NCBI GenBank assembly: GCA_016187465.1 | Contig: JACPJQ010000004.1 | Location: 7,092-71,091 of the forward strand | Direction: 5' to 3' | Length of the DNA: 64,000 bases | From: Candidatus Woesearchaeota archaeon | Lineage (GTDB): Archaea; Nanobdellota; Nanobdellia; Woesearchaeales; GW2011-AR4 | Part shown: positions 1-64,000 of the stretch, piece after piece | Layout: the number at the start of each line of letters is the position of its first letter | Numbering within the stretch: the first letter of the stretch is position 1 | The notes under the pieces: generated by a model | Told to the model about the DNA's origin: nothing | Databases searched by the model: none | The model's input: the letters and a program-made list of their open reading frames with translations, nothing else | Translations under genes and position numbers: made by a program

Positions 1-744
1 ATCATCACTTATTTGCGGATAGTTCTTTATGAGGTATGCTGCCAAACCCCGCATTGCCCACGAATGCTTGCAGCCGCATGTAGGCCTGCCGTCTTTGGTT
101 ACAGCCGTATTAGCCCCGCAGCAATATTCGCAGCCCATTGTTGGAATTGTTAAAATGCTGATGTACCTTTGCTTTTCCTCCGGAGACAACTGAATCTTGT
201 TCCTGCCGTATGCCGGATCGAGATTTGCTATTATATCAAGACTCTTTATAGGATCATCAAATGAAACGCCAAGCGCTTCCCCATAAAAGGGAACTCCCCT
301 TGATATGACGACAGTCATTGCATCCTGATTTGGGTCGCCTGTCAGAGCAAGGCTTGTTTTAGTTGAAGATGTCTTAAAGGTTAAGCCTGTGCTTAATCCG
401 GCTAGCGCTGATGCCTGCGAGATTTGGATTTGATTGAAGATTATCAAAAAAGCTGCAACTGCCATTAAACCATAGCTAACTTTCTCAGTGAGTGTCAATG
501 GCTTCGCATGTGCTTCGTGCTCTGCATGAATTGCATGCGGCTTGTGTTTAGTATCTTTGCTTTCTGAGACAAAAAGCCACACCAAGAGTCCAACTAATGC
601 AACAATTAGCAATACGGATAAGTAGACCAGTAAGCTGCTATTCAAAAGCCTGTAGAACTGATACTGCGTGAATAGGATGATAGCACTGACCAATACTATA
701 AGGAATATTGTTACTTTTTCCAGCAACTCCTGATCTTTTTCCAT
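1..744 (-). CDS. Membrane-anchored protein with CxYCCG...CGC Cys motif (C-terminus runs off the window start). Paralog of 9390..10379.
   Basis: Hand translation of the minus strand gives MEKDQELL... with an N-terminal TM helix and a C-terminal MGCEYCCGANTAVTKDGRPTCGCKHSWAM. This aligns with TCDYCCGSPQNPTIITRCGCAHSAAAQGM in ORF 9390..10379. It is not in the ORF track because it is truncated. Confidence 0.4.
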   Translation of the reverse strand, partial: MEKDQELLEKVTIFLIVLVSAIILFTQYQFYRLLNSSLLVYLSVLLIVALVGLLVWLFVSESKDTKHKPHAIHAEHEAHAKPLTLTEKVSYGLMAVAAFLIIFNQIQISQASALAGLSTGLTFKTSSTKTSLALTGDPNQDAMTVVISRGVPFYGEALGVSFDDPIKSLDIIANLDPAYGRNKIQLSPEEKQRYISILTIPTMGCEYCCGANTAVTKDGRPTCGCKHSWAMRGLAAYLIKNYPQISDD

Positions 745-887
745 ATTTACCATAGTATTTGCCTTTTCTATATATACTTTACTTGAGAAACGATGTTATT
801 TTTAAATCTTTTTTTATAAAATAAGGCTTAAAAAGGTTTATTATCGTTTTTAGGGTGTTATTCAGGCTTTTCATGGCTAGGATATTT

Positions 888-1838
888 TCAGGAAGCTTTA
901 TGTTTGTAGATAAAACGGGCAATAACAAAAACAAATAAAGCAAATGCAGCCATGCCAGCAAAAGTGATGTAGGGAATTTGGAGTATCCTGTCCTCAAAAA
1001 GGTATGCATAAACTGATGTCCTTAACGGGTCCAGGACGTTGATTACGTTTGTGCCGTTGAACACTATGAACAGTGCGCCTGTGCTTATCAGCAATAAGCC
1101 TGCAATTATTTTTGTTGTGTGCATAAAAAAGGTTTTTCCGAACAGTTTGATTTCAAATTCCCTGCCCCTGAGCCATGCCTTCTGAGTCAGGTTGTATTTG
1201 TCAAACAATATTGAGATTAAAAATAACGGGACAAACAATCCGAGAGAGTAAAAAAACAGCAATGCACCCGAGTAGAGATAGTTGTGGAAGGTAGATGCAA
1301 TAAGCAAAATGCCTGCAAGCACAGGGCCGAGGCACGCGCTCCATCCGAGCCCGAACAGAATGCCGAATGCGAAAATGCCGGCAATGTCATGCCCCGTCTT
1401 CCTGTCTATTTTTATGAAAGAAAAGCCTTTGCCGAGCATTGTCATAAGTCCAAAAACTATAAGAAGCGCTCCTGAAATGAATATCAAAATTTTTGTGTCT
1501 GCAAATTGGATTGAAGCCAGTGTTTCCCCTATTGCAGCCGCAAATATTCCAAGAATAACAAAGACAAACGAGAATCCCGCAAAAAAAACAAGGGTCATTT
1601 TTGTGATTTCCTTCCTTTCCTTGAATGTGTAGGCAAAGAAAGCGGGCAAAATAGCGAGCGTGCACGGCAGCAATACGCTGATTATGCCGCCCAGAAACGC
1701 CACAAAAAGGGAAAGATTTTTCAGATAAAACACAGCCTGCTGCTGGTTATAATCAGTGATTTTCTGCAGTCCAGACTGTGCAAAAGCCAACGGAATTAAT
1801 AAGAATATTGACAGCAAAAAGATGTTTATTTTTTTCAT
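888..1838 (-). CDS. CcdA/DsbD-family transmembrane thiol-disulfide electron transporter
   Basis: Polytopic membrane protein with the two TM-embedded Cys typical of CcdA (LLPCTLAILP and GWSACLGPVLAG). It has a signal peptide. Its start overlaps the downstream ORF. Confidence 0.55.
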   Translation of the reverse strand: MKKINIFLLSIFLLIPLAFAQSGLQKITDYNQQQAVFYLKNLSLFVAFLGGIISVLLPCTLAILPAFFAYTFKERKEITKMTLVFFAGFSFVFVILGIFAAAIGETLASIQFADTKILIFISGALLIVFGLMTMLGKGFSFIKIDRKTGHDIAGIFAFGILFGLGWSACLGPVLAGILLIASTFHNYLYSGALLFFYSLGLFVPLFLISILFDKYNLTQKAWLRGREFEIKLFGKTFFMHTTKIIAGLLLISTGALFIVFNGTNVINVLDPLRTSVYAYLFEDRILQIPYITFAGMAAFALFVFVIARFIYKHKAS

Positions 1839-2326
1839 TTTATTATATTCATGCTGCTACTCCTTTGGCTTTTTTTGAAAATTGCAAAACTTAGTAACCC
1901 AACGCTTAAAATTCCAAGCGACGGTCTTAATGGTTCAAAGTAAGTGAGAACACCAGTAATTCCCAATAGAAATACTAAAATCCTGTTGCATATAGGGCAG
2001 CCGAATGTGAGAAATCCAAAAACTCCGCCTGTTGCAGCCGATGCATTGCACGCCTTATCTTTGCCGCTTGCTTTTCCGTAATAAAGAAGCCCTATATACG
2101 CCCCAATAAGCAATGATGTTATTAAAAGTGATGACATCTCAAGCCATCCTACAGGAGTCATTCTTGTAAAAAACGGATTTTTTATTATGGATGCAACTGC
2201 TCCGAGTATTATGTAAAGAACAGCGGCTGTTCCTGTCGCTATTGATAATGCTATTATTGCACTTTTTCTATTGCCGCTTTTTTCCAAAGCTCTTGTTTCC
2301 TTTTTTAATTTGTTTTTTATCCGCAT
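1835..2326 (-). CDS. Small polytopic membrane protein with C-x19-CPIC motif (possible thiol-redox or metal protein)
   Basis: Four predicted TM segments. Motifs CNASAATGGVFGFLTFGCPICN. The 4-bp overlap with CcdA ORF 888..1838 suggests one operon. Confidence 0.3.
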   Translation of the reverse strand: MRIKNKLKKETRALEKSGNRKSAIIALSIATGTAAVLYIILGAVASIIKNPFFTRMTPVGWLEMSSLLITSLLIGAYIGLLYYGKASGKDKACNASAATGGVFGFLTFGCPICNRILVFLLGITGVLTYFEPLRPSLGILSVGLLSFAIFKKSQRSSSMNIIK

Positions 2327-2458
2327 CTTCTATTACGGTTACCTCAACATAACCGCAATCTTTGCACTGGCGCTTACCAAATTGCGCACCCATATAATTT
2401 TAATTGATTTCCTCTGATTTGCATGAAGGTCATTTTAATGCCATTATAAAATGTGATA

Positions 2459-2899
2459 TTATCTGCCATACCCTTTGTTTACCCATTCAACAATGCCCCC
2501 AACAACATTATAAACATTTGTATATCCTCTTTCTGCAAGTTTTTCTGCTGCAATCTGACTCATCCTTCCAGTCTTGCAGTACAACACAATTTTTGCTTCC
2601 TTACCCTGCGGCAATTTATCAAGCTGGTTTTCTATGTCATCGTAAGGAATAAAAGCATCTGTTCCATTAATGTGTTTTTGTTCCGGTATGTGGACATCAA
2701 CCAAAGCAAAATCTTTGTTTTTTAACTGCTGGTTTAGTTCATCAACAGTCATATTCTTGTAGCTTGTATTTTTGCTTAAAGAGGTAGATTTTTGAGAGTT
2801 GTCATTGGAATCTTGTGTACATCCAATAAATAGAACTAAGGCAAAGAGTAAATATATAATTCTAAGTCCCCTATTTAATGCCGATGTGTAGTTTTTCAT
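2459..2899 (-). CDS. Rhodanese-domain sulfurtransferase lipoprotein
   Basis: Lipobox-like N-terminus (LFIGCTQD). Rhodanese active-site loop LYCKTGRMS. Confidence 0.55.
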   Translation of the reverse strand: MKNYTSALNRGLRIIYLLFALVLFIGCTQDSNDNSQKSTSLSKNTSYKNMTVDELNQQLKNKDFALVDVHIPEQKHINGTDAFIPYDDIENQLDKLPQGKEAKIVLYCKTGRMSQIAAEKLAERGYTNVYNVVGGIVEWVNKGYGR

Positions 2900-2949
2900 A
2901 AGAGGCTCTTTAGCATTGTCATTTACTGCACAATTATCAATGATATCGG

Positions 2950-3405
2950 ATGCTTATTTCTTTATTTAAATTTATGTTACTGCTACAAAAAATTGCCATT
3001 AACCAGAAGTTATTTATATTTGCTTGCTATTTTCTGCTTATGAAATCAAATTTTATTGCTAAAGATATAATTTATTCACTAAGCCCGTTAGAAGCTGATA
3101 TAATCAAATCCTTGTTACCAAACAAAAAATACAGGACAAGGGACATCTATGCATTAGTCAGAAACAAAGCCTCAAAGAGCAGCGTATCGGTAATTCTCGA
3201 TAGGCTGTACCAAAAAGGTCTCGTTAATAGGTCAGTTGAAACCGCCAGAGGCGGAATAAGGTTTGTATATGGTCTCGAGCAGAACAAGGAAAATTTTGAA
3301 AAGCGAGTAGTGGAAAATGTGGTGAATTCCATAATACAAAAATTTGGTTCAAAGGCAGTAGTGTATTTTAATGAGAGCTTAAAGAAGCGGGGCAAAAATG
3401 ATTGA
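2950..3405 (+). CDS. BlaI/MecI/CopY-family winged-helix repressor
   Basis: The LSPLEADIIKSLL...RTRDIYALV...SSVSVILDRLYQKGLVNRSVETARGGIRFVY pattern matches the BlaI/CopY DNA-binding domain. The true start is probably an internal Met. The stop overlaps the sensor gene. Confidence 0.5.
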   Translation: MLISLFKFMLLLQKIAINQKLFIFACYFLLMKSNFIAKDIIYSLSPLEADIIKSLLPNKKYRTRDIYALVRNKASKSSVSVILDRLYQKGLVNRSVETARGGIRFVYGLEQNKENFEKRVVENVVNSIIQKFGSKAVVYFNESLKKRGKND

Positions 3406-4168
3406 GCAGTTAGAAATGTGGAAAAATTACTTGTATCATATATTAAATCATCCTCTTCACATGGCTATCTTTGTCCCATCATTAATACTTTCAATTGCGT
3501 TTTTTATTCTGTTCAAAAAATCTGGAGATTTAAGGAAAAAGGTAAATTTTCTGGCAATGCATATAGCGCTGCTGTTCTTTCCCTTTGTGTTCTCGGCTGT
3601 TTTTTGGAGATGCATGATGCCTATGATGAACTGCATGCCTATGATGTTCATGATTTTTGTTCCAATCTCTGGAATCATAACTATAATTTTGGGTTTTGTG
3701 TTGTTGCCATATATGTATAGGTGGTCTGACAAATGCTGCTTAATTAAAAACAACTTTATCAAGAAATTCGTTGAAAAAAATTCCAAAATACTAAAAATAA
3801 AAGAGCCCGAAGTTTATTCGATAAACGATCTAGAGCCGGCAGCTTATTCCATAACAAACCTAAAACCATCGATTTTTGTGTCTGCGGGGCTTTCAGAACT
3901 GCTTACAAAGAAGGAACTCGAAGCGGTTTTGCTGCATGAATTGCATCATCACAAATGCAAAACCTACTTCTGGAAATTTTCGGGCAATGTCCTTAGGCTA
4001 TTTACGCCAGTGGCAGCTTTTACAGGATTCTCAGGCACCTTAGAAAAAGAGGAAATTGAAGCTGACAATTATGCTATATCCATGCAAAATACAAACAAAT
4101 ACATTCTTTCGGCAAAGTCAAAAATAAAAAATTTCAGGACTTCTCGGCTCCATGCAGATGCCAAATAA
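3398..4168 (+). CDS. BlaR1/M56-like membrane Zn-metalloprotease signal transducer with a Met-rich tract
   Basis: Polytopic membrane protein with HExxH (LLHELHHHKC). It carries an unusual Cys/Met-rich segment, WRCMMPMMNCMPMMFMIF. It is translationally coupled to the BlaI-like gene. Confidence 0.45.
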   Translation: MIEQLEMWKNYLYHILNHPLHMAIFVPSLILSIAFFILFKKSGDLRKKVNFLAMHIALLFFPFVFSAVFWRCMMPMMNCMPMMFMIFVPISGIITIILGFVLLPYMYRWSDKCCLIKNNFIKKFVEKNSKILKIKEPEVYSINDLEPAAYSITNLKPSIFVSAGLSELLTKKELEAVLLHELHHHKCKTYFWKFSGNVLRLFTPVAAFTGFSGTLEKEEIEADNYAISMQNTNKYILSAKSKIKNFRTSRLHADAK

Positions 4169-5102
4169 CGAGCAAAAAAATTGACAAAGCAGAAATGATC
4201 CCTAAAATGTTGCCTGATACTGACGTGAATATTCTTGTTCCCAAAGATGCCTCATTCAAGTAGCTCCAGAACGACATAGACCATGGAATGTATTTTGGCA
4301 GCTCGCTTTGAAAAAAGAAAGTTCCTTTAAAAATAACCATTAGTATCCCTATTGCAAGCAGCAAAATTCCTCCAATTATGTTGTATGTATGGGTAATTAT
4401 TTTTTTATTAAACAGCTTAAATTCTATTGATTTGCCCCTCAATAATTTTGAATTTGCCCAGTCGTATTTATCTGAGAAGAATGCCAGCAAAATCAAAGGA
4501 GATGCTATGCCTATTCCATAAAATACAAGCATCAAAGTCCCATTTAGCACAGTTGCAGAATTTGCAGCCAATAAAAGTATGCCTGTTAGAATTGGCCCAA
4601 CGCATGGAGTCCAGCCGATTCCGAAGAAAAATCCCAATGAAGCCACACTAAAAAAACTTTGGCCTTTCCTGTAATCCAATTTAAAATTAAAGATTGTGAA
4701 GCCTATATTGAAAAACATCAAAATTCCGAAAAAAATCAGCATATAGCCCGATATAACGGCAAAAGCCAGCTTGTAGCTGTTGAAGAAATTGCCCAAAAAG
4801 CCTGCTATCAGCCCAAAAAATGTGAATGCTATCAGCAGGCCAATCGAAAATGCGCTTGTCATAAGCACAGCTTTTTTTCTGTCCTTAAAAGCAAATGAAA
4901 AAAATGTCGGCAGCAAAGCAATACCGCAAGGTGAGGTCATTGAAATCAAGCCTGCAAAGAATGCAAGCAAAAATGTTATACTGGAGGCTAATTGCTGCTC
5001 TTGCTGCTTTAGTTTTTGAAGGCCTATTGGCAATTCCTGTGCGAACGCTATGCTAGCGAACAACACAACAAATATTAATACAATTAATAATTTTTTGGTC
5101 AT
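4134..5102 (-). CDS. CcdA/DsbD-family transmembrane thiol-disulfide transporter (paralog of 888..1838)
   Basis: TSPCGIALLP and GWTPCVGPILTG motifs. About 45% identical in architecture to 888..1838. Confidence 0.55.
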   Translation of the reverse strand: MTKKLLIVLIFVVLFASIAFAQELPIGLQKLKQQEQQLASSITFLLAFFAGLISMTSPCGIALLPTFFSFAFKDRKKAVLMTSAFSIGLLIAFTFFGLIAGFLGNFFNSYKLAFAVISGYMLIFFGILMFFNIGFTIFNFKLDYRKGQSFFSVASLGFFFGIGWTPCVGPILTGILLLAANSATVLNGTLMLVFYGIGIASPLILLAFFSDKYDWANSKLLRGKSIEFKLFNKKIITHTYNIIGGILLLAIGILMVIFKGTFFFQSELPKYIPWSMSFWSYLNEASLGTRIFTSVSGNILGIISALSIFLLVIWHLHGAEKS

Positions 5103-5587
5103 TTTTTCTTACCCATAAATTTTGCTGACAAGATTCCAATTAGAAATCCAATAATCAAAAATACAAAATATTCCATGTAATTTGGCTTATTATCCTCAAT
5201 TACTTCTATTACAAAATCTTCCGGAGAGTACGTTTTGTTTCCCAAGGCAAAATTGATAAAAATTTCATGTATTCCTGCATTCTTAAACTCGTGCTTCAAA
5301 TCTAAAACTCCATAATCGATTTTGAAATTTTTTGCCAATATTTGTTCTTCGCCTTTCATTATTCTAAGCTCGCCGCTGATTTCCTTGCTGATTAATCCAG
5401 CTTTATCGGCAAAGGAAAATAAAATAGATACCCTCTCATAGACTTTCGGCACATGAGGCGCATGCGACATTTGGACAAAAATATCATCTGCCAATTTCAT
5501 GCAGCCGCCGTTGGAATAGGTTATTGGAATTAATGAAATAAAAATAACAAATACCATGCAAATAATAAGATTTCTGCTCATTTTCAA
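5099..5587 (-). CDS. Hypothetical secreted protein with C-terminal TM anchor and basic tail
   Basis: N-terminal signal or TM segment. C-terminal hydrophobic segment followed by GKKK. It overlaps neighbours on both sides. Confidence 0.3.
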   Translation of the reverse strand: MKMSRNLIICMVFVIFISLIPITYSNGGCMKLADDIFVQMSHAPHVPKVYERVSILFSFADKAGLISKEISGELRIMKGEEQILAKNFKIDYGVLDLKHEFKNAGIHEIFINFALGNKTYSPEDFVIEVIEDNKPNYMEYFVFLIIGFLIGILSAKFMGKKK

Positions 5588-5594
5588 TCATTTA

Positions 5595-6119
5595 TTATAT
5601 TACGTACTTATACTTTTGCAAGCCAAAAAATGCCCTTATTCTCTTAAATAAACCACGGCAATCATCAATAACCATGCTATCATGTTTGTCCAAGAAGTTG
5701 TAAATATGCTTGTCAATTAACGCTCTTATGAAATAATAGATTGGCTTCATGCCCCAAAAGCTCATATGAACCATAGCATATCTCCACCCGTCTATGTTGA
5801 TAAGGACATCGCCATAGTTAATCCTTATCTTTTTCCCATCTTTCTTAATAATAACTTCTTTAACATTGTCCATTAAAGCTCTCAAAGAAATAATGCCCAT
5901 TGTATGCTCCATGTCCATATGCATATGTGCTTCTATTAGCCATTCTATTTTTTTGCCATTTTTTGTAACATGCTCCATCTTTTTCTTTGGTTCTTTTTCG
6001 TAGCCTTTTTCCTTTATCCAGTTATCAACTTCTGCATAGAAGTCCTCAACTACAAAAGGACCATTATAGGTTGTTCTCAAGTCATAAAGTACCTGTTTTC
6101 TCTCCATCATTTTTATCAC
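5595..6119 (-). CDS. Hypothetical cytoplasmic protein
   Basis: ORF of 174 aa with no TM segments. Its start overlaps the upstream HxH gene, so it is in the same operon. Confidence 0.3.
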   Translation of the reverse strand: MIKMMERKQVLYDLRTTYNGPFVVEDFYAEVDNWIKEKGYEKEPKKKMEHVTKNGKKIEWLIEAHMHMDMEHTMGIISLRALMDNVKEVIIKKDGKKIRINYGDVLINIDGWRYAMVHMSFWGMKPIYYFIRALIDKHIYNFLDKHDSMVIDDCRGLFKRIRAFFGLQKYKYVI

Positions 6120-6622
6120 TTATATTCAATCACAATTTCATCCTTATCATGCATAATATATTTATTAAATTCAAAATTTTCTTTACCGTTTACTGTAATT
6201 TTTAAAGTTCCATTTTCTCCATTGCAATATTCAAAAATGCAAGAGCTGTTGAAATTCCTTCCCCAGACTTTAAAGAAATAACCTAATGTCAAAGTTTCAG
6301 GCTTTTGCCATGGTCTGTTGTTCTCCAAATGTATAGTGCCATCGCTTTCATGCGTATGGGTAGGAGACATTCTCATACCGCTTATTTGATTATCTATATT
6401 GTTGCCTATGCTTATTCCGATATTTGGAGGTATAAACTGCTCTTCGCCTTTGATCATTATTTTAAGTTTAGGATGCCAGTGGACAGGCTGCTGAGGCACT
6501 CCGTTTGTATTATTGCTTTGAGACGGGCTTTTAAATAAAAGAATGAATCCTATAAATACAGCTATTATTACAATAACTGCAATATAAATTGGCTTTATTT
6601 TCATTTTAATGCAATTCCGCAA
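6116..6622 (-). CDS. HxH-motif membrane-anchored extracytoplasmic protein (HWH subtype)
   Basis: N-terminal TM segment. HWHPKL...THTHESDGTIHLE...CIFEYC...VNGKE. Paralog of 16913..17653 and more distantly of 6606..7322 and 11286..11927. Confidence 0.4.
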   Translation of the reverse strand: MRNCIKMKIKPIYIAVIVIIAVFIGFILLFKSPSQSNNTNGVPQQPVHWHPKLKIMIKGEEQFIPPNIGISIGNNIDNQISGMRMSPTHTHESDGTIHLENNRPWQKPETLTLGYFFKVWGRNFNSSCIFEYCNGENGTLKITVNGKENFEFNKYIMHDKDEIVIEYK

Positions 6623-7322
6623 AGCCTGTTATTGAATTAAACTGATTTTTTATTTCATCTTCGCTTTCATCGCCATAGCTTATCAAAATTTTGTCCAAAT
6701 CATTGAATACATAATTTTCAAATTCATTGCTTTCTTTTCCATTGACAAAGAATTTTAGCTTTTTATTGCTATTATTGCAGAATTCTTTGTTTTCCAGAGT
6801 TATGCAATTCTTGTTGAACTCCATGCCTATGCTTTTGAAGAAAACCCACAAAGGAACTCCGGTTGCGTGTATGTGCAATGCGCCGCCAGCATCGTCTTTG
6901 TTCTGCTGATTGTCAATGTGGACAAAGCTGCTTTTCATGTAAAATCTGCTATCTGCAAAATTAAGCGGCTTTTCATTTACATAAACTTTAAAGTCAGCAT
7001 GAATGTGCTGCGAATCGAGAATGCCTATTTTTGAATCTGGATTCATGTTGCACTCTAATTGCCCGGAGTCAAGACACATCTCTACAGGCATTCCACAGGA
7101 ATCGCATCTGCCGTCATTATTCCTGTCCATCATGCCTCTTCCAACCTCTCTGTCAAAAGCCGTCAAAGTCATTCCTGAAACTCTTTTCATTTGAGAAGAT
7201 GATTGTTCAACTTGCCCTGTTTTTGAGCTTAGAAAATCAAATAGGGAAAATATGAGCAGTCCGATAACTATAAAGAATATAAATATTAATGTCAATGCCC
7301 CAAAATCTGCCTTTAATTTCAT
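6606..7322 (-). CDS. HxH-motif membrane-anchored extracytoplasmic protein (HIH subtype) with N-terminal YHS-like CxxCGM segment
   Basis: HIHADFKVYVNEKP...HIHATGVP...KNCITLENKEFCN...FFVNGKE. About 55% identical to ORF 11286..11927. Extra RCDSCGMPVEMC motif. Confidence 0.4.
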   Translation of the reverse strand: MKLKADFGALTLIFIFFIVIGLLIFSLFDFLSSKTGQVEQSSSQMKRVSGMTLTAFDREVGRGMMDRNNDGRCDSCGMPVEMCLDSGQLECNMNPDSKIGILDSQHIHADFKVYVNEKPLNFADSRFYMKSSFVHIDNQQNKDDAGGALHIHATGVPLWVFFKSIGMEFNKNCITLENKEFCNNSNKKLKFFVNGKESNEFENYVFNDLDKILISYGDESEDEIKNQFNSITGFAELH

Positions 7323-7735
7323 TTCTTCTCAATCTTGTCATAAATATGCCATCCAATGCTGAATATTGCCAAAATTCCTCCAACAATCCAGGAAAGATAA
7401 TTGAAATTTTGAACTTGCTGAAACGGCACACCAGCAATTATCAAGCCTGAATTAAATAAAATTAGTTTGCCTGACAAATGCATTCTTTTTTTATATTTTA
7501 AAATTATTGTGATTGTTAATAATGAGACTGCGACAGTCCAAAATGGAATTGCAACTTTTGTCAAAAACAGCAACGGCATTCCTGCTACTGCAAAACCTAG
7601 AAAGGTAAGGAAAGCAACTAAGGCTAAGCATGCATTATGGCAAACTTGATAGCTACCAAGAAAGCTTAAACCACCAGAAATACTTCCAGCTACACCCACA
7701 AATTTCTCTTTTATTTTGTTTACTACTTTTACCAT
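7319..7735 (-). CDS. Small integral membrane protein (about 4 TM segments, CHNAC motif)
   Basis: Hydrophobicity pattern. Start and stop overlap the adjacent genes. Confidence 0.3.
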   Translation of the reverse strand: MVKVVNKIKEKFVGVAGSISGGLSFLGSYQVCHNACLALVAFLTFLGFAVAGMPLLFLTKVAIPFWTVAVSLLTITIILKYKKRMHLSGKLILFNSGLIIAGVPFQQVQNFNYLSWIVGGILAIFSIGWHIYDKIEKK

Positions 7736-7739
7736 ATTC

Positions 7740-8261
7740 TCATTTCTTATGTTTATCTTTTTTATCTTTCATACTCTTCCACAATTTTATAATCCAAAGA
7801 TAAACCAAGATTATTAGTCCTATAAATAGTATAATATAAAGAACATTTAGAAAATTCCAATAGCCAAAACCGTAGCCATAAGGCGTACTCCCATAACTCA
7901 TCCTATTGCCTCCCATCATCATATTCATCATTCCTCCATTCATCATGCCAGCACCCATCATTCCGCCTGTATTTTCATTGCAATACACCATTTTTGCCAT
8001 GTTAATATGAAACTGCTTTTCTGCTTCAGAGCCTTCTTTAATTCCCATCATTTTATGCATAAGCTCATGGCTTTCGCCAGAGTGCATTAATTCCATTTCA
8101 TACTCCCCAATTATTTCTAACTGGGAGTCTGATAGACTTTTGCAGTCCACTCTTGAATCAATCAAGTTCTTAGCTTCTTTGATTTCCTGTTGTGTGATTG
8201 CATTAGCTAAACCCAAATTTAACAATAAAGCAACAATTGCAACGAATATTATTTCTTTCAT
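7740..8261 (-). CDS. Secreted Met/Gly-rich protein (MMGAGMMNGGMMNMMMGG, GYGFGY)
   Basis: Signal peptide. Met-rich low-complexity region of the kind found in Cu(I)-binding Met-motif proteins. Confidence 0.4.
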   Translation of the reverse strand: MKEIIFVAIVALLLNLGLANAITQQEIKEAKNLIDSRVDCKSLSDSQLEIIGEYEMELMHSGESHELMHKMMGIKEGSEAEKQFHINMAKMVYCNENTGGMMGAGMMNGGMMNMMMGGNRMSYGSTPYGYGFGYWNFLNVLYIILFIGLIILVYLWIIKLWKSMKDKKDKHKK

Positions 8262-8307
8262 TCTAATACCTAATAAATTCTTGACAATTTTTCTTTGATG
8301 TATGAAC

Positions 8308-8451
8308 TCATTTTAGCACTCCAATTGACGATTTCGTAATTTCAAGGCTGCAACTCTTGTGCTTTCTGCACCAGTCTTCACATTTATTTGCAAGCTCTTT
8401 TGTATTGTAAGCAAAATTACAAATTTCGCAAATGCATAGTTCTTTTGCCAT
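8308..8451 (-). CDS. Small Cys-rich protein (47 aa). Putative metal-binding or zinc-ribbon protein.
   Basis: Hand translation gives MAKELCICEICNFAYNTKELANKCEDWCRKHKSCSLEITKSSIGVLK. It is below the ORF-track size cutoff. Confidence 0.3.
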   Translation of the reverse strand: MAKELCICEICNFAYNTKELANKCEDWCRKHKSCSLEITKSSIGVLK

Positions 8452-8463
8452 TTAATTCATCAT

Positions 8464-8982
8464 TTAAGTTGTGTCTATATTTTGGCCGTACGGATGAATT
8501 AATTTCCATCCGTTGCTTCTTTTCTTTAATGTATATACACTTTCAAAATCTTTTTTAGCCCCGTCTTTGCCAATTATCTCGATTTTGTAATTGACTCCAG
8601 CCTCTTTATCATTTTCATACTGAGTTTGCACATCAATGACACTGACACCATTAGCTGTCTCGTAAAATTTATCCATATAGGCTTTAAAGCCATCAAATGA
8701 TTTTGCTGTAGGCTCTATTTGCTTGAAGCCATCTGAAATAAGGGAATACATTATATCATACTGCTTGCTGTTCCATGCCTGAAAGTAAAGTGTTACAACT
8801 TGAATTTGGGTTAAAGTGGAAACATCCTGAGATAGGATGGCTTTTTGCTCCTGCTGCGTCTTTGTGCATGCGCTTAATAAAATTACAATAAAAATGACGA
8901 AGGTCAGTGAACTTTTCATTCTTATCAGCTTAGTCAAAATCCAGTCGCTATCATTGGTTTCTTTGGCTGCATATCTAAGCAA
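8464..8982 (-). CDS. Hypothetical lipoprotein or secreted protein
   Basis: Signal peptide with Cys (LLSACTKT). No catalytic motif recognised. Confidence 0.3.
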   Translation of the reverse strand: MLRYAAKETNDSDWILTKLIRMKSSLTFVIFIVILLSACTKTQQEQKAILSQDVSTLTQIQVVTLYFQAWNSKQYDIMYSLISDGFKQIEPTAKSFDGFKAYMDKFYETANGVSVIDVQTQYENDKEAGVNYKIEIIGKDGAKKDFESVYTLKKRSNGWKLIHPYGQNIDTT

Positions 8983-9140
8983 TTAGCACAAGCAATCACT
9001 TGGTTTTGCTGCTCATAATCTGAAGGCGCATTCTTAATATTTTCCATAATTGATTTCTTTATAGTCTTTAGCTGCATGGATTGCATGAATAAGACTAATA
9101 TAAGAAGCGCTAAAACCATTATCGTCAGCGAGGTTTTCAT
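8934..9140 (-). CDS. Small membrane-anchored protein (68 aa)
   Basis: N-terminal TM helix. CANCLD motif. Confidence 0.2.
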   Translation of the reverse strand: MKTSLTIMVLALLILVLFMQSMQLKTIKKSIMENIKNAPSDYEQQNQVIACANCLDMQPKKPMIATGF

Positions 9141-9157
9141 CTCACCACCAAAAAAAT

Positions 9158-9355
9158 TTAGCAGCCGCCTACCATTGAAGGCAAGTTTTGTATGCTTGAT
9201 GGAACACTTGCTCCAGAACTTTGGAGTGGTGCGCTTCCAACATTCACATTGCCTGTGCTTATGCTTGTCTTCAGACTGCTCAGCTGAATGGCTTGAACTG
9301 CCGTCAGAAGCACTAAAACCACAAGCACAATCACAATGATAACATTTCTGTTCAT
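9158..9355 (-). CDS. Small membrane-anchored protein (65 aa)
   Basis: N-terminal TM helix. Confidence 0.2.
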   Translation of the reverse strand: MNRNVIIVIVLVVLVLLTAVQAIQLSSLKTSISTGNVNVGSAPLQSSGASVPSSIQNLPSMVGGC

Positions 9356-9389
9356 TTTGTTCTCCTCCTGTATTTTGTTTATTAAAATG

Positions 9390-10379
9390 CTAAGCTTGCA
9401 TTTCTTGAACTATCCTTTTAATTGTTGGGCCTGGATACCATAAGGAATACCATCTGCCCATTTCTCCATAAATCTCTTCATCTGTAAACTTATCAGCGTA
9501 ATTCTTTATGAACCATCTTGCCATTCCTTGAGCAGCTGCAGAATGCGCGCACCCGCATCTCGTTATTATTGTCGGATTTTGCGGAGAGCCGCAGCAGTAA
9601 TCGCATGTGAATGAATTTACTATCTTGCTCCATCTTTGTTCTTGCTCAGGGTCCAATTCCAGCTTCCTGTAAGTTGCCCACCTCTTCTGCGCAGCTATCG
9701 GGTCATCAAAAGTGACGCCTGCTTCCTGCCCATACCAAGGAGTTCCTGTCGGGATAATATTATTCAGCAAATCTCTAGCCGCATCTCCAGTTGACGGCTT
9801 AAGTGATAATTCGCTAATTGTTGGCATTGGCTTAACCTTTGTTTTGTAGCCAGATATTACAGGCTGTTCGCCGGATGCAAGTGGCATTGGCTTAAGGGTG
9901 ATTTTCGAGCCAACTTCAAACTGCCCCAGTTTTAAAGTTCCGCCGCTGCCTGATCCAAAGAATTTTAATGGTGCAGAAGATACAGAACTTACAAAACTGC
10001 CAGTTGATGGATTACCGCTTGCCAAGCCATTCACTTGGAAAATCTGGAACTGGTTGAATAAGATTAATAAAGCTGCCAAACCTACTAAGCCATAACTAAA
10101 TTTTTCAATGAATGTCAATGGTTTTCTTTCTGATTTTGCAATGTGCTCGACAACATGTTCTTTTTTATCTTTATCATGAACTTGTTCATCTTTGCCAATA
10201 ATCCACCATGCAAGCAAGAATACCAGAGCTAATAACAACAATAATGATAGCATGTTCAGAAGCATGCTTGAAGAGTATTTAATCAAGAAGAGCTGCTTGT
10301 AAAGAAGTCCAATCCCTACAATAGAAATTAAGACTAACATTACCTTCTCCATAAATGGGTCATTTCTCTCTTCTGTCAT
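9390..10379 (-). CDS. Membrane-anchored protein with CxYCCG...CGC motif (paralog of 1..744)
   Basis: Two N-terminal TM helices. C-terminal FTCDYCCGSPQNPTIITRCGCAHS. Confidence 0.4.
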   Translation of the reverse strand: MTEERNDPFMEKVMLVLISIVGIGLLYKQLFLIKYSSSMLLNMLSLLLLLALVFLLAWWIIGKDEQVHDKDKKEHVVEHIAKSERKPLTFIEKFSYGLVGLAALLILFNQFQIFQVNGLASGNPSTGSFVSSVSSAPLKFFGSGSGGTLKLGQFEVGSKITLKPMPLASGEQPVISGYKTKVKPMPTISELSLKPSTGDAARDLLNNIIPTGTPWYGQEAGVTFDDPIAAQKRWATYRKLELDPEQEQRWSKIVNSFTCDYCCGSPQNPTIITRCGCAHSAAAQGMARWFIKNYADKFTDEEIYGEMGRWYSLWYPGPTIKRIVQEMQA

Positions 10380-10579
10380 TTTACAACTACAGGAAATTGT
10401 AGTAGTTTATATATTTTACTTAGAAAACAGTTGTTTTTCAAGCCTTATTTTCTCAAAACGGGCTTTAAAATTGTTTATTAACGTTTATAGAGGCTTATTT
10501 TGGCATTTTCAAAAACAAAATTGACTTTAATTTCATTTTGCTCATTTGCAGTGCATCCCAAAAAATTTAATGAAAATAT

Positions 10580-10665
10580 CGTAAATTGCGGTAATTAGTT
10601 TAATAAATAGCCGCAATTTACGAGATAGACAATTGCGTGTAAAATATAATCAATTAACGCAATTG
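10580..10665. promoter_or_regulatory. Two perfect palindromes (cgtaaattgcgg-N19-ccgcaatttacg; caattgcgt-N18-acgcaattg) upstream of gene 9390..10379
   Basis: Seen directly in the sequence. Confidence 0.4.
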
Positions 10666-10708
10666 CCTATACAATCAAAAAATAAATTGCTAATTTCATT
10701 TCCATCAC

Positions 10709-11302
10709 CTATTCATTAACCAATTTGCCAAGCAGCACTTTCCATTGTTCTTCATCAAATGCGCCGATTGTGCGGTATATTATTGTTCCATTACTGCCAA
10801 TTGCATATTTGGTAGTTGTTTTTGTAATGCCATAGTCAATAAGTATTTTTTCCTGACCTTGTGCAAATATAGTTTTTTGCAGCTCTGGGTATTCTTTCTT
10901 GTATTCCTTAAGCTTAAGAAAATCCTCGCTTAAGTCCAGGCTTATTGATATAAATGTTATGTTATCTTCATACTCCCTGTACATTTTTGATAATGCAGCA
11001 TAGTCCTTTGCGCACCATGGGCACCATGTTGCCATGAAATACACAATAACTGGCCTTTTCCGCTCAATGATGTCGTATAATCTTACAGGCTTTCCCTCTG
11101 TAGTTATCACAACAAAATCCGAAGGGGCTTGGCCAACTCTGGTGCCGATAACTTGCACTTGATTTGTGTTTTGATAAACTGTTGTTGACTTTTCTTCGAG
11201 TTTGTCTTTGCTTGAAAATACATAGATGGCAATAGCAGAGAGCATTATAATCACTAATATTACAAAAAAATCAGATTTCCATTTCTTAATGGTTTTTTGC
11301 AT
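10709..11302 (-). CDS. TlpA/ResA-like membrane-anchored thioredoxin (WCPWC)
   Basis: N-terminal TM segment. Thioredoxin fold with the WCPWC active site. Confidence 0.65.
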   Translation of the reverse strand: MQKTIKKWKSDFFVILVIIMLSAIAIYVFSSKDKLEEKSTTVYQNTNQVQVIGTRVGQAPSDFVVITTEGKPVRLYDIIERKRPVIVYFMATWCPWCAKDYAALSKMYREYEDNITFISISLDLSEDFLKLKEYKKEYPELQKTIFAQGQEKILIDYGITKTTTKYAIGSNGTIIYRTIGAFDEEQWKVLLGKLVNE

Positions 11303-11927
11303 AATCTGTCACTGAATTTATCTGTTTTAGAAGTTCTTCTTCTGTTTCATCGCCGTAACTTATCAGTATTTTGTCCATATCTCTGAAGACATAAACTCCG
11401 ATATCAGAATATTCCTTCCCATTTACAAAAAATCTAAATTTTTTATTGGCGCTATTGCAAAATTTTTGCTGATTTTCCAGGGTAATGCATTCTTTGCCCA
11501 AATCAGCCCCAACACTTTTTAAAAAATACCAGAATGGAACGCCTGTTGCGTGCATGTGTATAAGCCCTGAAGCGTCTTCCTTGTTTTGCTGGTCGTCCAG
11601 ATGGATGACACTGCTTTTCATATAGTGTTTATCATCGGCAAAATTTATGGGATTTCCATTAATAAAAATCTTAAAATCGGCGTGGATGTGCTGCGAGCCT
11701 AAAGCCCCCATATTTGCACTTTTAACCCTTTCGTCTTTAGCTAGCTCGTCATCCATAAAATTAAATTGCATTGAAGACCGCACATTTTTTTGAGATGAAA
11801 CTGCATTTATCTTATCGGCAGTGAAGCTGAAAAAATCTTTCAAAGCCAAGACTAACATTCCAAAAACAGCAATCAATAAGATTGCCAGTGCTATTCTTTC
11901 TGTTTTGCTTTCCATGTTTGATGCCAT
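11286..11927 (-). CDS. HxH-motif membrane-anchored protein (HIH subtype)
   Basis: HIHADFKIFINGNP...HMHATGVP...KECITLENQQKFCN...FFVNGKE. Overlaps the thioredoxin gene. Confidence 0.4.
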   Translation of the reverse strand: MASNMESKTERIALAILLIAVFGMLVLALKDFFSFTADKINAVSSQKNVRSSMQFNFMDDELAKDERVKSANMGALGSQHIHADFKIFINGNPINFADDKHYMKSSVIHLDDQQNKEDASGLIHMHATGVPFWYFLKSVGADLGKECITLENQQKFCNSANKKFRFFVNGKEYSDIGVYVFRDMDKILISYGDETEEELLKQINSVTDYAKNH

Positions 11928-11929
11928 AT

Positions 11930-12376
11930 TTAGTTTTTAACGATGTACTTTCCTTTCATTCCTGTATGCCCCGGGCCGCAATAGACCGTGCATACCATAT
12001 CCCACTCCCCAGCTTCTTCTGCGTTTATCTCCAACATTGTTTTGTCTCCTTTTTTGACTGCATTTTCAGTATCCCAGCCGGGGATTATTATGCCTTCTAA
12101 TTCAAAGCCGTGCGGAACATCAATGCTTTCTATCACAAATCTTATTTTTTCCCCTTTCTTAACTACAATAGTATCTGGCTCCCATCTGTACTGTATTGAT
12201 TTCACTTCAATCTCCCTGACTCCATTTATAATTTTGCCGCTTAAAGGCAGGCTGTCAAATTTCTTTTTATGGTATTCAATTATTTTTTTAGCCTTTATTG
12301 CATCTTCATTTTCTTTTGGAGCGCATGCGCTTGCGAAGATTATCAATAAAACAAACATTAACATTGTTTTTTTCAT
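11930..12376 (-). CDS. CuA-type cupredoxin lipoprotein (cytochrome oxidase subunit II-like soluble domain)
   Basis: Lipobox ASACAPK. VPHGF...(about 40 aa)...CTVYCGPGHTGM, which is the H / C-x3-C-x3-H-x2-M CuA ligand set. Confidence 0.55.
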   Translation of the reverse strand: MKKTMLMFVLLIIFASACAPKENEDAIKAKKIIEYHKKKFDSLPLSGKIINGVREIEVKSIQYRWEPDTIVVKKGEKIRFVIESIDVPHGFELEGIIIPGWDTENAVKKGDKTMLEINAEEAGEWDMVCTVYCGPGHTGMKGKYIVKN

Positions 12377-13224
12377 TTTGAGTTGTAAATTTCCTTGATT
12401 AACTCTGTTTCAATAACATCAATATCTTGGCCGATGTGGTAGTTTTTTGGAACGTCGCCTGGCAGTGTGCCTGTGAATGAAATGCTTCCGTCTTTTGCGC
12501 TTACCCCCGCAAAAAAAGGATAAAACTGCCCCTGCAGTTTATTGACCCATACCGGCTCATTGACATTTACGACCAAGTAAGGCTCAAATCCATTGACAGA
12601 AGGCGCATTAAAGCTGAGCTCTGCCACCAATCCTGCAACGTTTTTTGTTATTGCAGGAGTTGTGCCGATAGAATCTTTCGGGTAATCAAAAATTGACAGG
12701 CGCCATGCTATCACGCTGCCGTTGACTGCATCGACCTGAACCATAAAATCCTCACCCACAGCAAGAATTCCATTTACATACCGAAACCATTTGTAGAAAT
12801 AAGTGCCGTCAACCTCTGAAACTTCAGGGTCCAGTCTCAACTCAGGTTTTGCATTCCCGGGCAGTTTTTCGAAAATTTTTTTTGCAATCTCCAGCCCCCT
12901 TTCCTCAGTTAAGGTTTTAGTGCCCGCGCTGTGCCTTAAATTTTCATTTCTCATGCCATAAATCTCATAAGCAAGAGGATTAACTTCGACATAATTTCTC
13001 TGCTCCGGCTCAAAAAGAACTATTATCAATCCCTTGTCAAGGTCAAATGATATAGGCTCATTATCTGTGCTAAGAAAATTTTTGGCGGCGTTTACCGTGT
13101 TTTCTTTCAGCTCCTTGTCAAAATCAAGGCTTATGTTAAACAGGTAAATTGAATGCGCTCCCACTATAATAACAGAGGATAATACTATTAAAATAAAAAT
13201 CAAGAACTGTTTAATATGCGTCAT
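12373..13224 (-). CDS. Hypothetical secreted protein
   Basis: N-terminal TM or signal segment. Overlaps the cupredoxin start. Confidence 0.3.
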   Translation of the reverse strand: MTHIKQFLIFILIVLSSVIIVGAHSIYLFNISLDFDKELKENTVNAAKNFLSTDNEPISFDLDKGLIIVLFEPEQRNYVEVNPLAYEIYGMRNENLRHSAGTKTLTEERGLEIAKKIFEKLPGNAKPELRLDPEVSEVDGTYFYKWFRYVNGILAVGEDFMVQVDAVNGSVIAWRLSIFDYPKDSIGTTPAITKNVAGLVAELSFNAPSVNGFEPYLVVNVNEPVWVNKLQGQFYPFFAGVSAKDGSISFTGTLPGDVPKNYHIGQDIDVIETELIKEIYNSK

Positions 13225-13269
13225 GTTTGATATTTCTTTTTAGATAAACAAAAAATAGATTTATTGTTT

Positions 13270-13716
13270 TCACTTGACGATGAGGTTTCCTTTCATTCCG
13301 CTATGCCCTGAGCCGCAGAACACTGAGCAGTAAGCTGTGAAAGTGCCTTCTTTGTCTGCTGTAAACTCTATTGTAACGGGCTTGCCTACTTCGAGCCTTT
13401 CATTTATGCCATACTCCTTGATTGCTATGCCGTGCGGCACATCCATGCTTGTCACTATGAGCCTTACTTTGTCGCCTTTGTTGACTTCGATGGTTGATGG
13501 TGTAAATGAAAACTGCTTTGCCGTAATTTTGAATTCTTTGACATTGATTCCAGACACTTCTGTATCTTTAGTTGCTGGCTCCTCTATAATCGGCTGTTTT
13601 TGCCCCGGAACTTCACTTCCCCCGCCAACGAGGTTTTCCGGCGCTTGAGTATTTTGATTGGCACAGGCACTGACCAAAAACACGCCCAGCACTAAAAACA
13701 ATATTATTTTTTTCAT
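13270..13716 (-). CDS. CuA-type cupredoxin lipoprotein (paralog)
   Basis: Lipobox VSACANQ. VPHGI...AYCSVFCGSGHSGM. Confidence 0.55.
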   Translation of the reverse strand: MKKIILFLVLGVFLVSACANQNTQAPENLVGGGSEVPGQKQPIIEEPATKDTEVSGINVKEFKITAKQFSFTPSTIEVNKGDKVRLIVTSMDVPHGIAIKEYGINERLEVGKPVTIEFTADKEGTFTAYCSVFCGSGHSGMKGNLIVK

Positions 13717-13849
13717 TTCAACACCTCCAGTATTGGGATTTATAGATAGTTTAATATAATTTACCGTTAAAACCTTGGCATTATTAAACTTTATTTTTTA
13801 AAAAGAGCTTAAAATAAGCTTATTTCCGTTCACTGAGGATTATTTGGAC

Positions 13850-14671
13850 TTACAACGAAACCGAAACAACCCATCTCAAGAAATACCCTACATAATAAGC
13901 CAAAACTGCAGCTACTCCCCCGATGAACAATGTCTCGAGAATTGTTTTCCACCAAGCTTTTTTTGTTACGTATCTTTTTATTAATCCAATGACTGTAAGG
14001 GCAATAGCTGTCATGACAATGGCTATTACAAAAGTATGCTTATTGAATATTGGGAAGAAATAAGAGAACACATAGGCAAGCAGCGGGATGATGCCTATAG
14101 CCAAAAAGCCAAAGTAAGTTACAGCAGCGGTCTTCCACGGAGTTTTACTGCTTTCCAGCAGCCCAAGCTCGTCTGACATCATTGTGTCAATCCATACTTT
14201 CTTATTTGAGGTTATAACCTTTACCGCCAGCTCAAGGTCTTTGCCTTTGAAGCCTTTTTTCTTCATTATCTCCCTTACCTCGTGGATTTCGCCTTCGGGA
14301 ATATTTTCAATCTCCCATTCTTCCCTTTGCCTTTCTTTTTTTATGAAATCCCTTTGGGTTTTCTCGCTTAGATAGTTGCCGCATGCCATTGAAAATCCAT
14401 CAGCCAGCAGGTTTGCAAACCCCAGAATAATAACAATTCCCGAGGACAATGCTGCCCCTGTTGCCCCGGCAACAACAGCAAAAGTGGTTACTGTGCCGTC
14501 TATGGCCCCATACACAAATTCCCCCAAATACTCTCCTTTCATAAGAATTGGCTCTTCTTCGTGAATTTGGCGGTGTATCAATGAGCTTTTATGGGCTTTT
14601 CTAGCCATCTCTATGTCTTTTGTGGCAAATGCACGCTGAGCTTTTGCAATTCTGGTGTTCTTCTTTGTCAT
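13850..14671 (-). CDS. VIT1/CCC1-family Fe/Mn transporter
   Basis: GAIDGTVTTFAVVAGATGA motif plus C-terminal TM segments. Confidence 0.55.
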   Translation of the reverse strand: MTKKNTRIAKAQRAFATKDIEMARKAHKSSLIHRQIHEEEPILMKGEYLGEFVYGAIDGTVTTFAVVAGATGAALSSGIVIILGFANLLADGFSMACGNYLSEKTQRDFIKKERQREEWEIENIPEGEIHEVREIMKKKGFKGKDLELAVKVITSNKKVWIDTMMSDELGLLESSKTPWKTAAVTYFGFLAIGIIPLLAYVFSYFFPIFNKHTFVIAIVMTAIALTVIGLIKRYVTKKAWWKTILETLFIGGVAAVLAYYVGYFLRWVVSVSL

Positions 14672-15093
14672 TTTAAGGTCAACTACGTGAGATAGCTAGC
14701 ATTAGCGGCTTAAATTATGGATTAAATTCAGATGATATGGGAAATTCTAATCAGCAGAATTCACATACCTTACTGCTTTTGACAACTTTCTTGACTGAAT
14801 TCTTTTTTCCCTTCTTCATCGCTTTTTTTGTTTTTTTCGGCATTTGGAATCACCTTTTATTATTTATTCTTAATTATGCAGCGTCCAATTTTTAAAACTA
14901 TTGGTTTTGTCAGTAGATAACAAAGTGAATTCTTGATTTTGAAAATTTTAACCGCTTTTATTTAATTTTTTCTAAAAAATTTCGTCTAATGCCCCACGGA
15001 ATTCTAGTATCGAACCCCTTTCTCTTCTTTGAACCTTCGTCTAATCTGAGGGATTAGGCAAACTTTTTTCTAATAATTGATTTCTGGCACAAT

Positions 15094-15336
15094 CTAAGAA
15101 CTAGCAAGTGTTGAGAAATTAACCTCAACTGGAATGTCCAATTTAATGTCCTGAAGGTCTTTAGACCGTTTTTTAAAGCTAAGAATGCCAACACTTTTCA
15201 CTTCCTCTGATTTTTCATCTATTCTTAGGAATACCCCTGGCTTTACTTCAGAAGCATAGCATTTTGATGGCTTTCCCACAGAGATTTCCAAAAAATCTCC
15301 TTCCTCGTCATAATAAACTTTCATAGGACCTTTCAT
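15094..15336 (-). CDS. DUF2283-like antitoxin
   Basis: YYDEEGDFLEI motif. Overlaps the upstream toxin-like gene. Confidence 0.4.
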   Translation of the reverse strand: MKGPMKVYYDEEGDFLEISVGKPSKCYASEVKPGVFLRIDEKSEEVKSVGILSFKKRSKDLQDIKLDIPVEVNFSTLASS

Positions 15337-15644
15337 TTTATATTCCTCACAAAGTAAGCTGTGATTATAAAGCCATGCTCATTTAAATACTTAACGATTA
15401 CAAGCAGGTATTTTGCTGATTCTCTTTCCTTGAAATACTTGTAATAGTATCTGACATTTTCATCAAGTTCATATTCAGTAATTTTAACAGGATTTTTTAG
15501 TGTCTCTTTTATATCTTCAAGGTAGGGAGCAACTTCAGGATGCTCTTGATTGAGATGTTTCCATCTTTCATCTGAGAGATGAATTTTCCTGCCTGATTTG
15601 TCTTCAACCTCAAAAATCCACGTCATAATACATATTGATTGCAA
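15333..15644 (-). CDS. DUF4258-like toxin
   Basis: Size, and pairing with DUF2283-like gene 15094..15336. Confidence 0.35.
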   Translation of the reverse strand: MQSICIMTWIFEVEDKSGRKIHLSDERWKHLNQEHPEVAPYLEDIKETLKNPVKITEYELDENVRYYYKYFKERESAKYLLVIVKYLNEHGFIITAYFVRNIK

Positions 15645-15891
15645 TCATTATAAATAACTATCGTGTGCCAGAAATCGTTAGAAAAAAGTATGGTTCTAAC
15701 ACTTTAGGCTAAACAAATGTAAGTTTTATTCCGCTTCGCTCCATAAAATTTGTGGGATTTTCATTTCATTACAACCCCACTCGCATAATACTCGGAAAGC
15801 AAACTTTTCGCAAAATTACAGATTTTCTTTAAGGAAATATCTTATCGCAGTTTCTGTCTTGTAGCAATAAATCCTGCCATTTTTAACCTTT

Positions 15892-16203
15892 TTATGATAT
15901 ATCCCTGTGAGTTTCGTATAGGAATGCAGCATCCCCATTGTGCTTCTTTAATTCTTGGGTTAGGAGTCTGAAAATATCAGCAGACGACACCATTTTCTTT
16001 TTGATTATTATCTTTGTCACTGATGCAGAAACTTTGTCGCATATTTTTTCCGATTCCTTCTCGCTCAAATGCGCATTCCTGCACGCGAAATAGCAGGAGC
16101 CGTAAACTTTCCTTTGATCATAGAGCTCTGTGTGCCCTTTTCTCTTTACTATCTGCAGCATTGTCCTGCCTTTAGACCTTTTGATAATCTTTTTCTTTTT
16201 CAT
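15892..16203 (-). CDS. ATP-cone domain protein
   Basis: LQIVKRKGHTELYDQRKVYGSCYFA resembles an ATP-cone domain. Confidence 0.45.
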   Translation of the reverse strand: MKKKKIIKRSKGRTMLQIVKRKGHTELYDQRKVYGSCYFACRNAHLSEKESEKICDKVSASVTKIIIKKKMVSSADIFRLLTQELKKHNGDAAFLYETHRDIS

Positions 16204-16911
16204 TTAATTAAGTGTTATAGTTCCGTTTGCAATCAAAATCAGCAGCCAGCCAAGGAGTATTAAGATTATGCCGGTTGCAAGCCTCATGTAAGTTCTGTTG
16301 CCTTGCTTCCATCTCTTTAAGTTTTGTATCTTAACGCCAAAATAAACCATCAGCAAAATAACCACCAATGGCAAGACAAAGATAACATTGTAAAGGATAA
16401 GCCACAAAAATGCAGTAAAATTAAAATTTTGCGACAAAAACACAAGGATTGCCAAATACGGTCCGCCTGTGCATGGCAGTTCAACACCCGCAACAAAAGC
16501 CCCCAGGAAAATCATTGCAGGTAAGGTAATTTTCTTCGTCATTTCATGTATCTGCTTTGCCCTTTCAGGAGGAATCGACAAAGTGATGCCCTGCCCGTAC
16601 CAGAAAAAATCCTTTATTTCAATCAAGCCTGCTATTACGATTAAAGAGCCTACAACTATTGATATGTACTCGCTCACGACAATCGGGATTACACTTAAAA
16701 AATACAGAATACCCAGCCCTGCCAACAGGTATGTCAGGAACACAAAAAATATGTATATAAGCCCGTAGAATAGCATCTCTTTTTTCGAGCGGAATGCTAT
16801 CATAACCGAAACCAGAAGTATAAGCACCCCTATAGCGCAAGGGTTAATTGAATCTATCAATGCTGTTGTTACAACTGTTCCTAAAGTCGGAAGATATGCT
16901 TGAACTGTCAT
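16204..16911 (-). CDS. CcdA-like / DsbD_2 family membrane protein
   Basis: INPCAIGVL in TM1 and LPCTGGPY in a later TM segment. Confidence 0.5.
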   Translation of the reverse strand: MTVQAYLPTLGTVVTTALIDSINPCAIGVLILLVSVMIAFRSKKEMLFYGLIYIFFVFLTYLLAGLGILYFLSVIPIVVSEYISIVVGSLIVIAGLIEIKDFFWYGQGITLSIPPERAKQIHEMTKKITLPAMIFLGAFVAGVELPCTGGPYLAILVFLSQNFNFTAFLWLILYNVIFVLPLVVILLMVYFGVKIQNLKRWKQGNRTYMRLATGIILILLGWLLILIANGTITLN

Positions 16912-16912
16912 T

Positions 16913-17653
16913 TTATCCTATATTGGGGTTTATTTCCTCTGTTGGCTTTTCCGTGAATACAATTTTTATCATGTCCCCGGGAGGCACTTTTTCATAAGGA
17001 GAGATCACATAATCACGAGGATTTTCAATCAGGTTTCCGTTGACAAAAACATAAAGTTTTGCAGGTCTTTCATTGCACTTGTCCCCCTCATGAAATGAGG
17101 CTAATCCATTATCGGTTGGGACGATTATTCCATCACTGGAAAGAGAGCCGCCTATAGCATAGAAGAAAGCCCCCAAGCTGGCTGCTTTCCTGTCCAATAA
17201 AACTCCCTCTACATGAATTCTATTGTCATTATGGGCGTGCATTAAATCTGTCCCTTGCTTGTTTGAAAAGCCCTTTGGCTCTATCAGTTTAATTTCTTTG
17301 CCGCAAACCAGAAGTTCGTAGTCAGCATGCCAATGCACAGGACCTTTTGTAATTGAGATTATGTTTAAGTGCAATGTTGTCAGGATAAGATAGAGAGTTG
17401 TAAGCCCGATTGAAACCGCGATTAGTATATAAGCTGTCTTTTTTGCCGTTTCATTCATTTTTTTATTAAATAATAGAATTGTCACAATTAAAATGCCAAA
17501 AACCAAAGTGCCATAGCTGACTGCCTGCAGTTGGCTTATTGGATAAAGCTCAGAATGGTCAAGCATATACGCTTCTTCCTCTCCGTGGGCAATAACAATA
17601 AAAACAGATAAAACTAATATTAAAAATAAAAATACCAAAAACCTCTTTTTCAT
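16913..17653 (-). CDS. HxH-motif membrane-anchored protein (HWH subtype)
   Basis: HWHADYELLVCGKE...LMHAHNDNRIHVEGV...FVNGNLIE. Directly upstream of the CcdA-like gene. Confidence 0.4.
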   Translation of the reverse strand: MKKRFLVFLFLILVLSVFIVIAHGEEEAYMLDHSELYPISQLQAVSYGTLVFGILIVTILLFNKKMNETAKKTAYILIAVSIGLTTLYLILTTLHLNIISITKGPVHWHADYELLVCGKEIKLIEPKGFSNKQGTDLMHAHNDNRIHVEGVLLDRKAASLGAFFYAIGGSLSSDGIIVPTDNGLASFHEGDKCNERPAKLYVFVNGNLIENPRDYVISPYEKVPPGDMIKIVFTEKPTEEINPNIG

Positions 17654-17858
17654 AATGGCTTAATGAGGCAGATAATATTTAAAGTTATTCTTTTTTGCTT
17701 TTTAATACCACTCAGGAAAAAGGTCCAGCTTCATTTCATCTGAGATTATTACTGATTCTGTTTTTTTGATTATATACGGAAATTGATTTCTTATTTTTGC
17801 CGGTCATTACTGAAAAACCGCAACCTTTAAATACTTATGTCTATACTAGGTCTAGACT

Positions 17859-18683
17859 ATGCAAATACAGAAATTGGCTGTTAAGGAACAGCTTGTCAAG
17901 AATGTAGTGAAATCAGGCAATGGTGGTGCTGTCTGGGTTCCGAAAGACTGGCTGGGGCAGGAAGTTGTAGTTATACTGCCGGATAAGCCTAAATTAAGCC
18001 CAAGGAGAAGAGTATTGCGCATTCTTGAGCCTTATTTGAAAGATGTTATTGCAGTATTTATTTATGGCTCGTATGCAAGGCATGAAGAAACAGAAGAATC
18101 CGATATTGACGTCATGGTTATAACAAAGGAAAGCCAAGTGCAACTAAAAATAGATGAGCCTAATATTGAAGTAACAGCTTTTCAGCTGGATAATTTAAAA
18201 CGGGCAATTCAAAAATATCCTGTGGTGTACTGCCAGATTGTACAAGAAGCTGAGCCATTGATTAATTCCGATATTTTAAATGAATTAAAAAATATTAAAA
18301 TTGATAAAGAAGATTTCAAATACTATATTAATGAAACAAAAGAGCACATAAAAAGCAATAAAGAGCTTTTGGAGCTTGATAGATTAGACAATGTTTATGT
18401 CAAATCTTATTCAGCCGTATACTCGACAATGTTAAGATTAAGGGGAATTTTTATCGTAAAATGCATATTAAGCAAAGAAAAATTTTCAAATAAATCCTTT
18501 CAAGAATGGCTGATCAAGAAAGGGATGACGAATAAAGAATTTGAGCAATGCTATGCAGTTTATAGGTTAATCAGGGGAAATAAAACTGTTAAAAATATAA
18601 AAATCAAAATTTCTACTGCAGAAAAATTATTAAATGCCATAATAAAAGAGACTGAGTCTATAGAATCCAAAGTTCATGGTTAA
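17859..18683 (+). CDS. Pol-beta superfamily nucleotidyltransferase with N-terminal AbrB/swapped-hairpin-like domain
   Basis: VWVPKDWLGQEVVV at the N-terminus. FIYGSYARHEETEESDIDVMVI NTase motif. Confidence 0.45.
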   Translation: MQIQKLAVKEQLVKNVVKSGNGGAVWVPKDWLGQEVVVILPDKPKLSPRRRVLRILEPYLKDVIAVFIYGSYARHEETEESDIDVMVITKESQVQLKIDEPNIEVTAFQLDNLKRAIQKYPVVYCQIVQEAEPLINSDILNELKNIKIDKEDFKYYINETKEHIKSNKELLELDRLDNVYVKSYSAVYSTMLRLRGIFIVKCILSKEKFSNKSFQEWLIKKGMTNKEFEQCYAVYRLIRGNKTVKNIKIKISTAEKLLNAIIKETESIESKVHG

Positions 18684-18867
18684 TAGAAAAAAGAGGCTTA
18701 AAAGGGGAATTGAATCGCTGGAAAAACAGATTGGGCTGCATGAGGAAAAATTAAAAAAAGCTTTTGAAGAAGACAACATTGAGCTGGCCGGATACTACAA
18801 AAAAGAGATAGATGCCAAGAAAAAAGATAAAGAGGAAAAGGAAAGAATTTTGAAAAAAGGAGGCTAA
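18676..18867 (+). CDS. Small charged coiled-coil protein
   Basis: ORF of 63 aa, rich in K and E. Overlaps the NTase stop. Confidence 0.2.
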   Translation: MVNRKKRLKRGIESLEKQIGLHEEKLKKAFEEDNIELAGYYKKEIDAKKKDKEEKERILKKGG

Positions 18868-19544
18868 TTCTGCTTCTTCTTGCATATAAACATACAATGG
18901 TCTTTCTGGAACGGCTCCAGTTCGCGGTAGTCGATAATTGTCAATGATTTTTCAAGCTTTTCCTTGACTTCCCTGAAAATCTGCTTTGGCTGCTTTGTAA
19001 CATCAATGCTTCTTGCCTTGACTGCCAATAAAGCATAACCGCCATTTTTCAAAAATAATGAAACATTTCTCAGGAAAATATCAACCTGGCTTTTCTGAGC
19101 AACGTCTTGGTACACAGCATCTACAGCAGATATTCTTTCCCTGAGTTCATTAACTTTTTTGGCGTCTGCCATAATAGGTAAAATATTTTCTCTTTGATAG
19201 GAGAGGAAAATCAAATCCCTCACAACTCTTGGTGCAACATCAACAGCAAAGATCGCTCCTTCATCCCCGACAATGTCGGAAACATGGCTGACGGTAGTTC
19301 CGGATGCAGAGCCAAGGTATAAAACAACATCATTTTTTCTTATGAAGATGGCAGGGCTCCCTTTTAGTATAGAAGCCGCAAGCTTGCTTTTGAAGGCGTC
19401 CCACTCCCTGTACTCAACTCCGTTCTCGACGACAAGCCGTTCCCCATAAACTTTTTTGCCAGTGATTAAATTGGCAGTGTAAAGCTGCCTTCTCTTTCCT
19501 TCCTGCGATTCATAAACCTCAAATATTTTTGAGCCGGCTATCAT
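18864..19544 (-). CDS. flpA: Fibrillarin-like rRNA/tRNA 2'-O-methyltransferase
   Basis: SAM-MTase motif YLGSASGTTVSHVSDIVG. Size 226 aa. Co-operonic with Nop5. Confidence 0.8.
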   Translation of the reverse strand: MIAGSKIFEVYESQEGKRRQLYTANLITGKKVYGERLVVENGVEYREWDAFKSKLAASILKGSPAIFIRKNDVVLYLGSASGTTVSHVSDIVGDEGAIFAVDVAPRVVRDLIFLSYQRENILPIMADAKKVNELRERISAVDAVYQDVAQKSQVDIFLRNVSLFLKNGGYALLAVKARSIDVTKQPKQIFREVKEKLEKSLTIIDYRELEPFQKDHCMFICKKKQN

Positions 19545-20479
19545 CTTGAAAATTTATCCTCCAGCATTTTTCTAAGCTTGTCTCCTATGAATTTGCCCCG
19601 GAAATAGTCAACCTTTGCTGCTATGGATATCTTGTCGGCCAATGCCCTTGCCACCCTGCCGTGCATTTTGTCCGGGACTCCGGCAATCAAGACATGGCTG
19701 ACTATTACGCCGTGCCTTGGCGGCTTTGCTCCGGTTTTCATGTGCCTGAATAATGCTTTTTCCGCGCCGAGAATCTGGACTGTTGACGATGGCATCTCGC
19801 TCAATCTTTTCAAAGAGCCGGCGTGCTCAATAAGCTTTGCCCCAACCGCGACATCACAGACTGCCTTGACATTCGGGCAAAGCCCATCCATTAGAGCAGA
19901 GATATACTCCAATTGGGCTTTTCTCAACTGGTATAAGTCATGAATTTGGTGGATTAAGCTCCTTATCGGCTCTAGATCCTCCTGCTCCAAATCAGCTCCG
20001 ATCGAGCTAGAGGCATCAATTTTTAAATCATTAAATAATTCTGATTTTTCCTTTTCCAAAATTGCTCCAACAAATTCCTCATGGTTTTCTATCGCCCTTG
20101 ATGTTTCAGGATTGTAAAGTTCATACCACTCCCTTAATCGCTTCGCCATAAGATTTATGGCTTTGTCAAGTTCATCAACAGACTTGGTGGCCTGTATAAG
20201 CAATACGTCGTCATTAACGGAATTTTTTACATCAGATTTTGTTAACTCAAGGTTTTTATCGTGGAAATCAATTAAGAATTTTTTATTTTTAAAGTGCAAT
20301 AATATATTTTTAAATTCTTTTTCGCCAGGCTCTTTGAGATTCTTATGTTTATTTTTAATTATTTCTATTGTTTTTTCTTTGTTTTTATAAGCCTCTATGT
20401 CTTTGAATAATATTTCATCAACTACTTTAAACTCATTATTAAAAACAAATATGCCAAGTATGTTTGAAAACAGATACAT
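19541..20479 (-). CDS. nop5: Nop5/Nop56-family C/D box snoRNP protein
   Basis: NOP domain (ALFRHMKTGAKPPRHGVI). Overlaps the fibrillarin start. Confidence 0.7.
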   Translation of the reverse strand: MYLFSNILGIFVFNNEFKVVDEILFKDIEAYKNKEKTIEIIKNKHKNLKEPGEKEFKNILLHFKNKKFLIDFHDKNLELTKSDVKNSVNDDVLLIQATKSVDELDKAINLMAKRLREWYELYNPETSRAIENHEEFVGAILEKEKSELFNDLKIDASSSIGADLEQEDLEPIRSLIHQIHDLYQLRKAQLEYISALMDGLCPNVKAVCDVAVGAKLIEHAGSLKRLSEMPSSTVQILGAEKALFRHMKTGAKPPRHGVIVSHVLIAGVPDKMHGRVARALADKISIAAKVDYFRGKFIGDKLRKMLEDKFSR

Positions 20480-20519
20480 ACTAAAAAGAAGTGGCTATTG
20501 TTTTTTAAAGATGTCGAAT

Positions 20520-22301
20520 CTACCTATTTATTATCTTAAAATGCGGCTTTCTAAAGACTGAATTAGGTATTCTATCAACACCGATTTGGGTTATATGAAA
20601 GACTGTAACCATATCAATCAAGTTTGGATCATAATACTTCATTAATGAACCTACCCCATAGTCTTCTAGTACGCTCTGTAAATCATCTCTCGGGATTTTT
20701 ATTTCTTGAATTATATCCTTAGCTGCTTCGATAGCCTCTTTTAAAGTTGTGTAATCGGTAACACTTTTATTTTCTATAGTTGGCACATTAACTTCATTAA
20801 ATCCGTAAATCTTTTTTAGTCTACCCTTATATTCTTTTGTTTGGTGGCTCAATTTTTTTAATTTGGAATATTCGTGCAACCTTTGGCTCTGTAATTGCAT
20901 CAACATATTTGTATTGTATTTTAAAGTTGAATTGATTTTCATTTTGCCAGTCGTATCTATTGTTACTCCAATCTTTTCTAAAGAAGATAGATGACTAACT
21001 AGGCTTTCTTCCATCTCCCTCATTCCATTGATAAAACTTGCTACGCTATTAGTATACATGAAATAAAGGTAAGGCATATTGCGATTTATAGCTGCTATTG
21101 CATCAGTAGCTTCCTTTATTTGGCCAGCCGGCAACTCAAGAAAATCTTCTAAAGCTCCGGTTTTAATTCCCTCAAGAAAATATTCCGATATGAGAGTTGT
21201 GTATTCCATAACCTTTTTGCTGGTTACCCTATTTCCCAGTTTACCATAGAACTCTGAACCGGTTAATTGATATAAAGTTTTATTAACGCCGTCTATAAGT
21301 AATTGAAACGACCATAGCTGGTTAGATTTAGTTGGTTTATCTTCATCTTCCTCTATTAACCTGGAATAAACTTCTTGAAAGCACCGCAATAGAATTGATT
21401 CGAGCACACGTTGATTGTACCGGAGTTCTGTTATTGTTTTTACACGCATACTTTTATAGGGAACTTCTTCCTTATGATAAACTCCCCTTTCAAGATGGGG
21501 GTCAAATTTTTCATGTGCCTGAACAATGCCCTTTTCCCTCATATAATCTAATTTGGTAACTCTTGCAAATAAGGTTTCATCATTTACTTCACCTATTACA
21601 TTCTTAAGAACCTCCTTGATTTCAGGAGCTAAAGAAATTGGCACTTCTGGTAAGATATTTTCGTCAGAAGCCTGCGTCAAACCTTTTCTCCTACTTAGAT
21701 ACCTCATGACCCCTTGATGAATTCGTTCCCATAGGTCGTAATAGTGAATGTAGGGACCTCCTGGATTAAAGCTAATGTACCATTCCAAAAAAACGGGATT
21801 TATTTGAGCGAGTTGGAAATACAAATTTTTATTTAGAGGTGACTTGGTTTTTCCATTTAACCAAAGTTTTACTGCACCTTTGGTTATTGTAGCGGCGTCA
21901 CCGCCAATTGACCCGTATACCCTGTCTAGGGCTTCGTCATATTCCTCGGGACTAAAATCTCGATTTCCTTCCAACATTATTCTCTGCTCTAAATTAGCTT
22001 CGGTCTTAATGCCCTTCCACAAATTTATTCTGAGTCTTGGTATACTTTTTCCTTCAGAATTCTCCTCAAAAATAACTTGGGTGGCGTATCTGTATCTAGG
22101 AGACTCCATTAGATAAGGTATGATCTCACTAAGGTCTTTTTTAACATACTGACTTTCGTATAAAACCACATCTCCTTCCTGAAGTTCGGAGGCCTTTTTC
22201 TTAAAATAAACTTTATTGTTAATCCTAACATAAACCGGATTATCTCTACCTAATAAGGTACTGCCTGCTGTTGTTTCTACAGCTAGTATGTTACTTGACA
22301 T
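20520..22301 (-). CDS. Large hypothetical protein (593 aa)
   Basis: Long uninterrupted ORF with no recognisable catalytic motif. Co-oriented upstream of nop5-flpA. Confidence 0.4.
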   Translation of the reverse strand: MSSNILAVETTAGSTLLGRDNPVYVRINNKVYFKKKASELQEGDVVLYESQYVKKDLSEIIPYLMESPRYRYATQVIFEENSEGKSIPRLRINLWKGIKTEANLEQRIMLEGNRDFSPEEYDEALDRVYGSIGGDAATITKGAVKLWLNGKTKSPLNKNLYFQLAQINPVFLEWYISFNPGGPYIHYYDLWERIHQGVMRYLSRRKGLTQASDENILPEVPISLAPEIKEVLKNVIGEVNDETLFARVTKLDYMREKGIVQAHEKFDPHLERGVYHKEEVPYKSMRVKTITELRYNQRVLESILLRCFQEVYSRLIEEDEDKPTKSNQLWSFQLLIDGVNKTLYQLTGSEFYGKLGNRVTSKKVMEYTTLISEYFLEGIKTGALEDFLELPAGQIKEATDAIAAINRNMPYLYFMYTNSVASFINGMREMEESLVSHLSSLEKIGVTIDTTGKMKINSTLKYNTNMLMQLQSQRLHEYSKLKKLSHQTKEYKGRLKKIYGFNEVNVPTIENKSVTDYTTLKEAIEAAKDIIQEIKIPRDDLQSVLEDYGVGSLMKYYDPNLIDMVTVFHITQIGVDRIPNSVFRKPHFKIINR

Positions 22302-22390
22302 ATTACCACTTATGAATGGTGTTAATATTTAAATATCTTTCGTTTAGCGAGAACAATAGATTAATAAATGAAAAGTATTATTAAACCGGC

Positions 22391-22693
22391 ATGACGCTGG
22401 CTTACATAACCTGCAAAGACAGGAGAGAGGCTGAGAATATATCAATGCGCTTGCTGAAGAAAAGGATTATAGCATGCGCGAATATATTTCCGATAAAAAG
22501 CATGTACTGGTGGAAAGGAAAAATTGTTAAGGATAGTGAGAATGTCATAATCGCAAAAACAAAGAGCAAAAATTTTAAAAGGCTCGAAAGCGAAGTAAAA
22601 AAGATCCATTCATATAACATTCCATGCATTTTAAAGATAGATGCTGTTTCAAACAAAGAATACGAGCGGTGGGTAAACAAAGAGATAAGGTAA
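22391..22693 (+). CDS. cutA: CutA divalent-cation tolerance protein
   Basis: Sequence and size consistent with a CutA1 family protein. Confidence 0.55.
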   Translation: MTLAYITCKDRREAENISMRLLKKRIIACANIFPIKSMYWWKGKIVKDSENVIIAKTKSKNFKRLESEVKKIHSYNIPCILKIDAVSNKEYERWVNKEIR

Positions 22694-22694
22694 G

Positions 22695-24374
22695 ATGCCG
22701 TTTCACTTGATAAAAGAGGTGCGGGACATAAAGAGATTCAACCGAATACTTGCAGTCCTATTTGAGGAGGGCTTTGACTTTCTTTTGAGCAGGATAAAGC
22801 TTAAGCATAATGTGCCGATAACAAAAAGGCTGACGTCTAAGCTCAAAAAAAGCGAAGACAAAAAGCCGGAAGTAATGCTGAGAAGGACTCTTGAGAGGCT
22901 GGGCCCGACTTTCATAAAGCTTGGGCAGCTTTTGAGCGTAAGGCCTGATTTGGCGCCAAAAGAGTACTGCAAAGAGCTTGAGAAGCTGCAGGACAATGTT
23001 CCCGAATTCCCGTTCAATGAGGCAAAATCAATAATAGAAAAAGAGCTTGGCAAGAGCATGGGGCAGCTGTTTCTTCATTTTGAGAAAAAACCGATAGCCT
23101 CTGCTTCAATAAGCCAAGTTTACAGGGCTGTGCTGAAGAATGGCGATAAAGTTGCTGTAAAAATCCAAAGGCCCGATGTCAGGCGCATAATGGAAACCGA
23201 CATAGAGATAATGATTTATTTTGCAAAACTTCTTGAAAGGAATGTGGAAAGGGTAAGGATGTTTAATCCGTCAAAGATTGTGAACGAGTTTAAGGAATGG
23301 ACGGAAAGGGAGCTGGACTTCAGGCTTGAAGCGAGGAATGCAGGCAGGTTTTACCAGAATTTCAGGGGCAGCAGAACAGTCCGCATACCTAAAGTCTATG
23401 ATGACCTGTCAACTGAAAGGGTGTTGACTCTGGAGTTCATAGAGGGCACTGAGCTTCACAACATAAGCGAAATCAAAAAAAGAAAGCTTGACTTTAACAA
23501 AATAATGAAAAACGGCTTCGATGCTGTTTTCACCCAGGTATTTGTGCACGGCATTTTCCATGCCGATCCTCATCCGGGCAACATAATTATAATGGGTGAT
23601 AATTCGATTGCGTTTGTTGATTTTGGCATTGTGGGCTATTTTGATGAAAAACTGAAGAACAAATGCGTCGACCTCCTTTATGGAATTGTGGAGCAGAATG
23701 AAGAGCTTGTAGTCAGTACATTAACAAGCATGGGAATGGAAAATGGCACTGATTACGACCAGCTGAATGCGGATATCGGATTTATAATCCAGAGGCTGCA
23801 AGGCTCTCAGATTAAAGATATCAAGATAAGCAGGGTGCTTGAGGAAATACTTGACATTGCGCTGAAGCACAAGCTGAAAGTGCCTGCCTCTTTTGTTTTG
23901 TTTGGGAAAACAATAATAATTTTGGAAGGCGTGGCGCTTGAATACGACCCGAATTTCAAGATTGTGGAAACCGCCAAGCCATTTATAGAGAGGATTATCG
24001 CGAAAAGGAAAAACCCGGTGTACATGCTGAGAAGCTTCGCCCACAGCATAGAGAGATACAAGAAATTTGCCGAGGAATTCCCTGAAAAGGCTGAAAGGGC
24101 GCTTGACAAGATACAGAGGGGAACAATAAAAGTGGATATTGAAGATACTGATATAAAGAAGCTGGCATTGGAGATAGACAGGAGCAGCAACAGAGTTGCT
24201 TACGGCCTGCTTATTGCGGCTTTGCTTATTACGTCTGCAATACTGATAAACATAGAGAAAGGGCCGACTATACTTGGCATACCCTTTTTGGCATTTTTCA
24301 GCTTTTTTTTCGCGTCAGTATTCGCATTCATACTATTCGTATCAATATTAAGGGAAAAATTCAGGCACTGGTGA
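22695..24374 (+). CDS. UbiB/ABC1/ADCK-family atypical kinase
   Basis: LGPTFIKLGQLLSVRPDL, FHADPHPGN, and a C-terminal TM segment. Confidence 0.7.
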   Translation: MPFHLIKEVRDIKRFNRILAVLFEEGFDFLLSRIKLKHNVPITKRLTSKLKKSEDKKPEVMLRRTLERLGPTFIKLGQLLSVRPDLAPKEYCKELEKLQDNVPEFPFNEAKSIIEKELGKSMGQLFLHFEKKPIASASISQVYRAVLKNGDKVAVKIQRPDVRRIMETDIEIMIYFAKLLERNVERVRMFNPSKIVNEFKEWTERELDFRLEARNAGRFYQNFRGSRTVRIPKVYDDLSTERVLTLEFIEGTELHNISEIKKRKLDFNKIMKNGFDAVFTQVFVHGIFHADPHPGNIIIMGDNSIAFVDFGIVGYFDEKLKNKCVDLLYGIVEQNEELVVSTLTSMGMENGTDYDQLNADIGFIIQRLQGSQIKDIKISRVLEEILDIALKHKLKVPASFVLFGKTIIILEGVALEYDPNFKIVETAKPFIERIIAKRKNPVYMLRSFAHSIERYKKFAEEFPEKAERALDKIQRGTIKVDIEDTDIKKLALEIDRSSNRVAYGLLIAALLITSAILINIEKGPTILGIPFLAFFSFFFASVFAFILFVSILREKFRHW

Positions 24375-24377
24375 TAA

Positions 24378-24884
24378 ATGCCGCAAGCTGTTGTTCATGT
24401 CCTGTTCACGATTATCGCATTGGATTTATTTAGGGACCATTTTCTTAAGGACAAGAAAAAGCTGCCATTGCATCTCGTATTTATCGGAGGCGTAGCAGGA
24501 TTGCTGCCAGATATTGATGTGCCGTTATTTTGGTTATTGAATAATTTTCTAGGATTTAATGTGCCGTTCTTCCACAGGATTTTTACACATACGTTCCTGT
24601 TTATTCTTATATTTTTGGTCATAGCATTGATTTATCTGGATTTTAACAAAAAAGCCAGCATACTGTTTTTTGTCATCGCATTTGGAGTCGGATTCCATGT
24701 TTTCCTGGACTGGTTTCTTGTAGGCGGTATAGCGCCTTTTTACCCGTTTTCAGATGCAAGCTACGGCTTGGGTTTGGTTGCAAGAACCAACCTGCCGTTG
24801 GCAATTGAAGGACTTGAAGCAATTGTCCTTTTATGGTGGCTGTGGCACGAGGAGAAAACGCACAAGATAAGGGATTTTATTTAG
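24378..24884 (+). CDS. YdjM/DUF457-like membrane-bound metal-dependent hydrolase
   Basis: TM protein with a FTHTFLF His motif. Confidence 0.4.
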   Translation: MPQAVVHVLFTIIALDLFRDHFLKDKKKLPLHLVFIGGVAGLLPDIDVPLFWLLNNFLGFNVPFFHRIFTHTFLFILIFLVIALIYLDFNKKASILFFVIAFGVGFHVFLDWFLVGGIAPFYPFSDASYGLGLVARTNLPLAIEGLEAIVLLWWLWHEEKTHKIRDFI

Positions 24885-25266
24885 AGAAAAAAGTTTTGAC
24901 AGAAGGTTGATGAAACTTAGTGATTATACCCATTAAACGAAAATCCATTAACGGAAAACTCAATAAAAACAAAAAAATCAAAAATCCAGCCCGCCTTCAA
25001 AAATTAAAGAACGTGGAGAAAAGAAACAGGATCCAAAATCAACATACACATTAAGAAGGTGGGTTGGTGATAAAAGAATATCCTATCCCGATTTTGCTTC
25101 GAGGAGTTATGATTTAACACGTCATGGTGATTCACAATCGGTTTTGTATTTGCTACAGTATTCAAAAAAATAAGAAAAATCACGACAAAAGTTCGCCCAA
25201 TTAATCAATTCTTGCGCCCTTGGAATTATCGCCTTCCGTCTAATTTGCAGATAAGGGCAAAATTAT

Positions 25267-25515
25267 TTAGAAAACTCCAAAATTCCTCAAAAGCCTTACA
25301 GCCAATGCAACCAAAAAGACAACAGCCACTGCTGTAAATATGCTGCTTTTTCTCTTGTCCTTAACAGAGATGATGTAGCCCGCCAATGCAAGCCCTGCAG
25401 TTAACGACAGCCATTTCCATACATCGCTTATGTTTGTATAAAATACGTACGCTTCCGCCAATGCGACAGGCAATGCAATTTTAAGTATCAGTTCCCAGTT
25501 ATAATCTTCTTCCAT
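25267..25515 (-). CDS. Small membrane protein
   Basis: Two or three TM helices. Confidence 0.3.
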   Translation of the reverse strand: MEEDYNWELILKIALPVALAEAYVFYTNISDVWKWLSLTAGLALAGYIISVKDKRKSSIFTAVAVVFLVALAVRLLRNFGVF

Positions 25516-25516
25516 T

Positions 25517-26194
25517 TTAGCTTATTACAGTGCCTTTAAATTTTTTCCCATTTAGCAAATTTTCAAAATTTCTTAATTCCCCGCCGAGAATAATTACTTT
25601 AATGCCTGATTTCTGCGCCTCTTTTGCTGCAATGGGATCGAAGGGGGCATTCATTCCAGCTTTCCACTTGCCGCCAATTAATTTTAGGTAGCCTTTCCAT
25701 TTCATTTTTTTAATTTTTTTTGCATTCCTGTATTTTCTTGGGTCTTTGTCGTAGACATATGCCACATTGCTCATGTTGATTACTTCAGCAACGCCGAGAT
25801 TCTTAGCCAGCAGAACAGCATCGTAGTCGGTGCTGCACCCGGGAAGCCATCCGGATGCCATAAGCACGCTTTTTTTGAAACTTAATTTTGAGTTCGGATT
25901 GTCAACAATAAAGCTTTCTGCATCATTCTTGAATATTGACTTCAGCAATAATGCGTTTAATTTAGTCGCGCCAATTCCTATGATATCCAAATCTTTGTTA
26001 TTTAATTGCGCTATTTCAGAAGCAGCTTTCTGCATGTTTCTTGCAAGCATGCCTCCGCCGCAGTATATGGCAAACCTGCAGTTTTGCTTAATATACTTTT
26101 CAATGGTTTGCTTGAATTTTTTTAAGAAATTTGCATCTATGCTGTCTGGCACTATCAAAGATCCTCCCAAGGACAAGACAATTGTTTTCGGCAT
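25517..26194 (-). CDS. pyrH: Archaeal-type UMP kinase (amino-acid kinase family)
   Basis: VLSLGGSLIV N-terminus. 225 aa. Confidence 0.5.
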   Translation of the reverse strand: MPKTIVLSLGGSLIVPDSIDANFLKKFKQTIEKYIKQNCRFAIYCGGGMLARNMQKAASEIAQLNNKDLDIIGIGATKLNALLLKSIFKNDAESFIVDNPNSKLSFKKSVLMASGWLPGCSTDYDAVLLAKNLGVAEVINMSNVAYVYDKDPRKYRNAKKIKKMKWKGYLKLIGGKWKAGMNAPFDPIAAKEAQKSGIKVIILGGELRNFENLLNGKKFKGTVIS

Positions 26195-26234
26195 TTTAGA
26201 TTAAGTTAGAACATTGATATAAAAACTTTCTGAT

Positions 26235-26585
26235 TCAGCTCCCAATTCCAATCAAAGTAACGCCTACTATTATGAATACAATGCCAAACCATTTTAGCTT
26301 GTTCATTTTTTCTCCCAGAAATTTGACGCTGAGCAGGCTAACCCAGATATAGGTCAATGCAACGAAAGGGTACAACACAGATAAGTCTCCTCCTTTCAAA
26401 GCAGGTATGAACAGAATTGTTCCAATAGCGTATAAGGCAACTCCGCCAAAGAGAGGGTAGTTTGTCGCTAAAGAGTTTATTCTTGAGAGCTTCTTTGCCG
26501 ATGCTTTCTTTAATAAAATCGGTCCAAAAGCACCTATTAAAGTTGCTGTGATTACAAGCCCTATCGCCCATAGCTGGGTTGCCAT
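26235..26585 (-). CDS. EamA/DMT-like half-transporter (4 TM)
   Basis: Tandem paralog of 26586..26960. Confidence 0.4.
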   Translation of the reverse strand: MATQLWAIGLVITATLIGAFGPILLKKASAKKLSRINSLATNYPLFGGVALYAIGTILFIPALKGGDLSVLYPFVALTYIWVSLLSVKFLGEKMNKLKWFGIVFIIVGVTLIGIGS

Positions 26586-26960
26586 TTAAATTGCCCCCGG
26601 AACACTGCCTTTGCTGCCGTATCCTATTGATATTATGCCCGCAATGATTGAAATAACGCCGAGCCATTTGAAAATATTCATTGCCTCGTTTAAAAAATAC
26701 ATCGACAAAAAGCTGACCCAGATGTAGCTGGTTGCGATTATCGGATACAAAACAGAAACTTCGCCGCCCCTGAAAGAGACTATCATCAAAATGCCCCCAA
26801 CAGCATAAAGCAAAATTCCTGCGATTAGGTAGTAATTTGTGAGGATTCCAATAATGTCAAAGCTTAGAGTTGAAGAGCCAAATTTGTACAAAAGCTGGGC
26901 TGAAGATGTAAGAAGAGTTGTGAACAAAATGAGCAAAGCCGCCCATAATTTGGTTGCCAT
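26586..26960 (-). CDS. EamA/DMT-like half-transporter (4 TM)
   Basis: Tandem paralog. Immediately adjacent to 26235..26585. Confidence 0.4.
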   Translation of the reverse strand: MATKLWAALLILFTTLLTSSAQLLYKFGSSTLSFDIIGILTNYYLIAGILLYAVGGILMIVSFRGGEVSVLYPIIATSYIWVSFLSMYFLNEAMNIFKWLGVISIIAGIISIGYGSKGSVPGAI

Positions 26961-27125
26961 TTTTATATGAGAAAATCAGTTATATTTATGTTTTTGGATT
27001 TATATTATTGTTAATTGGGAAGGTAATCAACTTAATCGTACCCGTTTTCGAGAGATTATCGGGGTATTAATATTGGAAGAATGTATTTTCATTGAATTTA
27101 CGCATTAAACGAAAACTCAATAAAC

Positions 27126-27260
27126 TAAAAAATCTTTAGCGTTCCCTCAATCTGCCTTTAGCAGCATCTTTTAGACCGCGATTTATGCTAAGCAATAATT
27201 CGTCTTGAGCAATTGCTTCTAACCTCTTCAAGTATTCGTATTCCTCTTTGGGAATTGTTA
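27126..27260 (-). CDS. Small ORF (44 aa)
   Basis: Hand translation gives METVTIPKEEYEYLKRLEAIAQDELLLSINRGLKDAAKGRLRER. Below the track size cutoff. Confidence 0.2.
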
Positions 27261-27346
27261 CTGTTTCCATGATTTATGGACTTAGATTGAGATGTATAAA
27301 TAAAACTTTCCATCACTTTTGCCAAATTCACTTTCAGAACAATTTC

Positions 27347-29074
27347 TCACTTCAGCATTATCTCCACAAAAGAAGAGTAAGCAGGCCTTGTGATGAAAAC
27401 CCCGATCGTAACCCCGATTATTGTTGTTATGGCGAAGCCCTTGAGCAATCCTGCTCCAGCAAATATCAGTGGAATCATGGCAACAACAACTGTCAAATAA
27501 GCCAGCATTATAATGAGAAAAGCTCTCTTGACCTTTTCCTTCCAGTTATAAACTGTAGAAGTTTCTCCCTTCAGTGTTTCATCCGTTATGACTATCTGAT
27601 CATCCACACCAGTGCCGATGGCGACAAGAATTCCTGCAATGGCAGCTAAATCAATGTTCCAGCCTATGAATGCAGCTACCCCCAGCAGGATTATAACTTC
27701 AGAAAGCATCGTTATTAGTATTGGAACTGTAATCAGCACTTTCCTGTACCTAATTGCAATTACAACTGCAACCGATAATATTGCAAGCAGAGACATAAAT
27801 ATGGCGTTTTTGACAAACCCTTCTCCTAGAACAGGTGAAATTGCATCGGTTTTCACTATATTTAGTTTAACCGGCAAAGAGCCCGTTATCAGAATCGTTT
27901 GCAGCCTTTTCATATTCTGCAATGAATTTGATATTGCTTCCTGCTGGTTTGCCCCTGCTCCGGAGCCTGAGATGGCAATTTGAGTAACTGCCTGCCCCTT
28001 CAAATCAGCCCCTATATTCAGCTCATCTACTTTTTTATCATCAAGGTAAAGCTCCAGTTTCTCGCTTAAATAGTCGCTTCTTCCGGAAAGTGAGTCGTAA
28101 ACAACAGACAGGTCTTTTGTTGCGTCTGCCTGTCTTTGCGCTGCTTCTTGGCTCAGGGTTATTGCAAACCTGAATCGGCAGAACCATTGAGAGCCCTGCT
28201 GGCCGCAGCCTTCGCTTGTGTCAATGCCCGCTTCGTTTGCGCTTCTTGCAACATAAACAATGTCATTGCCGCCTTTGAATACAGTTTTGTTTCCTACTCT
28301 TGCTTCAAATTTTCCCTGTCTCGCCAGCAAATCCTTGATTTCTTCTTCTGTTGCTCCTGCAATCTCCACAATTATGTACTGGTTGCCTACCAAATCGTTC
28401 GCATCCCTGATAACGATGTCGCTCAATCCATAAACATTAAGCCTTTCTTTCATGTTGTCAATCAGAACTCCGATGTCAGATTGGCTTAGCTTGACCTCCG
28501 GCTGCAAAAGAACCCTTGTGCCGCCCTGCAAATCCAGGCCTTTTCTTATATTAGTTTTAGGAGCTTCATAGACTCGTAAGCCGATGTCCTCTGTTCCTCT
28601 GCTTACCTGCTCTGTTTTCGGCACAATAACTTTTTTTGATATTGTTTCATTAATAATCCGGCTGGTGCCGTTTATTGTGGCATTCCTTTGTATTATTTCG
28701 GTTATCGTTTTTTCCTCTGTTTCATTTAACTGCACAGTTTCAAATTTTTCTATGGTGGTCAGCTTATATGCCCCTTTTGTTGTTTTTATTTGGATTGTCC
28801 TGTTTGGGCTTAATGCAGAGACGTATTTGTAATAGCTTTCCACATCGTTAATTGGAACGTTGTTTATTGACAAAATTCTTTCCCTTGAAACAGGCTGGGC
28901 ATTCGGCTTTGGCTGCGGGATTCCGGCAACGCTTGCGGAGCTGTTGGTTATGACATTTCTTATTGCAACCCCCTCGCTTAAGGCTGGGTGTATCGTTACT
29001 AATGACAGCACTAGGAACACCACTAGCATGATTATTCTCCAGTTTGTCATCAATTTCTTAATTTTGTAGTTCAT
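27347..29074 (-). CDS. secD: Protein-export membrane protein SecD
   Basis: N-terminal TM segment, large extracytoplasmic domain, C-terminal 5-TM bundle. Overlaps secF. Confidence 0.7.
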   Translation of the reverse strand: MNYKIKKLMTNWRIIMLVVFLVLSLVTIHPALSEGVAIRNVITNSSASVAGIPQPKPNAQPVSRERILSINNVPINDVESYYKYVSALSPNRTIQIKTTKGAYKLTTIEKFETVQLNETEEKTITEIIQRNATINGTSRIINETISKKVIVPKTEQVSRGTEDIGLRVYEAPKTNIRKGLDLQGGTRVLLQPEVKLSQSDIGVLIDNMKERLNVYGLSDIVIRDANDLVGNQYIIVEIAGATEEEIKDLLARQGKFEARVGNKTVFKGGNDIVYVARSANEAGIDTSEGCGQQGSQWFCRFRFAITLSQEAAQRQADATKDLSVVYDSLSGRSDYLSEKLELYLDDKKVDELNIGADLKGQAVTQIAISGSGAGANQQEAISNSLQNMKRLQTILITGSLPVKLNIVKTDAISPVLGEGFVKNAIFMSLLAILSVAVVIAIRYRKVLITVPILITMLSEVIILLGVAAFIGWNIDLAAIAGILVAIGTGVDDQIVITDETLKGETSTVYNWKEKVKRAFLIIMLAYLTVVVAMIPLIFAGAGLLKGFAITTIIGVTIGVFITRPAYSSFVEIMLK

Positions 29075-30003
29075 ATGATAATCCCTTTCTTGGCTTTTTT
29101 CTCAATATAGATTCTCAACAAGCCGACATTTTGAATCCAAGTGTTGAAAATGTCTGCAATCAGTCCAATCAGCAGGATAAGCATTATCTGCCTTATCACT
29201 TCAGATTGGGTGGCCAGCATTGCAACAGTAACTGCAACAATTGCTGTTATTGTTTCAGTCATCCCTGTCTTTATTGAGCTTACTATCCTGTCCATTACTG
29301 TGCCTTCTTTTCTTTTCAAAACCCTAACTGAAAGCAGGATATCTGTATCAACAGAATATCCTATAAGCATAAGGAAGGCAGCAATTCCGGCTGTTCCAAC
29401 TCTGATATTCATAATGTTAATAACAGCCAATGCAACAACCATGTCTGAGAAGGCAGCAAGTATTATTGCAACGCTGGGAATGAAAGTCCTGAAGTAAATC
29501 AAAACAACCAAGCCCATGAATAAAAAAGCGACTGCGAGCGCAATCAATGACTCTTTGAAAAAACTGGCGCCTAGCGAGGAGCCAATAATCTCGATTCCGT
29601 AATCAACCTTGCTTAAATCAATCTTCAATGAATTTTCAATCGCCTGCAATAAATTTTGGACCTGCGCCTTGTCATTTCCTTCAATGTCAGCCTCTACAAT
29701 CAGCCCTACAACACTGCCGGTACTTCTTAATGTCCTTATAGCTATATCATTGCTCTGAAATTTTGATTTAATCTGATTGTAAATCTGGTTGGAGTCAACT
29801 TCTTTGTCAAAGGGAATAGTTACTGTAACCCCACCTTTCAAGGAAACATCTTTATTGATGAAATCACCTGTCTTGTAAATCTGGTAGCCTATCTGCGCCA
29901 GTGAGAAGAACAGTATCAGGAATGGAATTATCAGCAACAACTTGTATCTCTTGTCATAAATATCAAATAAAGTCTGCTTTAAAGATTTTTTTTGCCCTTC
30001 CAT
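29071..30003 (-). CDS. secF: Protein-export membrane protein SecF
   Basis: SecF-like topology and size. Confidence 0.7.
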   Translation of the reverse strand: MEGQKKSLKQTLFDIYDKRYKLLLIIPFLILFFSLAQIGYQIYKTGDFINKDVSLKGGVTVTIPFDKEVDSNQIYNQIKSKFQSNDIAIRTLRSTGSVVGLIVEADIEGNDKAQVQNLLQAIENSLKIDLSKVDYGIEIIGSSLGASFFKESLIALAVAFLFMGLVVLIYFRTFIPSVAIILAAFSDMVVALAVINIMNIRVGTAGIAAFLMLIGYSVDTDILLSVRVLKRKEGTVMDRIVSSIKTGMTETITAIVAVTVAMLATQSEVIRQIMLILLIGLIADIFNTWIQNVGLLRIYIEKKAKKGIII

Positions 30004-30043
30004 AAAATCAACCCCGAAAAATATCCTGTAGAAAAGAGAACGG

Positions 30044-30343
30044 TTAATAAAGGTTGCGGAAAAGATTAATCGTTAAAATTTTTACAATATTTTTCATAGA
30101 ATTGGAGTATATTTCACTTGATTTATTCGGATTTAATGAATAATGAGTTTCTCCTGTCTTTTTTGCCGGCACCAGCCATTCATCTTTTTCTAATTCTTTC
30201 AAAGCCTCTTTCACAACTTTATTTCCAACCAAATGCTTTGGCAATCCTTTCAATATATTTTCTGTGTGTGAGCCGCCCCATTTTTGCCATCTTACAAGTT
30301 TTCTTATGATTCTCGCTTTGACATTAAGTTTCGACAAATCCAT
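30044..30343 (-). CDS. Hypothetical small protein
   Basis: ORF of 99 aa. Confidence 0.25.
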   Translation of the reverse strand: MDLSKLNVKARIIRKLVRWQKWGGSHTENILKGLPKHLVGNKVVKEALKELEKDEWLVPAKKTGETHYSLNPNKSSEIYSNSMKNIVKILTINLFRNLY

Positions 30344-30473
30344 ACAACTTAAAAAAAATGTTTAATATATAAGTATTTGTAAGCTGGAGTATATAGAATA
30401 GAATATATAATATGATACAATATTGTCTCAAAATAGAAATGTTTATAAACTTCCGTTTTAAATTATATAATTA

Positions 30474-30809
30474 ATGCCAAAAAGCTCGTTATTTATCGAA
30501 TTGTTTGGTGATTCACCGACAATAAGGGTATTAGACTTTCTTTTGACAGAGCGCGAACTAGACTTTTCAATATCAGATATGGCAAGAAATGCTGGGGTAG
30601 GAAGAGCCACGTTATACAGAATTTGGGAGCAATTAATAGATAACAACATCATAATCTATACAAGAGCTGTAGGAAAATCAAAATTATATAAACTTAACAC
30701 CCAAAATCAAAAAATAAAAAAAATGATAGAGCTAGATGACATGTTAATTCTTGAAGAATTAAGGCATAAAACAGAAAAACAAAAACCCAAGATAAAGATT
30801 GCTGTTTAA
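30474..30809 (+). CDS. Winged-HTH transcriptional regulator
   Basis: ISDMARNAGVGRATLYRIWEQL helix-turn-helix. Confidence 0.4.
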   Translation: MPKSSLFIELFGDSPTIRVLDFLLTERELDFSISDMARNAGVGRATLYRIWEQLIDNNIIIYTRAVGKSKLYKLNTQNQKIKKMIELDDMLILEELRHKTEKQKPKIKIAV

Positions 30810-30873
30810 TCATTTCCCGCAAGCTTTTACATGTCGGAAATTCTTATTATAGAATGGGATTTGCAAGAATTTA

Positions 30874-30889
30874 CGAGCATGCTCAAAAA
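30874..30889. promoter_or_regulatory. Solo cgagcatgctcaaaaa motif
   Basis: One of four occurrences of the exact 16-mer. Confidence 0.4.
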
Positions 30890-30906
30890 TTGCAACTATT
30901 TTTTAA

Positions 30907-32637
30907 TTATTTATTGCAATTTTTGACAAACCCATAGAACAATGGAGAAGGGTTTCCGAGTCTTGATTTGAATTCGGGGTGAGCTTGTGTAGCAAAAAAA
31001 TTATCATTCTTAGGCAATTCAATGTATTCCATTAACTTTGTATTATCACCCCTTATGTAATACCCAGAGAAAACCATCCCATTTTTCTCAATTAAATCAA
31101 CATACTTCGGATTCACTTCATAGCGATGGCGGTGCCTTTCCAAAACAACTTTTTTGTTTTTCTCCAGCAGTCCAATTCTAAAAGCCTGGCTTTTGTCCTT
31201 CATTAATTCCTGAATCCTTTTTTCGTCATCCTTTACTCTGCCAACATCTTCATATAGCTTGAGCATTCTGCTTTTTTCCTTCAGGATTGAGGCATAAGCC
31301 CCAAGGCGCATAGAGCCTCCGAACATGCTCTTCTCAAGAATTTGCCTTTGAGCAGGCTGGACATCAATCACAGGAGCGCTTGTTTTTGGATTAACCTCGG
31401 TTGTGTGCGCGTCTTTTAAGCCGCAGACATTCCTTGCAAATTCAACAACCGCCAGCTGCAGGCCGTAGCACAGCCCAAGATAGGGGATTTTGTTTATGCG
31501 GGCATAATTAATTGCATTTATCTTTCCTTCCACGCCAGAAGCCCCAAATCCGCCAGGAACTATAATTCCGTCATAATTTTTCAGGTCATTCGAAGATTTC
31601 TTGTCATTTTCAAACATTTTTGCGTCAAGCCAGTTTATTTCAACCCTTGCGTTTAATGAAGCTCCTGCGTGGATTAATGCCTGGTTGATAGAGATGTAAG
31701 AATCAGCCAGGTTATAGTCGCCAATGTCTGTGTACTTGCCTACAATCGCGACTTTAATATTCTTCTTAGGATTTAAAATGTTCTCGACAAGCTTCTTCCA
31801 TTCAGACCAGTTTGGGCTTTTTTTTGACTTTATTTCAAATTCCTTCAAGAGTTTTTCCCCCAATTTTTCCTTTTCCAAGTCCAAGGGAATCTGGTAAACT
31901 GTTTCAATGTCCGGCTCGGAAATTACATTATCTGACGCGATGTTTGCGTAAGTCTCTATTTTCTTTTTTCTTACAACATCCAATGGCTTTTTAGCCCTGC
32001 AGATTATGAAGTCCGGAAAAATTCCGGATTCGCTGAGCAGCCGTATTGCCTGCTGGGTTGGTTTTGTCTTCATCTCCTCTATATGGCTCGGGATAGGCAG
32101 ATAGGTTATAAGGACATAGGTTAGATTTTTCTTGCCAACATCTCTTTCAAGGCTTTTCAATGCAAAAAGAAATGGTATGTTTTCATAGTCTCCAATTGTG
32201 CCGCCCACTTCAACCAAAACAAAATCATAGTTGTTGCTTGCTTCTTTTATCCTTCTCTTTATTTCATTAGGTATGTGGGGAATAAACTGCACAGTCTGGC
32301 CAAGGTACTCGCCCTGCCTTTCTTTGTCAATAACTGTTTTGTATATCTGTCCTGTAGTTATGTTGTTTCTTTTTGGAATGTCCACATTGAGAAATCTCTC
32401 ATAAGTGCCTAAGTCCTGGTCAATCTCTCCGCCGTCGTCTGTAACCCAGACCTCTCCATGCTCTGTCGGCCTTAATGTGCCTGCATCATAGTTTATGTAA
32501 GGGTCTATTTTTATTGCAGTCACTTTGTAGCCGTGCTCCTGCAAAATTTTGCCGATAGAAGCTGTTGTTACGCCTTTTCCTACACCGCTCATTACCCCGC
32601 CGGCTACAACAATATACTTAGGCATTTTATTGAACAC
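30907..32637 (-). CDS. pyrG: CTP synthase
   Basis: Synthetase N-domain and GATase domain (GLCYGLQ). 576 aa. Confidence 0.85.
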   Translation of the reverse strand: MFNKMPKYIVVAGGVMSGVGKGVTTASIGKILQEHGYKVTAIKIDPYINYDAGTLRPTEHGEVWVTDDGGEIDQDLGTYERFLNVDIPKRNNITTGQIYKTVIDKERQGEYLGQTVQFIPHIPNEIKRRIKEASNNYDFVLVEVGGTIGDYENIPFLFALKSLERDVGKKNLTYVLITYLPIPSHIEEMKTKPTQQAIRLLSESGIFPDFIICRAKKPLDVVRKKKIETYANIASDNVISEPDIETVYQIPLDLEKEKLGEKLLKEFEIKSKKSPNWSEWKKLVENILNPKKNIKVAIVGKYTDIGDYNLADSYISINQALIHAGASLNARVEINWLDAKMFENDKKSSNDLKNYDGIIVPGGFGASGVEGKINAINYARINKIPYLGLCYGLQLAVVEFARNVCGLKDAHTTEVNPKTSAPVIDVQPAQRQILEKSMFGGSMRLGAYASILKEKSRMLKLYEDVGRVKDDEKRIQELMKDKSQAFRIGLLEKNKKVVLERHRHRYEVNPKYVDLIEKNGMVFSGYYIRGDNTKLMEYIELPKNDNFFATQAHPEFKSRLGNPSPLFYGFVKNCNK

Positions 32638-32831
32638 CTGCTTTAGTTATATTTAAGAAATTTAATAATTCAATCCGTTCGCTATGCTCACAATATCTTG
32701 TGCTCGGCTTTCGCTTTGTTGCCATTGGCTCAAGCCTCGCCAATTTATTCAATATTCTTAAATTTAGATTAATTTTTAGAATTTTTGATTTATAGCAAAC
32801 GCAGTAAATTTTCGTAATAGATAATGCGTTT

Positions 32832-32952
32832 GATATGTCGGAAATCGCAAAGGCACATACTTTGGTACTTAAGTCCAAAGCAAGCCAGCGATTTCCGAGC
32901 ATGCTCAAAAATTCCATGTATTTATTATAAATTGATGGAATTTTTGACATAT
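32832..32952. repeat. Degenerate copy of the repeat core (gtcggaaatcg/cgatttccgag hairpin + cgagcatgctcaaaaa + gtatttattataaattgatggaatttttga) upstream of pyrG
   Basis: Sequence comparison with the 139-bp repeat. Confidence 0.5.
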
Positions 32953-33144
32953 TAAAAAGAATTAAACAATTTTTATGAATATTTAATTCTTTCTCTATAG
33001 AATTGGTTTTGAACAAATTAAGTCGTTGCATTAATTAGAAATGAAACAAGTTTTATTTATAGTTTATGGTTTAGTGAATAAATGGTAATTATCTTCAATA
33101 TGGAAGAGAATGTTAGTTAATTACTGTGGCGAAGAGTTGCACGG

Positions 33145-33732
33145 TCAAATAAACGCCCGTATCAGCCCCGTAAAAACCTTGTAGCCGTCAAAACCCGGAA
33201 TTGGGAGCATGTTGAATATGAACAAAAACATATTAATCCTGCTTGTCAAAACTAAAAGCAGATAATTTTTCTTCTTGTATTTTTTATTTTTCAGCACAAA
33301 CCAAGCGCCAAGCCATAATACGAGATTTACGAAAGGCCCTGCAAATGCAGCCAAAGTGAATTGAAGACCAGTTCCAGAACCTGAAATTTCAACAAACCCC
33401 GGAACAAAGAACATAAACCCGAAGCCTGTTAATTTTGATATGATTGTGAAGATTCCAAGCATTAATGTGAATGTGCTCCTGTAAAAGGCCATGAACACCG
33501 CATGCATACCAAAGCTGATTGCCACAAACTTGTGCGCCAGTTCATGAAATATTATTGCCGGCGCTGTTGCCATGATGGTAAACTTTAAGCCTTCAAAATC
33601 AAATCCTCTTTTGTAATGTAGCAAAGGGTCGTAAGATTCCCTTCTGACAGGTATCATGCCTGAAAAAATGTATCCTACAAAAAAAGTCATCAATGCAAGG
33701 TCAATGATCTCTCCTAGAGTTATTAAAGGCAT
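33145..33732 (-). CDS. Site-2-protease-like (M50) membrane metalloprotease
   Basis: FHELAHK within a TM helix, plus a downstream PGFDGY motif. Confidence 0.5.
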   Translation of the reverse strand: MPLITLGEIIDLALMTFFVGYIFSGMIPVRRESYDPLLHYKRGFDFEGLKFTIMATAPAIIFHELAHKFVAISFGMHAVFMAFYRSTFTLMLGIFTIISKLTGFGFMFFVPGFVEISGSGTGLQFTLAAFAGPFVNLVLWLGAWFVLKNKKYKKKNYLLLVLTSRINMFLFIFNMLPIPGFDGYKVFTGLIRAFI

Positions 33733-33839
33733 TCTGAGTTGAATTTTTAATTAATTATTAAATTTATTGTTTATTCCATTTTTTGAACAAACTTTTTTTT
33801 TGAACAAACTTTATATATTATACTTTATTCTAAACATTT

Positions 33840-34196
33840 ATGACAGATTTAATTGCCTGCCTTTCGTCAGGGGAAAAAAGCTGGGCTCATGTTGAAAGGC
33901 TGGTTAAGGAAGAAGACTGGAGTAATGTGTTTTTGATTACTAATGATTTTGGCAAAAAAAATTTCAAGACAGAAAAGAATGTTGGATTTGTGGTTGTTGA
34001 CTTTAAAAAGCCTGTTTTTGAGCTGATAAAAGACATTAAGAACGGCCTGAACGGAAAAATCACAGATCTGGAAGTTGCATTAAACCTAGTTTCCGGGAGC
34101 GGGAAAGAGCACATGGCAATCCTGTCTGCGTTGCTGAAGCTGGGAGTCGGTGTAAGATTAATGGCTGTGACGAAGGATGGGATAAGGGAGTTATAA
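33840..34196 (+). CDS. Hypothetical protein (its 3' end is duplicated at 35057..35144)
   Basis: ORF of 118 aa. Confidence 0.35.
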   Translation: MTDLIACLSSGEKSWAHVERLVKEEDWSNVFLITNDFGKKNFKTEKNVGFVVVDFKKPVFELIKDIKNGLNGKITDLEVALNLVSGSGKEHMAILSALLKLGVGVRLMAVTKDGIREL

Positions 34197-34198
34197 TT

Positions 34199-34696
34199 AT
34201 GAAGAATGAAAAAGAAAATGTGAAGATAGAAAATATTGATATTCAGCAAATTAATGACCCTCATCAAGCATTTATACTAACCTTCAACTCTTATGAAAAA
34301 GAGTTAGTTGATTTTTTGGTTGAAGATGCTTTAGATAATCAAAACAAGAAAATCTCTATAACTTACTTATGGTTTTATAAAACAAATAAAGAACTGTGCG
34401 GCTATGTTACTGTTTTAGCCGATGCAATTAATTTACAAGGTGAATTAAAAGAATATTTCAGACAAGAAGGAATTTTCTATAAATCTTTGCCTGCTTTAAA
34501 GATTGGAAGATTATGCGTTTCTGATGATTACTTAGGCAGAGGGATAGGAACTTTAATGATTGAGTTTGTTATGGTTTTGGCTGAGAAAATTGGTAGTGAA
34601 ATTGGATTAAGGTTTATAACAACAGATGCAAAAAGAAATACTGACTCGAGAAAAGATTCTGTTACTTTTATAGGAAATTGGGATTTGAAGCTTTAA
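34199..34696 (+). CDS. GNAT N-acetyltransferase
   Basis: LCVSDDYLGRGIGTLMIEF motif A. Confidence 0.55.
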   Translation: MKNEKENVKIENIDIQQINDPHQAFILTFNSYEKELVDFLVEDALDNQNKKISITYLWFYKTNKELCGYVTVLADAINLQGELKEYFRQEGIFYKSLPALKIGRLCVSDDYLGRGIGTLMIEFVMVLAEKIGSEIGLRFITTDAKRNTDSRKDSVTFIGNWDLKL

Positions 34697-34734
34697 AGCA
34701 AAGAGAAAAAGGAACTCTGCCCATGTATAAGGAT

Positions 34735-34905
34735 TTAATTAAAATTAAGAAATGACTCAAAATATTTTCTGTTTTTTTTTATATCAGCATAAAGCATTTT
34801 ATCTATTTGCGATATTGGAGATTTTTCTCTTTTAATCATGGAATCTACAAATTTTCTTGCTTCTTCCCCCCTTAAAGTTGGAGTTGCTCTTATTGGTTTT
34901 GCCAT
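34735..34905 (-). CDS. Small ORF (56 aa)
   Basis: Hand translation gives MAKPIRATPTLRGEEARKFVDSMIKREKSPISQIDKMLYADIKKNRKYFESFLNFN. Confidence 0.2.
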   Translation of the reverse strand: MAKPIRATPTLRGEEARKFVDSMIKREKSPISQIDKMLYADIKKNRKYFESFLNFN

Positions 34906-35056
34906 CTTAATAAGCGATAATATTAAGCTAGTATAAAAATATATTTATTTTCTGTATTGAAAATATTGACTTTAGGCAGCGTTACTTGAAGCTTATCTGC
35001 CTTTTGCTTGCATTTATTAAGTCTATTTTACAATCATTTTTGATAAAATACTTCAG

Positions 35057-35144
35057 GAGCACGGCAATATTGTCAGCAATGCTGAAACTTGGAGATGTGA
35101 TAAGGTTAATGGCTGTGACGAAAGACGGGGTTAAGGAGTTGTAA
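35057..35144 (+). pseudogene. Degenerate duplicate of the 3' end of gene 33840..34196. It has a 2-nt deletion and lacks the upstream reading frame.
   Basis: About 80% nt identity to 34107..34196. Encodes AILSAMLKLGDVIRLMAVTKDGVKEL, compared with AILSALLKLGVGVRLMAVTKDGIREL in the original. Confidence 0.5.
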
Positions 35145-35178
35145 GGATTATTGATATTTTTTATTAAGAGAACAAAAT

Positions 35179-35457
35179 TTATTGAACATTCTTGGATTTG
35201 AATTTACCAACAATCCAGCCAATTAATGAACCAATTAAAAAATAAAAAATTGGGGATATAATATAAGGATTTATTTGCACATCACCCAAAATTTCAATTA
35301 AGATGAACAGAGGAAACAAAGAAGGCACTAACCATAATGGGAAGCGGGGATTACCTCCAGTTTCTCCAAACGGCAATAAACTCAATGTTGCGATAAGATA
35401 GATACCTAGAACAATAACCCCACCTTTCAGCCAATACGGCCAGTCTTTCCATCCCAT
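35179..35457 (-). CDS. Small membrane protein
   Basis: Three TM helices. Confidence 0.3.
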   Translation of the reverse strand: MGWKDWPYWLKGGVIVLGIYLIATLSLLPFGETGGNPRFPLWLVPSLFPLFILIEILGDVQINPYIISPIFYFLIGSLIGWIVGKFKSKNVQ

Positions 35458-35489
35458 ATCATGAATCTTTTAGTCAAAAGTATAAAAAC

Positions 35490-36083
35490 TTATTCATTTT
35501 TAGTGCTGAAATAAACCCAGTAACCAGCTTTTTTTGCTATAACTTTTATATTTCCAAAAACTTCTTCCATTTTCCTGCTCAAGGTTTTCCCGCCTTTGTT
35601 ATGGCGGGCAACTAATTGAAGGCTTCCGTTGTTTTTCAAGTGTTCTTTTGCTTCTTCGATTAATCTAAAACAAAGCTCTTTCCCTGCTGTTTGCGGCGGA
35701 TTTGACAATATGGCATCAAAATCTTTCTGATTTATTTTCTGGTATAAGTTTCCCTGATAAACTTCAGCCTTTACATCATTTAATTTTATATTCTTTTTGG
35801 CCAGCGTCACAGCCCGTTCATTAACATCGCTCATCACGACATCTGAATCAGATATTTTTGCGGCAACAATCCCAAGAATTCCAATTCCGCATCCTATGTC
35901 AAGGACTTTGCTGTTTTTATCAACAATCATATTTTCCGCCAGCACTAATGTCCCTTTGTCGATCTTGTCCTTGGAGAACACACCAGATGCAGTATAGAAA
36001 TCAAACTCCTTATTCATTATTTTTTGCTTTATCTTTCTTATGTTAAGCAATGATTTCTGTGTTTCAGAATAATAATGCTCCAT
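35490..36083 (-). CDS. SAM-dependent methyltransferase (methyltransferase small domain)
   Basis: VLDIGCGIGILG motif I. SNPPQ motif. Confidence 0.55.
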   Translation of the reverse strand: MEHYYSETQKSLLNIRKIKQKIMNKEFDFYTASGVFSKDKIDKGTLVLAENMIVDKNSKVLDIGCGIGILGIVAAKISDSDVVMSDVNERAVTLAKKNIKLNDVKAEVYQGNLYQKINQKDFDAILSNPPQTAGKELCFRLIEEAKEHLKNNGSLQLVARHNKGGKTLSRKMEEVFGNIKVIAKKAGYWVYFSTKNE

Positions 36084-36219
36084 TTTAATTTTTTGAATTT
36101 TGTGATTTTATTGCGTTTTGTTTTTAATGTTTTTAGTTAATGCGTTAATTTCATTTTGTGCTTTCAGCCTTTGACGATATGGCATGTTCAATAAATATTT
36201 TAATTTTAAAAATCAAAGT

Positions 36220-37044
36220 CTATGCTTCTTCCTGTTCCATGATGTTGTACAGGTGGTATAAAATCCTGTCAACCCCCTTTACCAAGTCAAATCCAGAACC
36301 TTCGACTACAATGCAATTATCGTTATAATACACTCTAAATCTCTCAGCTTCTTTTATGTAAAGCACAATCTTATCTTTATCTTCACAAGTGACTATCGGT
36401 CTTGTTTTGCAAATTTCTGTTTCATTTCTGTCGCAAGAGCCTATAGGATTTTTTTCAAATACCTTTGCAAGATGCGTGTCAAAATCTGCAATTGCAAGTT
36501 GAACATGGGTAAGCTCATTTCCTGTTGGATTAAACGTGGGATAAAACTCATTTTTGCTGTTAAAAAAATCAAAATCAAGGCTGCCTTCTATGGCGATGGC
36601 CTTTAAATCATTTGGAGAATATCTAAAATTCATGCTATACTTTTTTGTTCCCTCAGGAGAATTCAAGTCAGTGTACCAAAAATCATCAAATTTAACAAAA
36701 CTGTAAACTCCCTTGTACACATATCCCTGCTCAGGCTTGAGCTTTCCCTTCAAGTTTAAAACATGCAGTTCCTCCAAAGTCTTCGGCTGCTGCTTACTGA
36801 AAGTGACGTAAGCGAATACAGAAACAAACAATAGCACAATGGCTGCTATGCTGATGATTAAAATCTTGTCAGAGGATTTTTTTGGATCTTCCGAAGCAAC
36901 GTTTTTATCGAGCTCTTCTATTTTTTTGTCAAACTCCCTTGCTTCAGGCTCAAGATCATCTTTCAATTTATTATATTCATCTTTATCAATAACTTCCGAT
37001 TCAAAGCTTCCTTTTAATATATTGAGTTTTTTTCTTGGGTCCAT
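36220..37044 (-). CDS. Hypothetical membrane-anchored protein
   Basis: Coiled N-terminus, then a TM segment, then an extracellular domain. Confidence 0.3.
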   Translation of the reverse strand: MDPRKKLNILKGSFESEVIDKDEYNKLKDDLEPEAREFDKKIEELDKNVASEDPKKSSDKILIISIAAIVLLFVSVFAYVTFSKQQPKTLEELHVLNLKGKLKPEQGYVYKGVYSFVKFDDFWYTDLNSPEGTKKYSMNFRYSPNDLKAIAIEGSLDFDFFNSKNEFYPTFNPTGNELTHVQLAIADFDTHLAKVFEKNPIGSCDRNETEICKTRPIVTCEDKDKIVLYIKEAERFRVYYNDNCIVVEGSGFDLVKGVDRILYHLYNIMEQEEA

Positions 37045-37625
37045 TATTTCACAACTCCAAGGATTGCATACACTAGCCTGTCCTTTATTCTTATAAAGTC
37101 CTGATTTGATGCAGCTTCCGCTATAATGCAGTCCTTTTGATAGTGTATATTTGTGGAGTTACTGTATTTGAAGAAAATCACAGGCACATTTGGCGTTGCA
37201 TCATTGCAGGTTATAACAGGCAAATTGAATGTCGTATTTGTTGTAAATCCCTTTCTAAAATAAATGTTGTACGTCGCCAGCGTTAATTCCATCTGATGAT
37301 GCGCAAGCGCAATCGCTTCCCTGTATGTGCTGTTAAAATCATAAGTAGCGTCTATTTCAAACTTGTTTTGGAGCCTGCTGGAGATATCGCTGGGAACAGG
37401 AATGCTTTCGACTTCGCTCGGCAAAAAACTGAAAGCTGCATAATTACCGTTTATTTTTGCTTCCAGATGATCTGGGTACCTGACAAATTTTATTTCGGTG
37501 TCTTTTATGATCTCATTTTGGGGCCCAAAATCCAAAAAAACGAAGCTGACAGACGTTCCTATCATTATGAAGACGATAAAAAGTATCAAGCCCCACCTTT
37601 TTTTTCCTTTGTTCTCTTTCATCAA
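37044..37625 (-). CDS. Hypothetical secreted protein
   Basis: N-terminal TM segment. Overlaps the neighbouring gene. Confidence 0.3.
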   Translation of the reverse strand: MMKENKGKKRWGLILFIVFIMIGTSVSFVFLDFGPQNEIIKDTEIKFVRYPDHLEAKINGNYAAFSFLPSEVESIPVPSDISSRLQNKFEIDATYDFNSTYREAIALAHHQMELTLATYNIYFRKGFTTNTTFNLPVITCNDATPNVPVIFFKYSNSTNIHYQKDCIIAEAASNQDFIRIKDRLVYAILGVVK

Positions 37626-37882
37626 AGAAGTGGATAAAGGCGGTTATTTAAAGGTTTTTCTCATTAGTGCCAAATGCATACAAAAAAAGAAATATTTAAA
37701 TACAGATATATCGTTACCGATATATCGAAATCGATAGATTTTGAATATTAGAGACTGCATCAGCAATCTCCCTTTATATAGCAAATGACACAATTATTTA
37801 TACATAAATAAGTCATTTGCTTATTACGAACGGACAACTATTGTATAATTATTTTTGTCCGTGAGTATAGGATGTGATATAA

Positions 37883-38380
37883 ATGATGGCCGGCTATCTA
37901 AGATCGATTGTAATGAAGACCTTGCTAAACAAAAAACTTTCAGGCTATGACTTAATTAAACAGATAGAAAAAGATACTGGCACTTGGAAGCCGAGCTTTG
38001 GCTCGATTTACCCGCTTCTTGAAAAATTACTGAAGGAAAAGCTTGTCGAAGTCGAAGTTCAAGGCAGGAAAAAGCTTTATTTTTTAACATCCAGTGGCAA
38101 AGAGTACCTCAAAACTGTCAACAAAAGCAAAAATATCATTGTGGACAAGATGATTGCCACGTGGAAAGTGTTTGGCAGGATAACTGACAAAAGAGAAATG
38201 GGGTTTATGCTTGAAGTATTTAACAGCCTGAAAAAAGGCCAGCTTCCGTTCAAGGAGCTGAACCCCGAGCTTAACCAGTTCAGAGCGACGATTTTTGACC
38301 TGTATTCAAAAGGCAAAGACAGGAAGAAGATTAAAGGCGTTTTAAAGAATACCATTAAAAAACTTGCATCAATAAAATGA
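37883..38380 (+). CDS. PadR-family transcriptional regulator
   Basis: SGYDLIKQIEKDTGTWKPSFGSIYPLLEKL. Confidence 0.55.
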   Translation: MMAGYLRSIVMKTLLNKKLSGYDLIKQIEKDTGTWKPSFGSIYPLLEKLLKEKLVEVEVQGRKKLYFLTSSGKEYLKTVNKSKNIIVDKMIATWKVFGRITDKREMGFMLEVFNSLKKGQLPFKELNPELNQFRATIFDLYSKGKDRKKIKGVLKNTIKKLASIK

Positions 38381-39078
38381 AAAAGTCCATCATAAAATTG
38401 GAAAATGTCTGGAAAGTGTACCAGATGGGCAATGTTGAAGTAAATGCCCTGCAGGGGCTCAGCCTTGACGTAAAAGAAGGGGAATTTCTTGCAATAATGG
38501 GCCCGTCCGGCTCCGGCAAATCAACCGCAGTCAACATGATCGGCTGCTTAGATGTTCCCACAAAAGGAAGGATATTGCTTGACGGCCATGACATTTCAAA
38601 ATTAAGCGAGTCAGAGCTTGCCCAGGTAAGGGGCAAAAAAATTGGTTTTATCTTCCAGCAGTTCAACCTGATTCCAACACTGACTGCGCTTGAAAATGTT
38701 GCCTTGCCGATTGTATTCCAGTCTGTTGGCAGGGAAACAAGAATAAAGAAGTCTACAGAATTACTGAATATCGTTGAACTTGGAGACAGAATGCACCACA
38801 AGCCTGCAGAGCTGTCGGGAGGCCAGCAGCAAAGAGTTGCAATAGCACGCTCTTTGGCCAATGACCCTGAAGTCATTTTAGCTGATGAGCCTACAGGAAA
38901 TCTTGATTCAAAGACAGGAGAGATAGTCATGAAGTTTTTGCAGAACCTCAATAGAAAGGAAGGCAAAACGATAATTACGGTGACGCACGACAGTAATGTG
39001 GCGCGGCATGCTGACCGAATTGAGTTCCTTAAAGACGGGAAGGTCATAAAATCGTTAAATAACAGGAAAGGTGATTAA
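38377..39078 (+). CDS. ABC transporter ATP-binding protein (MacB/LolD-like)
   Basis: Walker A GPSGSGKST, signature LSGGQQQRVAIARSL, Walker B ILADEPTGNLD. Confidence 0.8.
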   Translation: MKKSIIKLENVWKVYQMGNVEVNALQGLSLDVKEGEFLAIMGPSGSGKSTAVNMIGCLDVPTKGRILLDGHDISKLSESELAQVRGKKIGFIFQQFNLIPTLTALENVALPIVFQSVGRETRIKKSTELLNIVELGDRMHHKPAELSGGQQQRVAIARSLANDPEVILADEPTGNLDSKTGEIVMKFLQNLNRKEGKTIITVTHDSNVARHADRIEFLKDGKVIKSLNNRKGD

Positions 39079-40330
39079 AATGAAGAAGCTAGTAGTTTTA
39101 GTTTTGTTTATAATGGCTACAAGCCTGGTAAGCGCAGCTGTTAGTTCAGAGTATTATGGGGAAAGCCCAAAGATCATTGTGAGCCTTGCAAACCAGGACC
39201 CTGACCCTGTAGAGCCGGGCAAAATTGTCGAGGTAAGCTTCAAGATGGACAACCAAGGCACACTGGCAAATAATGTTGTTTTTGATATAGAGCCAGAGTA
39301 CCCGTTCTCGTTATTACCCGGGGAGGCCAAAACAAAGATTCTAGGCACTTTGGGCACATCCCAAAACGGCGAAAGAACAGTCTTTGTCAAGTACAAGCTT
39401 AAAGTTGACCAAAATGCCGTTGACGGCAGCCATGAAATAAAAGTAAGGTACAAAACAGAGAATTTTGATTTATGGAACATGTTAGAGGATTTAATCATTA
39501 AGGTGCAGTCTAAGGATGCAATACTTTCAGTTGAGAAATACACAACAACGCCAGAAGTTGTAGCTCCAGGCTCAAAAGCAAAATTGATGATAGGGCTCAG
39601 AAACCATGCGTCATCTATCCTCAAGGATGTGAAAATCACCCTCGATCTTGGAAAAAGCGGAGATGAGCAGACTCCATTTGCGCCAGTGGGCTCTACAAAT
39701 GAGAAAGTAATATCGGTTGTTGATGCGCAAGGATACATACCTTTGGAGTTCAGCTTGATGGCTGATCCCGACGCGAAATCAAAAGTCTACAAAGTGCCGT
39801 TGAAAATGCAGTACTCAGACATAATAAACAAGAATTATTCAAAAACGTTGATTATTGCTGTAGTTGTTGGGGCCGAGCCTGACATATCTGTTTATATTGA
39901 TAGCACTAAAGTTTATACTGCCGGCAAAACAGGAGAAGTGACTGTGAAAATTGTCAACAAGGGGCTTACAGACGTAAAATTTCTGAATGTAAACCTTGAC
40001 AAGGCGGATGGGTACAAAGTACTCTCCCCTTACGAGGTATATCTGGGCAACATAGACTCGGATGACTACGAAACTGCTGACTTTAAGCTTGGCATTGACA
40101 AAACAAGCAAGGGTAAGACAATTCTGCCTTTGACAATTGAATATAAGGATGCAAACAATGCAGATTACAAAAAGAAAGTTAATCTGGAGCTTCCAATTTA
40201 CACAAGCTCAGAGGCAAAAAGATTGGGGCTTGTTGAAGGCAACGGCAAAATTAAGTGGATTATCGTTGTAATAGTGATTGTTGGAGGGTTTTTTGGCTAC
40301 AGGATGTGGCGCAAGAAGCACAGAAAATAG
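39071..40330 (+). CDS. Secreted beta-rich protein with C-terminal TM anchor (COG1361-like ABC-associated protein)
   Basis: Signal peptide, repeated Ig-like segments, C-terminal TM segment plus basic tail. Confidence 0.4.
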   Translation: MIKMKKLVVLVLFIMATSLVSAAVSSEYYGESPKIIVSLANQDPDPVEPGKIVEVSFKMDNQGTLANNVVFDIEPEYPFSLLPGEAKTKILGTLGTSQNGERTVFVKYKLKVDQNAVDGSHEIKVRYKTENFDLWNMLEDLIIKVQSKDAILSVEKYTTTPEVVAPGSKAKLMIGLRNHASSILKDVKITLDLGKSGDEQTPFAPVGSTNEKVISVVDAQGYIPLEFSLMADPDAKSKVYKVPLKMQYSDIINKNYSKTLIIAVVVGAEPDISVYIDSTKVYTAGKTGEVTVKIVNKGLTDVKFLNVNLDKADGYKVLSPYEVYLGNIDSDDYETADFKLGIDKTSKGKTILPLTIEYKDANNADYKKKVNLELPIYTSSEAKRLGLVEGNGKIKWIIVVIVIVGGFFGYRMWRKKHRK

Positions 40331-40343
40331 CTCCTGACTCAAG

Positions 40344-41570
40344 ATGCACAGGGATCATTTTGTATATTCAGTCAGAAATCTAAAGAACAGAGGCTTAAGG
40401 TCATGGCTCACTATGATTGGGATATTCATAGGAATAGCTGCTGTTGTTTCTCTTATCGGTTTGGGTGAAGGGTTAAGAGTTGCTATAATGTCCCAATTCG
40501 GTTTTCTTGGTCCTGATGTGCTTGGAGTTCAGGCAGCTGGATTGGCATTTGCAGGGCCTCCTGGAACAGGCGTTGTTGACCCATTGGCAGATGACTTAGC
40601 TGAAAAAATAAAAAATGTCAATGGAGTTAAAGCGGCATTTAACAGGTACTTGGAATCCGGCACTTTGGAATTTAATGACAAGCGGGGAATTGGAATTGCA
40701 GCTTCTGTGCCTGAAGGGGAAAACAAGAAAATTTTTGAAACAATGGTGAATCTGAAGGCAGAAGAGGGGAGGCTGCTGAAAGACAGCGACTCAAGAAAAG
40801 TTGTTCTTGGCAATGATTTCAAAAAGGGCGAAACTTTTGGAAAGGCAATAAAGCCCGGCGACAGGGTTCTGGTTAACGGCATAAGTTTTGAGGTTGTCGG
40901 CATTCTTGAAAAAAAAGGGAGCTTCATTTTTGACAGCATAGTGCTAATGAACGAGCAGACAATGTTTGATGTAATTGGCACAAACAAGGCTCAGGTGAAT
41001 GTAATCGCTGTAAAGGTTGAGGATGCCGGCAGAATAGGCGAGGTCAAGGAAGGCATTGAAAAACTTCTGAGAAAAGAAAGGAATGTAAAAAAAGGCGAGG
41101 AGAATTTTCAGGTCAACAGCCCGCAGCAGACTCTTGAAGCTTTAAGCTCCACCCTATTTGCTGTGCAGCTTTTTGTTTATATCATTGCTGCCATCTCCCT
41201 TGCTGTTGGGGGCATTGGAATAATGAACACAATGTACACCTCAGTTCTCGAAAGGACTAAAGAAATCGGAATAATGAAATCAATAGGAGCAAGAAATTCC
41301 GCCATTTTCACGATATTTTTTGTTGAGTCAGGGCTTTTAGGAATGGTCGGCGGTATAATTGGCGTGATTCTTGGATTGAGCTTTGCGTTCGGGCTGTCAG
41401 CAGTTGGACGAGCAGTTTTAGGCTCTGAGCTGATTCAGGCAAGCATAAGCCCGTTCCTGATTATCGGGGCGCTGCTGTTTTCATTTGCACTAGGAACTGT
41501 CTTTGGAGTGCTGCCCGCATATCGGGCGTCAAAGCTGAACCCAGTTGACTCGCTAAGGAGCGCAAAATGA
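40344..41570 (+). CDS. ABC transporter permease, FtsX/MacB-like
   Basis: N-terminal TM segment, large extracellular domain, three C-terminal TM segments. Confidence 0.65.
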   Translation: MHRDHFVYSVRNLKNRGLRSWLTMIGIFIGIAAVVSLIGLGEGLRVAIMSQFGFLGPDVLGVQAAGLAFAGPPGTGVVDPLADDLAEKIKNVNGVKAAFNRYLESGTLEFNDKRGIGIAASVPEGENKKIFETMVNLKAEEGRLLKDSDSRKVVLGNDFKKGETFGKAIKPGDRVLVNGISFEVVGILEKKGSFIFDSIVLMNEQTMFDVIGTNKAQVNVIAVKVEDAGRIGEVKEGIEKLLRKERNVKKGEENFQVNSPQQTLEALSSTLFAVQLFVYIIAAISLAVGGIGIMNTMYTSVLERTKEIGIMKSIGARNSAIFTIFFVESGLLGMVGGIIGVILGLSFAFGLSAVGRAVLGSELIQASISPFLIIGALLFSFALGTVFGVLPAYRASKLNPVDSLRSAK

Positions 41571-42778
41571 GAATTGATGAAATTAAATATTCCCTCCAGC
41601 ATGTAAGGAAAAGAAAATTGAGAAGCTGGCTTACAATACTTTCCATACTTATCGGCATTGCTGCAATATTTGCGCTGCTCAGCTTCGGAATCGGAATTCA
41701 GAATTATGTCAATACTCTCGCTGATGAGTCCGGAAGGAACAAGATTTTTGTGCAGGCAAAGGGGATTGGAGCGCCTGGAACTGACGAGAATTTTTTCATA
41801 AGCAGGGAAGATGTCGATTTCATAAGCAAGATAAAGGGTGTTGATGAGATGGCAGGCATGTATTTCCAAGCAGGTGAAATAGAATTTGAGGATGTGAAGA
41901 AGTTTTATTTTGTGTCAGGGCTTGATCCAAACAAGATAGAGTTTATTGAGGAAAGCTTTGCCAATGAAATAATAAAAGGAAGAAGACTCAGGAACGGCGA
42001 CTTGAGCAAGGCAGTTCTTGGGTACAACTACCAGTTTGACGAAAAGATATTCAAGAGAGGTGCAAAGCTCGGTGACAAGATTAAAATCAACGGCAATCCC
42101 TACGAGGTTGTTGGTTTTTTTGGCGAAGTAGGCAATCCAAGCGATGATGCCAATGTGTACATAACCAACAAGGCATTTGAGCAGCTGTATCCCAAGAAAA
42201 AAGACAAATTCGGGTTTATAATGATAAGCTCCCAAAATGGTGTTAACCCAGGCGAGCTTGCCGAAAAGATAGAAGAAAAATTAAGAAAATTCAAAAACCA
42301 GGAAGAGGGAAAGGAAGATTTTTTTGTGCAGACATTTGAGGATGCATTAGCAACTTTCACTACAGTAATAAATATGATCAATGGCGTGCTTGTTTTGATT
42401 GCTTTTGTGTCAATGCTTGTTGCTTTTGTGAATATAATGAACACAATGTACACTGCAATTATAGAAAGGACTAAAGAGATTGGAGTGATGAAGGCTGTAG
42501 GCGCAAAAAACGAGGACATTCTGCTTATCTTCATGTTTGAATCAGGATTTCTTGGATTAGTTGGCGGGATTGCAGGAGTGATAGTTGGGTATGCAGTCGC
42601 GAGCATTGGCGGGGCTGCTGCTGCAGCAAACGGATTTGCATTGCTCAGGCCGGAATTTCCAGTTGCATTGATAATCGGATGCCTTTTGTTTGCTTTTATT
42701 ATCGGGGCCGTAGCCGGATACTTCCCGGCAAGAAGGGCTTCAAGATTAAAGCCAGTGGATGCGCTGAGGTATGAGTGA
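41567..42778 (+). CDS. ABC transporter permease, FtsX/MacB-like (paralog)
   Basis: Same architecture as 40344..41570. Overlaps its start. Confidence 0.65.
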   Translation: MRIDEIKYSLQHVRKRKLRSWLTILSILIGIAAIFALLSFGIGIQNYVNTLADESGRNKIFVQAKGIGAPGTDENFFISREDVDFISKIKGVDEMAGMYFQAGEIEFEDVKKFYFVSGLDPNKIEFIEESFANEIIKGRRLRNGDLSKAVLGYNYQFDEKIFKRGAKLGDKIKINGNPYEVVGFFGEVGNPSDDANVYITNKAFEQLYPKKKDKFGFIMISSQNGVNPGELAEKIEEKLRKFKNQEEGKEDFFVQTFEDALATFTTVINMINGVLVLIAFVSMLVAFVNIMNTMYTAIIERTKEIGVMKAVGAKNEDILLIFMFESGFLGLVGGIAGVIVGYAVASIGGAAAAANGFALLRPEFPVALIIGCLLFAFIIGAVAGYFPARRASRLKPVDALRYE

Positions 42779-42862
42779 GAAATTTAGTAAACTTTATATA
42801 TGTATTCAATATATATCTAATTTGTAGTTAAATATATATTTAATTGTATCAAAACAAGAGGT

Positions 42863-43138
42863 ATGCAAAAGGGGATGGTAATCGCTGTATCTTTATTAAA
42901 ATCAAGTGGATATAGATTGAAGATAGTGCAAGCCATAGGCAATGATACTTTAACCCCTTCTGAAATCTCAAATAAAATAAATATACGATTAAACCATGTT
43001 AGCTTATTTCTTAAAGAATTAAAAAATAAAAATCTAGTTAAATGCCTTAACGAAGAAAGCAGAAAAGGCAGGTTATATGAATTGACAGAACTGGGCAAAA
43101 ATGCAATCAATAAACTTCTCAAAAGTCAAGCCCGATAA
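42863..43138 (+). CDS. Small winged-HTH regulator
   Basis: ArsR-like fold pattern. Confidence 0.35.
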   Translation: MQKGMVIAVSLLKSSGYRLKIVQAIGNDTLTPSEISNKINIRLNHVSLFLKELKNKNLVKCLNEESRKGRLYELTELGKNAINKLLKSQAR

Positions 43139-43705
43139 TAGAGCAGCACTATTGAATTTAAAAAATTCTTTTCCATTTTCTTTTTTAGATTGGGCTTTTA
43201 TGTATGCCACATATTTGCATTTCTTTTCAACAATCTCTTTCAAATTCTCAAATGTGTAATAAATTTCAAGTTCGTCTAACTTATTGCTTTGCAGATTCTT
43301 TATTCTTATGAATATTTTTTTATTTGTTTCATCAACGTCTAGCTTAAAGCCACATTTTTCAACAAATGTGTTAAATTTGATAGCAGAAAAAGTGCTGTGT
43401 ATTATTTTGACTACAAATTCTGTATCTTTTTGTCCATATTTTTCTCGTAAAAGAGAATTTACTTTTTTAGGATGAGTTTGAGCATCAGTAAAAAGAGTTA
43501 TCATTGATTGTGCTAACTCTCTTGATGATTTTATTTCAAGAACATCTTTGTAATCTGCTAATAAATTGTTATTTTCTACAATTCCTATTAAATCTTCAAA
43601 GGTTTTACCTATACCGGTATCGTGAGTTCTATGTGATTCAATCCAGCCCTTCTCTTTTATAGCTAAAAAATCGTTCTTGAAACTTTCAGCAACTTTACTA
43701 TCCAT
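43073..43705 (-). CDS. MutH/Sau3AI-family endonuclease-like protein
   Basis: TGIGKTFEDLIGIVENNNLLADYKDVLEIKS matches the MutH GxxGxxxExxLG...D...ELK catalytic region. Confidence 0.45.
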   Translation of the reverse strand: MDSKVAESFKNDFLAIKEKGWIESHRTHDTGIGKTFEDLIGIVENNNLLADYKDVLEIKSSRELAQSMITLFTDAQTHPKKVNSLLREKYGQKDTEFVVKIIHSTFSAIKFNTFVEKCGFKLDVDETNKKIFIRIKNLQSNKLDELEIYYTFENLKEIVEKKCKYVAYIKAQSKKENGKEFFKFNSAALLSGLTFEKFIDCIFAQFCQFI

Positions 43706-43783
43706 AAACTTATTTCTAGATACAAAATATATATTGACATATCACAAATTAGGTATAATCTAGATACAAAATTTAGAAAGTAA

Positions 43784-45295
43784 TCATTTTCCCTTGTGCT
43801 TCTTCCTCAGCTCTTCCTTCAGAATCTTGCCCATTGAATTCTTTGGCAAAGCATCTACAAATTCAACAAACTTTGGCTTTTTGAAAGAGGCAAGCTTTTC
43901 CTTGCAGTAGTCAATCACTTCATCTTCTGTCAGTTTAGAGCCTTGATTTAAGACTACATAAGCCTTGACTGACTCCCCAAACTCCTTGTCAGGAACCCCT
44001 ACAACAGCGCACTCCTTGACTTGGGGCATTGATTCAATTACATCCTCAATCTCCCTTGGATATATGTTTATGCCTCCGGATTTTATCACGTCTTTTGATC
44101 TTCCGACGATATAAACATAGCCTTTATCGTCAATTTTTCCAATATCGCCAGTTGCAAACCACCCGTCCTTGAAGGCATGCTTGTTGTAATTCGGCTTATG
44201 CCAATAGCCGCTAAAGACATTCGGGCCTTTGATAAGTATTTCCCCTTCTGTGCCGACGCTAACATCGCTGTAATTTTGATCTACTATCCGCACTTTGACT
44301 CCCGGCAGGCACGGACCGACAGAACCAGGAATTCTCTCGCCGTCATAAGGGTTTGAGAAGTTCATCATCGACTCTGACATTCCTGCTCTTTCCAAAATTT
44401 CTTTGCCAAAAGCCTTTTTCAGCTTGTGGAACAATTCTCTTGACAACGGAGCAGAGCCTGAGACAAAAAGCCTCATTGAGGAAGTGTCGTATTTCCCAAG
44501 CCCTTCAACCTCAAGAAGCTTGAAATACATTGTAGGCACGCCCATGAACATAGTAACTTTTCTTTTTTGCATGGCCTCGAACACCTCTTCTGCGGCAAAT
44601 TTCTTTTTCAGGATTACGAAATTGCCGACAAAAAGCGAGCCGCACAAAGCAACCCCTATCCCGTGGATATGATATAATGGAAGGGTAAGAAGCAATACAT
44701 CGTCCTCTGTCCATTTCCATGCCTGCGCAAGGGCTTTGATGTTTGATGTTAGGTTAACTTGATTTAGCACAGCGCCTTTCGGCTTTCCCGTTGTGCCAGA
44801 AGTGTAAAAGATTATTGAATTATCCTCATCTTTAATGATAGTATCGGGCTCTTTGTCAGCGGCATTTTTTGTTATTTCATGAAAATTGTGGGTGTTTTGC
44901 TCGTTGCCGTCAATCAAAATTATATGCTTGAGCTCCGGCAGCTTCGGAATTACTTTTTTTAAAACAGCAAGCCTTTCCATGTCTGTGACAACAGCCTTTG
45001 CCCCGGAATCAGAAAGAATATGGTGGATTTCCTGCTCCTTGAAGCTTATGTTCATTGGCACTATAATGCTGCCGTTCTTGAAGTTGCCCATCAAAGAATA
45101 GACAAGCTCAAGGCAGTTTGGAAGATACTGGGCAACCCTGTCGCCTTTGGCAATTCCTATGCTGTTCAGTGCGTTAGCTGCTTTGTTTGCGTTCAGCTGG
45201 ATTTCATTGAAGGTTACTCTTTGCTCTTCAAACTCAATAGCCACCTTATCAGGCAATCTGAGAGCTGTCTGCTTGAGCAATGCTGCTATTCCCAT
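43784..45295 (-). CDS. AMP-dependent synthetase / acyl-CoA ligase
   Basis: YTSGTTGKPKGA AMP-binding motif. Confidence 0.7.
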   Translation of the reverse strand: MGIAALLKQTALRLPDKVAIEFEEQRVTFNEIQLNANKAANALNSIGIAKGDRVAQYLPNCLELVYSLMGNFKNGSIIVPMNISFKEQEIHHILSDSGAKAVVTDMERLAVLKKVIPKLPELKHIILIDGNEQNTHNFHEITKNAADKEPDTIIKDEDNSIIFYTSGTTGKPKGAVLNQVNLTSNIKALAQAWKWTEDDVLLLTLPLYHIHGIGVALCGSLFVGNFVILKKKFAAEEVFEAMQKRKVTMFMGVPTMYFKLLEVEGLGKYDTSSMRLFVSGSAPLSRELFHKLKKAFGKEILERAGMSESMMNFSNPYDGERIPGSVGPCLPGVKVRIVDQNYSDVSVGTEGEILIKGPNVFSGYWHKPNYNKHAFKDGWFATGDIGKIDDKGYVYIVGRSKDVIKSGGINIYPREIEDVIESMPQVKECAVVGVPDKEFGESVKAYVVLNQGSKLTEDEVIDYCKEKLASFKKPKFVEFVDALPKNSMGKILKEELRKKHKGK

Positions 45296-45389
45296 AGTTG
45301 CTCATGCAAACTTAACCAATCCTTTTTAAAATTTCCTTAAAAGTGTATTCTCAAGAATATATTTACTATATGGAAAGAATTAGGCTGCA

Positions 45390-46721
45390 TCACCTTCTAA
45401 GAACATTTTGCTTTTGTGTCGGTAGGGACTGCAATACCGTAGGAGTTTTAATGTAATAATTATTATTTCTTACTTCCTTATCTTGGGGCGTATGTTTGTA
45501 AATATGGGCTGCAGCCCTGACTTTATAGGGGTAATCACGACTTTCTTTTTGCCTGAAAAATGAGGCATATTCCGCAAATTTATCGGTGCCCATCTCGGCC
45601 TTGGCGTATTCTACCCAGTTTGCATTGGTGTTATACTTAACAAGCAGGCTATCCTTATCGTCCTTTGGGTATCTGTCCATTAAAAATTTTAGATGCCTTA
45701 CCCCCATGCAAATATTTTTCTCGGGATCAAAAGCTGCATATCTTCTCGCAAGTTCCACTTTAGTATGTTTGGCTTTTAAATTTTTCAATTCATTTGCATA
45801 AGGTTTGTAATATTTTTTGTCGCCTGTTTTTTTAGCTTTTCTCACATTTTCAGTAATGTAAAGGCTGCCACCGCCGCATTCATCCTTGCGTTTCTCAACT
45901 ACAAAAGGCATTTCCTGCATTAACCCTCCTGCTGACCAGTCAGAGATTGCAGTTGAATCCATCTTAGACTCTGTACTCATAATCCCAAAAACATCCTCAA
46001 GTGAAAGCCTGCCGTCCTTTGCAAGATACTTATTGAAATATTTCTCAACAAATGCCTTATATTCCGTATCAAATTTTCTTATCTGCTTTGTCATTTCGTT
46101 TCTTGCCCATTGTGATTTTGTCATCCAATAAATTTCTGCCTGCAATGGGCGGGGGATTCCTTTAACTTCAACGTATTCTGATGGCGGCACCTCGGGAGAA
46201 GTATAGCTGACTTCCCTAACAGCAGGCGGATTGATTATACGGTCATATAGAATAGGATATTCCATACGGGCTAGAATACCAAGTAGTATTGCAGTTGTTC
46301 CGGTAAATGCTGTCCAGTGCCTTGCTTTATTCTTTTTGCTATGGCGCCGCCATTCACTAATCTTTTCTCCGATATATTGCCGTTTATGCCATGCGCCCAT
46401 TGCGCCCACTAGCAATGCCGCTACTCCTCCTGCCGTCATGGCAATTGCTGCCCTGTCTCCAGAATCATGCGCCTCAAATATGCCCCTAGTGTATTTCTCA
46501 ATCGCAAAAGCACTGCCGGCTAAAATTGCAGTGGCTTCTGAAACTCTGTCTAATCCTCGTTTGAACCGCCAAGCATACTCTTCCAGGACAGGGTTTAGTC
46601 TATATTCTAGTTTGTCTACTCCCTCTGAGATTCGCTCGGAAAAGGTCTTTTTACATGTCGATTTACGAGGCTCTCCTCCGCCAGTTTTCTTTATTCTTCT
46701 TTCTAATCCGTTCATTTTCAC
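45390..46721 (-). CDS. Membrane-anchored SLT-domain lytic transglycosylase-like protein
   Basis: TESKMDSTAISDWSAGGLMQ matches the family-1 lytic transglycosylase catalytic motif (ES...GLMQ). N-terminal TM helices. Confidence 0.5.
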   Translation of the reverse strand: MKMNGLERRIKKTGGGEPRKSTCKKTFSERISEGVDKLEYRLNPVLEEYAWRFKRGLDRVSEATAILAGSAFAIEKYTRGIFEAHDSGDRAAIAMTAGGVAALLVGAMGAWHKRQYIGEKISEWRRHSKKNKARHWTAFTGTTAILLGILARMEYPILYDRIINPPAVREVSYTSPEVPPSEYVEVKGIPRPLQAEIYWMTKSQWARNEMTKQIRKFDTEYKAFVEKYFNKYLAKDGRLSLEDVFGIMSTESKMDSTAISDWSAGGLMQEMPFVVEKRKDECGGGSLYITENVRKAKKTGDKKYYKPYANELKNLKAKHTKVELARRYAAFDPEKNICMGVRHLKFLMDRYPKDDKDSLLVKYNTNANWVEYAKAEMGTDKFAEYASFFRQKESRDYPYKVRAAAHIYKHTPQDKEVRNNNYYIKTPTVLQSLPTQKQNVLRR

Positions 46722-46795
46722 ATTCTGCTGAATACGTGCAGAAGATTAACTATTTATAAATCTTTCTATTTTTACCACTATCTAATAGTTAAAAA

Positions 46796-46940
46796 GCCTC
46801 CGAAGGGAGTTGAACCCTCGACCTGCGCTTTGCCCTTATTTTTTTGTCAAGCTTTTTTGCCTGTCAAAAGGTTGTACGAGAGCGCCGCTCTTTGGCGTGA
46901 GACCAAGCTAACTTGGAGTCTACCGCTGAGCCACGGAGGC
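46796..46940 (-). tRNA. tRNA-Thr(CGU) with two putative introns (28 nt in the D-loop, 44 nt at position 37/38)
   Basis: Hand fold. Acceptor stem GCCTCCG/CGGAGGC, D stem GCTC/GAGC, anticodon stem GCGCT/AGCGC, loop CTCGTAA, T arm GAGGG-TTCAACT-CCCTT. 145 nt in total, 73 nt mature. Poly-T follows. Confidence 0.6.
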
Positions 46941-47046
46941 AATTATGCAAGGATGCTTCTACCATTTTTAAAATATTCTTAAAAATCCATCAGATAAGGC
47001 AACTTAACAAAAAATGAACAATAACGAGAGCGACTTCTTAAAGCAT

Positions 47047-47185
47047 TATAGTAAAGGACACAAGTTTTTAGACATAAATATGTCCTTTACTTGTCAAAAA
47101 TTTCACGTATTTATTATAAATTGATGAAATTTTTGAGCACTCGAAAACCCGTAAGGTTTTCTTTGTATTACGAACGGACAACTAT
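47047..47185 (+). repeat. 139-bp intergenic repeat, copy A
   Basis: Identical to 53365..53503 and 60395..60533. Contains two hairpins (gtaaaggaca/tgtcctttac and aaaacc/ggtttt) and a palindromic core tcaaaaatttca-N17-tgaaatttttga. Confidence 0.85.
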
Positions 47186-47302
47186 AATAATGTATTTGCG
47201 CCGAGGAGGGGCACTGAAACAAGGCGGCATTTACGGCAGAATGCCGAGGCGCACAAGAATGCGCCGCAGGCGGATTGAAATCTTGTTACTAGAACAAATT
47301 AA

Positions 47303-47467
47303 CTATTTAATTGCTTTTAAAATTTCTTCTTTTGAGGCAAATTTCTTCTGGCATTCAAAGCATACAGCATGCAGTTTGCCTTTGCCGTCTTTGATATAGG
47401 TGCCTATAATCTTGTTCAAAAAGGTCGTGTCAATGGACTTGCTGCAGATTGAGCATTTCATTCTCAT
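47303..47467 (-). CDS. Small zinc-ribbon protein (54 aa)
   Basis: Hand translation gives MRMKCSICSKSIDTTF...HAVCFECQKKF, with two CxxC pairs. Confidence 0.3.
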   Translation of the reverse strand: MRMKCSICSKSIDTTFLNKIIGTYIKDGKGKLHAVCFECQKKFASKEEILKAIK

Positions 47468-47583
47468 AGGGTATTATCACAATATTTAAAAACTATCGGT
47501 GCTTTTATTGATTTATGAGTCATATTTTGAAAAACGGGATAAAACAATTTTTCTAGTGAGTTCTTGTACTTATAGCCCTAAAA

Positions 47584-49338
47584 ATGACACGAATAGCTAT
47601 TGTTGACAACGAAAAGCTGAAGGACATGCAGCAAAAACTGCACATCCAAAGCATATGCCCCGTAAACAGGACGGGGAAGGAGTGCATCAGGGTAGAGGAA
47701 AATGGGAAGCTTACAATAGACGAGCATTTGTGCACAGGTTGCGGTATTTGTCCTCGAGAGGCCCCTGCTGCAATAAAGATAATCAACCTTCCTGAAGAGA
47801 TGAAAACAAAGCCGGTTCACCGCTACGGCGAAAACAGATTTGTGCTTTATTCAATTCCAACGCCTTCGATAGGCAGAGTCACAGGAATACTTGGAGTCAA
47901 CGGGATAGGAAAATCAACTGCAATCAAGATATTAGCTTCTGTCATTAATCCCAACTTTGGCGACTGGCAAGGCCAGCAAGGCGATTACTGGCAACTGTTA
48001 GAATACTTCAAGGGCACGGAAGCGCAGGGTTTTTTTGAGAAAGTAAAAGGCGGCGAGATAAAAGTTGCCTACAAGCCGCAGCAGGTTGAATTAATTCCAA
48101 AAACAACCAAAGGGAAAGTAATCGAATTATTAAGAAAAATTGATGAGCGTAACGGGTTAAGGAATATTTCAAATGAGCTGCAACTGAATGAGATATTGAA
48201 CAATGATATAGCGGAGATTTCAGGCGGGGAGCTGCAGAGGGTTGCAATTGCCGCAACTGTTTTAAAAAACGCAAACCTGTACATTTTTGACGAGCCTACA
48301 GGCTATCTGGACATAAAGCAAAGGATAAACATCAGCAAATTCATAAAATCTCTGATAACCGAGAGCAATTCTGTTCTTGTTGTAGAGCACGATTTGATAA
48401 TTCTTGATTACATTGCTGATTTGGTGCATTTGATGTACGGCAAAGAAAATTGCTATGGAATTGTAAGCGGAGTTAAGCCTGTAAGAAACGGCATAAATGT
48501 ATATCTTTCAGGCTATATAAAGGAAGAGAATGTCAGATTCAGGGATTCAACAATAAAATTTGCTGAGAAGCCTCCTGTCAAGAAAAAACATTTCAAAGAG
48601 GTGATTACGTCTTGGAATGATATTGAGAAAAAACTCGGCAATTTTAATTTGAAAGCCCACAAAGGCTCGATACACCGGAACGAGATAATCGGAATCTTGG
48701 GCGAGAACGGAATTGGCAAGACAACTTTCGTGAAGGTTTTGGCCGGAGTGCTGGAACAAGACAAGGGAGATATAACAAAAAAGGTGAAAGTAAGCTACAA
48801 GCCGCAATATCTGGAATCTTCAGATGCTTTGGTGATTGATATTTTAAAAGACGCATTTTCAAAATATTCAAACCAGATAATAAGCCCGTTAAACCTGCAG
48901 CAGCTGTCATTAAACAAGCTGAGTGAGCTTTCAGGCGGGGAGCTGCAGAGGGTTGCAATTGCGCATTGTTTGCAGCAGGATGCTGACCTGTATTTGCTTG
49001 ATGAGCCGTCTGCATACCTTGACAGCGAGCAAAGGCTTATTCTATCGAAAGTTGTCAGGGATTTTATCGAGCAGAAAGAGGCTTCTGCGCTGATTGTTGA
49101 CCATGATTTGCTGTTTGTAGACTACATAAGCGACAGGCTCATTGTTTTTGAAGGCAAGCCTGCAATTGAAGGCAGTGTGGCAGGGCCTTTTGAAATGGAA
49201 GACGGGATGAACAAATTCCTGAAAGAGCTTGGAATAACATTGAGAAGGGACACAGAAACATACAGGCCTAGGGTGAACAAGCTGGATTCGAGATTGGATA
49301 GAGAGCAGAAAGAAAGCGGGAAGTATTATTATGTTTAG
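47584..49338 (+). CDS. abcE1: ABCE1 (RNase L inhibitor homolog, ribosome recycling factor)
   Basis: N-terminal ferredoxin-like domain plus twin ABC NBDs (GxNGxGKST twice, LSGGELQRVAIA twice). 584 aa. Confidence 0.85.
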   Translation: MTRIAIVDNEKLKDMQQKLHIQSICPVNRTGKECIRVEENGKLTIDEHLCTGCGICPREAPAAIKIINLPEEMKTKPVHRYGENRFVLYSIPTPSIGRVTGILGVNGIGKSTAIKILASVINPNFGDWQGQQGDYWQLLEYFKGTEAQGFFEKVKGGEIKVAYKPQQVELIPKTTKGKVIELLRKIDERNGLRNISNELQLNEILNNDIAEISGGELQRVAIAATVLKNANLYIFDEPTGYLDIKQRINISKFIKSLITESNSVLVVEHDLIILDYIADLVHLMYGKENCYGIVSGVKPVRNGINVYLSGYIKEENVRFRDSTIKFAEKPPVKKKHFKEVITSWNDIEKKLGNFNLKAHKGSIHRNEIIGILGENGIGKTTFVKVLAGVLEQDKGDITKKVKVSYKPQYLESSDALVIDILKDAFSKYSNQIISPLNLQQLSLNKLSELSGGELQRVAIAHCLQQDADLYLLDEPSAYLDSEQRLILSKVVRDFIEQKEASALIVDHDLLFVDYISDRLIVFEGKPAIEGSVAGPFEMEDGMNKFLKELGITLRRDTETYRPRVNKLDSRLDREQKESGKYYYV

Positions 49339-49345
49339 ATTATTT

Positions 49346-50428
49346 TTATTTCTTTTCCATCCTTTCCATAACAGCTTTCAGAATTATGGGCCAAGCAATT
49401 GTTGCGTCTGCCAAAACTTCAGCAAATTTGCCTCCTTCGCTCTCTGGCACGAATTTTCCCCAGGAAGTGCTTTCAGAATAAGTGCAGCCCGACAATCCGC
49501 CCCAATGAGCCGGCTCTGGGCATATCCTTACGCCGTAATTAAATCTTTTAAAGCCGCCGCCATGTCCGATTCTTTTGTCGATTATGTCAAGATAAGGGCC
49601 GACTTGCTGCGCCCAGTTCCTTGGAACGCCGCCTCCAATTGTGAAAATGCCGACTTTTTTTGCATTTTTTATCTGCTCGGTGTAATGCTCCAAATCAAGG
49701 AAAGGGTTGAACTGGAATTGTTTTTCGCCTTTTATGTCCTGCCTTCTCCTGTAGATTCCTAGGTCAAGTCCCAGTTCCGAGTCTGTAAAAGCAGGAATAT
49801 AAACAGGGACATTTTTAAGATAAGCTGATTTCAGGATTGCCCTTCCTTTTGTATTCTCGTGAAGATATTTTCCAAGAAAATTGGTTATTTTATGGCTGCA
49901 CAAGATTTCATTTCTGTCAACATTGTCAAGAACATTGGTGACCATCTCCTCTGCATCGTCAAGGTTTTTTTCCAGCTCTATGGTGTCATAAACCCTGTTA
50001 TATCCTTTTTCGTATAATTCAACGTCGTCCATGCATGGATTGTGCTTGAAATGGCGCATGCCGACAGACTCGACAAAACCATGAGTCATAAGAGCACCCG
50101 TGCTTACTATTGCATTCAGCATTCCTTTATCAATCATGTCGCAAATCATCAGCCCCATTTTTGCCACAGTCATCGCCCCTGAAAAAGTTCCGACAACAAA
50201 GCAGTCTTTGTCAGTTGCCATCTCATAAAGCACATCAGCTGCCTCTCCAAGCGTCCTGCCCCCAAAAGCGGTTTTCGACATAGCCTTTGCCATGTCATCA
50301 AAATTTTTTACTTTGCTTAAGTCCAGGGCTTCCAGCGGCTCAAGATTGTCAGAAAATCCAGTTGAATAGCTTGAAGCGTCCCTTCTGTGTGATTTTTCCT
50401 TGGAATGCTCAAGTTTTATTTTTTCCAT
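49346..50428 (-). CDS. dys: Deoxyhypusine synthase
   Basis: VGIFTIGGGVPRNW and overall DHS-like sequence. Confidence 0.7.
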   Translation of the reverse strand: MEKIKLEHSKEKSHRRDASSYSTGFSDNLEPLEALDLSKVKNFDDMAKAMSKTAFGGRTLGEAADVLYEMATDKDCFVVGTFSGAMTVAKMGLMICDMIDKGMLNAIVSTGALMTHGFVESVGMRHFKHNPCMDDVELYEKGYNRVYDTIELEKNLDDAEEMVTNVLDNVDRNEILCSHKITNFLGKYLHENTKGRAILKSAYLKNVPVYIPAFTDSELGLDLGIYRRRQDIKGEKQFQFNPFLDLEHYTEQIKNAKKVGIFTIGGGVPRNWAQQVGPYLDIIDKRIGHGGGFKRFNYGVRICPEPAHWGGLSGCTYSESTSWGKFVPESEGGKFAEVLADATIAWPIILKAVMERMEKK

Positions 50429-50481
50429 TTTAAAATTTTATACTCACCCGCAAAAATAATTGAGTTTTGTTGCGGGTTCGT

Positions 50482-50592
50482 GATATGTCGAAAATCGTAG
50501 ATTTTCGAGCATTCGCAAATCTTTGATTTGCTTTATGTTGGAAATTTTTATTATGCATAAAACTTGTAAAAATTTCCGAGCATGCTCAAAAA
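50482..50592. promoter_or_regulatory. tcgaaaatc/gattttcga hairpin plus cgagcatgctcaaaaa motif upstream of dys
   Basis: Exact 16-mer at 50577..50592. Confidence 0.4.
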
Positions 50593-50750
50593 CCAACAAG
50601 ATTCTTAATCATAAATTGTGTTGGTTTTTGACATTCAACAACAAACTTTGCATAACATCTAGTTACTTTGTTGGTTGAATATATCGAGAAAAAACTAATA
50701 ATTTTTTTTGTTTATAAAGTTTGTTAAAGTGCCTGATTATAAATGAAGCC

Positions 50751-51314
50751 CTAAGCCCTTCCTTTGCTTTCTCCAGAAACAACTCCAGACGCAATCAAGT
50801 GCGCCAGCCTCAAAGGCTCCGGAACAAGGCTTCTCGTGCACACAACTTTAAGAATTTTATTTGCTTCCTCAAAATCAATTCCAGTTAATTGGGCAAATAT
50901 ATTGTTAATCTTGAAGACGTTTCCTGCTTTCTCAATCAATTTTATTTTTTGCTGCTTTTTTATTTTTATTAATGTTTTTTTAATGTTTCCAATGTCAGGC
51001 ATTTTTCTTATTATTGTGATAACGGGCAATTTTGTCTGTTTGCTTAATTCTTTTACGTCAATGACATTAAAACCGCCAACAGCAATTCCGTTAAGGAATA
51101 CGCATTGCAATTGCGGCTTGAACTTGCATTTGTTAATCATATTGGAGATTCTCTTTGTCGCGTCATTTCCATCAACATCGGCTTTTGCGGATAAAACGCC
51201 GTCAATCCAAGAACCTCCACGCATGACAACTCCGACAAGAAGCGTTTTCTTGTCTTTGAACTTATTAAAAGGAGCATCATCGATTCCAATAACCCGAATT
51301 TCTTTTTTTACCAT
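50751..51314 (-). CDS. DUF99/UPF0215 family protein
   Basis: RVIGIDDAPF N-terminal signature. Confidence 0.5.
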   Translation of the reverse strand: MVKKEIRVIGIDDAPFNKFKDKKTLLVGVVMRGGSWIDGVLSAKADVDGNDATKRISNMINKCKFKPQLQCVFLNGIAVGGFNVIDVKELSKQTKLPVITIIRKMPDIGNIKKTLIKIKKQQKIKLIEKAGNVFKINNIFAQLTGIDFEEANKILKVVCTRSLVPEPLRLAHLIASGVVSGESKGRA

Positions 51315-51561
51315 TTGATTTTAAGTTAGATATTCACCACGGTTTATTTTCATCGCTCTGCTTCCAAAAGTCGTTCTCGAGTATTTTTATTTATAGAGAA
51401 TTTTGAATGAAATGGCGAAAATAAGGAATTATTCAAAGTTCTCTATGCAATATTTGGCTTTCGCAATGTTTTTGGTAATGTGAAATTAATGTCTTTCCAT
51501 TATTTATTTTGTTTCCTTCCCAGCGCATTAATCAAATAAATAATATTTTCAAAAATAAAAC

Positions 51562-52473
51562 CTATTCCCTGAACTCAATATCGTCAATTATACCGTCAGA
51601 ATCCAAGTCAATTCCTTCAACAACGTTTGCTTTGATGCCGGGGTTATGCACATTTCCATTCGTTACCTTCCCAAAATCCTTTAGAAATGCTATGATTGCC
51701 GCTCTTGTGCCGCTGAACCTCTTGCCTGCGACAACCAAAATATATTTGTCTTTATTGAAAGGGCTTTTCAGTTTTACAATCAAGCCGCATTCGTCTTGGG
51801 GATAAACCTCATTAGAAATGGTTGATTTTATGTTGCCATTTTCAAACCTTATCGGCATTTTCGGATTTGCTCTTTCTACGATTTTATTGACCACAGGGCC
51901 GCCAATGAGAATCAGATTGTTGTTTAGGTCGTCTTCCCTCACTTCTGTATCAAGCTTAACATTAAATTTTGGAACATAGTTAAGAAACGTTCCAAGGAAT
52001 AATGCCAAATCCATTCCGTAATATCCATCCCTGCTTCTTGCTTTATCGGGCCCGTGGGGATCAGGAGAGCCGACAATAATCAAAGCGTCAAGCTGCCCAT
52101 CCCTGATGAAAGGCTCCAGAAATTCCGACTCATTTCTTATCTGCGCTATCTTGCTGGTTGTCTCAAAATTCTTGAACTTGATTACAAATGCGGGCTCTGT
52201 TAATGCATAGAAATTTGCGGTTGCTCCCTGCTTTGTCTCTTTTTTGACGATTTTGATGATTCCGGCTTTCTCGAGATTTCTTATATGGTAGTATATTTTC
52301 TGCTCATGCGCCTTCAAAGCCTTTGCAATGTCTATCGGATACATAGATTCTTTTGCCAGCAGATGGAGTATTTTATTGGCCAAGCCAGAGCTTACAGACT
52401 TGGCATGCTCAGCGCTTATTTCCTTGGCAGGCAATGAGTAAATTTCGTTTTTCTGCTTGTCTATGATAAACAT
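51562..52473 (-). CDS. HTH-domain protein (N-terminal wHTH plus C-terminal uncharacterised domain)
   Basis: YPIDIAKALKAHEQKIYYHIRNLEKAGII. Confidence 0.35.
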   Translation of the reverse strand: MFIIDKQKNEIYSLPAKEISAEHAKSVSSGLANKILHLLAKESMYPIDIAKALKAHEQKIYYHIRNLEKAGIIKIVKKETKQGATANFYALTEPAFVIKFKNFETTSKIAQIRNESEFLEPFIRDGQLDALIIVGSPDPHGPDKARSRDGYYGMDLALFLGTFLNYVPKFNVKLDTEVREDDLNNNLILIGGPVVNKIVERANPKMPIRFENGNIKSTISNEVYPQDECGLIVKLKSPFNKDKYILVVAGKRFSGTRAAIIAFLKDFGKVTNGNVHNPGIKANVVEGIDLDSDGIIDDIEFRE

Positions 52474-52545
52474 AAAGCATGAAAAAGCAGAACTACTATA
52501 AAAAGTTTTTTAATGGTGTTATAGATTTTGTGTTTATGACAGGAT

Positions 52546-53178
52546 TTGGGAGTGAAAGGTTTTTATTGGTATATACATCACCAAACATATATGACTCTAG
52601 ATATGTTATTAGGCGAAGAGAGTAGAATACCTCCACAGACTCTCTATATCAAAGGTAGACAGGCAAGTTTCCTATTCGGAGTTAAACGTTTATCAAAAAA
52701 AGATAACCATCCTAAAACAATATTTGAACTGTTATATGAGACTAAACTTAATGACATAAATGATATAGAGATTATTGAGCTACTCGAAAAAGTAGGTTAT
52801 GAAGACCAAGATTTAAACTCAGGTACACTTTATGCTGTTGAAACATATGCATTGGAAGTTTTATCTCCCAAAAGTATAACTAAAGGGTATAAGGATTACA
52901 GGTATATGTTATTCGGTTCTAGGGCAATCTATAAATCATTTTTTAATGTTTTAAATGAGAGGAGAATAAACGGTTCATTGGACCAAGAAGGATTTCAATG
53001 CATTTATGATAATGTTGGATCTTCATTTAAAAGATGTGCAGATAAATTTGGGTCTACAAATAACGAAGCTAAGTGGATGCATATTGTAAGGTTGGCTATT
53101 GAAGATTTTGAACGAGATGAATTGATTGCCCCTTACATAGAGGAAGCACGATTACGCATTCCATCTAAACTTCATTAA
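52546..53178 (+). CDS. Hypothetical protein
   Basis: ORF only. The start is uncertain. Confidence 0.25.
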   Translation: MGVKGFYWYIHHQTYMTLDMLLGEESRIPPQTLYIKGRQASFLFGVKRLSKKDNHPKTIFELLYETKLNDINDIEIIELLEKVGYEDQDLNSGTLYAVETYALEVLSPKSITKGYKDYRYMLFGSRAIYKSFFNVLNERRINGSLDQEGFQCIYDNVGSSFKRCADKFGSTNNEAKWMHIVRLAIEDFERDELIAPYIEEARLRIPSKLH

Positions 53179-53364
53179 TATTACAATTTTTTTTATAATA
53201 GTCATATAATTTTTTTAATAACATTTATAAAGAAGCTGTGTTCTATAATCCCTGAATCTCATCTATAAAATATCTCCAAGTGCATCTCTTATCCTCTTTT
53301 GAGATGCACTGTTTTTTCAATATAATATATCAAACAAAGGTCAAAATATGTTGAAAATTTTTAT

Positions 53365-53503
53365 TATAGTAAAGGACACAAGTTTTTAGACATAAATATG
53401 TCCTTTACTTGTCAAAAATTTCACGTATTTATTATAAATTGATGAAATTTTTGAGCACTCGAAAACCCGTAAGGTTTTCTTTGTATTACGAACGGACAAC
53501 TAT
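53365..53503 (+). repeat. 139-bp intergenic repeat, copy B
   Basis: Identical to copies A and C. Followed at 53525..53540 by the solo cgagcatgctcaaaaa motif. Confidence 0.85.
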
Positions 53504-53524
53504 TATGAAAATTGCAAAAATTTT

Positions 53525-53540
53525 CGAGCATGCTCAAAAA
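53525..53540. promoter_or_regulatory. Solo cgagcatgctcaaaaa motif about 60 bp upstream of glmS
   Basis: Exact 16-mer. Confidence 0.4.
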
Positions 53541-53598
53541 CCACTGGACAATTTTGCGAAAGCAATATGCTCTATCGGTTTTAAAGGTGGTTTTTGAC

Positions 53599-55428
53599 AT
53601 GTGCGGAATAGTCGGTTATATTGGAAACAAGGAAGCTATGCCTGTACTGGTCAGCGGGTTGAAAAATCTTGAGTACAGGGGCTATGATTCTGCGGGCTTT
53701 GCAATAATAAACAAAAGGATAATAATAGAAAAGGACATAGGCAAAATAGACGATGTGCAGAAAAAGATCAATGCGTCGTTGCTTAAAGGCTTTTCTGGGC
53801 TTGCCCATTGCAGGTGGGCAACTCACGGCAATGTCACAAAAGAGAATGCCCATCCGCATGCGGACTGTTCCAACAAGATAGCAATAGTGCATAATGGGAT
53901 AATCGAAAATTACAGCGAACTCAAGGAAAAACTGATTCAGAAAAAGCATGTGTTCAGATCAGAAACAGACACAGAGGTTATAGCTCATCTCATAGAAGAA
54001 TTCCATAAAAAACTTGGATTTGAGGACGCTGTCAAGAATGCGCTGAAAGAAGTCAAAGGCTCGTACGCTTTGGGAGTTGCATGCGCTGAAGAGCCGGGCA
54101 AGCTCATTGCAGCAAGAAATGAAAGCCCGCTTATTGTAGGAAAGGGCAAGAACGGGATGTTCCTAGCATCAGATATTCCCGCGCTTCTTGAATATACAAA
54201 CAAGTTTATCTACATGCATGACAAGGAGATTGCAGTTATAACCAAAGACACAATAAATATTTTTGACTTGGAAGGCAAAAAAAAGAGTTTTAAGATTTCT
54301 ACGCTAAACTGGAGCAAAGAGGCTGCCGAGAAAGGAGGCTTTAAGCATTTTATGCTGAAGGAGATATACGAGCAGCCAAGGGCCATAACAGAAACAATTG
54401 ATGAGAGACTTAAGAATGGGGATGTTGTGTTTGAGAAAGAGCTGAACTTGACAGATGATGAGATACTAAAAATTGATTCGATAAAGCTTATTGGGTGCGG
54501 AACATCATGGCATGCTGCATTGGTTGGAAAGTTCATGTTTGAGGAGCTTGCCAAAATACCAACTGAAGTAGAGTATGCGTCTGAATTTAGATACAGAAAT
54601 CCAATACTTAAGCCAAACACTATTGTGATGGCCATAAGCCAGAGCGGAGAAACAGCAGACACAATAGCTGCATTGAAAGAAGCAAAGAAAAACGGCGCAA
54701 AAACAATTTCCATATGCAATGTAAAGGGCAGCTCTATAACCCGGGTTTCTGATGGGGTGGTGTACACAAGGGCAGGCCCTGAGATAGGTGTGGCTTCAAC
54801 AAAAGCGTTCACAACCCAGCTTACAGTCCTTTATCTGCTTACAATCCTGTTCAGCAAAAAAAGGAAAACGCTGAATGACAAACAAATTAAAGATATGATT
54901 TACGGAATAAGGAAGATACCTCTGCAGATTGCCTCAGTGCTTAATGAAGACTTTGAGGTTGTGAACTGCGCAGAGCTTTACCACAAAAGAACAAATTCGC
55001 TTTACCTTGGCAGGGGGGTCAACTTTCCGATAGCGCTGGAAGGGGCTTTGAAATTAAAGGAAGTAAGCTACATACATGCAGAAGGCTACCCTGCAGCTGA
55101 GATGAAGCATGGCCCGATTGCGTTGATTGATGAGCACATGCCCGTGGTTTTCATTGCGCCGCATGATATTTACACTTACAGCAAGATACTGGGCAATATA
55201 GAGGAAGTGAAAGCGAGAGGGGGAATAGTGATTGCCATTGCAACAGAAGGCGACAAGGAAATACCGAAAAAGGCAGACCATACTATTTTCATACCAAAAA
55301 CATTATATACATTAAGCTCAATTCTTGCTGTGGTACCACTGCAATTGCTGGCGTACCATATTGCTGATAAATTGGGAAGAACAATTGATCAACCAAAGAA
55401 TTTGGCTAAAGTTGTGACTGTTGAATAG
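53599..55428 (+). CDS. glmS: Glutamine--fructose-6-phosphate aminotransferase
   Basis: Begins MCGIVGY (Ntn Cys). The track ORF starts at an upstream spurious Met at 53512. 609 aa, with two SIS domains. Confidence 0.9.
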   Translation: MCGIVGYIGNKEAMPVLVSGLKNLEYRGYDSAGFAIINKRIIIEKDIGKIDDVQKKINASLLKGFSGLAHCRWATHGNVTKENAHPHADCSNKIAIVHNGIIENYSELKEKLIQKKHVFRSETDTEVIAHLIEEFHKKLGFEDAVKNALKEVKGSYALGVACAEEPGKLIAARNESPLIVGKGKNGMFLASDIPALLEYTNKFIYMHDKEIAVITKDTINIFDLEGKKKSFKISTLNWSKEAAEKGGFKHFMLKEIYEQPRAITETIDERLKNGDVVFEKELNLTDDEILKIDSIKLIGCGTSWHAALVGKFMFEELAKIPTEVEYASEFRYRNPILKPNTIVMAISQSGETADTIAALKEAKKNGAKTISICNVKGSSITRVSDGVVYTRAGPEIGVASTKAFTTQLTVLYLLTILFSKKRKTLNDKQIKDMIYGIRKIPLQIASVLNEDFEVVNCAELYHKRTNSLYLGRGVNFPIALEGALKLKEVSYIHAEGYPAAEMKHGPIALIDEHMPVVFIAPHDIYTYSKILGNIEEVKARGGIVIAIATEGDKEIPKKADHTIFIPKTLYTLSSILAVVPLQLLAYHIADKLGRTIDQPKNLAKVVTVE

Positions 55429-55482
55429 TAAAAATAGAAAGATTTAAAAAGTGTTATATTTAACTTAGTTATCTAACATTTT

Positions 55483-55944
55483 TTGGCGAGAGTATGCGTA
55501 ATGCACAAACTAACACTTACAATTGATGGTATGGTAAGCGGATTATCTGAAAAACAGCGGGATATTTTCCAATTTCTTTTAAAGAAGCCCTCTGGTGAAA
55601 TTAGAGGTTTTGTTTATTTTAATAAAGATTCTCGGCTGGTAAGATTTGAGACTTATGAACATACTGGAATGATGTATGTTGATGTTTCTGGAGATGGCAC
55701 ATTAGAGTATAGATTTGAAAGTTATGAATCACAATTGCAATTTAATCAAGATTTGCAAGCTGTTATTAAACGTGAAGTTATCATAAACGGAAAAGGAAAA
55801 GCCCAACTTTCAGCAATTTTTGGGGTTACAGAAAAAGTTGTAGATAGCTTAAAAGCTAGAAAACCTATGGATTATAAGCTCCCTAACGAAACGTATGCGG
55901 TTCTTATAAACTTAATTAATAACCCAGAAACAAGAACATCTTAA
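55483..55944 (+). CDS. Hypothetical protein
   Basis: ORF only. Confidence 0.25.
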   Translation: MARVCVMHKLTLTIDGMVSGLSEKQRDIFQFLLKKPSGEIRGFVYFNKDSRLVRFETYEHTGMMYVDVSGDGTLEYRFESYESQLQFNQDLQAVIKREVIINGKGKAQLSAIFGVTEKVVDSLKARKPMDYKLPNETYAVLINLINNPETRTS

Positions 55945-55977
55945 AAATTTATTAAAAATGTCAGAAGAAAACAAAAA

Positions 55978-56418
55978 ATGAGAATAAAACCACCTTACAT
56001 TGCAATTGCACTTTTGTTTTTATCGTGGTTAGTTGATTATTTGCTGCCTCAATTTAGGTTTATTTTTGGAAATGCCAGATATTTTGGAATTCTAATTTTT
56101 GTTTTAGGCTTGTCGACAACCTTTTATTCATTTTACCTGTTCAAGAAAAACAAGACACCGATTTTGCCTGGGCAGAAGCCAACCTTTGTCGTTATAGAAG
56201 GACCTTATAAATTTACCAGAAATCCCATGTATCTCGGCGTGACGATCGGATTGCTTGGAATGTCTATTTATATAGGAAACCTGCTGTCTTTGTTGTCGCC
56301 AATAATATTTTTTGTAGTAATGAATATTGCCTATGTGCCTTTCGAAGAGGGATTGCTAGAAAAAACATTTGGAAAACAATATCTCAATTATAAGAAAAAA
56401 GTCAGAAGATGGATTTAA
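55978..56418 (+). CDS. Isoprenylcysteine carboxyl methyltransferase / PEMT-family membrane methyltransferase
   Basis: FTRNPMYLGVTIGLLG. Confidence 0.5.
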   Translation: MRIKPPYIAIALLFLSWLVDYLLPQFRFIFGNARYFGILIFVLGLSTTFYSFYLFKKNKTPILPGQKPTFVVIEGPYKFTRNPMYLGVTIGLLGMSIYIGNLLSLLSPIIFFVVMNIAYVPFEEGLLEKTFGKQYLNYKKKVRRWI

Positions 56419-56556
56419 GTTTTTATTTATTTTTTAATTACTGGTGATAAAACAATGAAATGCGCCTATTGCCAAGCGCAGGCAGCGCAAAATACATTAA
56501 ATAAGTAAACATTAACAATAAAATCCAATAATGATTTAAAATTAAATTTATAAAAA

Positions 56557-57027
56557 ATGAAAATTAGAAAAGCAGCAATTAAAGACGCAAAAGGAATTGC
56601 AAATGTTCTTGTTCAAAGCTACAATATCAAAGATTTGAAAGAGGGGATTAATACATTCAATAATGAAATAAAAAAGCAGCATAATTATATTGTCGCTGAA
56701 GATAACGGGAAAATTATAGGGATTGTAACTTGGCTGATGCACGGGCTGCCAAAGCACCAGCTTTGCGAGCTGGATAGGATTGCTGTGCTGCCTGATTACA
56801 GGGGAAAAGGTGTTGCCAAACAATTATTCAACGCGTTAATCAAAGACGCAAAAGCATTTTACAAGAAAAATAAGTCAAAATTAAGAAAATTATATTTGCT
56901 GACACATGCTGACAACATAAGGGCGCATAAGTTCTATGAAAAGCTTGGCTTTAGACATGAAACAACTTTGAAAGAACATTATTATAAAGGTAAGGATGAA
57001 TGTGTTTATAGTATGTTTTTTGAGTGA
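56557..57027 (+). CDS. GNAT N-acetyltransferase
   Basis: RIAVLPDYRGKGVAKQLF. Confidence 0.6.
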   Translation: MKIRKAAIKDAKGIANVLVQSYNIKDLKEGINTFNNEIKKQHNYIVAEDNGKIIGIVTWLMHGLPKHQLCELDRIAVLPDYRGKGVAKQLFNALIKDAKAFYKKNKSKLRKLYLLTHADNIRAHKFYEKLGFRHETTLKEHYYKGKDECVYSMFFE

Positions 57028-57037
57028 AAATATTAGT

Positions 57038-57247
57038 TTATTCTGATGATTTTTTCGCCAAATGAAGAAGGCAAAGAATAATTCCAAAAAATAAAACTAA
57101 AGCGACAATACCACTTAAAATTAAAGTTTTTTCATGTCTTTGTTGGTACCACCATAAAAAATTAGCAGAATAACTTCCAATAAACCCTAATAGTCCAAAA
57201 ATTAATCCCAATAATATTCCGAACCCGACATTTTTTTTGATATTCAT
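57038..57247 (-). CDS. Small membrane protein
   Basis: Two TM helices. Confidence 0.2.
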   Translation of the reverse strand: MNIKKNVGFGILLGLIFGLLGFIGSYSANFLWWYQQRHEKTLILSGIVALVLFFGIILCLLHLAKKSSE

Positions 57248-57285
57248 ATTTTTAATAATCGTTTAAAACCATTATTTAAACTTTC

Positions 57286-57939
57286 CTAAATCAACCCCAT
57301 CAAATTCAAAAACTGCTCTTTTGTACTACATTTAAAATAAGGATTTGTCTTCTTTTCCCTGCCAATTGTTGAAAACTGGATTTCGCCATAATTGTGCCCT
57401 GGGTAAACCTCAACATTGTCGCCTAATTTCTTTAATTTCTGCAAACTTTCAAACAATTTTATTGCATCCCCTCCAGCCAAGTCAGTCCTTCCTATAGCAT
57501 TGACAAACAAAGTATCGCCCGTTAGCAGCTTGTTTTCCACAAGAAGGCATATTGCCCCCGGAGTATGCCCGGGCGTATGGATGACTTTGATTTTTAAACT
57601 GCCTATTTTGATTTCATCGTTATTTTTTAGTTTTATAATTTTAATGCCGCTATTTTTGATGGATTTGTTTATTGACTCGGAGTCAAGTTCGTGAAAATAG
57701 ACAACTGCACTTGTTTTCTCTGACAATTCATTAACTTTCTGAACATGATCATAATGAGAATGTGTCAGAAGTACCTTATTTATTTTTAATTTCTCCTTAT
57801 TTGCAATGTCAATAAGCTTTTCAATTTCCCAGCCAGCGTCCACAACAGCTGCTTCCCTGCTATTTTCATCGCCTATTATGTAGCTGAAATTCTGCATTGG
57901 ACCGACTTGTATTTGCTTGAAGAACATGTTACTTGACAA
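57286..57939 (-). CDS. MBL-fold metallo-hydrolase (glyoxalase II-like)
   Basis: LLTHSHYDH motif. Confidence 0.6.
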   Translation of the reverse strand: MSSNMFFKQIQVGPMQNFSYIIGDENSREAAVVDAGWEIEKLIDIANKEKLKINKVLLTHSHYDHVQKVNELSEKTSAVVYFHELDSESINKSIKNSGIKIIKLKNNDEIKIGSLKIKVIHTPGHTPGAICLLVENKLLTGDTLFVNAIGRTDLAGGDAIKLFESLQKLKKLGDNVEVYPGHNYGEIQFSTIGREKKTNPYFKCSTKEQFLNLMGLI

Positions 57940-58306
57940 ATTCTACATTCGACATTTTTTCAAATTGTTTATCTACTGTTAAGAATTTAAGATTATGCTT
58001 TAGCGCAAGAGTGTACCCAACAGAATCTGTAGAAGAAATGTTCTTATTTTTATTTAAATACCTAAAATAGACTGATTTTATCATGACTTCTGGAGAAATC
58101 TCCACCAGCTCAAAATTAAAATTTCCAAACCAATTATCAGCTTCTGCTTTTCCCTTTTCTCTTAATATTATATTGTACAGTTCTCCAATGTTCATTACAC
58201 TTGTGACTATTTTGAAATCCCCAAACCTTTCATAATTCGGGTTTTTCTTCATTAATTCAATTATCGCATAAGTATCAAAGAAATACATTTCAAAAACCAA
58301 AATCAA
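57929..58306 (-). CDS. PIN-domain VapC-like toxin
   Basis: FFDTYAIIE N-terminus. Overlaps the antitoxin gene. Confidence 0.5.
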   Translation of the reverse strand: MILVFEMYFFDTYAIIELMKKNPNYERFGDFKIVTSVMNIGELYNIILREKGKAEADNWFGNFNFELVEISPEVMIKSVYFRYLNKNKNISSTDSVGYTLALKHNLKFLTVDKQFEKMSNVEFVK

Positions 58307-58517
58307 ATTCTTTATCTACCTCCCTCATCAATTGCTCAGTAGGCTTATTAAATTTCATTATTCCAAAAATATCTCTTCCTTTTGTTATAGGTTTCGTGCT
58401 TATCATTAGTGTTATTTCCTGATCGGGCTTTATTTTTTCTTCTTTAACTACTTCTTTAGGTATTAAAACTCCTATAGAGTTGCCCCATTTCTTTGTTCTT
58501 GTTTTTATTTCCATCAT
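58290..58517 (-). CDS. AbrB/MazE-like antitoxin
   Basis: KWGNSIGVLIPKEV. Confidence 0.5.
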   Translation of the reverse strand: MMEIKTRTKKWGNSIGVLIPKEVVKEEKIKPDQEITLMISTKPITKGRDIFGIMKFNKPTEQLMREVDKEFDFGF

Positions 58518-58605
58518 AGAAGTTATACATGTATAACTGATATATAAATGTTTCTTTACTTAATTTATTTTTTTCGGAGTTAAATTTATAAGTCGTTGCT
58601 GTTTA

Positions 58606-58920
58606 TTGATAAATAAAATGTATGCAGGTAAACTACAGGTAAATCAGGATTCAGGCAATCCCGGGAAAGACCCAAAAAACTGCTTTTTTATTTGGAATGA
58701 GCCTATTGGCGTTCTGCAACTTTCTACAAACCCAAGCGACTTAGAAGGGCTTTTGGCAGGAATAAAACTTTCGGAAGAAGGTGTGAGTATAGAATTATCA
58801 AGACCGCCTCTGCAAAAAGAGCCTGTAATATTCTTAGGTGTTAAAAGAATAGAGCCAGTTCCTGGATTAAAAGATGAAGATTATTTATGGAAACCAGACT
58901 ACATTAAAATTGTATCATAA
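58606..58920 (+). CDS. Hypothetical protein
   Basis: ORF only. Confidence 0.2.
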   Translation: MINKMYAGKLQVNQDSGNPGKDPKNCFFIWNEPIGVLQLSTNPSDLEGLLAGIKLSEEGVSIELSRPPLQKEPVIFLGVKRIEPVPGLKDEDYLWKPDYIKIVS

Positions 58921-59664
58921 ATTTCCAGTTACTTTCCTTCCAAAACTCAAAAATCCAGAATGCCCCAGGCCCTGGCTTTTTGGCCTTACCTTTCGCTCTT
59001 CGACTTCCCATTCTCTTTCTGCAATCTCAACTGTTTTCAAATAAACGAAATTTTCATTTTTTCTCAAGGCATTGACAAAATCAGCAACTTGGGGAACAGA
59101 AGGGCTGTAAGACACTATAAAGCCGCCCGGTTTTAGGGCTTTTGAGCAGCTTTCAGTTGCGTTCCATGGCTCAGGCAAGTCCAATATGATCACATCGATG
59201 TTTTTGTCATCTATTTCTTTATAGATATCTTTATTTTTTATTTTAATGTTCTTAAGCCCTAAGAACTCAATATTCGACTTAACAATCTCAATGAAGTCCT
59301 CCCTTATTTCGTATGTAACCACTTCTTTTGCAATTGATGCAAGAAAGCATGATAATGCCCCTGAGCCAGCGCCAGCATCAAGGACTTTGCTTTGCCTGTT
59401 AATCCCAGTTTCTGCAATTATAAACCCAATGTCCTTCAAAGGTATTATCTGCGCATCCCGCTTTATTTTCCTGTACAAATCAATAAAATAAGGGCTGAAA
59501 ATAAAGAATTCCCTGCCTGTGTTTGATTTTAGCAGGCTGCCGTCTTTTGCCTTCAGGTCATCTTTTTTTATAAAGCCGTATTGGGTGTGCAAATCCTCGT
59601 TAAGATTTTTTGCGTAGAATTTTTTCCCTTGTCTTGTTATAAGCACTTTTCTTATTGAAGCCAT
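58915..59664 (-). CDS. trmI: tRNA (adenine-N1)-methyltransferase TrmI
   Basis: VLDAGAGSGALSCFLA plus an N-terminal TrmI-like domain. Confidence 0.55.
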   Translation of the reverse strand: MASIRKVLITRQGKKFYAKNLNEDLHTQYGFIKKDDLKAKDGSLLKSNTGREFFIFSPYFIDLYRKIKRDAQIIPLKDIGFIIAETGINRQSKVLDAGAGSGALSCFLASIAKEVVTYEIREDFIEIVKSNIEFLGLKNIKIKNKDIYKEIDDKNIDVIILDLPEPWNATESCSKALKPGGFIVSYSPSVPQVADFVNALRKNENFVYLKTVEIAEREWEVEERKVRPKSQGLGHSGFLSFGRKVTGNL

Positions 59665-60113
59665 AGAATAGCATAGAAAAATCTAGCCTATAAAAATTTA
59701 ATTAAAATAAAGCGAACTTACTTCCTGCCTTTTTTCATCTCGCCTTTGCAGTGGCCGCACGAAGGCATTGTCAATTTCATAATGCCCTTCAGCACAAGCA
59801 GCAGGGCCAGCACGTACCATATGAAGTATACGTTGCTGGTGGCTTTTGCGTACCATGTTGATGCAAAAAGCACCACTCCAAATATTATGAATTTTCCAGC
59901 CCAGCATTTCGAGCATACGCCGTCGTGGCATGTTTGATCCATTAAAACACCTCCTTTTGCTTAATTTCCATGCTCTTAAATTAAAGATTTAAAAACTTTG
60001 TGATTTAAAAACGGGCCAGGGAAGATTCCCACCAACCTTTTGAGAAAAGCCTGTGGAAAACCATGTAATGCGTAATCTGCGATTACGCGGAACGATTGAG
60101 ATTACTGAAAAAA

Positions 60114-60228
60114 CGGGCCAGGGAAGATTTGAACTCCCGACCTTCTGCTTGCTTCAAAACCAAATGGTTTGAAATAGAAGGCAGACGCTCTGTTTGGGAT
60201 TGCTCTATCCAAGCTGAGCTACTGGCCC
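60114..60228 (-). tRNA. tRNA-Arg(UCU) with two putative introns (about 15 nt at the D-arm/26 junction, about 25 nt at 37/38)
   Basis: Hand fold. Acceptor stem GGGCCAG/CTGGCCC, D stem GCTC/GAGC, anticodon stem TCTGC/GCAGA, loop CTTCTAA, T arm GGGAG-TTCAAAT-CTTCC. The overlapping track ORF 60096..60299 is spurious. Confidence 0.6.
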
Positions 60229-60394
60229 ATAAGAAGAAAGAATACAGGGAATTGTTTATAAAAGTTATTGATAAATTTCCTCTTAATTCTGTCCATTGAA
60301 ACTATTTAACAAAACTGAATAAGTACTATAATCTGCAGGTTTAACATAAAAGTAATTATAATAAATAATTAAAATTGCCATAATTAAAACAAAA

Positions 60395-60533
60395 TATAGT
60401 AAAGGACACAAGTTTTTAGACATAAATATGTCCTTTACTTGTCAAAAATTTCACGTATTTATTATAAATTGATGAAATTTTTGAGCACTCGAAAACCCGT
60501 AAGGTTTTCTTTGTATTACGAACGGACAACTAT
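60395..60533 (+). repeat. 139-bp intergenic repeat, copy C
   Basis: Identical to copies A and B. Confidence 0.85.
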
Positions 60534-60648
60534 TGCTTTCGTTTCACTTTAAGGTCTATTGCCCATCCAATAGTATATCCGACTGCTTCCAAAATCTCTT
60601 GCCAGAAATCCATTGTGACTGAATTCTTAAAATCAATTTTGTACTCTA

Positions 60649-61599
60649 TCAATAAATCAGCTCGTTTTTATGCTTGGTTATATAATCCTTAAAATTGTTC
60701 ACAAAATTTGGCATCATGTTTAAAGTGCGGTATTCAGCCTCGGCAAAATGCTCAATTTTGACATTTTTAATTTTTTCTCCGACGATTTTTATCTTTTTTT
60801 CGTCAAACAAATAATCTTTTCTTTTCCTTGCATAGTATATTGTTGACAGATTTTCAACATCCAAGCCAATCAAACTGCACATCACAAAATCCAAAGCAAC
60901 CGCATCTCCTGAAGCTCCGAGAATGCCGGCAAATTTCGGATTTCCGCCGCAAGGGCCGTTTCCTTCCATTCCGTAAACGCCGTCTATGATATTCAATGCA
61001 GCTTTTTTTCTTAGCAATGAATAAAGATCGAGAAGCATGTTTGCAAAATATTCAATGTTGGAGTACTTCAAATGATAAAATCCTCTTCTTGGGCCCGGCA
61101 TAATGCTGTACAGGTTCTTCACAGCACCGGTAAAATAAAGCTGGGAATGTGTTTTCAGTTTTGGTATATTGATTATAGCATCAACCTCATTAAAATGATG
61201 AGTCAACGGGAATTCCCTGACAACAAGGGCTTTTTCATTTAAACCATTTATTTTCTTGTCAAAAACTGCGATTTCAAGGTTATTCTTTTTGCAAACATCA
61301 TAAATGCCGCAAATTTTCATAGCCTCAATTACATCTTCAGAGAACGGATTGTCACCAACAAGTATTTCGCAATTTTGCTCCTTTAAAATTTTTATTACCG
61401 CTTCAATTACGGCAGGGTGTGTTGTTCCGGATTCTTCAGGCCCCATTCCAGTGACAATGTTGGGCTTTAGAAGGACTTTCTGGCCGTTTTTGATAAATTT
61501 TGAAATCCCGCCAAGATTATCAAGAAGTTTTCTTGCTGATGCGTCTACATCTTTTTGACTGTAAGAACTGCATTTTGCTAAACTTACTGCATAGGACAT
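60649..61599 (-). CDS. DUF362-domain protein
   Basis: KVLLKPNIV...GDNPF pattern. Confidence 0.4.
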   Translation of the reverse strand: MSYAVSLAKCSSYSQKDVDASARKLLDNLGGISKFIKNGQKVLLKPNIVTGMGPEESGTTHPAVIEAVIKILKEQNCEILVGDNPFSEDVIEAMKICGIYDVCKKNNLEIAVFDKKINGLNEKALVVREFPLTHHFNEVDAIINIPKLKTHSQLYFTGAVKNLYSIMPGPRRGFYHLKYSNIEYFANMLLDLYSLLRKKAALNIIDGVYGMEGNGPCGGNPKFAGILGASGDAVALDFVMCSLIGLDVENLSTIYYARKRKDYLFDEKKIKIVGEKIKNVKIEHFAEAEYRTLNMMPNFVNNFKDYITKHKNELIY

Positions 61600-61631
61600 G
61601 GAGATTAAGTATAAATTATTGTTTAAATAGT

Positions 61632-61790
61632 TTATTGCGTTAGGGCTTCATCCCAGGAACCGACCCACATCGTGCAGTGCTTCTTGCCTTCCCAATAGTA
61701 CCAGCACTGCTTGCCGAATTTTTCCCAGCGAACGCAGCCGACGCAGCATGCCGGAACATTAGATTTTTTTTCAGGTTTTTGCTCTGGCAT
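61632..61790 (-). CDS. Small Cys/Trp-rich protein (52 aa)
   Basis: Hand translation gives MPEQKPEKKSNVPACCVGCVRWEKFGKQCWYYWEGKKHCTMWVGSWDEALTQ. Confidence 0.25.
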   Translation of the reverse strand: MPEQKPEKKSNVPACCVGCVRWEKFGKQCWYYWEGKKHCTMWVGSWDEALTQ

Positions 61791-61877
61791 TTTTAATTAA
61801 TTTATTTTTTTATTGGTTTTTAGTTAATGTTCAATCGTTATTGGATTTTTTGTTATCCACTTACTTTTATTGAATTT

Positions 61878-62966
61878 TTAATCCAAAAACTGCTGCTTCT
61901 TTATCTTCTCGGGCAAATACTTGTCAGATATAAATGTTATGCCTTTTGACGACAATGCCTGGATTTCCAGCTTTGCACCAAAATCCTTCATCATCTTGAA
62001 CTGGCGCTGCCATTCCTTGTTCTTCCTGAACCAGTCATAATCAGAAATCTGCTTCAGCCTTGTCAAGTCAACATCCTTGAATTTTATAAAGTGCTTTTTC
62101 AGGTCATAATTGGCAACGTCGTCTGCTGTAACGCCAAGGAATTTTGCATTCTGCAGCGTCATTGACTCTGACATGTGGGCAAGGTTAATAGAGCCGAATT
62201 TCAAAACAGAGTAAATGTAAAAACCCCAAGGATCAAAATCCGCAAGAACATAAATAGGCAAATCATGCTCCTGTGACAGGCGCTGCAGCAGTCTTCTTAT
62301 GCCTCTTGTTGTCTGGCCCTGGGAAGTTACGATAATGCAGCTTTGCTTTTCCCAAAATTTGTCTTCATGAAGCCTCTCCCAAACAGCCTGCTTCTCCATG
62401 TAGATAACATACTTTGCCTTTACGCTCTTGAATTCTATATCTTCAACATTAGACGGTATGCTCCATCCTCCTGAACCAAGCTTTGCCCAGTTTATTGTGT
62501 CGCCAGCGTCTTCAATAATTACATTGCCCGCAACAGAGCCCATCTTGTTTGCATTTATGTTGAGCTGCTCTCTTGACAAATCAGTTATCAGCTCTAAGTC
62601 TTCCAGAGCCTTGTCGCTTTCGGTCTGGTCATCAACAATGTTGATATTGGAAGCTGGGATTGTCCTTTTGGCCATGTAAAAAACATCCCTTAAGCTGGCA
62701 TGCTTGCTGACGTCAAGCAGATTCCTGCTTATCTTGGCAACTTCAAGAGTCTGCAAAAACTTTTTTGCGTGGCCGACATTAAAGAAAGTTCTTTGCTGCT
62801 GCTTTTCCCCAAGGCCAAGCGTTTTTGTTTTTGTGTCGTATACTACATTAGACAAGCTCCTCACGCTGAACTCAATAGTCGGATTGCGGCCTTTTTCAAT
62901 GTCTGCGACAAGCTTTCTTCCGAAATCCTCCAATTCCTTAACTGGTTTCTTATTTTGCTTCTTCAT
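61878..62966 (-). CDS. top6A: DNA topoisomerase VI subunit A (Spo11-like)
   Basis: Toprim/CAP-like sequence and size (362 aa). Confidence 0.85.
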   Translation of the reverse strand: MKKQNKKPVKELEDFGRKLVADIEKGRNPTIEFSVRSLSNVVYDTKTKTLGLGEKQQQRTFFNVGHAKKFLQTLEVAKISRNLLDVSKHASLRDVFYMAKRTIPASNINIVDDQTESDKALEDLELITDLSREQLNINANKMGSVAGNVIIEDAGDTINWAKLGSGGWSIPSNVEDIEFKSVKAKYVIYMEKQAVWERLHEDKFWEKQSCIIVTSQGQTTRGIRRLLQRLSQEHDLPIYVLADFDPWGFYIYSVLKFGSINLAHMSESMTLQNAKFLGVTADDVANYDLKKHFIKFKDVDLTRLKQISDYDWFRKNKEWQRQFKMMKDFGAKLEIQALSSKGITFISDKYLPEKIKKQQFLD

Positions 62967-63191
62967 TTTGCGATTTGGTTATTTCTAATTGAGTTTTTTA
63001 ATTTGTTTTTATTGAATTTGTCATGTTTTTTTTAAGTTAATGTTCATCGTTATTGAATTTTTCATTGTTGGGTTGTTTTTATTGAAATTAGATCCGCCTT
63101 GGCAAAATTTACTCTGGCAGCTGTTAAGCGAGTTTCTCGCGGACATCGCATGTCACTGGTATAAATCATGCTCGCTATATATACATCACTA

Positions 63192-64000
63192 TCATTCGCC
63201 TTCTGGACTTTCTGGAGACCCTTTTTTAGTAAACTCCATTTTGTACAGTTTATCGTCAGCGTCCTCCTCCACAATCTCCTTTTTTATTTCAGGCTTGACA
63301 AGCATCTTCTGCAGCCCCTGCAGTATCTTTTCCTTTTTCTCTTTTGTCAGAACCGACAGAGAGTCTGCAATCTCGGGAATGTACTTCTCAAACATGTTGG
63401 CCCTCTCGATCTGCTCTGAAATCCTGTATTTTTTCCTTACGTAAGTGCCGAGCAGTCTTCCGCATTCCTGCAGTGCCAGCTTTATTTCCTTTATTATTTC
63501 GGGATAATGCGCAATAGCTTCTTTGCTTTCGCTTGTGAACGGCACCCATACAGATGCCATGTGGACAACAATAACAACAGGGCCGAATGGAACAGAATCG
63601 CCTGACTGCTGCAGGCCATAAGGCTTCCAATTGGTTTCCATTATTGAGTTCGTCATTGCGCATGCGCCTTCCTGATACAGCAAAGGCACCCTGTTAGCAA
63701 ACCTAAGGATGTTGGCTTTTTCCTCTTTTGGTATTTCGCCGCCAAACGCGACTGCTGCCTCTAGGATAAACGGATTCCCCCTGTAAACAGACGGCGCTCT
63801 TGATGTTGCAGCATAGAATTCCGCCCTTATTTCCTTTCTCAAGCCCTTTTCAAGCAATTCTTCTCCGATAGGGCTTAAGCAGTCTGTTGGAGGTGCGATT
63901 ATTTTTGTTTTTTGTATGCCCTGCAGCAGTTTCTCCGCTATGTCCCTGCTTACTTCAGCAGGCTTTGTGTTTGGAAGAACGGCAGCATGCTCACAAATTT
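63192..64000 (-). CDS. top6B: DNA topoisomerase VI subunit B (C-terminal transducer part; N-terminus beyond the window end)
   Basis: RFANRVPLLYQEGA transducer motif. The frame stays open to position 64000. Confidence 0.75.
   Translation of the reverse strand, partial: ICEHAAVLPNTKPAEVSRDIAEKLLQGIQKTKIIAPPTDCLSPIGEELLEKGLRKEIRAEFYAATSRAPSVYRGNPFILEAAVAFGGEIPKEEKANILRFANRVPLLYQEGACAMTNSIMETNWKPYGLQQSGDSVPFGPVVIVVHMASVWVPFTSESKEAIAHYPEIIKEIKLALQECGRLLGTYVRKKYRISEQIERANMFEKYIPEIADSLSVLTKEKKEKILQGLQKMLVKPEIKKEIVEEDADDKLYKMEFTKKGSPESPEGE

Follow-up and report, generated by a model that had tools for sequence, protein, structure and literature searches.

A 17.6 kb gene cluster of a small groundwater archaeon (Candidatus Woesearchaeota) encodes four members of a large protein family, here called HxH, that is so far without annotation and is linked or fused to thiol-redox and cupredoxin domains in related genomes. 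We tentatively read the cluster, with slightly less than even confidence, as an extracytoplasmic system for copper handling and cuproprotein maturation that would receive its reductant via CcdA. The analysis supports an earlier note on this DNA, which had proposed a candidate extracytoplasmic copper and thiol-redox system.

Gene content and layout of the cluster

The cluster occupies positions 1-17653 of the window, i.e. the whole stretch of 64,000 nucleotides that was analysed; the left window edge cuts the cluster, which continues beyond it. ORF analysis together with Pfam and NCBIfam searches agreed with the earlier note that this region almost exclusively encodes secreted and membrane proteins and recovered every gene that it had named at or near its position, including the rhodanese, the VIT1 transporter, the Met-rich protein, and the BlaI/BlaR1-like pair inside the cluster. 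Apart from BlaI, hyp174, and the ATP-cone protein, all products carry signal, lipobox, or transmembrane (TM) features that place their domains extracytoplasmically. Since the G+C content is the same as that of the remaining window, we regard the region as a conserved chromosomal cluster and rejected the possibility of a foreign island. A toxin-antitoxin pair at 15094-15644 has no relation to the system. The features are as follows:

1..753, minus: CxYCCG...CGC paralog (CEYCCG...CGCKH) with 3 N-terminal TM segments; C-terminus beyond the left window edge
888..1838, minus: CcdA1, CcdA/DsbD-core thiol-disulfide electron transporter (PF02683 DsbD_TM, 61.4 bits)
1835..2326, minus: mem163, 163-aa membrane protein with a C...GCPIC motif; 4-bp overlap with CcdA1
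2459..2899, minus: secreted rhodanese lipoprotein (PF00581, 53 bits; lipobox FIGC; catalytic Cys108)
2950..3405, plus: BlaI/MecI/CopY-family winged-helix repressor (PF03965 Penicillinase_R, 34 bits)
3398..4168, plus: BlaR1/HtpX-like M48 membrane metalloprotease without a sensor domain (PF01435, 28 bits; PF05569 below cut-off)
4134..5102, minus: CcdA2, CcdA/DsbD-core transporter (DsbD_TM, 47.7 bits; DsbD_2, 39.3 bits); last gene of module B
5099..5587, minus: hyp162, signal/TM segment, ectodomain of ~110 aa, and C-terminal TM segment
5595..6119, minus: hyp174, cytoplasmic His/Met-rich protein (HMHMDMEH) with no TM segment; variable component
6116..6622, minus: HWH168, HxH paralog (family alignments); the NCBI start gives 162 aa
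6606..7322, minus: HIH238, HxH paralog (family alignments); carries an additional Cys4 knuckle on the extracytoplasmic side, DGRCDSCGMPVEMC..C
7319..7735, minus: mem138, membrane protein whose TM1 contains a VCHNAC motif; overlaps HIH238 by 4 bp
7740..8261, minus: Met-rich secreted or anchored protein with 19 Met (MMGAGMMNGGMMNMMMGG), from sequence, composition, and TM segments
8464..8982, minus: NTF2/SnoaL-like lipoprotein (MecA_N, 24.8 bits, above cut-off; SnoaL below cut-off; lipobox LSAC)
9158..9355, minus: sm65, small anchored peptide with C-terminal ...LPSMVGGC; conserved CxYCCG partner
9390..10379, minus: CxYCCG...CGCAH protein, 3 TM segments and a very conserved 180-aa ectodomain
10709..11302, minus: membrane-anchored TlpA/ResA-like thioredoxin, WCPWC (AhpC-TSA, 56 bits; Redoxin, 39 bits)
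11286..11927, minus: HIH213, HxH paralog (family alignments); 17-bp overlap with the TlpA gene
11930..12376, minus: Cup1, lipoprotein cupredoxin with a CuA ligand set (CTVYCGPGHTGM) (Cupredoxin_1, 35.7 bits; lipobox)
12373..13224, minus: p283, anchored protein of 283 aa that lacks Cys; opens the Cup1 operon
13270..13716, minus: Cup2, lipoprotein cupredoxin with a CuA ligand set (CSVFCGSGHSGM) (Cupredoxin_1, 44.5 bits; COX2, 35.5 bits)
13850..14671, minus: VIT1-family Fe/Mn transporter (PF01988, 228 bits)
15892..16203, minus: stand-alone cytoplasmic ATP-cone protein (PF03477, 36.7 bits); third gene of module A
16204..16911, minus: CcdA3, SfLAP-type divergent CcdA/DsbD-core homologue (PF11139 SfLAP, 37.8 bits)
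16913..17653, minus: HWH246, HxH paralog (alignments) with a signal peptide and 2 TM segments; opens module A

Inside the modules, starts and stops overlap or are separated by gaps of ≤7 bp, as previously described. The first module is indeed organized in this overlapping manner, but it begins at 8261 rather than 7740, the latter being the other end of the Met-rich ORF. Similarly, the CuA-HIH-TlpA operon contains the three genes assigned to it, but was incomplete, as p283 also belongs to it through a 4-bp overlap with the cupredoxin start. The proposed repeat of an HxH gene, a CcdA or TlpA gene, and a cupredoxin or Met-rich gene is looser than originally claimed; the modules do recur, but HWH246-CcdA3-ATP-cone lacks a cupredoxin or Met-rich gene.

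The HxH family

The four HxH paralogs are 25-33% identical in alignment and share invariant His and Cys residues. HWH168 is a 100% match to the hypothetical protein HYW20_04370, and its AF2 model predicts a beta-grasp fold (pLDDT 84). Neither the HxH domain nor the CxYCCG proteins had a sequence match in Pfam, NCBIfam, or PDB, which places both outside of characterized families, and 42 diverse HxH members likewise lacked a Pfam match. HxH is a real and large family, with 1,198 clusters at 90% identity and 2,111 (about 2,100) at 50%. Conservation centres on the motifs H-x-H and H-x-(H/E) and on a pair of Cys; among 150 representatives, three His are present in 96%, 97%, and 99%, a further position is His or Glu (73/26%), and the two Cys are present in 87% and 95%. 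Metal ligands typically show this kind of His/Glu swap at a single position. Judged from sequence, Zn, Ni, and Fe would fit the putative His3-(His/Glu) site equally with Cu(II), and such a site is atypical for a Cu(I) chaperone. The HWHAD...C residues are invariant among HWH246 orthologues, while the Cys4 knuckle of HIH238 is kept in the A4 consensus.

The conserved Cys pair is also in line with a rather unlikely alternative, namely that the cluster serves the general upkeep or repair of envelope thiols and disulfides, as Scs, DsbD, or ResA do, without specificity for copper. In that case, HxH, CxYCCG, and mem proteins would have their own disulfides formed, isomerized, or reduced as clients or adaptors, the His site would hold a structural or other metal (Zn, Ni, Fe), and the cupredoxins and Met-rich protein would be co-clients. 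However, a plain disulfide client requires no near-invariant His.

Linkage and fusion of HxH genes to thiol-redox and copper domains

The related loci were fetched by patterns taken from this window and are therefore biased towards relatives. Neighbours were analysed in 39 loci over 2.5 kb, with the HxH genes de-replicated at 60% identity to 31, and 21 of these 31 have a CcdA-family or thioredoxin-fold gene fused or within that distance. Together with the recurrence of the modules, this indicates that the co-localization is conserved in related genomes. HWH246-CcdA3-ATP-cone was found in 14 of the first 29 related loci, across Woese-, Pace-, and Nanoarchaeota (HWH246 adjoins CcdA3 in 14 loci and the ATP-cone gene is 3' of CcdA3 in 12). 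The order mem138-HIH-HWH-hyp162-CcdA2 was found in 7 loci; the HWH168-hyp162-CcdA2 order is conserved, with CcdA2 following hyp162 in 7 loci. The gene order of the modules recurs in L038 and L039. Unrelated HxH neighbours also occur (hut genes in L012; also L021), which speaks against the copper reading.

Domain fusions provide independent support for the tie of HxH to thiol-redox and copper domains. HxH is fused to TlpA (P0354, P0267), DsbA (L011, P0304, P0322), a cupredoxin (P0360), and mem138 (P0305, P0318, P0378). Fusion to both reducing-type (TlpA) and oxidizing-type (DsbA) thioredoxin folds favours the generic thiol-disulfide role, and the oxidizing DsbA-type fusions are a misfit with a purely reductive pathway. 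The same role is favoured by the conserved membership of the Fe/Mn transporter VIT1 and by the presence of a cupredoxin within 2.5 kb of only 6 of the 31 non-redundant HxH genes, which counts against the copper reading, as does the lack of a cupredoxin or thioredoxin gene in the best-conserved unit, HWH246-CcdA3-ATP-cone. On the other hand, copper signals recur independently at unrelated HxH loci: besides the HxH-cupredoxin fusion, YHS/HMA P-type Cu-ATPases adjoin HxH in L032, L034, and L035, a multicopper oxidase lies 4.4 kb from HxH-Redoxin-Rhodanese in L030, and a cupredoxin is near HxH in L036.

CcdA-type transporters and Cys-motif proteins

The presence of three CcdA/DsbD-like transporters was borne out, the third being divergent and recognized by profile-profile comparison. 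CcdA1 matches the DsbD core in NCBIfam (E 9e-10), with Cys59 and Cys169 located within Pro-Cys/Ala-Cys TM motifs, and CcdA2 has Cys59 and Cys167. CcdA3 had no DsbD_TM match in Pfam, no match in NCBIfam, and no BLAST match to CcdA2. In hhalign, it aligned with CcdA1/2 over 202 columns (probability 96.6%, E 6e-10) with both Pro-Cys motifs in register, which identifies it as a divergent CcdA-core homologue; the Cys of its NPC and LPC motifs are both invariant in 15 orthologues. It is improbable, in our view, that HWH246-CcdA3-ATP-cone is instead a metal transporter, in which a metal ion would pass through CcdA3, with HWH246 as the metal-binding partner of CcdA3 outside the cell and the ATP-cone protein as a gate that responds to nucleotide status. 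CcdA3 does match PF11139 rather than DsbD_TM, and the LysE/DsbD superfamily to which it belongs includes metal exporters as well. Furthermore, a thioredoxin-fold gene is never part of this triad in the related loci, VIT1 is directly next to it there, and we know of no CcdA system with an ATP-cone partner. Conversely, the alignment of both catalytic motifs and the two invariant Cys are a signature of thiol-disulfide exchange, not ion transport, and the invariant Cys located eight residues past HWH in HWH246 orthologues could be the exchange partner.

The single WCPWC thioredoxin reported previously is present, with a ResA match in NCBIfam (E 2e-15) and a TM segment at 12-30. Both CxYCCG...CGC proteins were also found; the one cut by the window is a full-length 331-aa gene on a Logan contig. 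The sm65 gene is downstream of CxYCCG in 8 loci, and the CxYCCG homologue of L017 ends in the same C-terminal motif as sm65. No match was obtained for mem163 in Pfam, NCBIfam, or PDB, nor for mem138, hyp162, or hyp174 in Pfam or NCBIfam. mem163 adjoins a TlpA-like gene in L004 and L006, mem138 is conserved upstream of HIH238 and fused elsewhere to HIH238-type HxH, and hyp174 is limited to L001 and L024 among the related loci. The NTF2/SnoaL-like gene keeps its place between a cupredoxin gene and mem138 in related loci.

A rhodanese gene adjoins HxH genes in L011, L030, and L034, being directly 3' of HxH-Redoxin in L030/L031 and of the DsbA-HxH fusion in L011. These arrangements, the DsrE and OsmC genes upstream of HxH in L039, and the rhodanese/DsbD fusion TsoB as the best NCBIfam match of CcdA1 would suit sulfane sulfur/persulfide handling or thiosulfate detoxification, with the secreted rhodanese as key enzyme, CcdA/TlpA regenerating its active-site Cys, and HxH proteins as sulfur or metal-sulfide handling partners. 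We consider this highly improbable, as just 1 of 31 non-redundant HxH genes has a rhodanese in its vicinity (39 loci, 2.5 kb, by an insensitive phmmer screen), the rhodanese of the window is 3.2 kb from the closest HxH gene and beyond the regulator pair, and the cupredoxins, Met-rich protein, and Cu-ATPase neighbours are left unexplained.

Cupredoxins and accessory genes

Both cupredoxins are of the CuA type, as the earlier note had claimed, since C-x3-C-x3-H-x2-M plus an upstream His make a full CuA ligand set in each. Cup1 matches the CuA domain of NosZ and CoxB in NCBIfam and Cup2 that of NosZ (E 1e-19; His-to-Cys spacing 35), while the lactonase-type NosZ CuA domain is the best match of both. 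The p283-Cup1 pair is kept in L019, p283 having a weak DUF4901 match and nothing else in Pfam. Orthologues of the Met-rich protein occur in L003, L010, and L022, and the position of VIT1 between the ATP-cone and cupredoxin genes is conserved in related loci.

CuA centres are the electron-entry sites of terminal reductases. This raises a quite improbable alternative, a thiol-fed extracellular oxidoreductase resembling a split NosZ or COX2, in which cytoplasmic reducing equivalents would pass via CcdA and TlpA to an external acceptor (O2, N2O, or metal), with the CuA cupredoxin as electron-entry module and the multi-His site of HxH as catalyst. It would offer an electron sink to an archaeon free of a respiratory chain. 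The HxH-cupredoxin fusion, a Nitrosopumilaceae protein that fuses HxH to a YncE/lactonase-type beta-propeller, and the lactonase-type NosZ match of both cupredoxins are all in its favour. Nonetheless, most HxH genes have no nearby cupredoxin, the HxH site looks mononuclear given its ≤4-5 conserved ligands, and to our knowledge there is no precedent for gaining energy or balancing redox by passing electrons from thiols to CuA. The small CuA "nosZ-like" proteins of DPANN are extracellular and occur without any respiratory chain (PMC10936187), which favours such an oxidoreductase and would also call for a dedicated maturation route.

The regulator pair

The BlaI-like repressor probably has an internal true start giving 121 aa, as called on L037. 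The BlaR1-like protease carries HELHH and a Cys/Met-rich loop (CMMPMMNCMPMM); all of 4 orthologues retain Cys72 and HExxH, while the Met-richness is not conserved. The pair is kept in L007, L019, and L022.

A proposed route for copper and reductant

For the copper-handling system that we favour, we infer metal binding, copper as the metal, which way electrons and metal flow, and regulation; copper is suggested by the CuA ligand sets, the Met-rich protein, and the Cu-ATPase and multicopper oxidase neighbours in other loci. The three CcdA-core proteins would shuttle electrons of cytoplasmic thiols across the membrane and, on its outer face, reduce the anchored TlpA/ResA-like thioredoxin; the Cys-rich CxYCCG, mem138, mem163, and HIH-knuckle proteins are probably reduced by this route as well. 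These proteins would in turn hold the Cys pairs of both CuA cupredoxins, and those of the carriers, in the reduced state that allows copper to bind. The membrane-anchored HxH beta-grasp ectodomains may bind copper at the membrane surface through the putative His3-(His/Glu) site and either pass it on to the cupredoxins or act as a copper buffer, with the Met-rich protein as a possible Cu(I) source or buffer. The BlaI/BlaR1-like pair probably regulates the cluster, its protease having a conserved extracytoplasmic Cys.

Parallels exist in bacteria, where TlpA reduces Sco and the CuA-site Cys of CoxB prior to metallation, CcdA exports reductant, and the chaperone role is filled by unrelated proteins (PCuAC, CtaK) in different lineages (PMC9145763). 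The role proposed here for HxH is that of Sco, PCuAC, or CtaK. Thus, the cluster would resemble TlpA-Sco-PcuC-CoxB or Scs in role, but differs from them in being built from new families.

Gene content and chromosomal setting of the cluster

Our ORF listing, combined with Pfam and NCBIfam scans, recovered every gene class that the earlier note had named within positions 1-17653 of the window, which derives from a Candidatus Woesearchaeota genome. The principal features are as follows, in window coordinates.

888-1838 and 4134-5102 (-): CcdA1 and CcdA2, two bona fide CcdA/DsbD-core proteins (Pfam DsbD_TM)
2459-2899 (-): rhodanese lipoprotein (Pfam/NCBIfam scans)
2950-4168 (+): BlaI-like repressor and M48/BlaR1-like protease (Pfam scan)
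6116-6622, 6606-7322, 11286-11927, and 16913-17653: HWH168, HIH238, HIH213, and HWH246, four paralogs of the His-rich HxH family
7740-8261 (-): Met-rich protein (ORF listing)
9390-10379 and 1-753: two CxYCCG proteins, with a Cys-motif ectodomain, the second cut by the left window edge
10709-11302 (-): membrane-anchored TlpA/ResA-type thioredoxin with WCPWC (AhpC-TSA, Redoxin)
11930-12376 (-): Cup1, lipoprotein cupredoxin (CuA ligand set)
13270-13716 (-): Cup2, lipoprotein cupredoxin (CuA ligand set)
13850-14671 (-): VIT1 (Pfam scan)
15094-15644 (-): DUF2283 and PBECR2/DUF4258 toxin-antitoxin-like pair, between the VIT1 and ATP-cone genes
15892-16203 (-): stand-alone, cytoplasmic ATP-cone protein (Pfam scan)
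16204-16911 (-): CcdA3, divergent CcdA-core protein (PF11139 and profile-profile comparison)

The first gene module had been placed with a start at 7740; the real start is at 8261. The proposed CuA-HIH-TlpA operon is headed by a gene that had been missed, the 283-aa p283 (12373-13224), which overlaps Cup1 by 4 bp and is likewise paired with it in the related locus L019. The HWH168, HIH, and CxYCCG proteins match, at 100% identity, the NCBI hypothetical proteins HYW20_04370, _04375, _04405, _04415, and _04460 of a 306-kb contig, and extension beyond the left edge reached a Logan contig that stops 105 bp past the full-length CxYCCG gene. Based upon simple hydropathy and lipobox analysis, nearly all of the cluster domains are predicted to lie outside the membrane. 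Since the G+C content of the cluster is like that of the remainder of the window and the scanned flanking genes are housekeeping genes (e.g. SecDF, CTP synthase, and GlmS), we regard it as a chromosomal cluster rather than a foreign island; its synteny across DPANN lineages likewise led us to reject horizontal acquisition. Fibrillarin and Nop56 are encoded at 18.9-20.5 kb of the window. In the related loci L001, L002, L008, and L038, the VIT1 gene directly adjoins the ATP-cone gene, which argues that the intervening toxin-antitoxin-like pair is a strain-specific insertion. Outside of the cluster, two large ORFs (20520-22301, -, 593 aa, and 39071-40330, +, 419 aa) had no Pfam match at E≤1e-5.

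The HxH proteins constitute a large candidate metal-binding family

The four HxH paralogs share 25-33% identity over a ~130-aa domain behind an N-terminal anchor, and all four carry the same signature, in which a TM anchor precedes a ~130-aa ectodomain containing H-x-H...H-x-(H/E)...C-x8-10-C-N...VNG...Y-x3-D-x-D. A profile built from the four retrieved 1,198 clusters at 90% identity as well as 2,111 clusters at 50% identity (E≤1e-3), 811 of the latter at 1e-10. By the earlier note, membership of these proteins in a well-characterized family unrelated to metal or redox chemistry would have counted against its proposal, and Pfam, NCBIfam, and PDB sequence searches all came back empty: the HxH region has a Pfam annotation in none of the clusters found, the domain matched no family in a Pfam scan of 42 diverse members, NCBIfam gave no match, and a PDB sequence search with the HxH profile found no relative, the best hit being to unrelated pilins at E 0.1. 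A literature search similarly found no description of either the HxH or the CxYCCG families. Among 150 HxH representatives, the His residues of the H-x-H motif are conserved at 96% and 97%, a mid-domain His at 62%, and an invariant His at 99%, while the position two residues past the latter is either His (73%) or Glu (26%); the two Cys are conserved at 87% and 95%. Alternation of His and Glu at a single position is expected of a metal ligand, and we consider HxH to be probably a metalloprotein domain, which would make this a large new candidate metal-binding family. Identity to the beta-grasp proteins of the DUF4430/transcobalamin beta-domain type (PDB 3u7z, a 'putative metal binding protein', 2bb6, and 5no0) is only 10-14%, with no match of HxH to Pfam PF14478 (DUF4430), and unlike these proteins, HxH has its own H-x-H, H-x-(H/E), and Cys-pair signature and a thiol-redox gene context.

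Two additional Cys motifs accompany the domain in some members. Residues 66-91 of HIH238 (6606-7322, -) and its orthologs contain a conserved extracytoplasmic D-x-N-x-DG-x-C-D-x-CGMPVE-x-C...C motif, comprising an EF-hand-like loop and a Cys4 knuckle similar to the beginning of YHS/TRASH metal-binding domains; this knuckle motif was found in 11 of the 150 representatives. A Cys-rich tail, DKACIxSxKCPERG...C, follows the HxH domain in 17/150 (see P0263, P0333, and L011).

Gene neighborhoods and domain fusions link HxH proteins to thiol-redox partners

The earlier note had made its proposal depend upon conservation of the gene neighborhood, and this was evident in a scan of a genome collection, in which the ORFs were searched with the cluster proteins. 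It yielded 29 loci, mostly from Woese-, Pace-, and Nanoarchaeota, but also from Patescibacteria and Eremiobacteria. Unit A (HWH246-CcdA3-ATP-cone) was conserved in 14 loci, even where the HWH246 ortholog has diverged to E ~1e-45 to 1e-55, and 12 of these retain the ATP-cone gene. Unit B, with the order (cupredoxin)-NTF2-like-mem138-HIH238-(hyp174)-HWH168-hyp162-CcdA2, was conserved in 7 loci, the pair of CxYCCG with the small peptide sm65 in 8, and the BlaI-BlaR pair in 3. Diverse HxH homologs were also looked up independently, using precomputed Pfam annotation of their neighbors. The entire cluster order recurs in L038 and L039, while L030 has an HxH-Redoxin-Rhodanese arrangement with a multicopper oxidase 4.4 kb off, L036 has a cupredoxin and a PCYCGC protein near HxH, and in L032, L034, and L035, HxH adjoins YHS/HMA copper P-type ATPases in a vicinity that also includes rhodanese, DsbA-like, and thioredoxin-like genes. 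The rhodanese genes of these loci and of the cluster itself might suggest a sulfur-handling system centered upon rhodanese, which we regard as very improbable, the neighbors also including copper proteins.

Pooling 39 loci, a sample biased toward relatives of the window, gave 58 HxH ORFs, which fall into 31 clusters at 60% identity; 21 of these clusters have a CcdA-family or thioredoxin-fold gene either within 2.5 kb or fused. A CcdA gene is near 19 of the 31, a second HxH gene near 11, and a cupredoxin near 6. The exceptions include L012, where HxH lies beside hut genes, and L021, where its neighbors are unrelated. Fusions, drawn from the 150 representatives and the loci, join HxH to TlpA-like domains (P0354, with WCPTC, and P0267), to DsbA-like domains (L011, with FQCPAC, P0304, and P0322), to a Cup2-like cupredoxin (P0360, E 4e-18), and to a membrane domain resembling mem138 (P0305, P0318, and P0378); in P0336, from an ammonia-oxidizing archaeon of the Nitrosopumilaceae (HEV2193853.1), HxH forms the C-terminus of a YncE/lactonase-type beta-propeller. 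The mem138 fusions indicate that mem138 and HIH238 act together, and the others that HxH is functionally tied to thioredoxin-fold redox proteins and cupredoxins. Functional coupling of HxH to extracytoplasmic thiol-redox proteins is very likely, and as judged from gene order and domain fusions, both HxH and CxYCCG appear connected with thiol and copper chemistry outside the cytoplasm.

We propose that the HxH proteins may serve as copper-binding carriers or buffers, with the CcdA paralogs feeding TlpA and the Cys-rich partners. The HxH proteins are the proposed carriers because they are the only conserved candidate metal-binding proteins in a cluster devoid of Sco, PCuAC, and CtaK homologs, and because one is encoded between a CuA cupredoxin and TlpA by overlapping or abutting genes. 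Copper as the metal, with a role in its handling or in cuproprotein maturation, is a tentative assignment. The DsbA-type fusions, being oxidizing, fit it poorly, as does the predicted His3-(His/Glu) site, which differs from the classical site of a Cu(I) chaperone. The conserved Cys pair and the fusions to both TlpA-like and DsbA-like folds would also suit a generic envelope thiol-maintenance system having HxH as its client; the conserved His positions and the cupredoxin fusion point toward the metal, and we consider the generic system unlikely.

CcdA proteins, small membrane components, and the regulator pair

CcdA1 and CcdA2 scored 61.4 and 47.7 bits against DsbD_TM (PF02683; cut-off 27.1). 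The third CcdA of the earlier note proved not to be an ordinary DsbD_TM member: CcdA3 had no match to this family, scored 37.8 against SfLAP (PF11139; cut-off 35), was negative versus CcdA2 by BLAST, and had no usable match in a PDB sequence search. Its homology to the CcdA core was recovered by hhalign profile-profile comparison of its orthologs with the CcdA1/2 group (96.6% probability, E 6e-10, 202 columns), which placed its NPC and LPC motifs in register with the catalytic Pro-Cys motifs of CcdA1/2. All three proteins have the paired Cys of TM1 and TM4 that define the CcdA/DsbD core, within Pro-Cys-type motifs (C59/C169 in CcdA1, C59/C167 in CcdA2, and C25 of NPC with C147 of LPC in CcdA3). 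By this comparison, CcdA3 is a true CcdA-core homolog. Unit A fits the copper proposal poorly, as it includes no cupredoxin or thioredoxin gene and has a cytoplasmic ATP-cone partner for which the proposal does not account. A metal transporter could be envisioned for unit A instead, which seems quite improbable to us; both CcdA3 Cys are invariant among 15 orthologs. The stand-alone ATP-cone protein (15892-16203, -) keeps strict linkage with a transporter of the CcdA3 type across 12 loci, and we know of no CcdA or DsbD system with a nucleotide-sensing partner.

For the copper-carrier proposal, the candidate acceptor of the predicted CcdA electron transfer from cytoplasmic thioredoxin is the TlpA-like protein encoded in the cluster. 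Similar to TlpA/ResA/CcmG, it has a thioredoxin fold (AhpC-TSA, 56 bits; Redoxin, 39 bits), a CxxC motif (WCPWC at residues 93-97), and an N-terminal membrane anchor (TM 12-30), and it scores below the curated equivalog cut-offs for ResA (57 vs 170 bits), DsbE (45.5 vs 123), and TlpA (22 vs 230). These scores make it a relative at the level of the family and no closer.

Across DPANN phyla, identity within the CxYCCG ectodomain is 70-78%. In an alignment of CxYCCG homologs, many from other DPANN are 400-450 aa long, with an extra N-terminal region containing CPVCQ and KTCxxC that is absent from both window copies. The small anchored peptide sm65 (9158-9355, -), which follows CxYCCG in 8 loci, ends in ...NLPSMVGGC-COOH, and the CxYCCG homolog of L017 (6153-7256) ends in the same ...LPSMVGGC; the shared terminal Cys motif might serve in processing, in attachment, or as a metal site. 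The neighboring sm68 (8934-9140, -) resembles sm65 at the N-terminus and contains a CANC motif. Both mem163 (1835-2326, -) and mem138 (7319-7735, -) are small polytopic membrane proteins with the intramembrane motifs GCPIC and VCHNAC, respectively, and have neither a family match nor a detectable relationship to each other. mem163 is paired with CcdA1 in the window, its partners in L004 and L006 being TlpA-like genes. Both mem163 and mem138 could be further thiol or metal relays. Within module B, hyp174 (5595-6119, -) encodes a 174-aa cytoplasmic protein with a His/Met cluster, EAHMHMDMEHTMG, and is present among the related loci only in L001 and L024. PDB sequence searches with the CxYCCG profile, hyp162 (5099-5587), p283, and mem163 gave no usable match.

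The regulatory genes place a BlaI-like repressor (PF03965, 34 bits vs 22.6) beside an HExxH membrane protease (Peptidase_M48, 28 bits vs 20.3) whose HELHH is invariant in orthologs, as in BlaI/BlaR1. The protease is 256 aa, lacks a penicillin-binding sensor domain, and scores 21.5 vs 31 against PF05569 (M56). Residues 72-84 of this protein (3398-4168, +), in the TM2-TM3 region, form a Cys/Met-rich stretch, CMMPMMNCMPMM. In orthologs, Cys72 of the extracytoplasmic loop is invariant and a second Cys is often present, but the methionines are not conserved, and we therefore do not claim this loop as the mark of a Cu(I) sensor.

The cupredoxins belong with the small CuA proteins of DPANN archaea

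Both cupredoxins have the CuA ligand set His...C-x3-C-x3-H-x2-M, which is CTVYCGPGHTGM with an upstream His89 in Cup1 and CSVFCGSGHSGM in Cup2, where His95 lies 35 residues ahead of the first Cys, presumably the same spacing as in COX2. Their best match is the CuA domain of NosZ and CoxB. Neither is a NosZ, as these 148-aa proteins match the C-terminal CuA domain only (65-70 bits vs 625-700) and have no CuZ beta-propeller. The genomes of DPANN archaea and CPR bacteria are tiny, and quinones, cytochromes, and the classical DsbB/VKOR or Sco/PCuAC machinery are, to our knowledge, usually missing from these organisms. They nevertheless keep secreted CuA proteins with an undescribed role (PMC10936187). 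Cup1 and Cup2 are of the same kind as the DPANN 'nosZ-like' proteins among these, being small and Sec-exported, with a CuA motif and a branching position between COX2 and NosZ (PMC10936187). The latter are predicted extracellular proteins of Woese-, Pace-, and Nanoarchaeota without a respiratory chain, from oxygen-deficient zones (Zhang et al., mBio 2024, PMC10936187); N2O reduction was discussed for them, and a nosZ complementation test was negative (PMC10936187). The conserved CcdA/TlpA/HxH/CxYCCG neighborhood is absent from that description (PMC10936187), and the present cluster gives the DPANN CuA proteins a first conserved, testable genetic context. The free CuA cupredoxins would also permit a reading in which the multi-His site of HxH is catalytic and the two together form an extracellular terminal oxidoreductase, fed by cytoplasmic thiols via CcdA and TlpA instead of a quinone/cytochrome chain. 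We consider this reading very improbable. If true, it would constitute a new means of electron disposal or of O2/N2O/metal detoxification in respiratory-chain-free DPANN archaea and CPR bacteria, and would explain the enigmatic 'nosZ-like' genes.

Comparison with known systems

CcdA and TlpA also operate in cytochrome c maturation, where the CcdA/DsbD→ResA/CcmG→CcmH branch differs from the window, where no CxxCH protein, heme lyase, or ResBC was seen. CcmH (PF03918) was not supported in the cluster by Pfam, an LRCxxC motif, or Foldseek. Such a role is unlikely, since no real gene in the 64 kb bears CxxCH and no heme-handling gene was seen among ten large flanking genes scanned. The Scs system (ScsABCD of Salmonella, Proteus, and Caulobacter) combines a DsbD-family reductase with DsbA-like and TlpA-like periplasmic folds and confers copper tolerance. 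HxH domains similarly occur with CcdA, TlpA-like, and DsbA-like partners beside Cu exporters. Unlike Scs, the cluster has no ScsA/ScsC homologs, its CcdA proteins lack an N-terminal DsbD-alpha-type domain, and nothing in Scs corresponds to HxH, CxYCCG, mem138, the cupredoxins, or the ATP-cone protein.

The closest parallels concern CuA biogenesis, namely TlpA-ScoI-PcuC-CoxB of Bradyrhizobium and Sco/CtaK of Bacillus, the latter served by CcdA as the exporter of reductant (PMC9145763, PMC6669012). In the bacterial logic, known from CuA biogenesis and from copper-stress systems, CcdA/DsbD exports reductant, a TlpA/ResA-like protein keeps the Cys of the CuA site and the chaperone reduced, and an anchored chaperone delivers copper, a position taken by PCuAC in some bacteria and by the unrelated CtaK in others (PMC9145763). 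The Cup1-HIH213-TlpA operon likewise joins a membrane-anchored CxxC thioredoxin, a CuA cupredoxin, and an anchored putative metal carrier, and the cluster has CcdA-type reductant exporters like the Bacillus pathway; the shared logic would be to reduce the CuA Cys and then metallate. In contrast to both pathways, the cupredoxins are free lipoproteins rather than oxidase subunits, the window contains no heme-copper oxidase or cytochrome c machinery, and in place of Sco (a CxxxC thioredoxin fold), PCuAC, or CtaK, the candidate carrier is the unrelated HxH domain, with a predicted beta-grasp fold and putative His/Glu ligands; Sco, PCuAC, CtaK/YtkA, CopC, and YcnI had no Pfam/NCBIfam match at E<0.01 among 27 cluster proteins. 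The system-level logic is already known, whereas HxH, CxYCCG, mem138, mem163, and hyp162 are undescribed families, with no function linked to them or their neighborhood in the literature searched. Our analysis defines two of these as large unannotated families, HxH (~2,100 clusters at 50% identity) and the CxYCCG ectodomain. If HxH is indeed a copper carrier, it would represent a third evolutionarily unrelated solution to CuA metallation, after PCuAC and CtaK, and a useful marker of copper handling in uncultivated lineages.

Follow-up and report, generated by a model that had tools for sequence, protein, structure and literature searches.

Membrane-Anchored Histidine-Cluster Domains of DPANN Archaea: Conserved Residues and Gene Neighbours Point to Copper Handling

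Four paralogous genes lie in a 64,000-nt stretch of Candidatus Woesearchaeota archaeon DNA (GCA_016187465.1, contig JACPJQ010000004.1, positions 7,092-71,091, forward strand; hereafter the window). The histidine cluster of their products, together with their gene neighbours, points to a new type of copper-handling protein. Our best explanation, held tentatively and at somewhat below even probability, is that the genes represent an undescribed family of membrane-anchored, extracytoplasmic β-grasp-like domains that would bind copper and serve as a relay or chaperone working with a thiol-reducing pathway. The homology, conservation pattern, topology, fold class, gene neighbourhood and fusions reported below are observations.

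According to this proposal, the ectodomain would hold a transition-metal site, most likely for copper, made up of three H-x-[H/D/E] motifs on neighbouring strands and providing four invariant histidines, at least one more histidine, and one residue that is either histidine or a carboxylate. The domain would capture or hold copper outside the membrane and hand it between membrane conduits, namely a four-TM partner with a CHNxC motif and CopA/CopB-type exporters, and extracytoplasmic cuproproteins, namely CuA-type cupredoxins and multicopper oxidases. We infer the direction of this transfer. The co-encoded CcdA-to-TlpA/Trx pathway would keep the cysteines of the partners reduced, and possibly those of the family itself.

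The Paralogs, Their Family, and the Predicted Fold

The four genes are listed here with their types.

6116..6622, minus strand: paralog A, type 1; TM anchor and His-cluster ectodomain
6606..7322, minus strand: paralog B, type 2; extra Cys4 module between the TM helix and the His-cluster domain
11286..11927, minus strand: paralog C, type 2, without the Cys4 module; 209 aa at NCBI
16913..17653, minus strand: paralog D, type 3; three N-terminal hydrophobic segments

A first-pass annotation of the DNA had recognized these genes as a four-member paralogous family, and this grouping stands. All six pairwise BLASTP comparisons are significant, with E-values from 2e-71 (B/C) to 2e-5, and a family HMM run against all ORFs of the window matched A, B, C, and D and no other at E ≤ 10. 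Two further parts of that description are borne out: every paralog has an N-terminal TM anchor, which is one hydrophobic segment in A, B, and C and three in D, and all four share the C-terminal VNG...Y...D.D.I.I.[YF] region. The subtype identity of about 55% given earlier resolves, for B versus C, into 45% overall and 61% over the domain. Paralog A is a 100% match to NCBI HYW20_04370 (162 aa); its start is probably M7 (nt 6604), giving 6116-6604 and the same 162 aa.

At E ≤ 1e-3, the family comprises 2085 representative clusters (50% identity) from DPANN archaea, Nitrososphaerales, and a few CPR bacteria, with one whole clade belonging to copper-dependent ammonia-oxidizing archaea. Scanned against Pfam and NCBIfam, the four paralogs matched nothing above threshold, with Flp1_like, ocr, and MAG0110 as noise, and PDB sequence-profile searches from two family alignments also returned noise, with best E-values of 0.058 and 0.93. 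Thioredoxin-type Pfam or NCBIfam matches were found neither for the window paralogs nor for the homologs P0521, P0437, P0288, and P0490. Literature searches on Woesearchaeota CcdA, DPANN disulfide formation, MVGGC, and DUF4430 found no description of the family. A preprint on MauE deals with a different membrane protein, not the His-cluster family.

AlphaFold models of paralogs A (pLDDT 90.6) and B (pLDDT 87.6) predict a TM helix followed by a confident β-rich, β-grasp-like domain. For both models, the best Foldseek neighbours in the PDB are the β-domains of haptocorrin, transcobalamin, and intrinsic factor and the DUF4430 protein 3u7z. That the nearest structural neighbours bind cobalamin, not metal ions, counts against the copper reading and favours a soluble-ligand-binding β-grasp (SLBB) domain like the transcobalamin β-domain or DUF4430, one that captures a small organic molecule, for example a corrinoid needed by these auxotrophic archaea, with a histidine as axial ligand. 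We consider this very improbable. Every structural match is weak (E 4e-3 to 2, TM 0.3-0.6 on the target, 6-12% identity), sequence profiles link the domain to no SLBB, transcobalamin, or DUF4430 entry or any other family in Pfam or the PDB, and B12 transport and salvage genes are absent from all examined contexts. The four to six conserved histidines also exceed the need of an axial ligand. Neither the sequence-profile nor the Foldseek searches matched a known non-metal fold with histidines at non-equivalent positions.

The Histidine Cluster and the Cysteines

Each paralog carries three H-x-[H/D/E] motifs on three predicted strands.

Paralog A: HWH48-50, HTH89-91, HLE98-100
Paralog B: HIH106-108, HID135-137, HIH150-152
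Paralog C: HIH80-82, HLD109-111, HMH124-126
Paralog D: HWH107-109, HAH139-141, HVE147-149

The HxH motifs reported by the first-pass annotation are thus present, but its count of two plus a separate motif gives way to three motifs of one kind. It had also equated HIHATG of B and C with THTHE of A. When the types are aligned with each other, the partner of HIHATG is IHLEN, and that of THTHE is VHID/IHLD. The four core histidines are kept in 507, 509, 506, and 508 of 509 aligned domains (≥99%), so the HxH positions are conserved in homologs. The remaining two motif positions are H/D/E and H/E, and histidine and carboxylate swap reciprocally between them: the pairs are (H,E) in 225 domains, (D,H) in 151, (E,H) in 81, and (H,H) in 49, and none of the 509 has acids at both. 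Each motif is located within a predicted strand or next to one. Positions i and i+2 of a strand point to the same side, and the residues of the cluster may form a single site.

Conservation, the reciprocal swap of histidine and acid, and gene context argue, if indirectly, for metal binding by these histidines, previously suggested to be of Cu or Zn. Copper is favoured over zinc because the gene context includes CuA-type cupredoxins, Cu-ATPases, and multicopper oxidases, and conservation combined with this context suggests that copper is the metal. Against the copper reading, a His-only site suits Zn(II), Ni(II), and Cu(II) about equally, and Cu(I) relays usually use Cys or Met. Ligand sets of His, Asp, and Glu are typical of Zn, Ni, and Fe, which favours a site for a non-copper metal (Zn, Ni, or Fe/Mn), or a structural or sensory His site. 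On that view the family would be a general-purpose envelope module within a stress or metal-homeostasis island under BlaI/BlaR control, and the co-location with copper genes would reflect a general metal island. We regard this alternative as improbable, and the gene context that bears on it is given below.

A C-x6-9-C pair had been described for all four paralogs. The pair is present in A (Cys128/Cys133), B (Cys173/Cys182), and C (Cys147/Cys157) with spacings of x4, x8, and x9, respectively, and missing in D, which has Gly at the first position, a different second Cys (Cys117), and also Cys193. It is missing in ~12% of family members and absent from type 3. In the models of A and B, the pair flanks the base of a predicted β-hairpin whose loop varies in length. 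The hairpin-base position, the variable loop, and the absence of the pair in ~12% of members make a redox-active site less likely than a structural hairpin disulfide, and the pair is probably such a staple. The suggestion that it is a target of the CcdA/TlpA machinery therefore survives in part: adjacency, gene overlap, and fusions link the family strongly to CcdA/TlpA, but the pair itself looks more structural than redox-active.

The RCDSCGMPV segment is, as had been noted, carried by B alone. The label "YHS-like" is dropped, and YHS (PF04945)/TRASH was rejected as an assignment, because B matches no Pfam family at E ≤ 1 and the spacing of the segment, C-x2-C-x6-C-x8-C (C73, C76, C83, and C91), differs from C-x2-C-x19-22-C-x3-C. 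It forms a conserved module in its own right, MDxNxDGxCDxCGMxVExC..SGQ..C, which 145 of 524 family members carry.

Thiol-Pathway and Copper Genes in the Neighbourhood

The relevant neighbours in the window are the following.

888..1838, minus strand: third CcdA (DsbD_TM) of the island
2950..4168, plus strand: BlaI-like repressor and BlaR-like M48/M56 membrane protease with Met/Cys-rich segments
4134..5102, minus strand: CcdA (DsbD_TM), downstream of paralog A
7319..7735, minus strand: four-TM membrane protein with a CHNxC motif in TM1, no Pfam match
10709..11302, minus strand: TlpA/ResA-like membrane-anchored thioredoxin (WCPWC; AhpC-TSA 3.7e-15, Redoxin 7e-10)
11930..12376, minus strand: CuA-type cupredoxin (C-x3-C-G-x2-H-x2-M), sharing an operon with paralog C and directly upstream of it
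13270..13716, minus strand: second CuA-type cupredoxin, COX2-like (Cupredoxin_1 1.7e-11, COX2 1.1e-8)
16204..16911, minus strand: CcdA/DsbD-like thiol transporter, scored in Pfam as SfLAP, directly following paralog D with its start 1 nt after

CcdA or TlpA genes adjoin family members, often overlapping them or almost abutting. Paralog C and the TlpA-like gene share 17 nt, where the 3' end of the former runs into the start of the latter, and a CcdA-family gene is the direct neighbour of type-3 members in seven of seven cases. The local order is A, hyp174, hyp162, CcdA, and the arrangement A-hyp162-CcdA recurs in other Woesearchaeota loci. Loci retrieved with a homolog from the Nitrososphaerales-clade search have DsbD_TM, AhpC-TSA, and Thioredoxin_10 downstream. 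DsbD-family genes rank among those with the strongest induction when N. viennensis is limited for copper (PMC7785015).

Within the family, fusions to DsbA (P0387) and to TlpA-like AhpC-TSA/Redoxin domains (P0271, P0354) occur, a triple (3x) thioredoxin-fold protein is located in a conserved DPANN cluster, and every subtype is paired with a membrane thiol protein. These observations favour a metallo-redox enzyme instead of a carrier, in which a His-held Cu (or Fe) centre would exchange electrons with thioredoxin-fold partners. Such an enzyme could be a quinone-independent thiol oxidase making disulfides for DsbA-like proteins where DsbB/VKOR is lacking, or a CcdA-fed extracytoplasmic reductase acting on Cu(II) to give Cu(I), or on superoxide or peroxide. 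Five or six histidines and a carboxylate on a sheet face would also resemble the bi- or trinuclear HxH centres at which multicopper oxidases and Cu,Zn-SOD carry out catalysis, and NCBI names some thaumarchaeal homologs "protein-disulfide isomerase". We nevertheless think a redox enzyme unlikely, if less so than a non-copper site. There is no CxxC motif in the domain, the variably spaced Cys pair at the hairpin base is absent in type 3, the partners belong mostly to the reducing branch (CcdA, TlpA), and the domain is small, at ~125 aa, and no clear pocket for a substrate is predicted. The isomerase name was rejected as an assignment: no NCBIfam or Pfam model stands behind it, and the predicted fold is β-grasp-like, not that of thioredoxin.

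The copper reading draws on the other neighbours. Cupredoxins with the CuA motif share an operon with family members here and in 10 other loci; in the window, the run is cupredoxin (13270..13716 first), a 283-aa ORF, cupredoxin, C, and TlpA. The genome-context sample was drawn with the narrower type-2 alignment and is biased toward type 2 and DPANN, and its loci, mostly from DPANN, share ancestry and cannot be counted as independent. Cu-ATPases, of CopA type (CPC and MxxSS) or CopB type (CPH and MSxST), occur within ≤10 kb in 20 of 92 loci, a figure whose only yardstick is our own estimate of 2-4% expected (genome of ~1 Mb), with no matched genomic control. Pfam-annotated neighbours in some loci include YHS/HMA ATPases and multicopper oxidases, and NosD adjoins one homolog. 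The clade in copper-dependent ammonia oxidizers and the induced DsbD genes of N. viennensis also count toward copper. Type-2 members have the CHNxC four-TM protein directly beside them more often than any other neighbour (31 of 106), and in P0310 and P0333 it is fused to the family domain.

Copper genes are missing from many loci, for example a Nitrosopumilaceae locus (L093) and L089, and no Cu-ATPase lies within the 64-kb window; both points weigh against the copper reading. The loci that have no copper gene at all also favour a non-copper site, as do the VIT1 Fe/Mn transporter in a conserved D-CcdA-VIT1-cupredoxin arrangement and the BlaI/BlaR pair that accompanies the family in ~30 of 80 loci. 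Against a non-copper site, the recurrent neighbours whose metal specificity can be assigned are copper proteins (CopA/CopB signatures, CuA motif, multicopper oxidases), and no ZIP, CDF, or Nik-type genes occur in the Pfam-annotated contexts.

The copper relay could be part of a wider copper/thiol relay system outside the archaeal membrane, hitherto undescribed and conserved among DPANN lineages, with the His-cluster family as one component; we hold this broader version to be rather unlikely. Its other members would be the BlaI/BlaR-type regulator pair, the four-TM CHNxC conduit, a CPxC membrane protein, a Cys-rich ectodomain with an invariant C-x2-C-C...C-G-C-x-H, the triple thioredoxin-fold protein, an NTF2-like protein, and a membrane-tethered peptide with a flexible Ser/Gly/Ala linker and an invariant LPxMVGGC-COOH end, alongside the His-cluster β-grasp proteins. 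The terminal Cys of the peptide would be a swinging arm that moves copper or reducing equivalents between components.

To our knowledge, copper loading into extracytoplasmic proteins of archaea is largely unknown, as is metal and thiol handling in the envelope of minimal-genome DPANN organisms. The subject is relevant to AMO, multicopper oxidases, and plastocyanin-like proteins of ammonia-oxidizing Thaumarchaeota. Were the wider relay true, the His-cluster domain would be what archaea have in place of the Sco/PCuAC/CopC chaperones, a counterpart hitherto missing, also in copper-dependent ammonia oxidizers. The copper-limitation study of N. viennensis explicitly does not settle which chaperones act in the periplasm or what the induced DsbD proteins do (PMC7785015). 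The family stands out for a His cluster that hardly varies, a fold that no solved homolog shows, and its systematic linkage to CcdA/TlpA, CuA cupredoxins, and Cu-ATPases, and its small soluble domain, from more than 2000 clusters at 50% identity, is a candidate directly testable in vitro. Even if the copper reading is wrong, what is left is a large ectodomain family that lacks annotation, has an evident putative metal site, and merits a family definition.

Comparison with Known Copper and Thiol Systems

One parallel in layout is CopC/CopD, with fusions such as YcnJ, in which a small extracytoplasmic His-rich, Cu-binding domain is paired with or fused to a membrane protein in copper-homeostasis loci; the counterpart here is the type-2 member beside or fused to the CHNxC four-TM protein. 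However, CopC is an Ig-like β-barrel with an amino-terminal His site, whereas the family is predicted to be β-grasp-like, and CopD is a different, larger membrane protein. CopC/PcoC was rejected as an assignment, with no Pfam CopC or CopD match here and Foldseek neighbours that are β-grasp proteins.

Bacterial CuA assembly by TlpA, Sco1/SenC, and PCuAC resembles the transcription unit that holds CuA-type cupredoxins, a CcdA-fed TlpA-like reductant, and paralog C as candidate carrier. Unlike the family, Sco has a thioredoxin fold and a CxxxC motif plus His; Sco1/SenC was discarded with no Pfam match and no CxxxC in the ectodomain. PCuAC (DUF461) differs in its H(M)X10MX21HXM motif, against a His/carboxylate ligand set in the family; the pattern H.{10}M.{21}H.M is absent from every ORF of the window, and there is no Pfam match. 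CueP, with DsbC/ScsABCD in Salmonella or DsbA in Corynebacterium, is a copper-binding protein of the periplasm that needs envelope thiol reductases to function (PMC4546943), and it is encoded near Dsb-type genes, as the family is. Its Cu ligands are Cys and its fold is unrelated, in contrast to the His-dominated putative site and probably structural disulfide of the family. The transcobalamin/intrinsic factor β-domain and DUF4430 (PDB 3u7z) come nearest in structure to both AlphaFold models, at weak similarity, but the His cluster and the Cys hairpin are particular to the new family.

Family extent and predicted fold

The first-pass annotation described a four-member paralogous family in the window, which is part of a Candidatus Woesearchaeota MAG. 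The family consists of the following ORFs:

6116-6622, minus strand, paralog A
6606-7322, minus strand, paralog B
11286-11927, minus strand, paralog C
16913-17653, minus strand, paralog D

This relationship is borne out by BLASTP, in which all six pairs are significant (E 2e-71 for B/C, rising to ~2e-5 for pairs with D), and by a family HMM that retrieves only A-D from all window ORFs. The reported identity of ~55% between B and C needs qualification: it is 45% over the full length and 61% across the domain. NCBI locus tags HYW20_04370, 04375, 04415, and 04460 on a 306-kb contig are homologs of the paralogs. A, B, and C each start with a single hydrophobic helix, D with three such segments; because the conserved domain follows the last such segment in all four, its sequence position indicates that it should face outward.

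Searched exhaustively with HMMER, the four-paralog profile matches 2085 representative clusters (50% identity) at E ≤ 1e-3, of which 790 reach E ≤ 1e-10. The three subtypes are represented in the window by A (type 1), B and C (type 2), and D (type 3). Members occur in Woese-, Pace-, Aenigmat-, Nano-, Iain-, and Micrarchaeota and in at least one Parcubacteria genome; Nitrososphaerales/Thaumarchaeota hold a separate clade, and one Nitrosopumilaceae member has the domain fused to a YncE beta-propeller. No precomputed Pfam domain is present in the ~360 listed homologs, and searches of Pfam, NCBIfam, and PDB sequences with the paralogs returned nothing above noise. The NCBI name "protein-disulfide isomerase", carried by a few thaumarchaeal members, has no NCBIfam model behind it.

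In AlphaFold2 models of A and B (pLDDT 90.6 and 87.6), a disordered linker joins the TM helix to a compact domain rich in beta structure. Foldseek comparison of both models with the PDB gives weak neighbours only (best E 4e-3 and 1.8e-2), namely the beta-domains of haptocorrin, transcobalamin, and intrinsic factor, the DUF4430 protein 3u7z, and superantigen and ubiquitin-like beta-grasps. These neighbours point to a predicted beta-grasp/SLBB-like fold class for which a solved homolog is absent. An SLBB-type small-ligand binder remains an alternative to the metal site discussed below.

The extra segment of B forms a small, confident module (pLDDT 93-96) that 145 of 524 members share, with the consensus MDxNxDGxCDxCGMxVExC..SGQ..C; it had been called YHS-like, a description that found no YHS match. 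The module also ends small separate ORFs directly downstream of family genes in two other genomic loci (L073:9309-9668 and L080:7669-8085), and a second copy lies at the C-terminus of the homolog P0248.

Histidine motifs and the cysteine pair

Two HxH motifs and an [IV]H[LV][ED] motif had been proposed. Cross-type alignments, one of 69 sequences (A4) and one of 509 domains made with the HMM, instead give three H-x-[H/D/E] motifs.

Motifs 1, 2, and 3 of the window paralogs
A: HWH, HTH, HLE
B: HIH, HID, HIH
C: HIH, HLD, HMH
D: HWH, HAH, HVE

The HIHATG of B and C, previously matched with THTHE of A, has its true counterpart in IHLEN of A. The four core histidines (the first of motifs 1-3 and the second of motif 1) are found in 507, 509, 506, and 508 of the 509 domains. 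In motif 2, the second position holds H in 274, D in 151, and E in 82 domains; in motif 3 it holds H in 281 and E in 226. The two positions pair as (H,E) in 225 domains, (D,H) in 151, (E,H) in 81, and (H,H) in 49, with no acid-acid pair among the 509. Such a reciprocal His/acid swap is expected of one shared site with six side chains that needs at least five histidines. Many of these sequences are kin and the counts are not independent, but the pattern is common to three divergent subtypes. A4 has the same conservation pattern. The earlier proposal of metal binding by these histidines, which a lack of conservation in homologs would have refuted, therefore stands; genomic context adds an argument for copper.

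Each motif falls within or right next to a predicted strand, at residues 41-43, 82-84, and 91-95 of A (counted on the 162-aa protein starting at M7 of the ORF) and at 107-115, 134-136, and 148-151 of B. Strand residues i and i+2 point to the same side, and motifs 2 and 3 form a hairpin. From beta-grasp topology, we infer that the HxH before strand 1 sits beside this hairpin, with the Cys hairpin after the main helix toward the other end.

A C-x6-9-C pair, ascribed to all four paralogs, exists in B (C-x8-C) and C (C-x9-C), but A has C-x4-C and D has no pair. Of the 509 domains, 446 have both cysteines and 496 have the second; in type 3, including D, Gly replaces the first Cys and another Cys follows motif 1. 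In the models of A and B, a predicted beta-hairpin carries the two cysteines at its base, which, given that the loop varies in length, points to a structural disulfide between strands. This anatomy lends no support to the pair being a CcdA/TlpA substrate, although the link to that pathway is itself strong.

Thiol-redox, copper, and envelope neighbours

Within the window, a TlpA-like thioredoxin gene shares 17 nt with C, a CcdA-like gene lies 1 nt after D, and two unknown ORFs followed by CcdA lie downstream of A. Upstream of B is the gene for the CHNxC protein (7319-7735), whose 3' end B overlaps by 4 nt. Among 80 loci of GTDB genomes and 14 more obtained by other look-ups, the direct neighbour is a CcdA-family gene for 7/7 type 3 members and the CHNxC protein for 31/106 type 2 members. 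Two homologs (P0310, P0333) have the CHNxC protein fused N-terminally to a type 2 domain; others are fusions with DsbA (P0387) or AhpC-TSA/Redoxin (P0271, P0354). Loci found with P0490, a homolog from the Nitrososphaerales-clade search, have DsbD_TM, AhpC-TSA, and Thioredoxin_10 downstream. A metallo-redox enzyme, acting as thiol oxidase or reductase, remains a rival to a metal-handling role.

The CHNxC protein (minus strand, 138 aa) has four TM segments with C-H-N-x-C in TM1, occurs in 50/80 related loci, and has no Pfam match. It is possibly a metal conduit or thiol-exchange partner.

An operon-like run on the minus strand, from 13716 to 10709, encodes a cupredoxin, a 283-aa ORF, a cupredoxin, C, and TlpA. 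Both cupredoxins are stand-alone, membrane-anchored proteins with CxxxCGxxHxxM and a COX2 Pfam match:

11930-12376, minus strand, CuA-type cupredoxin
13270-13716, minus strand, CuA-type cupredoxin

Their C-x3-C-G-x2-H-x2-M is the binuclear CuA motif; the whole 64-kb window encodes neither oxidase subunit I nor N2O reductase. CuA-signature cupredoxins occur in ten more loci. A P-type ATPase lies within 10 kb in 20/92 loci (one further regex match was a false positive), with CPCALG and MxxSS motifs or, in a Parcubacteria locus, CPH and MSLST; these are the P1B-1 (CopA) and P1B-3 (CopB) signatures. The chance of a Cu-ATPase within 20 kb in a ~1-Mb genome is 2-4%, a rough estimate rather than a matched control. 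One independently annotated locus combines a multicopper oxidase, Redoxin, YHS/HMA ATPase, and family gene. At a second, the family gene overlaps a Redoxin gene followed by rhodanese, with MCO, Redoxin, and DsbD downstream. Another has rhodanese, family gene, and YHS-YHS ATPase in order, with DsbA upstream, and NosD adjoins one family gene. Copper genes are absent at some loci examined and the window has no Cu-ATPase; a non-copper metal, or a sensory or structural site in a general metal island, remains a rival to copper. In N. viennensis, DsbD-family genes rank among those that Cu limitation induces most, with the periplasmic partners still to be named (PMC7785015).

The paralogs lie among Cys-, His-, and Met-rich envelope proteins in an island of ~18 kb (window 1-17.7 kb), which includes the following:

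1835-2326, minus strand, 163-aa membrane protein, G-C-P-x-C-N within a TM segment, directly upstream of a CcdA gene
2950-3405, plus strand, BlaI/CopY-family repressor, preceding the BlaR-like gene
3398-4168, plus strand, BlaR-like M48/M56 membrane protease, HELHHH
7740-8261, minus strand, 173-aa secreted or anchored protein, Met/Gly-rich low-complexity stretch MMGAGMMNGGMMNMMMGG, His/Met motifs MHSGESHELMHKMMG
8934-9140, minus strand, 68-aa ORF, N-terminal TM region resembling the 65-aa protein, ending CANCLDMQPKKPMIATGF
9158-9355, minus strand, 65-aa protein, N-terminal TM helix, Ser/Gly/Ala-rich linker, C-terminus NLPSMVGGC
9390-10379, minus strand, 329-aa TM protein (truncated paralog at 1-753, minus strand)
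15094-15644, minus strand, pair of short, overlapping ORFs (80 and 103 aa) flanked by VIT1 and ATP-cone genes

A recurrent DPANN cluster comprises divergent BlaR-like/BlaI-like genes, the 329-aa, 65-aa, triple-thioredoxin, and NTF2-like genes, one or two family members, and CHNxC; CcdA, TlpA, the CPxC membrane protein, the Met/Gly-rich protein, and cupredoxins are variable. The BlaI/BlaR-like pair is linked to the cluster in divergent orientation in ~30/80 DPANN loci, and the TM region of the protease is Met/Cys-rich (FWRCMMPMMNCMPMM). The 65-aa gene always follows the 329-aa gene, and LPxMVGGC-COOH is essentially invariant in 40+ homologs of DPANN loci; "MVGGC" had no match in the literature. 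The 329-aa protein, with no Pfam match, has a C-terminal domain with invariant C-[DE]-[YF]-C-C-[GS]...C-G-C-x-H and conserved FDDP and W..L.YP. Some homologs end in the LPxMVGGC tail, and others bear at their N-terminus a CPxCQ-containing multi-TM domain that resembles the 1835-2326 ORF; that ORF has homologs in 13/80 loci and no Pfam match. The 173-aa protein has homologs in 18/80 loci; its Met/Gly stretch and His/Met motifs are reminiscent of Met-rich Cu(I)-binding proteins. The triple-thioredoxin protein (~380 aa, three repeats each with CxxC; L042:7455-8594, also in loci L033, L043, L018, and L061) lies between the 65-aa and NTF2-like genes in most DPANN loci, is fused to a cupredoxin domain in L018, and has no homolog in the window. 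The 68-aa ORF overlaps the predicted NTF2-like gene start and could be a degenerate paralog or a spurious ORF, and the 15094-15644 ORFs resemble an inserted toxin-antitoxin-type pair. The unknown components suggest a larger undescribed system of which the His-cluster family is one part.

Proposed role and known systems

The family is real, large, and without annotation; its putative metal site is strongly conserved, and its thiol-redox and copper neighbourhood is coherent. The reading with the most support gives the domain a membrane-anchored extracytoplasmic metal site, most probably for copper, carried by a new scaffold of beta-grasp-like type. Its partners would be a CcdA-to-TlpA/Trx reducing branch and membrane conduits, and the copper would be handled for extracytoplasmic cuproproteins or for detoxification. 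The small soluble domain makes this metal-handling reading directly testable.

In function, the family would on this reading resemble CopC-CopD, TlpA with Sco/PCuAC, and CueP with Dsb/Scs. However, it lacks the defining motifs and fold of CopC/CopD, tests for those of Sco/PCuAC were negative, and its likeness to CueP does not extend to membership; it is therefore placed outside the CopC-CopD, Sco/PCuAC, and CueP families.

What the first reader, a model, noticed from the sequence alone, without database searches (positions are those of the whole stretch)
11930..13716. Two lipoprotein cupredoxins with a complete CuA (binuclear copper) ligand set, with no heme-copper oxidase in the window
Both 148-aa proteins carry H-(about 40 aa)-C-x3-C-x3-H-x2-M (VPHGF...CTVYCGPGHTGM and VPHGI...CSVFCGSGHSGM). 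This matches the CuA site of COX subunit II and NosZ. They have lipoboxes and no TM helices. No oxidase subunit I/III or NosZ catalytic domain is encoded in the 64 kb. Free-standing CuA domains next to TlpA/CcdA are reminiscent of bacterial CuA-assembly loci. Here they may act as stand-alone electron carriers.
Basis: partly seen in the sequence, partly recalled or inferred. Interest (0 to 1): 0.6.

Follow-up and report, generated by a model that had tools for sequence, protein, structure and literature searches.

The report
Stand-alone CuA copper lipoproteins in Woesearchaeota

Summary
ORFs 13270-13716 and 11930-12376 (minus strand, 148 aa each) are Sec/lipobox proteins. Their C-terminal ~95 residues are a CuA-type cupredoxin, with H, C-x3-C-x3-H-x2-M in register with Thermus ba3 CuA and NosZ. 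The window is archaeal (Candidatus Woesearchaeota, DPANN) and holds no COX1, NosZ catalytic domain, cytochrome c or multicopper oxidase.

The proteins are not orphan fragments. They belong to a large family of stand-alone CuA cupredoxins in Woesearchaeota/Nanoarchaeia, with relatives in some CPR and Omnitrophota bacteria. The CuA ligands are essentially invariant. Their nearest bacterial relatives are the CuA domains of clade II NosZ.

Related 'nosZ-like, CuA-only' DPANN proteins were reported in 2024 (mBio), with function left open.

Context is conserved: VIT1, CuA-1, a 283-aa protein, CuA-2, a His-cluster beta-grasp protein, a TlpA/ResA-like thioredoxin, and several CcdA/DsbD membrane proteins. 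Elsewhere the CuA domain is fused to the His-cluster domain or to thioredoxin. It also sits beside multicopper oxidases, ZIP/NRAMP/P19 metal transporters, or copper pumps.

Best reading: tethered one-electron carriers in a heme-free, quinone-free extracytoplasmic metal/thiol redox system, matured by TlpA/CcdA. Partner and physiological role remain inferred.

The parts
13270..13716 (-). CuA-1: 148-aa lipoprotein cupredoxin. Signal peptide plus lipobox (LVSAC, C18), a disordered linker at about residues 20-55, and a CuA domain at 55-148 with H95, C130, C134, H138, M141.
   Evidence: Pfam PF13473 44.5 bits and PF00116 (COX2) 35.5 bits, both above cut-off. GGAGGTG plus an AT-rich/TATA-like stretch lies upstream.
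11930..12376 (-). CuA-2: 148-aa lipoprotein cupredoxin of a narrower subfamily. C18 lipobox; H89, C129, C133, H137, M140; 5-residue insertion after the first His.
   Evidence: Its ATG overlaps the TGA of the preceding 283-aa ORF. In related loci it is always found together with that ORF and with CuA-1.
12373..13224 (-). 283-aa membrane-anchored protein between the two cupredoxins, with weak DUF4901/PepSY-like similarity. It is an obligate companion of CuA-2.
   Evidence: DUF4901 E 0.004, below cut-off. No PDB sequence match. No conserved metal motif among 11 homologues. Found in 10 of 10 loci that have CuA-2.
11286..11927 (-). 213-aa 'HxH' His-cluster beta-grasp protein, one of four paralogues in the window. 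Candidate copper-binding partner or chaperone.
   Evidence: Alignment A1. Starts 2 bp after the CuA-2 stop. The same domain is fused N-terminally to a CuA domain in P0221 and P0320.
10709..11302 (-). TlpA/ResA-like membrane-anchored thioredoxin (WCPWC). Overlaps the end of the HxH gene.
   Evidence: AhpC-TSA/Redoxin; ResA 57 bits; ResA 4NMU E 4e-13. Paradigm: TlpA keeps the CoxB CuA cysteines reduced (PMC6669012). A CuA-thioredoxin fusion exists (P0353).
13850..14671 (-). VIT1/CCC1-family Fe2+/Mn2+ transporter directly upstream of CuA-1.
   Evidence: PF01988, 228 bits. Adjacent to the CuA-1 orthologue in 20 of 32 DPANN loci.
16204..17653 (-). Conserved pair: 246-aa HxH protein (16913-17653) and a 235-aa CcdA-like/SfLAP membrane protein (16204-16911).
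   Evidence: Conserved H107, H109, H139, H141, H147, D111, D143, E149.
9390..10379 (-). 329-aa membrane protein with a C-terminal Cys cluster (CDYCCG...CGCAHS). Conserved member of the island.
   Evidence: C259, C262, C263, C275, C277, H279 conserved in 16 homologues. No Pfam or PDB match.
4134..5102 (-). CcdA/DsbD-type membrane protein (322 aa, 8 hydrophobic segments).
   Evidence: (PF02683, 47.7 bits).
888..1838 (-). Second CcdA/DsbD-type membrane protein (316 aa). The island continues past the left edge of the window with a 331-aa gene.
   Evidence: (PF02683, 61.4 bits).
6116..7322 (-). Two further HxH beta-grasp paralogues (6116-6622, modelled; 6606-7322).
   Evidence: AF2 pLDDT 87. Best Foldseek hits are only distant beta-grasp domains (transcobalamin beta domain E 0.095; ThiS/MoaD/Urm1).
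7740..8261 (-). 173-aa secreted/anchored Met- and His-rich protein (MMGAGMMNGGMMNMMMGG). This is a typical Cu(I)-binding composition.
   Evidence: Homologues in L019 and L022. The Cu(I) interpretation rests on general knowledge of Met-rich copper proteins.
2950..4168 (+). BlaI/CopY-family repressor (2950-3405) and an M48/M56 BlaR1-like membrane protease with a Met/Cys-rich segment (CMMPMMNCMPMM). Candidate metal-responsive regulator pair.
   Evidence: Peptidase_M48, M56; Penicillinase_R. The same pair is next to the cupredoxin in L022 and L035.

Best explanation
Both genes encode bona fide stand-alone CuA cupredoxins of a Woesearchaeota (DPANN) archaeon. They are not fragments or subunits of a heme-copper oxidase or of N2O reductase.

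Proposed mechanism:
1. The proteins are exported unfolded by Sec and lipid-anchored through the lipobox Cys18. They hang on a disordered linker of about 35 residues at the outer face of the membrane.
2. The co-transcribed TlpA/ResA-like thioredoxin keeps the two bridging cysteines reduced. It is supplied with reductant through the CcdA/DsbD-type membrane proteins of the same island.
3. Two copper ions are inserted, possibly handed over by the His-cluster 'HxH' beta-grasp proteins.
4. The mature binuclear centre then shuttles single electrons within a heme- and quinone-free extracytoplasmic redox network. This network deals with transition metals (Cu+/Fe2+/Mn2+) and thiols. Multicopper oxidases, present in related loci, are the most likely electron sink.

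Shown: sequence, fold, ligand register, export signals, operon structure, conserved neighbourhoods, domain fusions, and absence of COX1/NosZ from the window and from related loci.

Inferred: copper binding, electron transfer, the maturation role of TlpA/CcdA, the role of HxH, and the identity of donor and acceptor.
For: CuA identity:
- Ligands are in register with 2CUA and NosZ.
- The fold matches at 1.5 A rmsd.
- H/C/C/H are invariant, and the axial residue is M (rarely Q) across the family.
- Of the 149 best 50%-identity representatives, 146 carry the full motif and most are 130-200 aa stand-alone proteins.

Not a COX2:
- There is one signal peptide with a lipobox instead of two TM helices.
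- CoxB scores are 38-49 bits against a cut-off of 147.7.
- The residue supplying the backbone-carbonyl ligand is Val in 47 of 55 sequences, not the Glu that bridges to subunit I in COX2 (own knowledge).
- There is no COX1 motif in the window or in any DPANN locus, while CoxB-CtaD pairs in L087-L089 served as positive controls.
- Literature: no HCO subunit I in DPANN.

Not NosZ: scores are 65-70 bits against cut-offs of 625-700, confined to the last ~110 model positions.

Tether: the linker has pLDDT below 55.

Maturation:
- The gene string CuA-1, 283 aa, CuA-2, HxH, TlpA is tightly packed or overlapping.
- The thioredoxin is ResA-like.
- The TlpA-CoxB paradigm is published.

Functional linkage by fusion: HxH-CuA (P0221, P0320), CuA-thioredoxin (P0353), tandem CuA (P0211, P0283).

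Conserved context in 25 DPANN loci of at least 10 kb: HxH 18, DsbD 17, SfLAP 17, VIT1 16, C-rich 16.

Oxidase partners in relatives:
- CueO-like three-domain multicopper oxidases occur inside the island in L005, L006 and L018.
- Two-domain multicopper oxidases have a stop that overlaps the cupredoxin start in L025 and L031. The same cassette is in L023, where the cupredoxin ORF was not resolved by my ORF filter.
- These cassettes also carry DtxR, ZIP and NRAMP genes.
Against: - No copper binding, colour or redox activity has been measured for any member.
- No electron donor or acceptor is encoded in this window. A multicopper oxidase is present in only 6 of about 34 stand-alone loci.
- Most supporting synteny comes from closely related Woesearchaeales genomes, so the counts are not independent.
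- Some relatives sit next to copper-export genes: a P1B ATPase in L040, an HMA-DsbD_2-CupA-like fusion in L043, and a CusA-like RND pump in L033. These fit a copper-handling role as well as, or better than, an electron-carrier role.
- These organisms are generally regarded as anaerobic fermenters, which leaves the terminal acceptor unclear.
- The rest of the 306-kb contig and of the genome could not be inspected.
Confidence: 0.5

Rival explanations
1. Copper handling rather than electron transfer. The Cys2His2Met site binds and sequesters or relays copper at the cell surface, as a chaperone or resistance protein in the manner of CupA, CopI or PcoC. The island as a whole would be a copper-homeostasis locus.
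For: - Met-rich protein at 7740-8261, and a BlaI/BlaR1-like pair with a Met/Cys-rich membrane segment.
- CueO-like multicopper oxidases with a Met-rich insert in L005, L006 and L018.
- A relative whose gene overlaps a P1B-type ATPase (L040). Another next to an HMA-DsbD_2-cupredoxin fusion with a CupA-like SCGMGM motif (L043). Another next to a CusA-like RND pump, with a His-rich N-terminus (L033).
- Weak hits to CupA (2MRY, E 1e-4) and CopI.
Against: - The complete CuA ligand set and its spacing are invariant over thousands of sequences and identical to the redox sites of COX2 and NosZ.
- Known copper-trafficking cupredoxins use different sites: CupA uses Cys plus CxMxM, PcoC uses Met/His (own knowledge).
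- A thiolate-bridged Cu2 core is a poor exchangeable site.
- No copper ATPase or HMA protein is in this window.
- CuA-1 and CuA-2 themselves have no His/Met-rich tracts.
Confidence: 0.2
2. Iron/manganese redox-coupled transport. The cupredoxin oxidises Fe2+ (or Mn2+) at the membrane in concert with a transporter, like FtrB/EfeO/Fet3-type ferroxidase-permease systems. Here it would work with the adjacent VIT1 exporter.
For: - VIT1 is immediately upstream in 20 of 32 DPANN loci.
- Other lineages place the cupredoxin directly before a ZIP-family transporter, with DtxR and NRAMP alongside (L023, L025, L030, L031). L022 places it before a P19/FtrA-type Fe2+ transport protein.
- FtrB and the EfeO N-domain are Cupredoxin_1-type proteins (own knowledge).
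Against: - CuA-1 has its own promoter-like region, separated by 134 bp from VIT1. The VIT1 adjacency is confined to one clade and may be passive synteny.
- No Ftr1-type permease is present.
- The thiol-redox and HxH genes, and the fusions, are not explained by this model.
- This is a special case of the electron-carrier model rather than a true alternative.
Confidence: 0.12
3. Split or minimal N2O reductase. The CuA protein is the electron-entry half of a NosZ-like enzyme whose catalytic half is a separate protein (the hypothesis raised for ocean oxygen-deficient-zone DPANN).
For: - The best family-level hits are the CuA domains of L-NosZ and Sec-type NosZ.
- The nearest bacterial relatives (42-50% identity) are clade II NosZ C-termini.
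- The HxH partner carries a cluster of about five conserved His residues. The mBio paper notes a five-His protein upstream of the gene in two genome bins.
Against: - No beta-propeller or lactonase-type domain, and no nosDFYL-like set, is in the window or in 32 related loci.
- The HxH domain is a small beta-grasp, unlike any CuZ scaffold.
Confidence: 0.06
4. Ordinary subunit II of a heme-copper oxidase whose subunit I lies elsewhere in the genome.
For: Pfam COX2 hit for CuA-1. Some sources annotate relatives as 'cytochrome c oxidase subunit II'. The rest of the genome is unseen.
Against: - Lipobox instead of the two-helix membrane anchor.
- CoxB score is one third of the cut-off.
- Two paralogues sit in one operon with non-oxidase genes.
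- Tandem and fused family members exist.
- No COX1 occurs near any of 32 DPANN homologues, although bacterial controls show the usual CoxB-CtaD adjacency.
- No HCO subunit I is known in DPANN.
Confidence: 0.04

Closest known systems
CuA domain of cytochrome ba3 oxidase subunit II, Thermus thermophilus (PDB 2CUA)
   Same: Same fold (rmsd 1.5 A over 94 residues, 32% identity). Identical ligand set. For CuA-1, identical H-35-C-x3-C-x3-H-x2-M spacing.
   Different: No transmembrane hairpin and no subunit I. Lipoprotein anchor plus a long disordered linker. Val instead of Gln/Glu at the carbonyl-ligand position. CoxB model score far below cut-off.
C-terminal CuA domain of Sec-dependent (clade II) and lactonase-type (clade III) NosZ
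   Same: Highest-scoring curated families (65-70 bits over the last ~110 positions). 42-50% identity to Bacteroidota, Ignavibacteria and Bacillaceae NosZ C-termini. Sec-type export.
   Different: The whole catalytic domain (about 450-500 residues, CuZ) is missing, and no nos accessory genes are present.
'nosZ-like' CuA-only proteins of oxygen-deficient-zone DPANN archaea (Zhang et al., mBio 2024, PMC10936187)
   Same: DPANN hosts. C-x3-C-x3-H CuA motif without CuZ. Predicted extracytoplasmic location. No other respiratory genes. Phylogenetic position between Cox2 and clade II NosZ.
   Different: - That paper reports other neighbours (acyl-carrier-protein genes) and suggests an ODZ-restricted distribution. 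Here the family is abundant in groundwater Woesearchaeota, with a thiol/metal redox neighbourhood.
- Sequence-level identity with their proteins was not checked.
PmoD/AmoD (PMC6189053)
   Same: A cupredoxin outside COX and NosZ that forms a CuA-type centre, with function unresolved.
   Different: PmoD builds the site across a homodimer interface with a non-canonical ligand set and has a C-terminal TM helix. The proteins here carry the canonical single-chain ligand set and an N-terminal lipid anchor.
Bacterial CuA biogenesis system: TlpA, ScoI, PcuC (PMC6669012)
   Same: A membrane-anchored CxxC thioredoxin of the TlpA/ResA type next to the CuA proteins. CcdA-type reductant conduits are nearby.
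   Different: No Sco (CxxxCP) and no PCuAC/PcuC homologue was detected in the window. His-cluster beta-grasp proteins occupy the place where a copper chaperone would be expected.
Copper-resistance and iron-uptake cupredoxins (CupA, CopI, PcoC; FtrB, EfeO N-domain)
   Same: Small extracytoplasmic, often membrane-tethered cupredoxin-fold proteins encoded beside metal pumps, multicopper oxidases or Fe2+ transporters. This matches several relatives of this family.
   Different: Those proteins have mononuclear or Cu(I)-cluster sites with other ligands (own knowledge). None has the CuA set.

Membership tests
CuA-type cupredoxin domain (Pfam PF00116 COX2 periplasmic domain / PF13473 Cupredoxin_1) | Score above the curated Pfam threshold | tested here: met
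   CuA-1: PF13473 44.5 bits (cut-off 27) and PF00116 35.5 bits (cut-off 22). CuA-2: PF13473 35.7 bits (cut-off 27); no PF00116 hit.
CuA-type cupredoxin domain | Ligand set His, Cys-x3-Cys-x3-His-x2-Met at the positions of the known CuA sites | tested here: met
   Gap-free HMMER alignment to 2CUA/1EHK across the ligand loop. Residue numbers. Invariance.
CuA-type cupredoxin domain | Greek-key beta-sandwich fold superposable on solved CuA domains | tested here: met
   AF2 pLDDT about 98 for residues 55-148. Foldseek top hits are ba3 CuA (rmsd 1.5 A, probability 1.00) and NosZ CuA domains. Done for CuA-1 only.
CuA-type cupredoxin domain | Binuclear mixed-valence Cu1.5-Cu1.5 centre (purple, seven-line EPR) | not testable with these tools
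   Needs recombinant protein and spectroscopy.
Heme-copper oxidase subunit II (CoxB, TIGR02866) | Score at or above the curated cut-off (147.7 bits) | tested here: not met
   48.6 and 38.4 bits, C-terminal part only. A true CoxB (L087) scores 168 bits.
Heme-copper oxidase subunit II | N-terminal two-helix membrane anchor | tested here: not met
   One hydrophobic segment at residues 1-19, ending in a lipobox Cys.
Heme-copper oxidase subunit II | A subunit I (COX1) encoded with it or elsewhere in the genome | tested here: inconclusive
   Absent from the window and from 32 related DPANN loci, with positive controls working. Lineage-level absence is reported in the literature.
Nitrous-oxide reductase NosZ (TIGR04246, TIGR04244, NF052460) | Full-length match including the catalytic CuZ domain (cut-offs 625-700 bits) | tested here: not met
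   At most 70 bits, restricted to the last ~110 model positions. True NosZ proteins from L047, L048 and L073 score 860-904 bits.
Nitrous-oxide reductase NosZ | nosDFYL-type accessory genes nearby | tested here: not met
   None among the window proteins scanned. The NosF-like ABC gene follows NosZ only in the bacterial loci.
DPANN 'nosZ-like' CuA proteins (mBio 2024) | DPANN host, CuA motif, no CuZ, extracytoplasmic, no other respiratory genes | tested here: met
   Direct sequence comparison with the published proteins was not done.
Type 1 blue copper proteins (plastocyanin/azurin/halocyanin) | Mononuclear site with a single Cys (H, C, H, M) | tested here: not met
   Both proteins have the second bridging Cys and the CuA loop length. 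The PF00127 hits are weaker than the CuA-type hits.
CupA-type Cu(I) chaperone cupredoxin | Cys plus C-x-M-x-M cluster and a partner CopA ATPase | tested here: not met
   The motif is absent from both proteins, and no P-type ATPase is in the window. A CupA-like motif and an ATPase occur only in distant relatives' loci L043 and L040.
TlpA/Sco/PCuAC CuA-assembly system | Membrane-anchored CxxC thioredoxin reductase and a CcdA-type reductant conduit | tested here: met
   10709-11302 has WCPWC and is ResA-like. DsbD_TM proteins at 888-1838 and 4134-5102, and a CcdA-like protein at 16204-16911.
TlpA/Sco/PCuAC CuA-assembly system | Sco (CxxxCP...H) and PCuAC copper chaperones | tested here: not met
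   No significant SCO1/SenC hit (only E 0.033 on the TlpA-like protein) and no PCuAC hit among window proteins.

The most novel reading that the evidence does not exclude
The CuA lipoproteins, the His-cluster beta-grasp (HxH) proteins, the CcdA/DsbD membrane proteins and the TlpA-like thioredoxins form a previously unrecognised electron-transfer chain on the surface of DPANN archaea, free of heme and quinone.

In this reading, reducing equivalents exported as dithiols, or taken from Fe2+/Cu+ or a host cell, pass through CuA to a copper catalytic site. That site would be HxH or a multicopper oxidase, and from there electrons would go to O2 or another oxidant.

This would give organisms thought to lack any electron transport chain a way to dispose of electrons, make disulfides without quinones, or exchange electrons with hosts. 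The HxH-CuA fusion would then be a new minimal copper oxidoreductase, built like NosZ (catalytic domain plus CuA domain).
Probability: 0.15. Interest if true: 0.85.

Novelty: new variant of a known kind. Interest (0 to 1): 0.55.

Why it matters
CuA is one of the classic biological electron-transfer centres. In nature it has been characterised only inside cytochrome oxidases, N2O reductase and a few relatives, plus the odd dimeric PmoD site. All 'soluble CuA proteins' studied so far are engineered fragments.

A large natural family of free-standing, lipid-tethered CuA proteins would give bioinorganic chemists a native minimal CuA system. It is concentrated in DPANN archaea and some ultra-small bacteria that are believed to have no respiratory chain.

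It would also force a second look at the claim that these organisms lack extracytoplasmic redox metabolism. In addition, it bears on environmental surveys, because these genes are easily mis-scored as nosZ or coxB.

Tried and rejected
- **Alignment-based locus search.** The single protein was used instead.
- **Peribacteria multicopper oxidase.** I suspected that the two-domain multicopper oxidase next to a CuA cupredoxin lacked its type 1 Cys, so that CuA would replace it. Reading the sequence showed an intact HCH motif in domain 1, so the idea was dropped.
- **Spurious ORF.** An ORF in L016 flagged by the multicopper-oxidase motif scan was a spurious low-complexity frame.
- **Sequence searches against PDB.** Searches with the HxH profile, the 283-aa protein and the C-rich protein found nothing. 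Pfam and NCBIfam gave nothing for HxH, the 138-aa CHNAC membrane protein, the 163-aa GCPIC membrane protein, or the 162- and 174-aa proteins.
- **HxH fold search.** Foldseek on the HxH model gave only distant beta-grasp matches (best E 0.095), so no functional transfer was possible.
- **Reaching the rest of the contig.** Only short Logan contigs came back for the cupredoxin. Only 1.2 kb beyond the left window edge came back for the DsbD gene.
- **Literature.** Five Woesearchaeota/DPANN genomics papers do not mention these proteins.
- **RNA scans.** tRNA and Rfam scans of the window were empty.
- **Not attempted.** No tree of CuA domains was built. Placement rests on HMM scores and pairwise identities. 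No multimer modelling tool was available to test cupredoxin-partner complexes.


Full report
**What is there.** ORFs 13270-13716 and 11930-12376 lie on the minus strand and encode 148 aa each. I call them CuA-1 and CuA-2. They are 33% identical to each other.

Each begins with a short basic, hydrophobic signal peptide that ends in a lipobox (LVSAC and FASAC, Cys18). There is no twin-arginine motif, so export is by Sec.

HMMER against all PDB chains puts the Thermus thermophilus ba3 CuA domain first for both proteins (E 7e-12 and 2e-9). NosZ, other COX2 chains and nitrosocyanin follow. The alignments run without gaps through the ligand loop.
- CuA-1 ligands: H95, C130, C134, H138, M141, with H-to-C spacing of 35. 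From my knowledge of the ba3 and NosZ structures, this is the same spacing as theirs.
- CuA-2 ligands: H89, C129, C133, H137, M140, with a 5-residue insertion after the first His.

The pattern C-x3-C-x3-H-x2-M occurs nowhere else in any frame of the 64 kb.

An AF2 model of CuA-1 has pLDDT about 98 for residues 55-148 and about 50 for residues 20-55. Foldseek returns ba3 CuA (rmsd 1.5 A over 94 residues) and then NosZ CuA domains.

**Whose genome.** Fibrillarin, Nop5, topoisomerase VI subunit A, deoxyhypusine synthase and SecDF show an archaeon. GC content is about 37%. Both proteins are identical to NCBI entries named 'cupredoxin domain-containing protein [Candidatus Woesearchaeota archaeon]' on a 306-kb contig.

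**Is an oxidase hiding in the window?** No.
- All ORFs large enough were scanned with Pfam.
- No protein has more than eight hydrophobic segments.
- The COX1 hallmark [GA]HP[EAV]VY is absent from all six frames.
- Every CxxCH lies in a non-coding frame.

The same scan found COX1 directly after true CoxB genes in three bacterial loci. NCBIfam confirmed those as CoxB/CtaD.

The rest of the genome could not be retrieved. Beam et al. 2020 state that no DPANN genome has had an HCO subunit I identified.

**A family, not a fragment.**
- CuA-1 has 542 relatives (90%-identity clusters) at E below 1e-5, almost all 133-180 aa. The names that exist are Woesearchaeota, Nanoarchaeota or Nanoarchaeia.
- CuA-2 belongs to a narrower group of 89 clusters.
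- An exhaustive phmmer search of 1.84 billion representatives gives 7370 hits at E 1e-3 or better. These include NosZ and COX2.
- Of the best 149 hits, 146 have the full CuA motif and most are short lipoproteins.
- In alignments of 45 and 55 members, H/C/C/H are invariant. The axial residue is Met, or Gln in one distant clade.
- The residue that supplies the backbone-carbonyl ligand is Val in 47 of 55 sequences. In COX2 this residue is the Glu that bridges to subunit I (my knowledge).

In GTDB species genomes, the closest relatives outside DPANN are a few CPR and Omnitrophota proteins. Next come the C-terminal domains of 610-660-aa clade II NosZ (42-50% identity), confirmed at 860-904 bits. 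True COX2 proteins are further away. Curated models agree: L-NosZ 65-70 bits, Sec-NosZ up to 67, CoxB 38-49. All are far below their cut-offs and confined to the CuA domain.

**Precedent.** Zhang et al. (mBio 2024, PMC10936187) found a 'nosZ-like' gene in 21 of 33 DPANN genome bins from ocean oxygen-deficient zones.
- The gene had the CuA motif but no CuZ.
- The bins had no other respiratory genes.
- The proteins formed a clade between Cox2 and clade II NosZ.
- They did not complement P. aeruginosa delta-nosZ.

This is very probably the same family, although I did not compare sequences. So the core surprise, CuA without an enzyme in DPANN, is published, with function left open. Other Woesearchaeota genomics papers I checked do not mention it.

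**Local anatomy.** CuA-1 has its own Shine-Dalgarno sequence and an AT-rich/TATA-like upstream region, 134 bp after the VIT1 gene. The genes then follow tightly:
- CuA-1
- a 283-aa anchored protein, 45 bp downstream
- CuA-2, whose ATG overlaps the preceding TGA
- a 213-aa 'HxH' protein, 2 bp downstream
- a TlpA/ResA-like thioredoxin with WCPWC, overlapping by 17 bp

Around this string lies an island of extracytoplasmic and membrane proteins:
- three CcdA/DsbD-type proteins
- three more HxH paralogues
- a Cys-cluster protein
- a Met-rich protein
- a rhodanese
- small proteins ending in LPSMVGGC
- a BlaI/BlaR1-like pair with a Met/Cys-rich membrane segment

**Conservation.** In 25 DPANN loci of at least 10 kb, the CuA-1 orthologue is accompanied by:
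- HxH in 18
- DsbD in 17
- the CcdA-like SfLAP protein in 17
- VIT1 in 16
- the C-rich protein in 16

CuA-2 never occurs without the 283-aa gene and CuA-1 (10 of 10 loci). Many of these genomes are close relatives, so these counts overstate independence. However, two divergent loci (41-44% identity) still keep the C-rich, CuA and DsbD genes, and one of them keeps HxH between CuA and DsbD.

**Domain fusions.** Among the representatives I found:
- HxH-CuA, in two separate clusters
- CuA-thioredoxin with a WCPTC active site
- tandem CuA-CuA
- DUF7282-CuA, in at least eight clusters
- SLH-CuA

The HxH domain was modelled at pLDDT 87. It is a beta-grasp with conserved H107/H109/H139/H141/H147 plus acidic residues (HxH246 numbering). 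It has no close structural or sequence relative.

**Other neighbourhoods of the family.**
- A cassette of DtxR, two-domain multicopper oxidase, CuA cupredoxin, ZIP-family transporter and NRAMP recurs in Nanoarchaeia, and in parts in a Woesearchaeote and in a CPR Peribacterium. The cupredoxin start overlaps the oxidase stop in L025 and L031.
- CueO-like three-domain oxidases with a Met-rich insert sit inside the island in three Woesearchaeota loci.
- Single cases place the cupredoxin next to a P19/FtrA-type Fe2+ protein, a P1B ATPase, an HMA-DsbD_2-CupA-like fusion, or a CusA-like pump.
- No stand-alone member (Woesearchaeota/Nanoarchaeia, CPR or Omnitrophota) is next to COX1 or a NosZ propeller.

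**Interpretation.** The invariant, canonical ligand set argues for a real redox-active CuA centre. The lipid anchor and long flexible linker resemble tethered electron shuttles (my knowledge: cytochrome c_y, lipoprotein cupredoxins).

The co-transcribed TlpA-like thioredoxin and the CcdA proteins fit the established requirement that the CuA cysteines be kept reduced before metallation. Sco and PCuAC are missing. The His-cluster proteins are the obvious candidates for copper delivery, or alternatively for a catalytic partner.

The wider contexts say the family works in extracytoplasmic handling of Cu, Fe/Mn and thiols. Multicopper oxidases are the only recognisable electron sink.

I therefore favour tethered one-electron carriers in a non-respiratory surface redox network (confidence about 0.5). 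The rivals are:
- a pure copper-handling role (0.2)
- iron/manganese-coupled oxidation, as a special case of the carrier model (0.12)
- a split NosZ (0.06)
- an orphan COX2 (0.04)

Donor, acceptor and physiological purpose are not established.

**Verdict.** It is a stand-alone variant of a known kind of copper site with a published precedent in DPANN. What is added here is the conserved gene island, the two-cupredoxin cassette, the fusions to the His-cluster and thioredoxin domains, and the recurrent link to multicopper oxidases and metal transporters. It is of moderate interest. It would be of high interest if the island proves to be a heme-free electron-transfer chain.

Noticed in passing
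window 6116-6622, 6606-7322, 11286-11927, 16913-17653 (all minus strand): Four paralogues of an unannotated extracytoplasmic family with motifs H-x-H ... H-x-H-x-D ... H-x-E. The AF2 model is a beta-grasp with no close relative in PDB. The genes are regularly adjacent to CcdA/DsbD-type genes, and the domain is fused to a CuA domain in P0221 and P0320.
   Followed up: partly
window 9158-9355 (minus strand); L035 7741-7962 and 6958-7716: Small N-terminally anchored proteins, and a 252-aa protein, end in the same C-terminal motif ...NLPSMVGGC. This may be a sorting, lipidation or carrier motif. They are conserved next to the C-rich protein in the island.
   Followed up: no
window 9390-10379 (minus strand): 329-aa membrane protein with an invariant C-terminal cluster C-x2-C-C ... 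C-G-C-x-H. It has no Pfam or PDB match. A second copy (331 aa) lies just beyond the left window edge (L090 4782-5777).
   Followed up: partly
window 2950-4168 (plus strand); also L022 and L035: A BlaI/CopY-family repressor plus a BlaR1-like M48/M56 protease whose membrane part contains CMMPMMNCMPMM. This looks like a thiophilic-metal sensor controlling the island. The pair recurs next to the cupredoxin in two divergent genomes.
   Followed up: partly
window 7319-7735 and 1835-2326 (minus strand): Two small polytopic membrane proteins with membrane-embedded Cys motifs (QVCHNAC and GCPICN) and no family assignment. They may be thiol-disulfide or metal relay components.
   Followed up: no
window 15094-15644 (minus strand): A toxin-antitoxin-like pair (PBECR2 RelE-like nuclease plus DUF2283) is inserted between the ATP-cone gene and VIT1. 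In L007 the same spot holds a ParE toxin and an HNH protein, so it appears to be an insertion hot spot.
   Followed up: partly
L023 7668-11282, L025 7427-10029, L030 144-2008, L031 8745-10996: The cassette DtxR, two-domain multicopper oxidase, CuA cupredoxin, ZIP-family transporter (with an extra N-terminal outside domain) and NRAMP is shared between Nanoarchaeia/Woesearchaeota and a CPR Peribacterium. This suggests inter-domain transfer of a metal-redox module.
   Followed up: partly
L043 5185-6630: A single protein fuses a cytoplasmic HMA domain, a DsbD_2 membrane domain and an outside cupredoxin with a CupA-like SCGMGM motif. It hints that DsbD-type membrane domains may relay Cu(I) rather than electrons in these loci.
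   Followed up: no
P0202-P0208 (distant relatives of CuA-2): A clade has Gln in place of the axial Met (C-x3-C-x3-H-x2-Q). This would be a natural CuA variant known otherwise from engineered proteins.
   Followed up: no
window 45390-46721 (minus strand) and 43073-43705 (minus strand): An SLT lytic-transglycosylase-domain protein in an archaeon, possibly aimed at a bacterial host cell wall, and an MvaI/BcnI-type restriction endonuclease.
   Followed up: no
L010, L011, L015-L017, L021, L022, L025, L034, L035: Several public genome bins titled 'uncultured Methanosarcinales archaeon' carry loci syntenic with Woesearchaeota (Nop5, fibrillarin, HxH, SfLAP, VIT1, cupredoxin). The titles look like taxonomic mislabels.
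   Followed up: no
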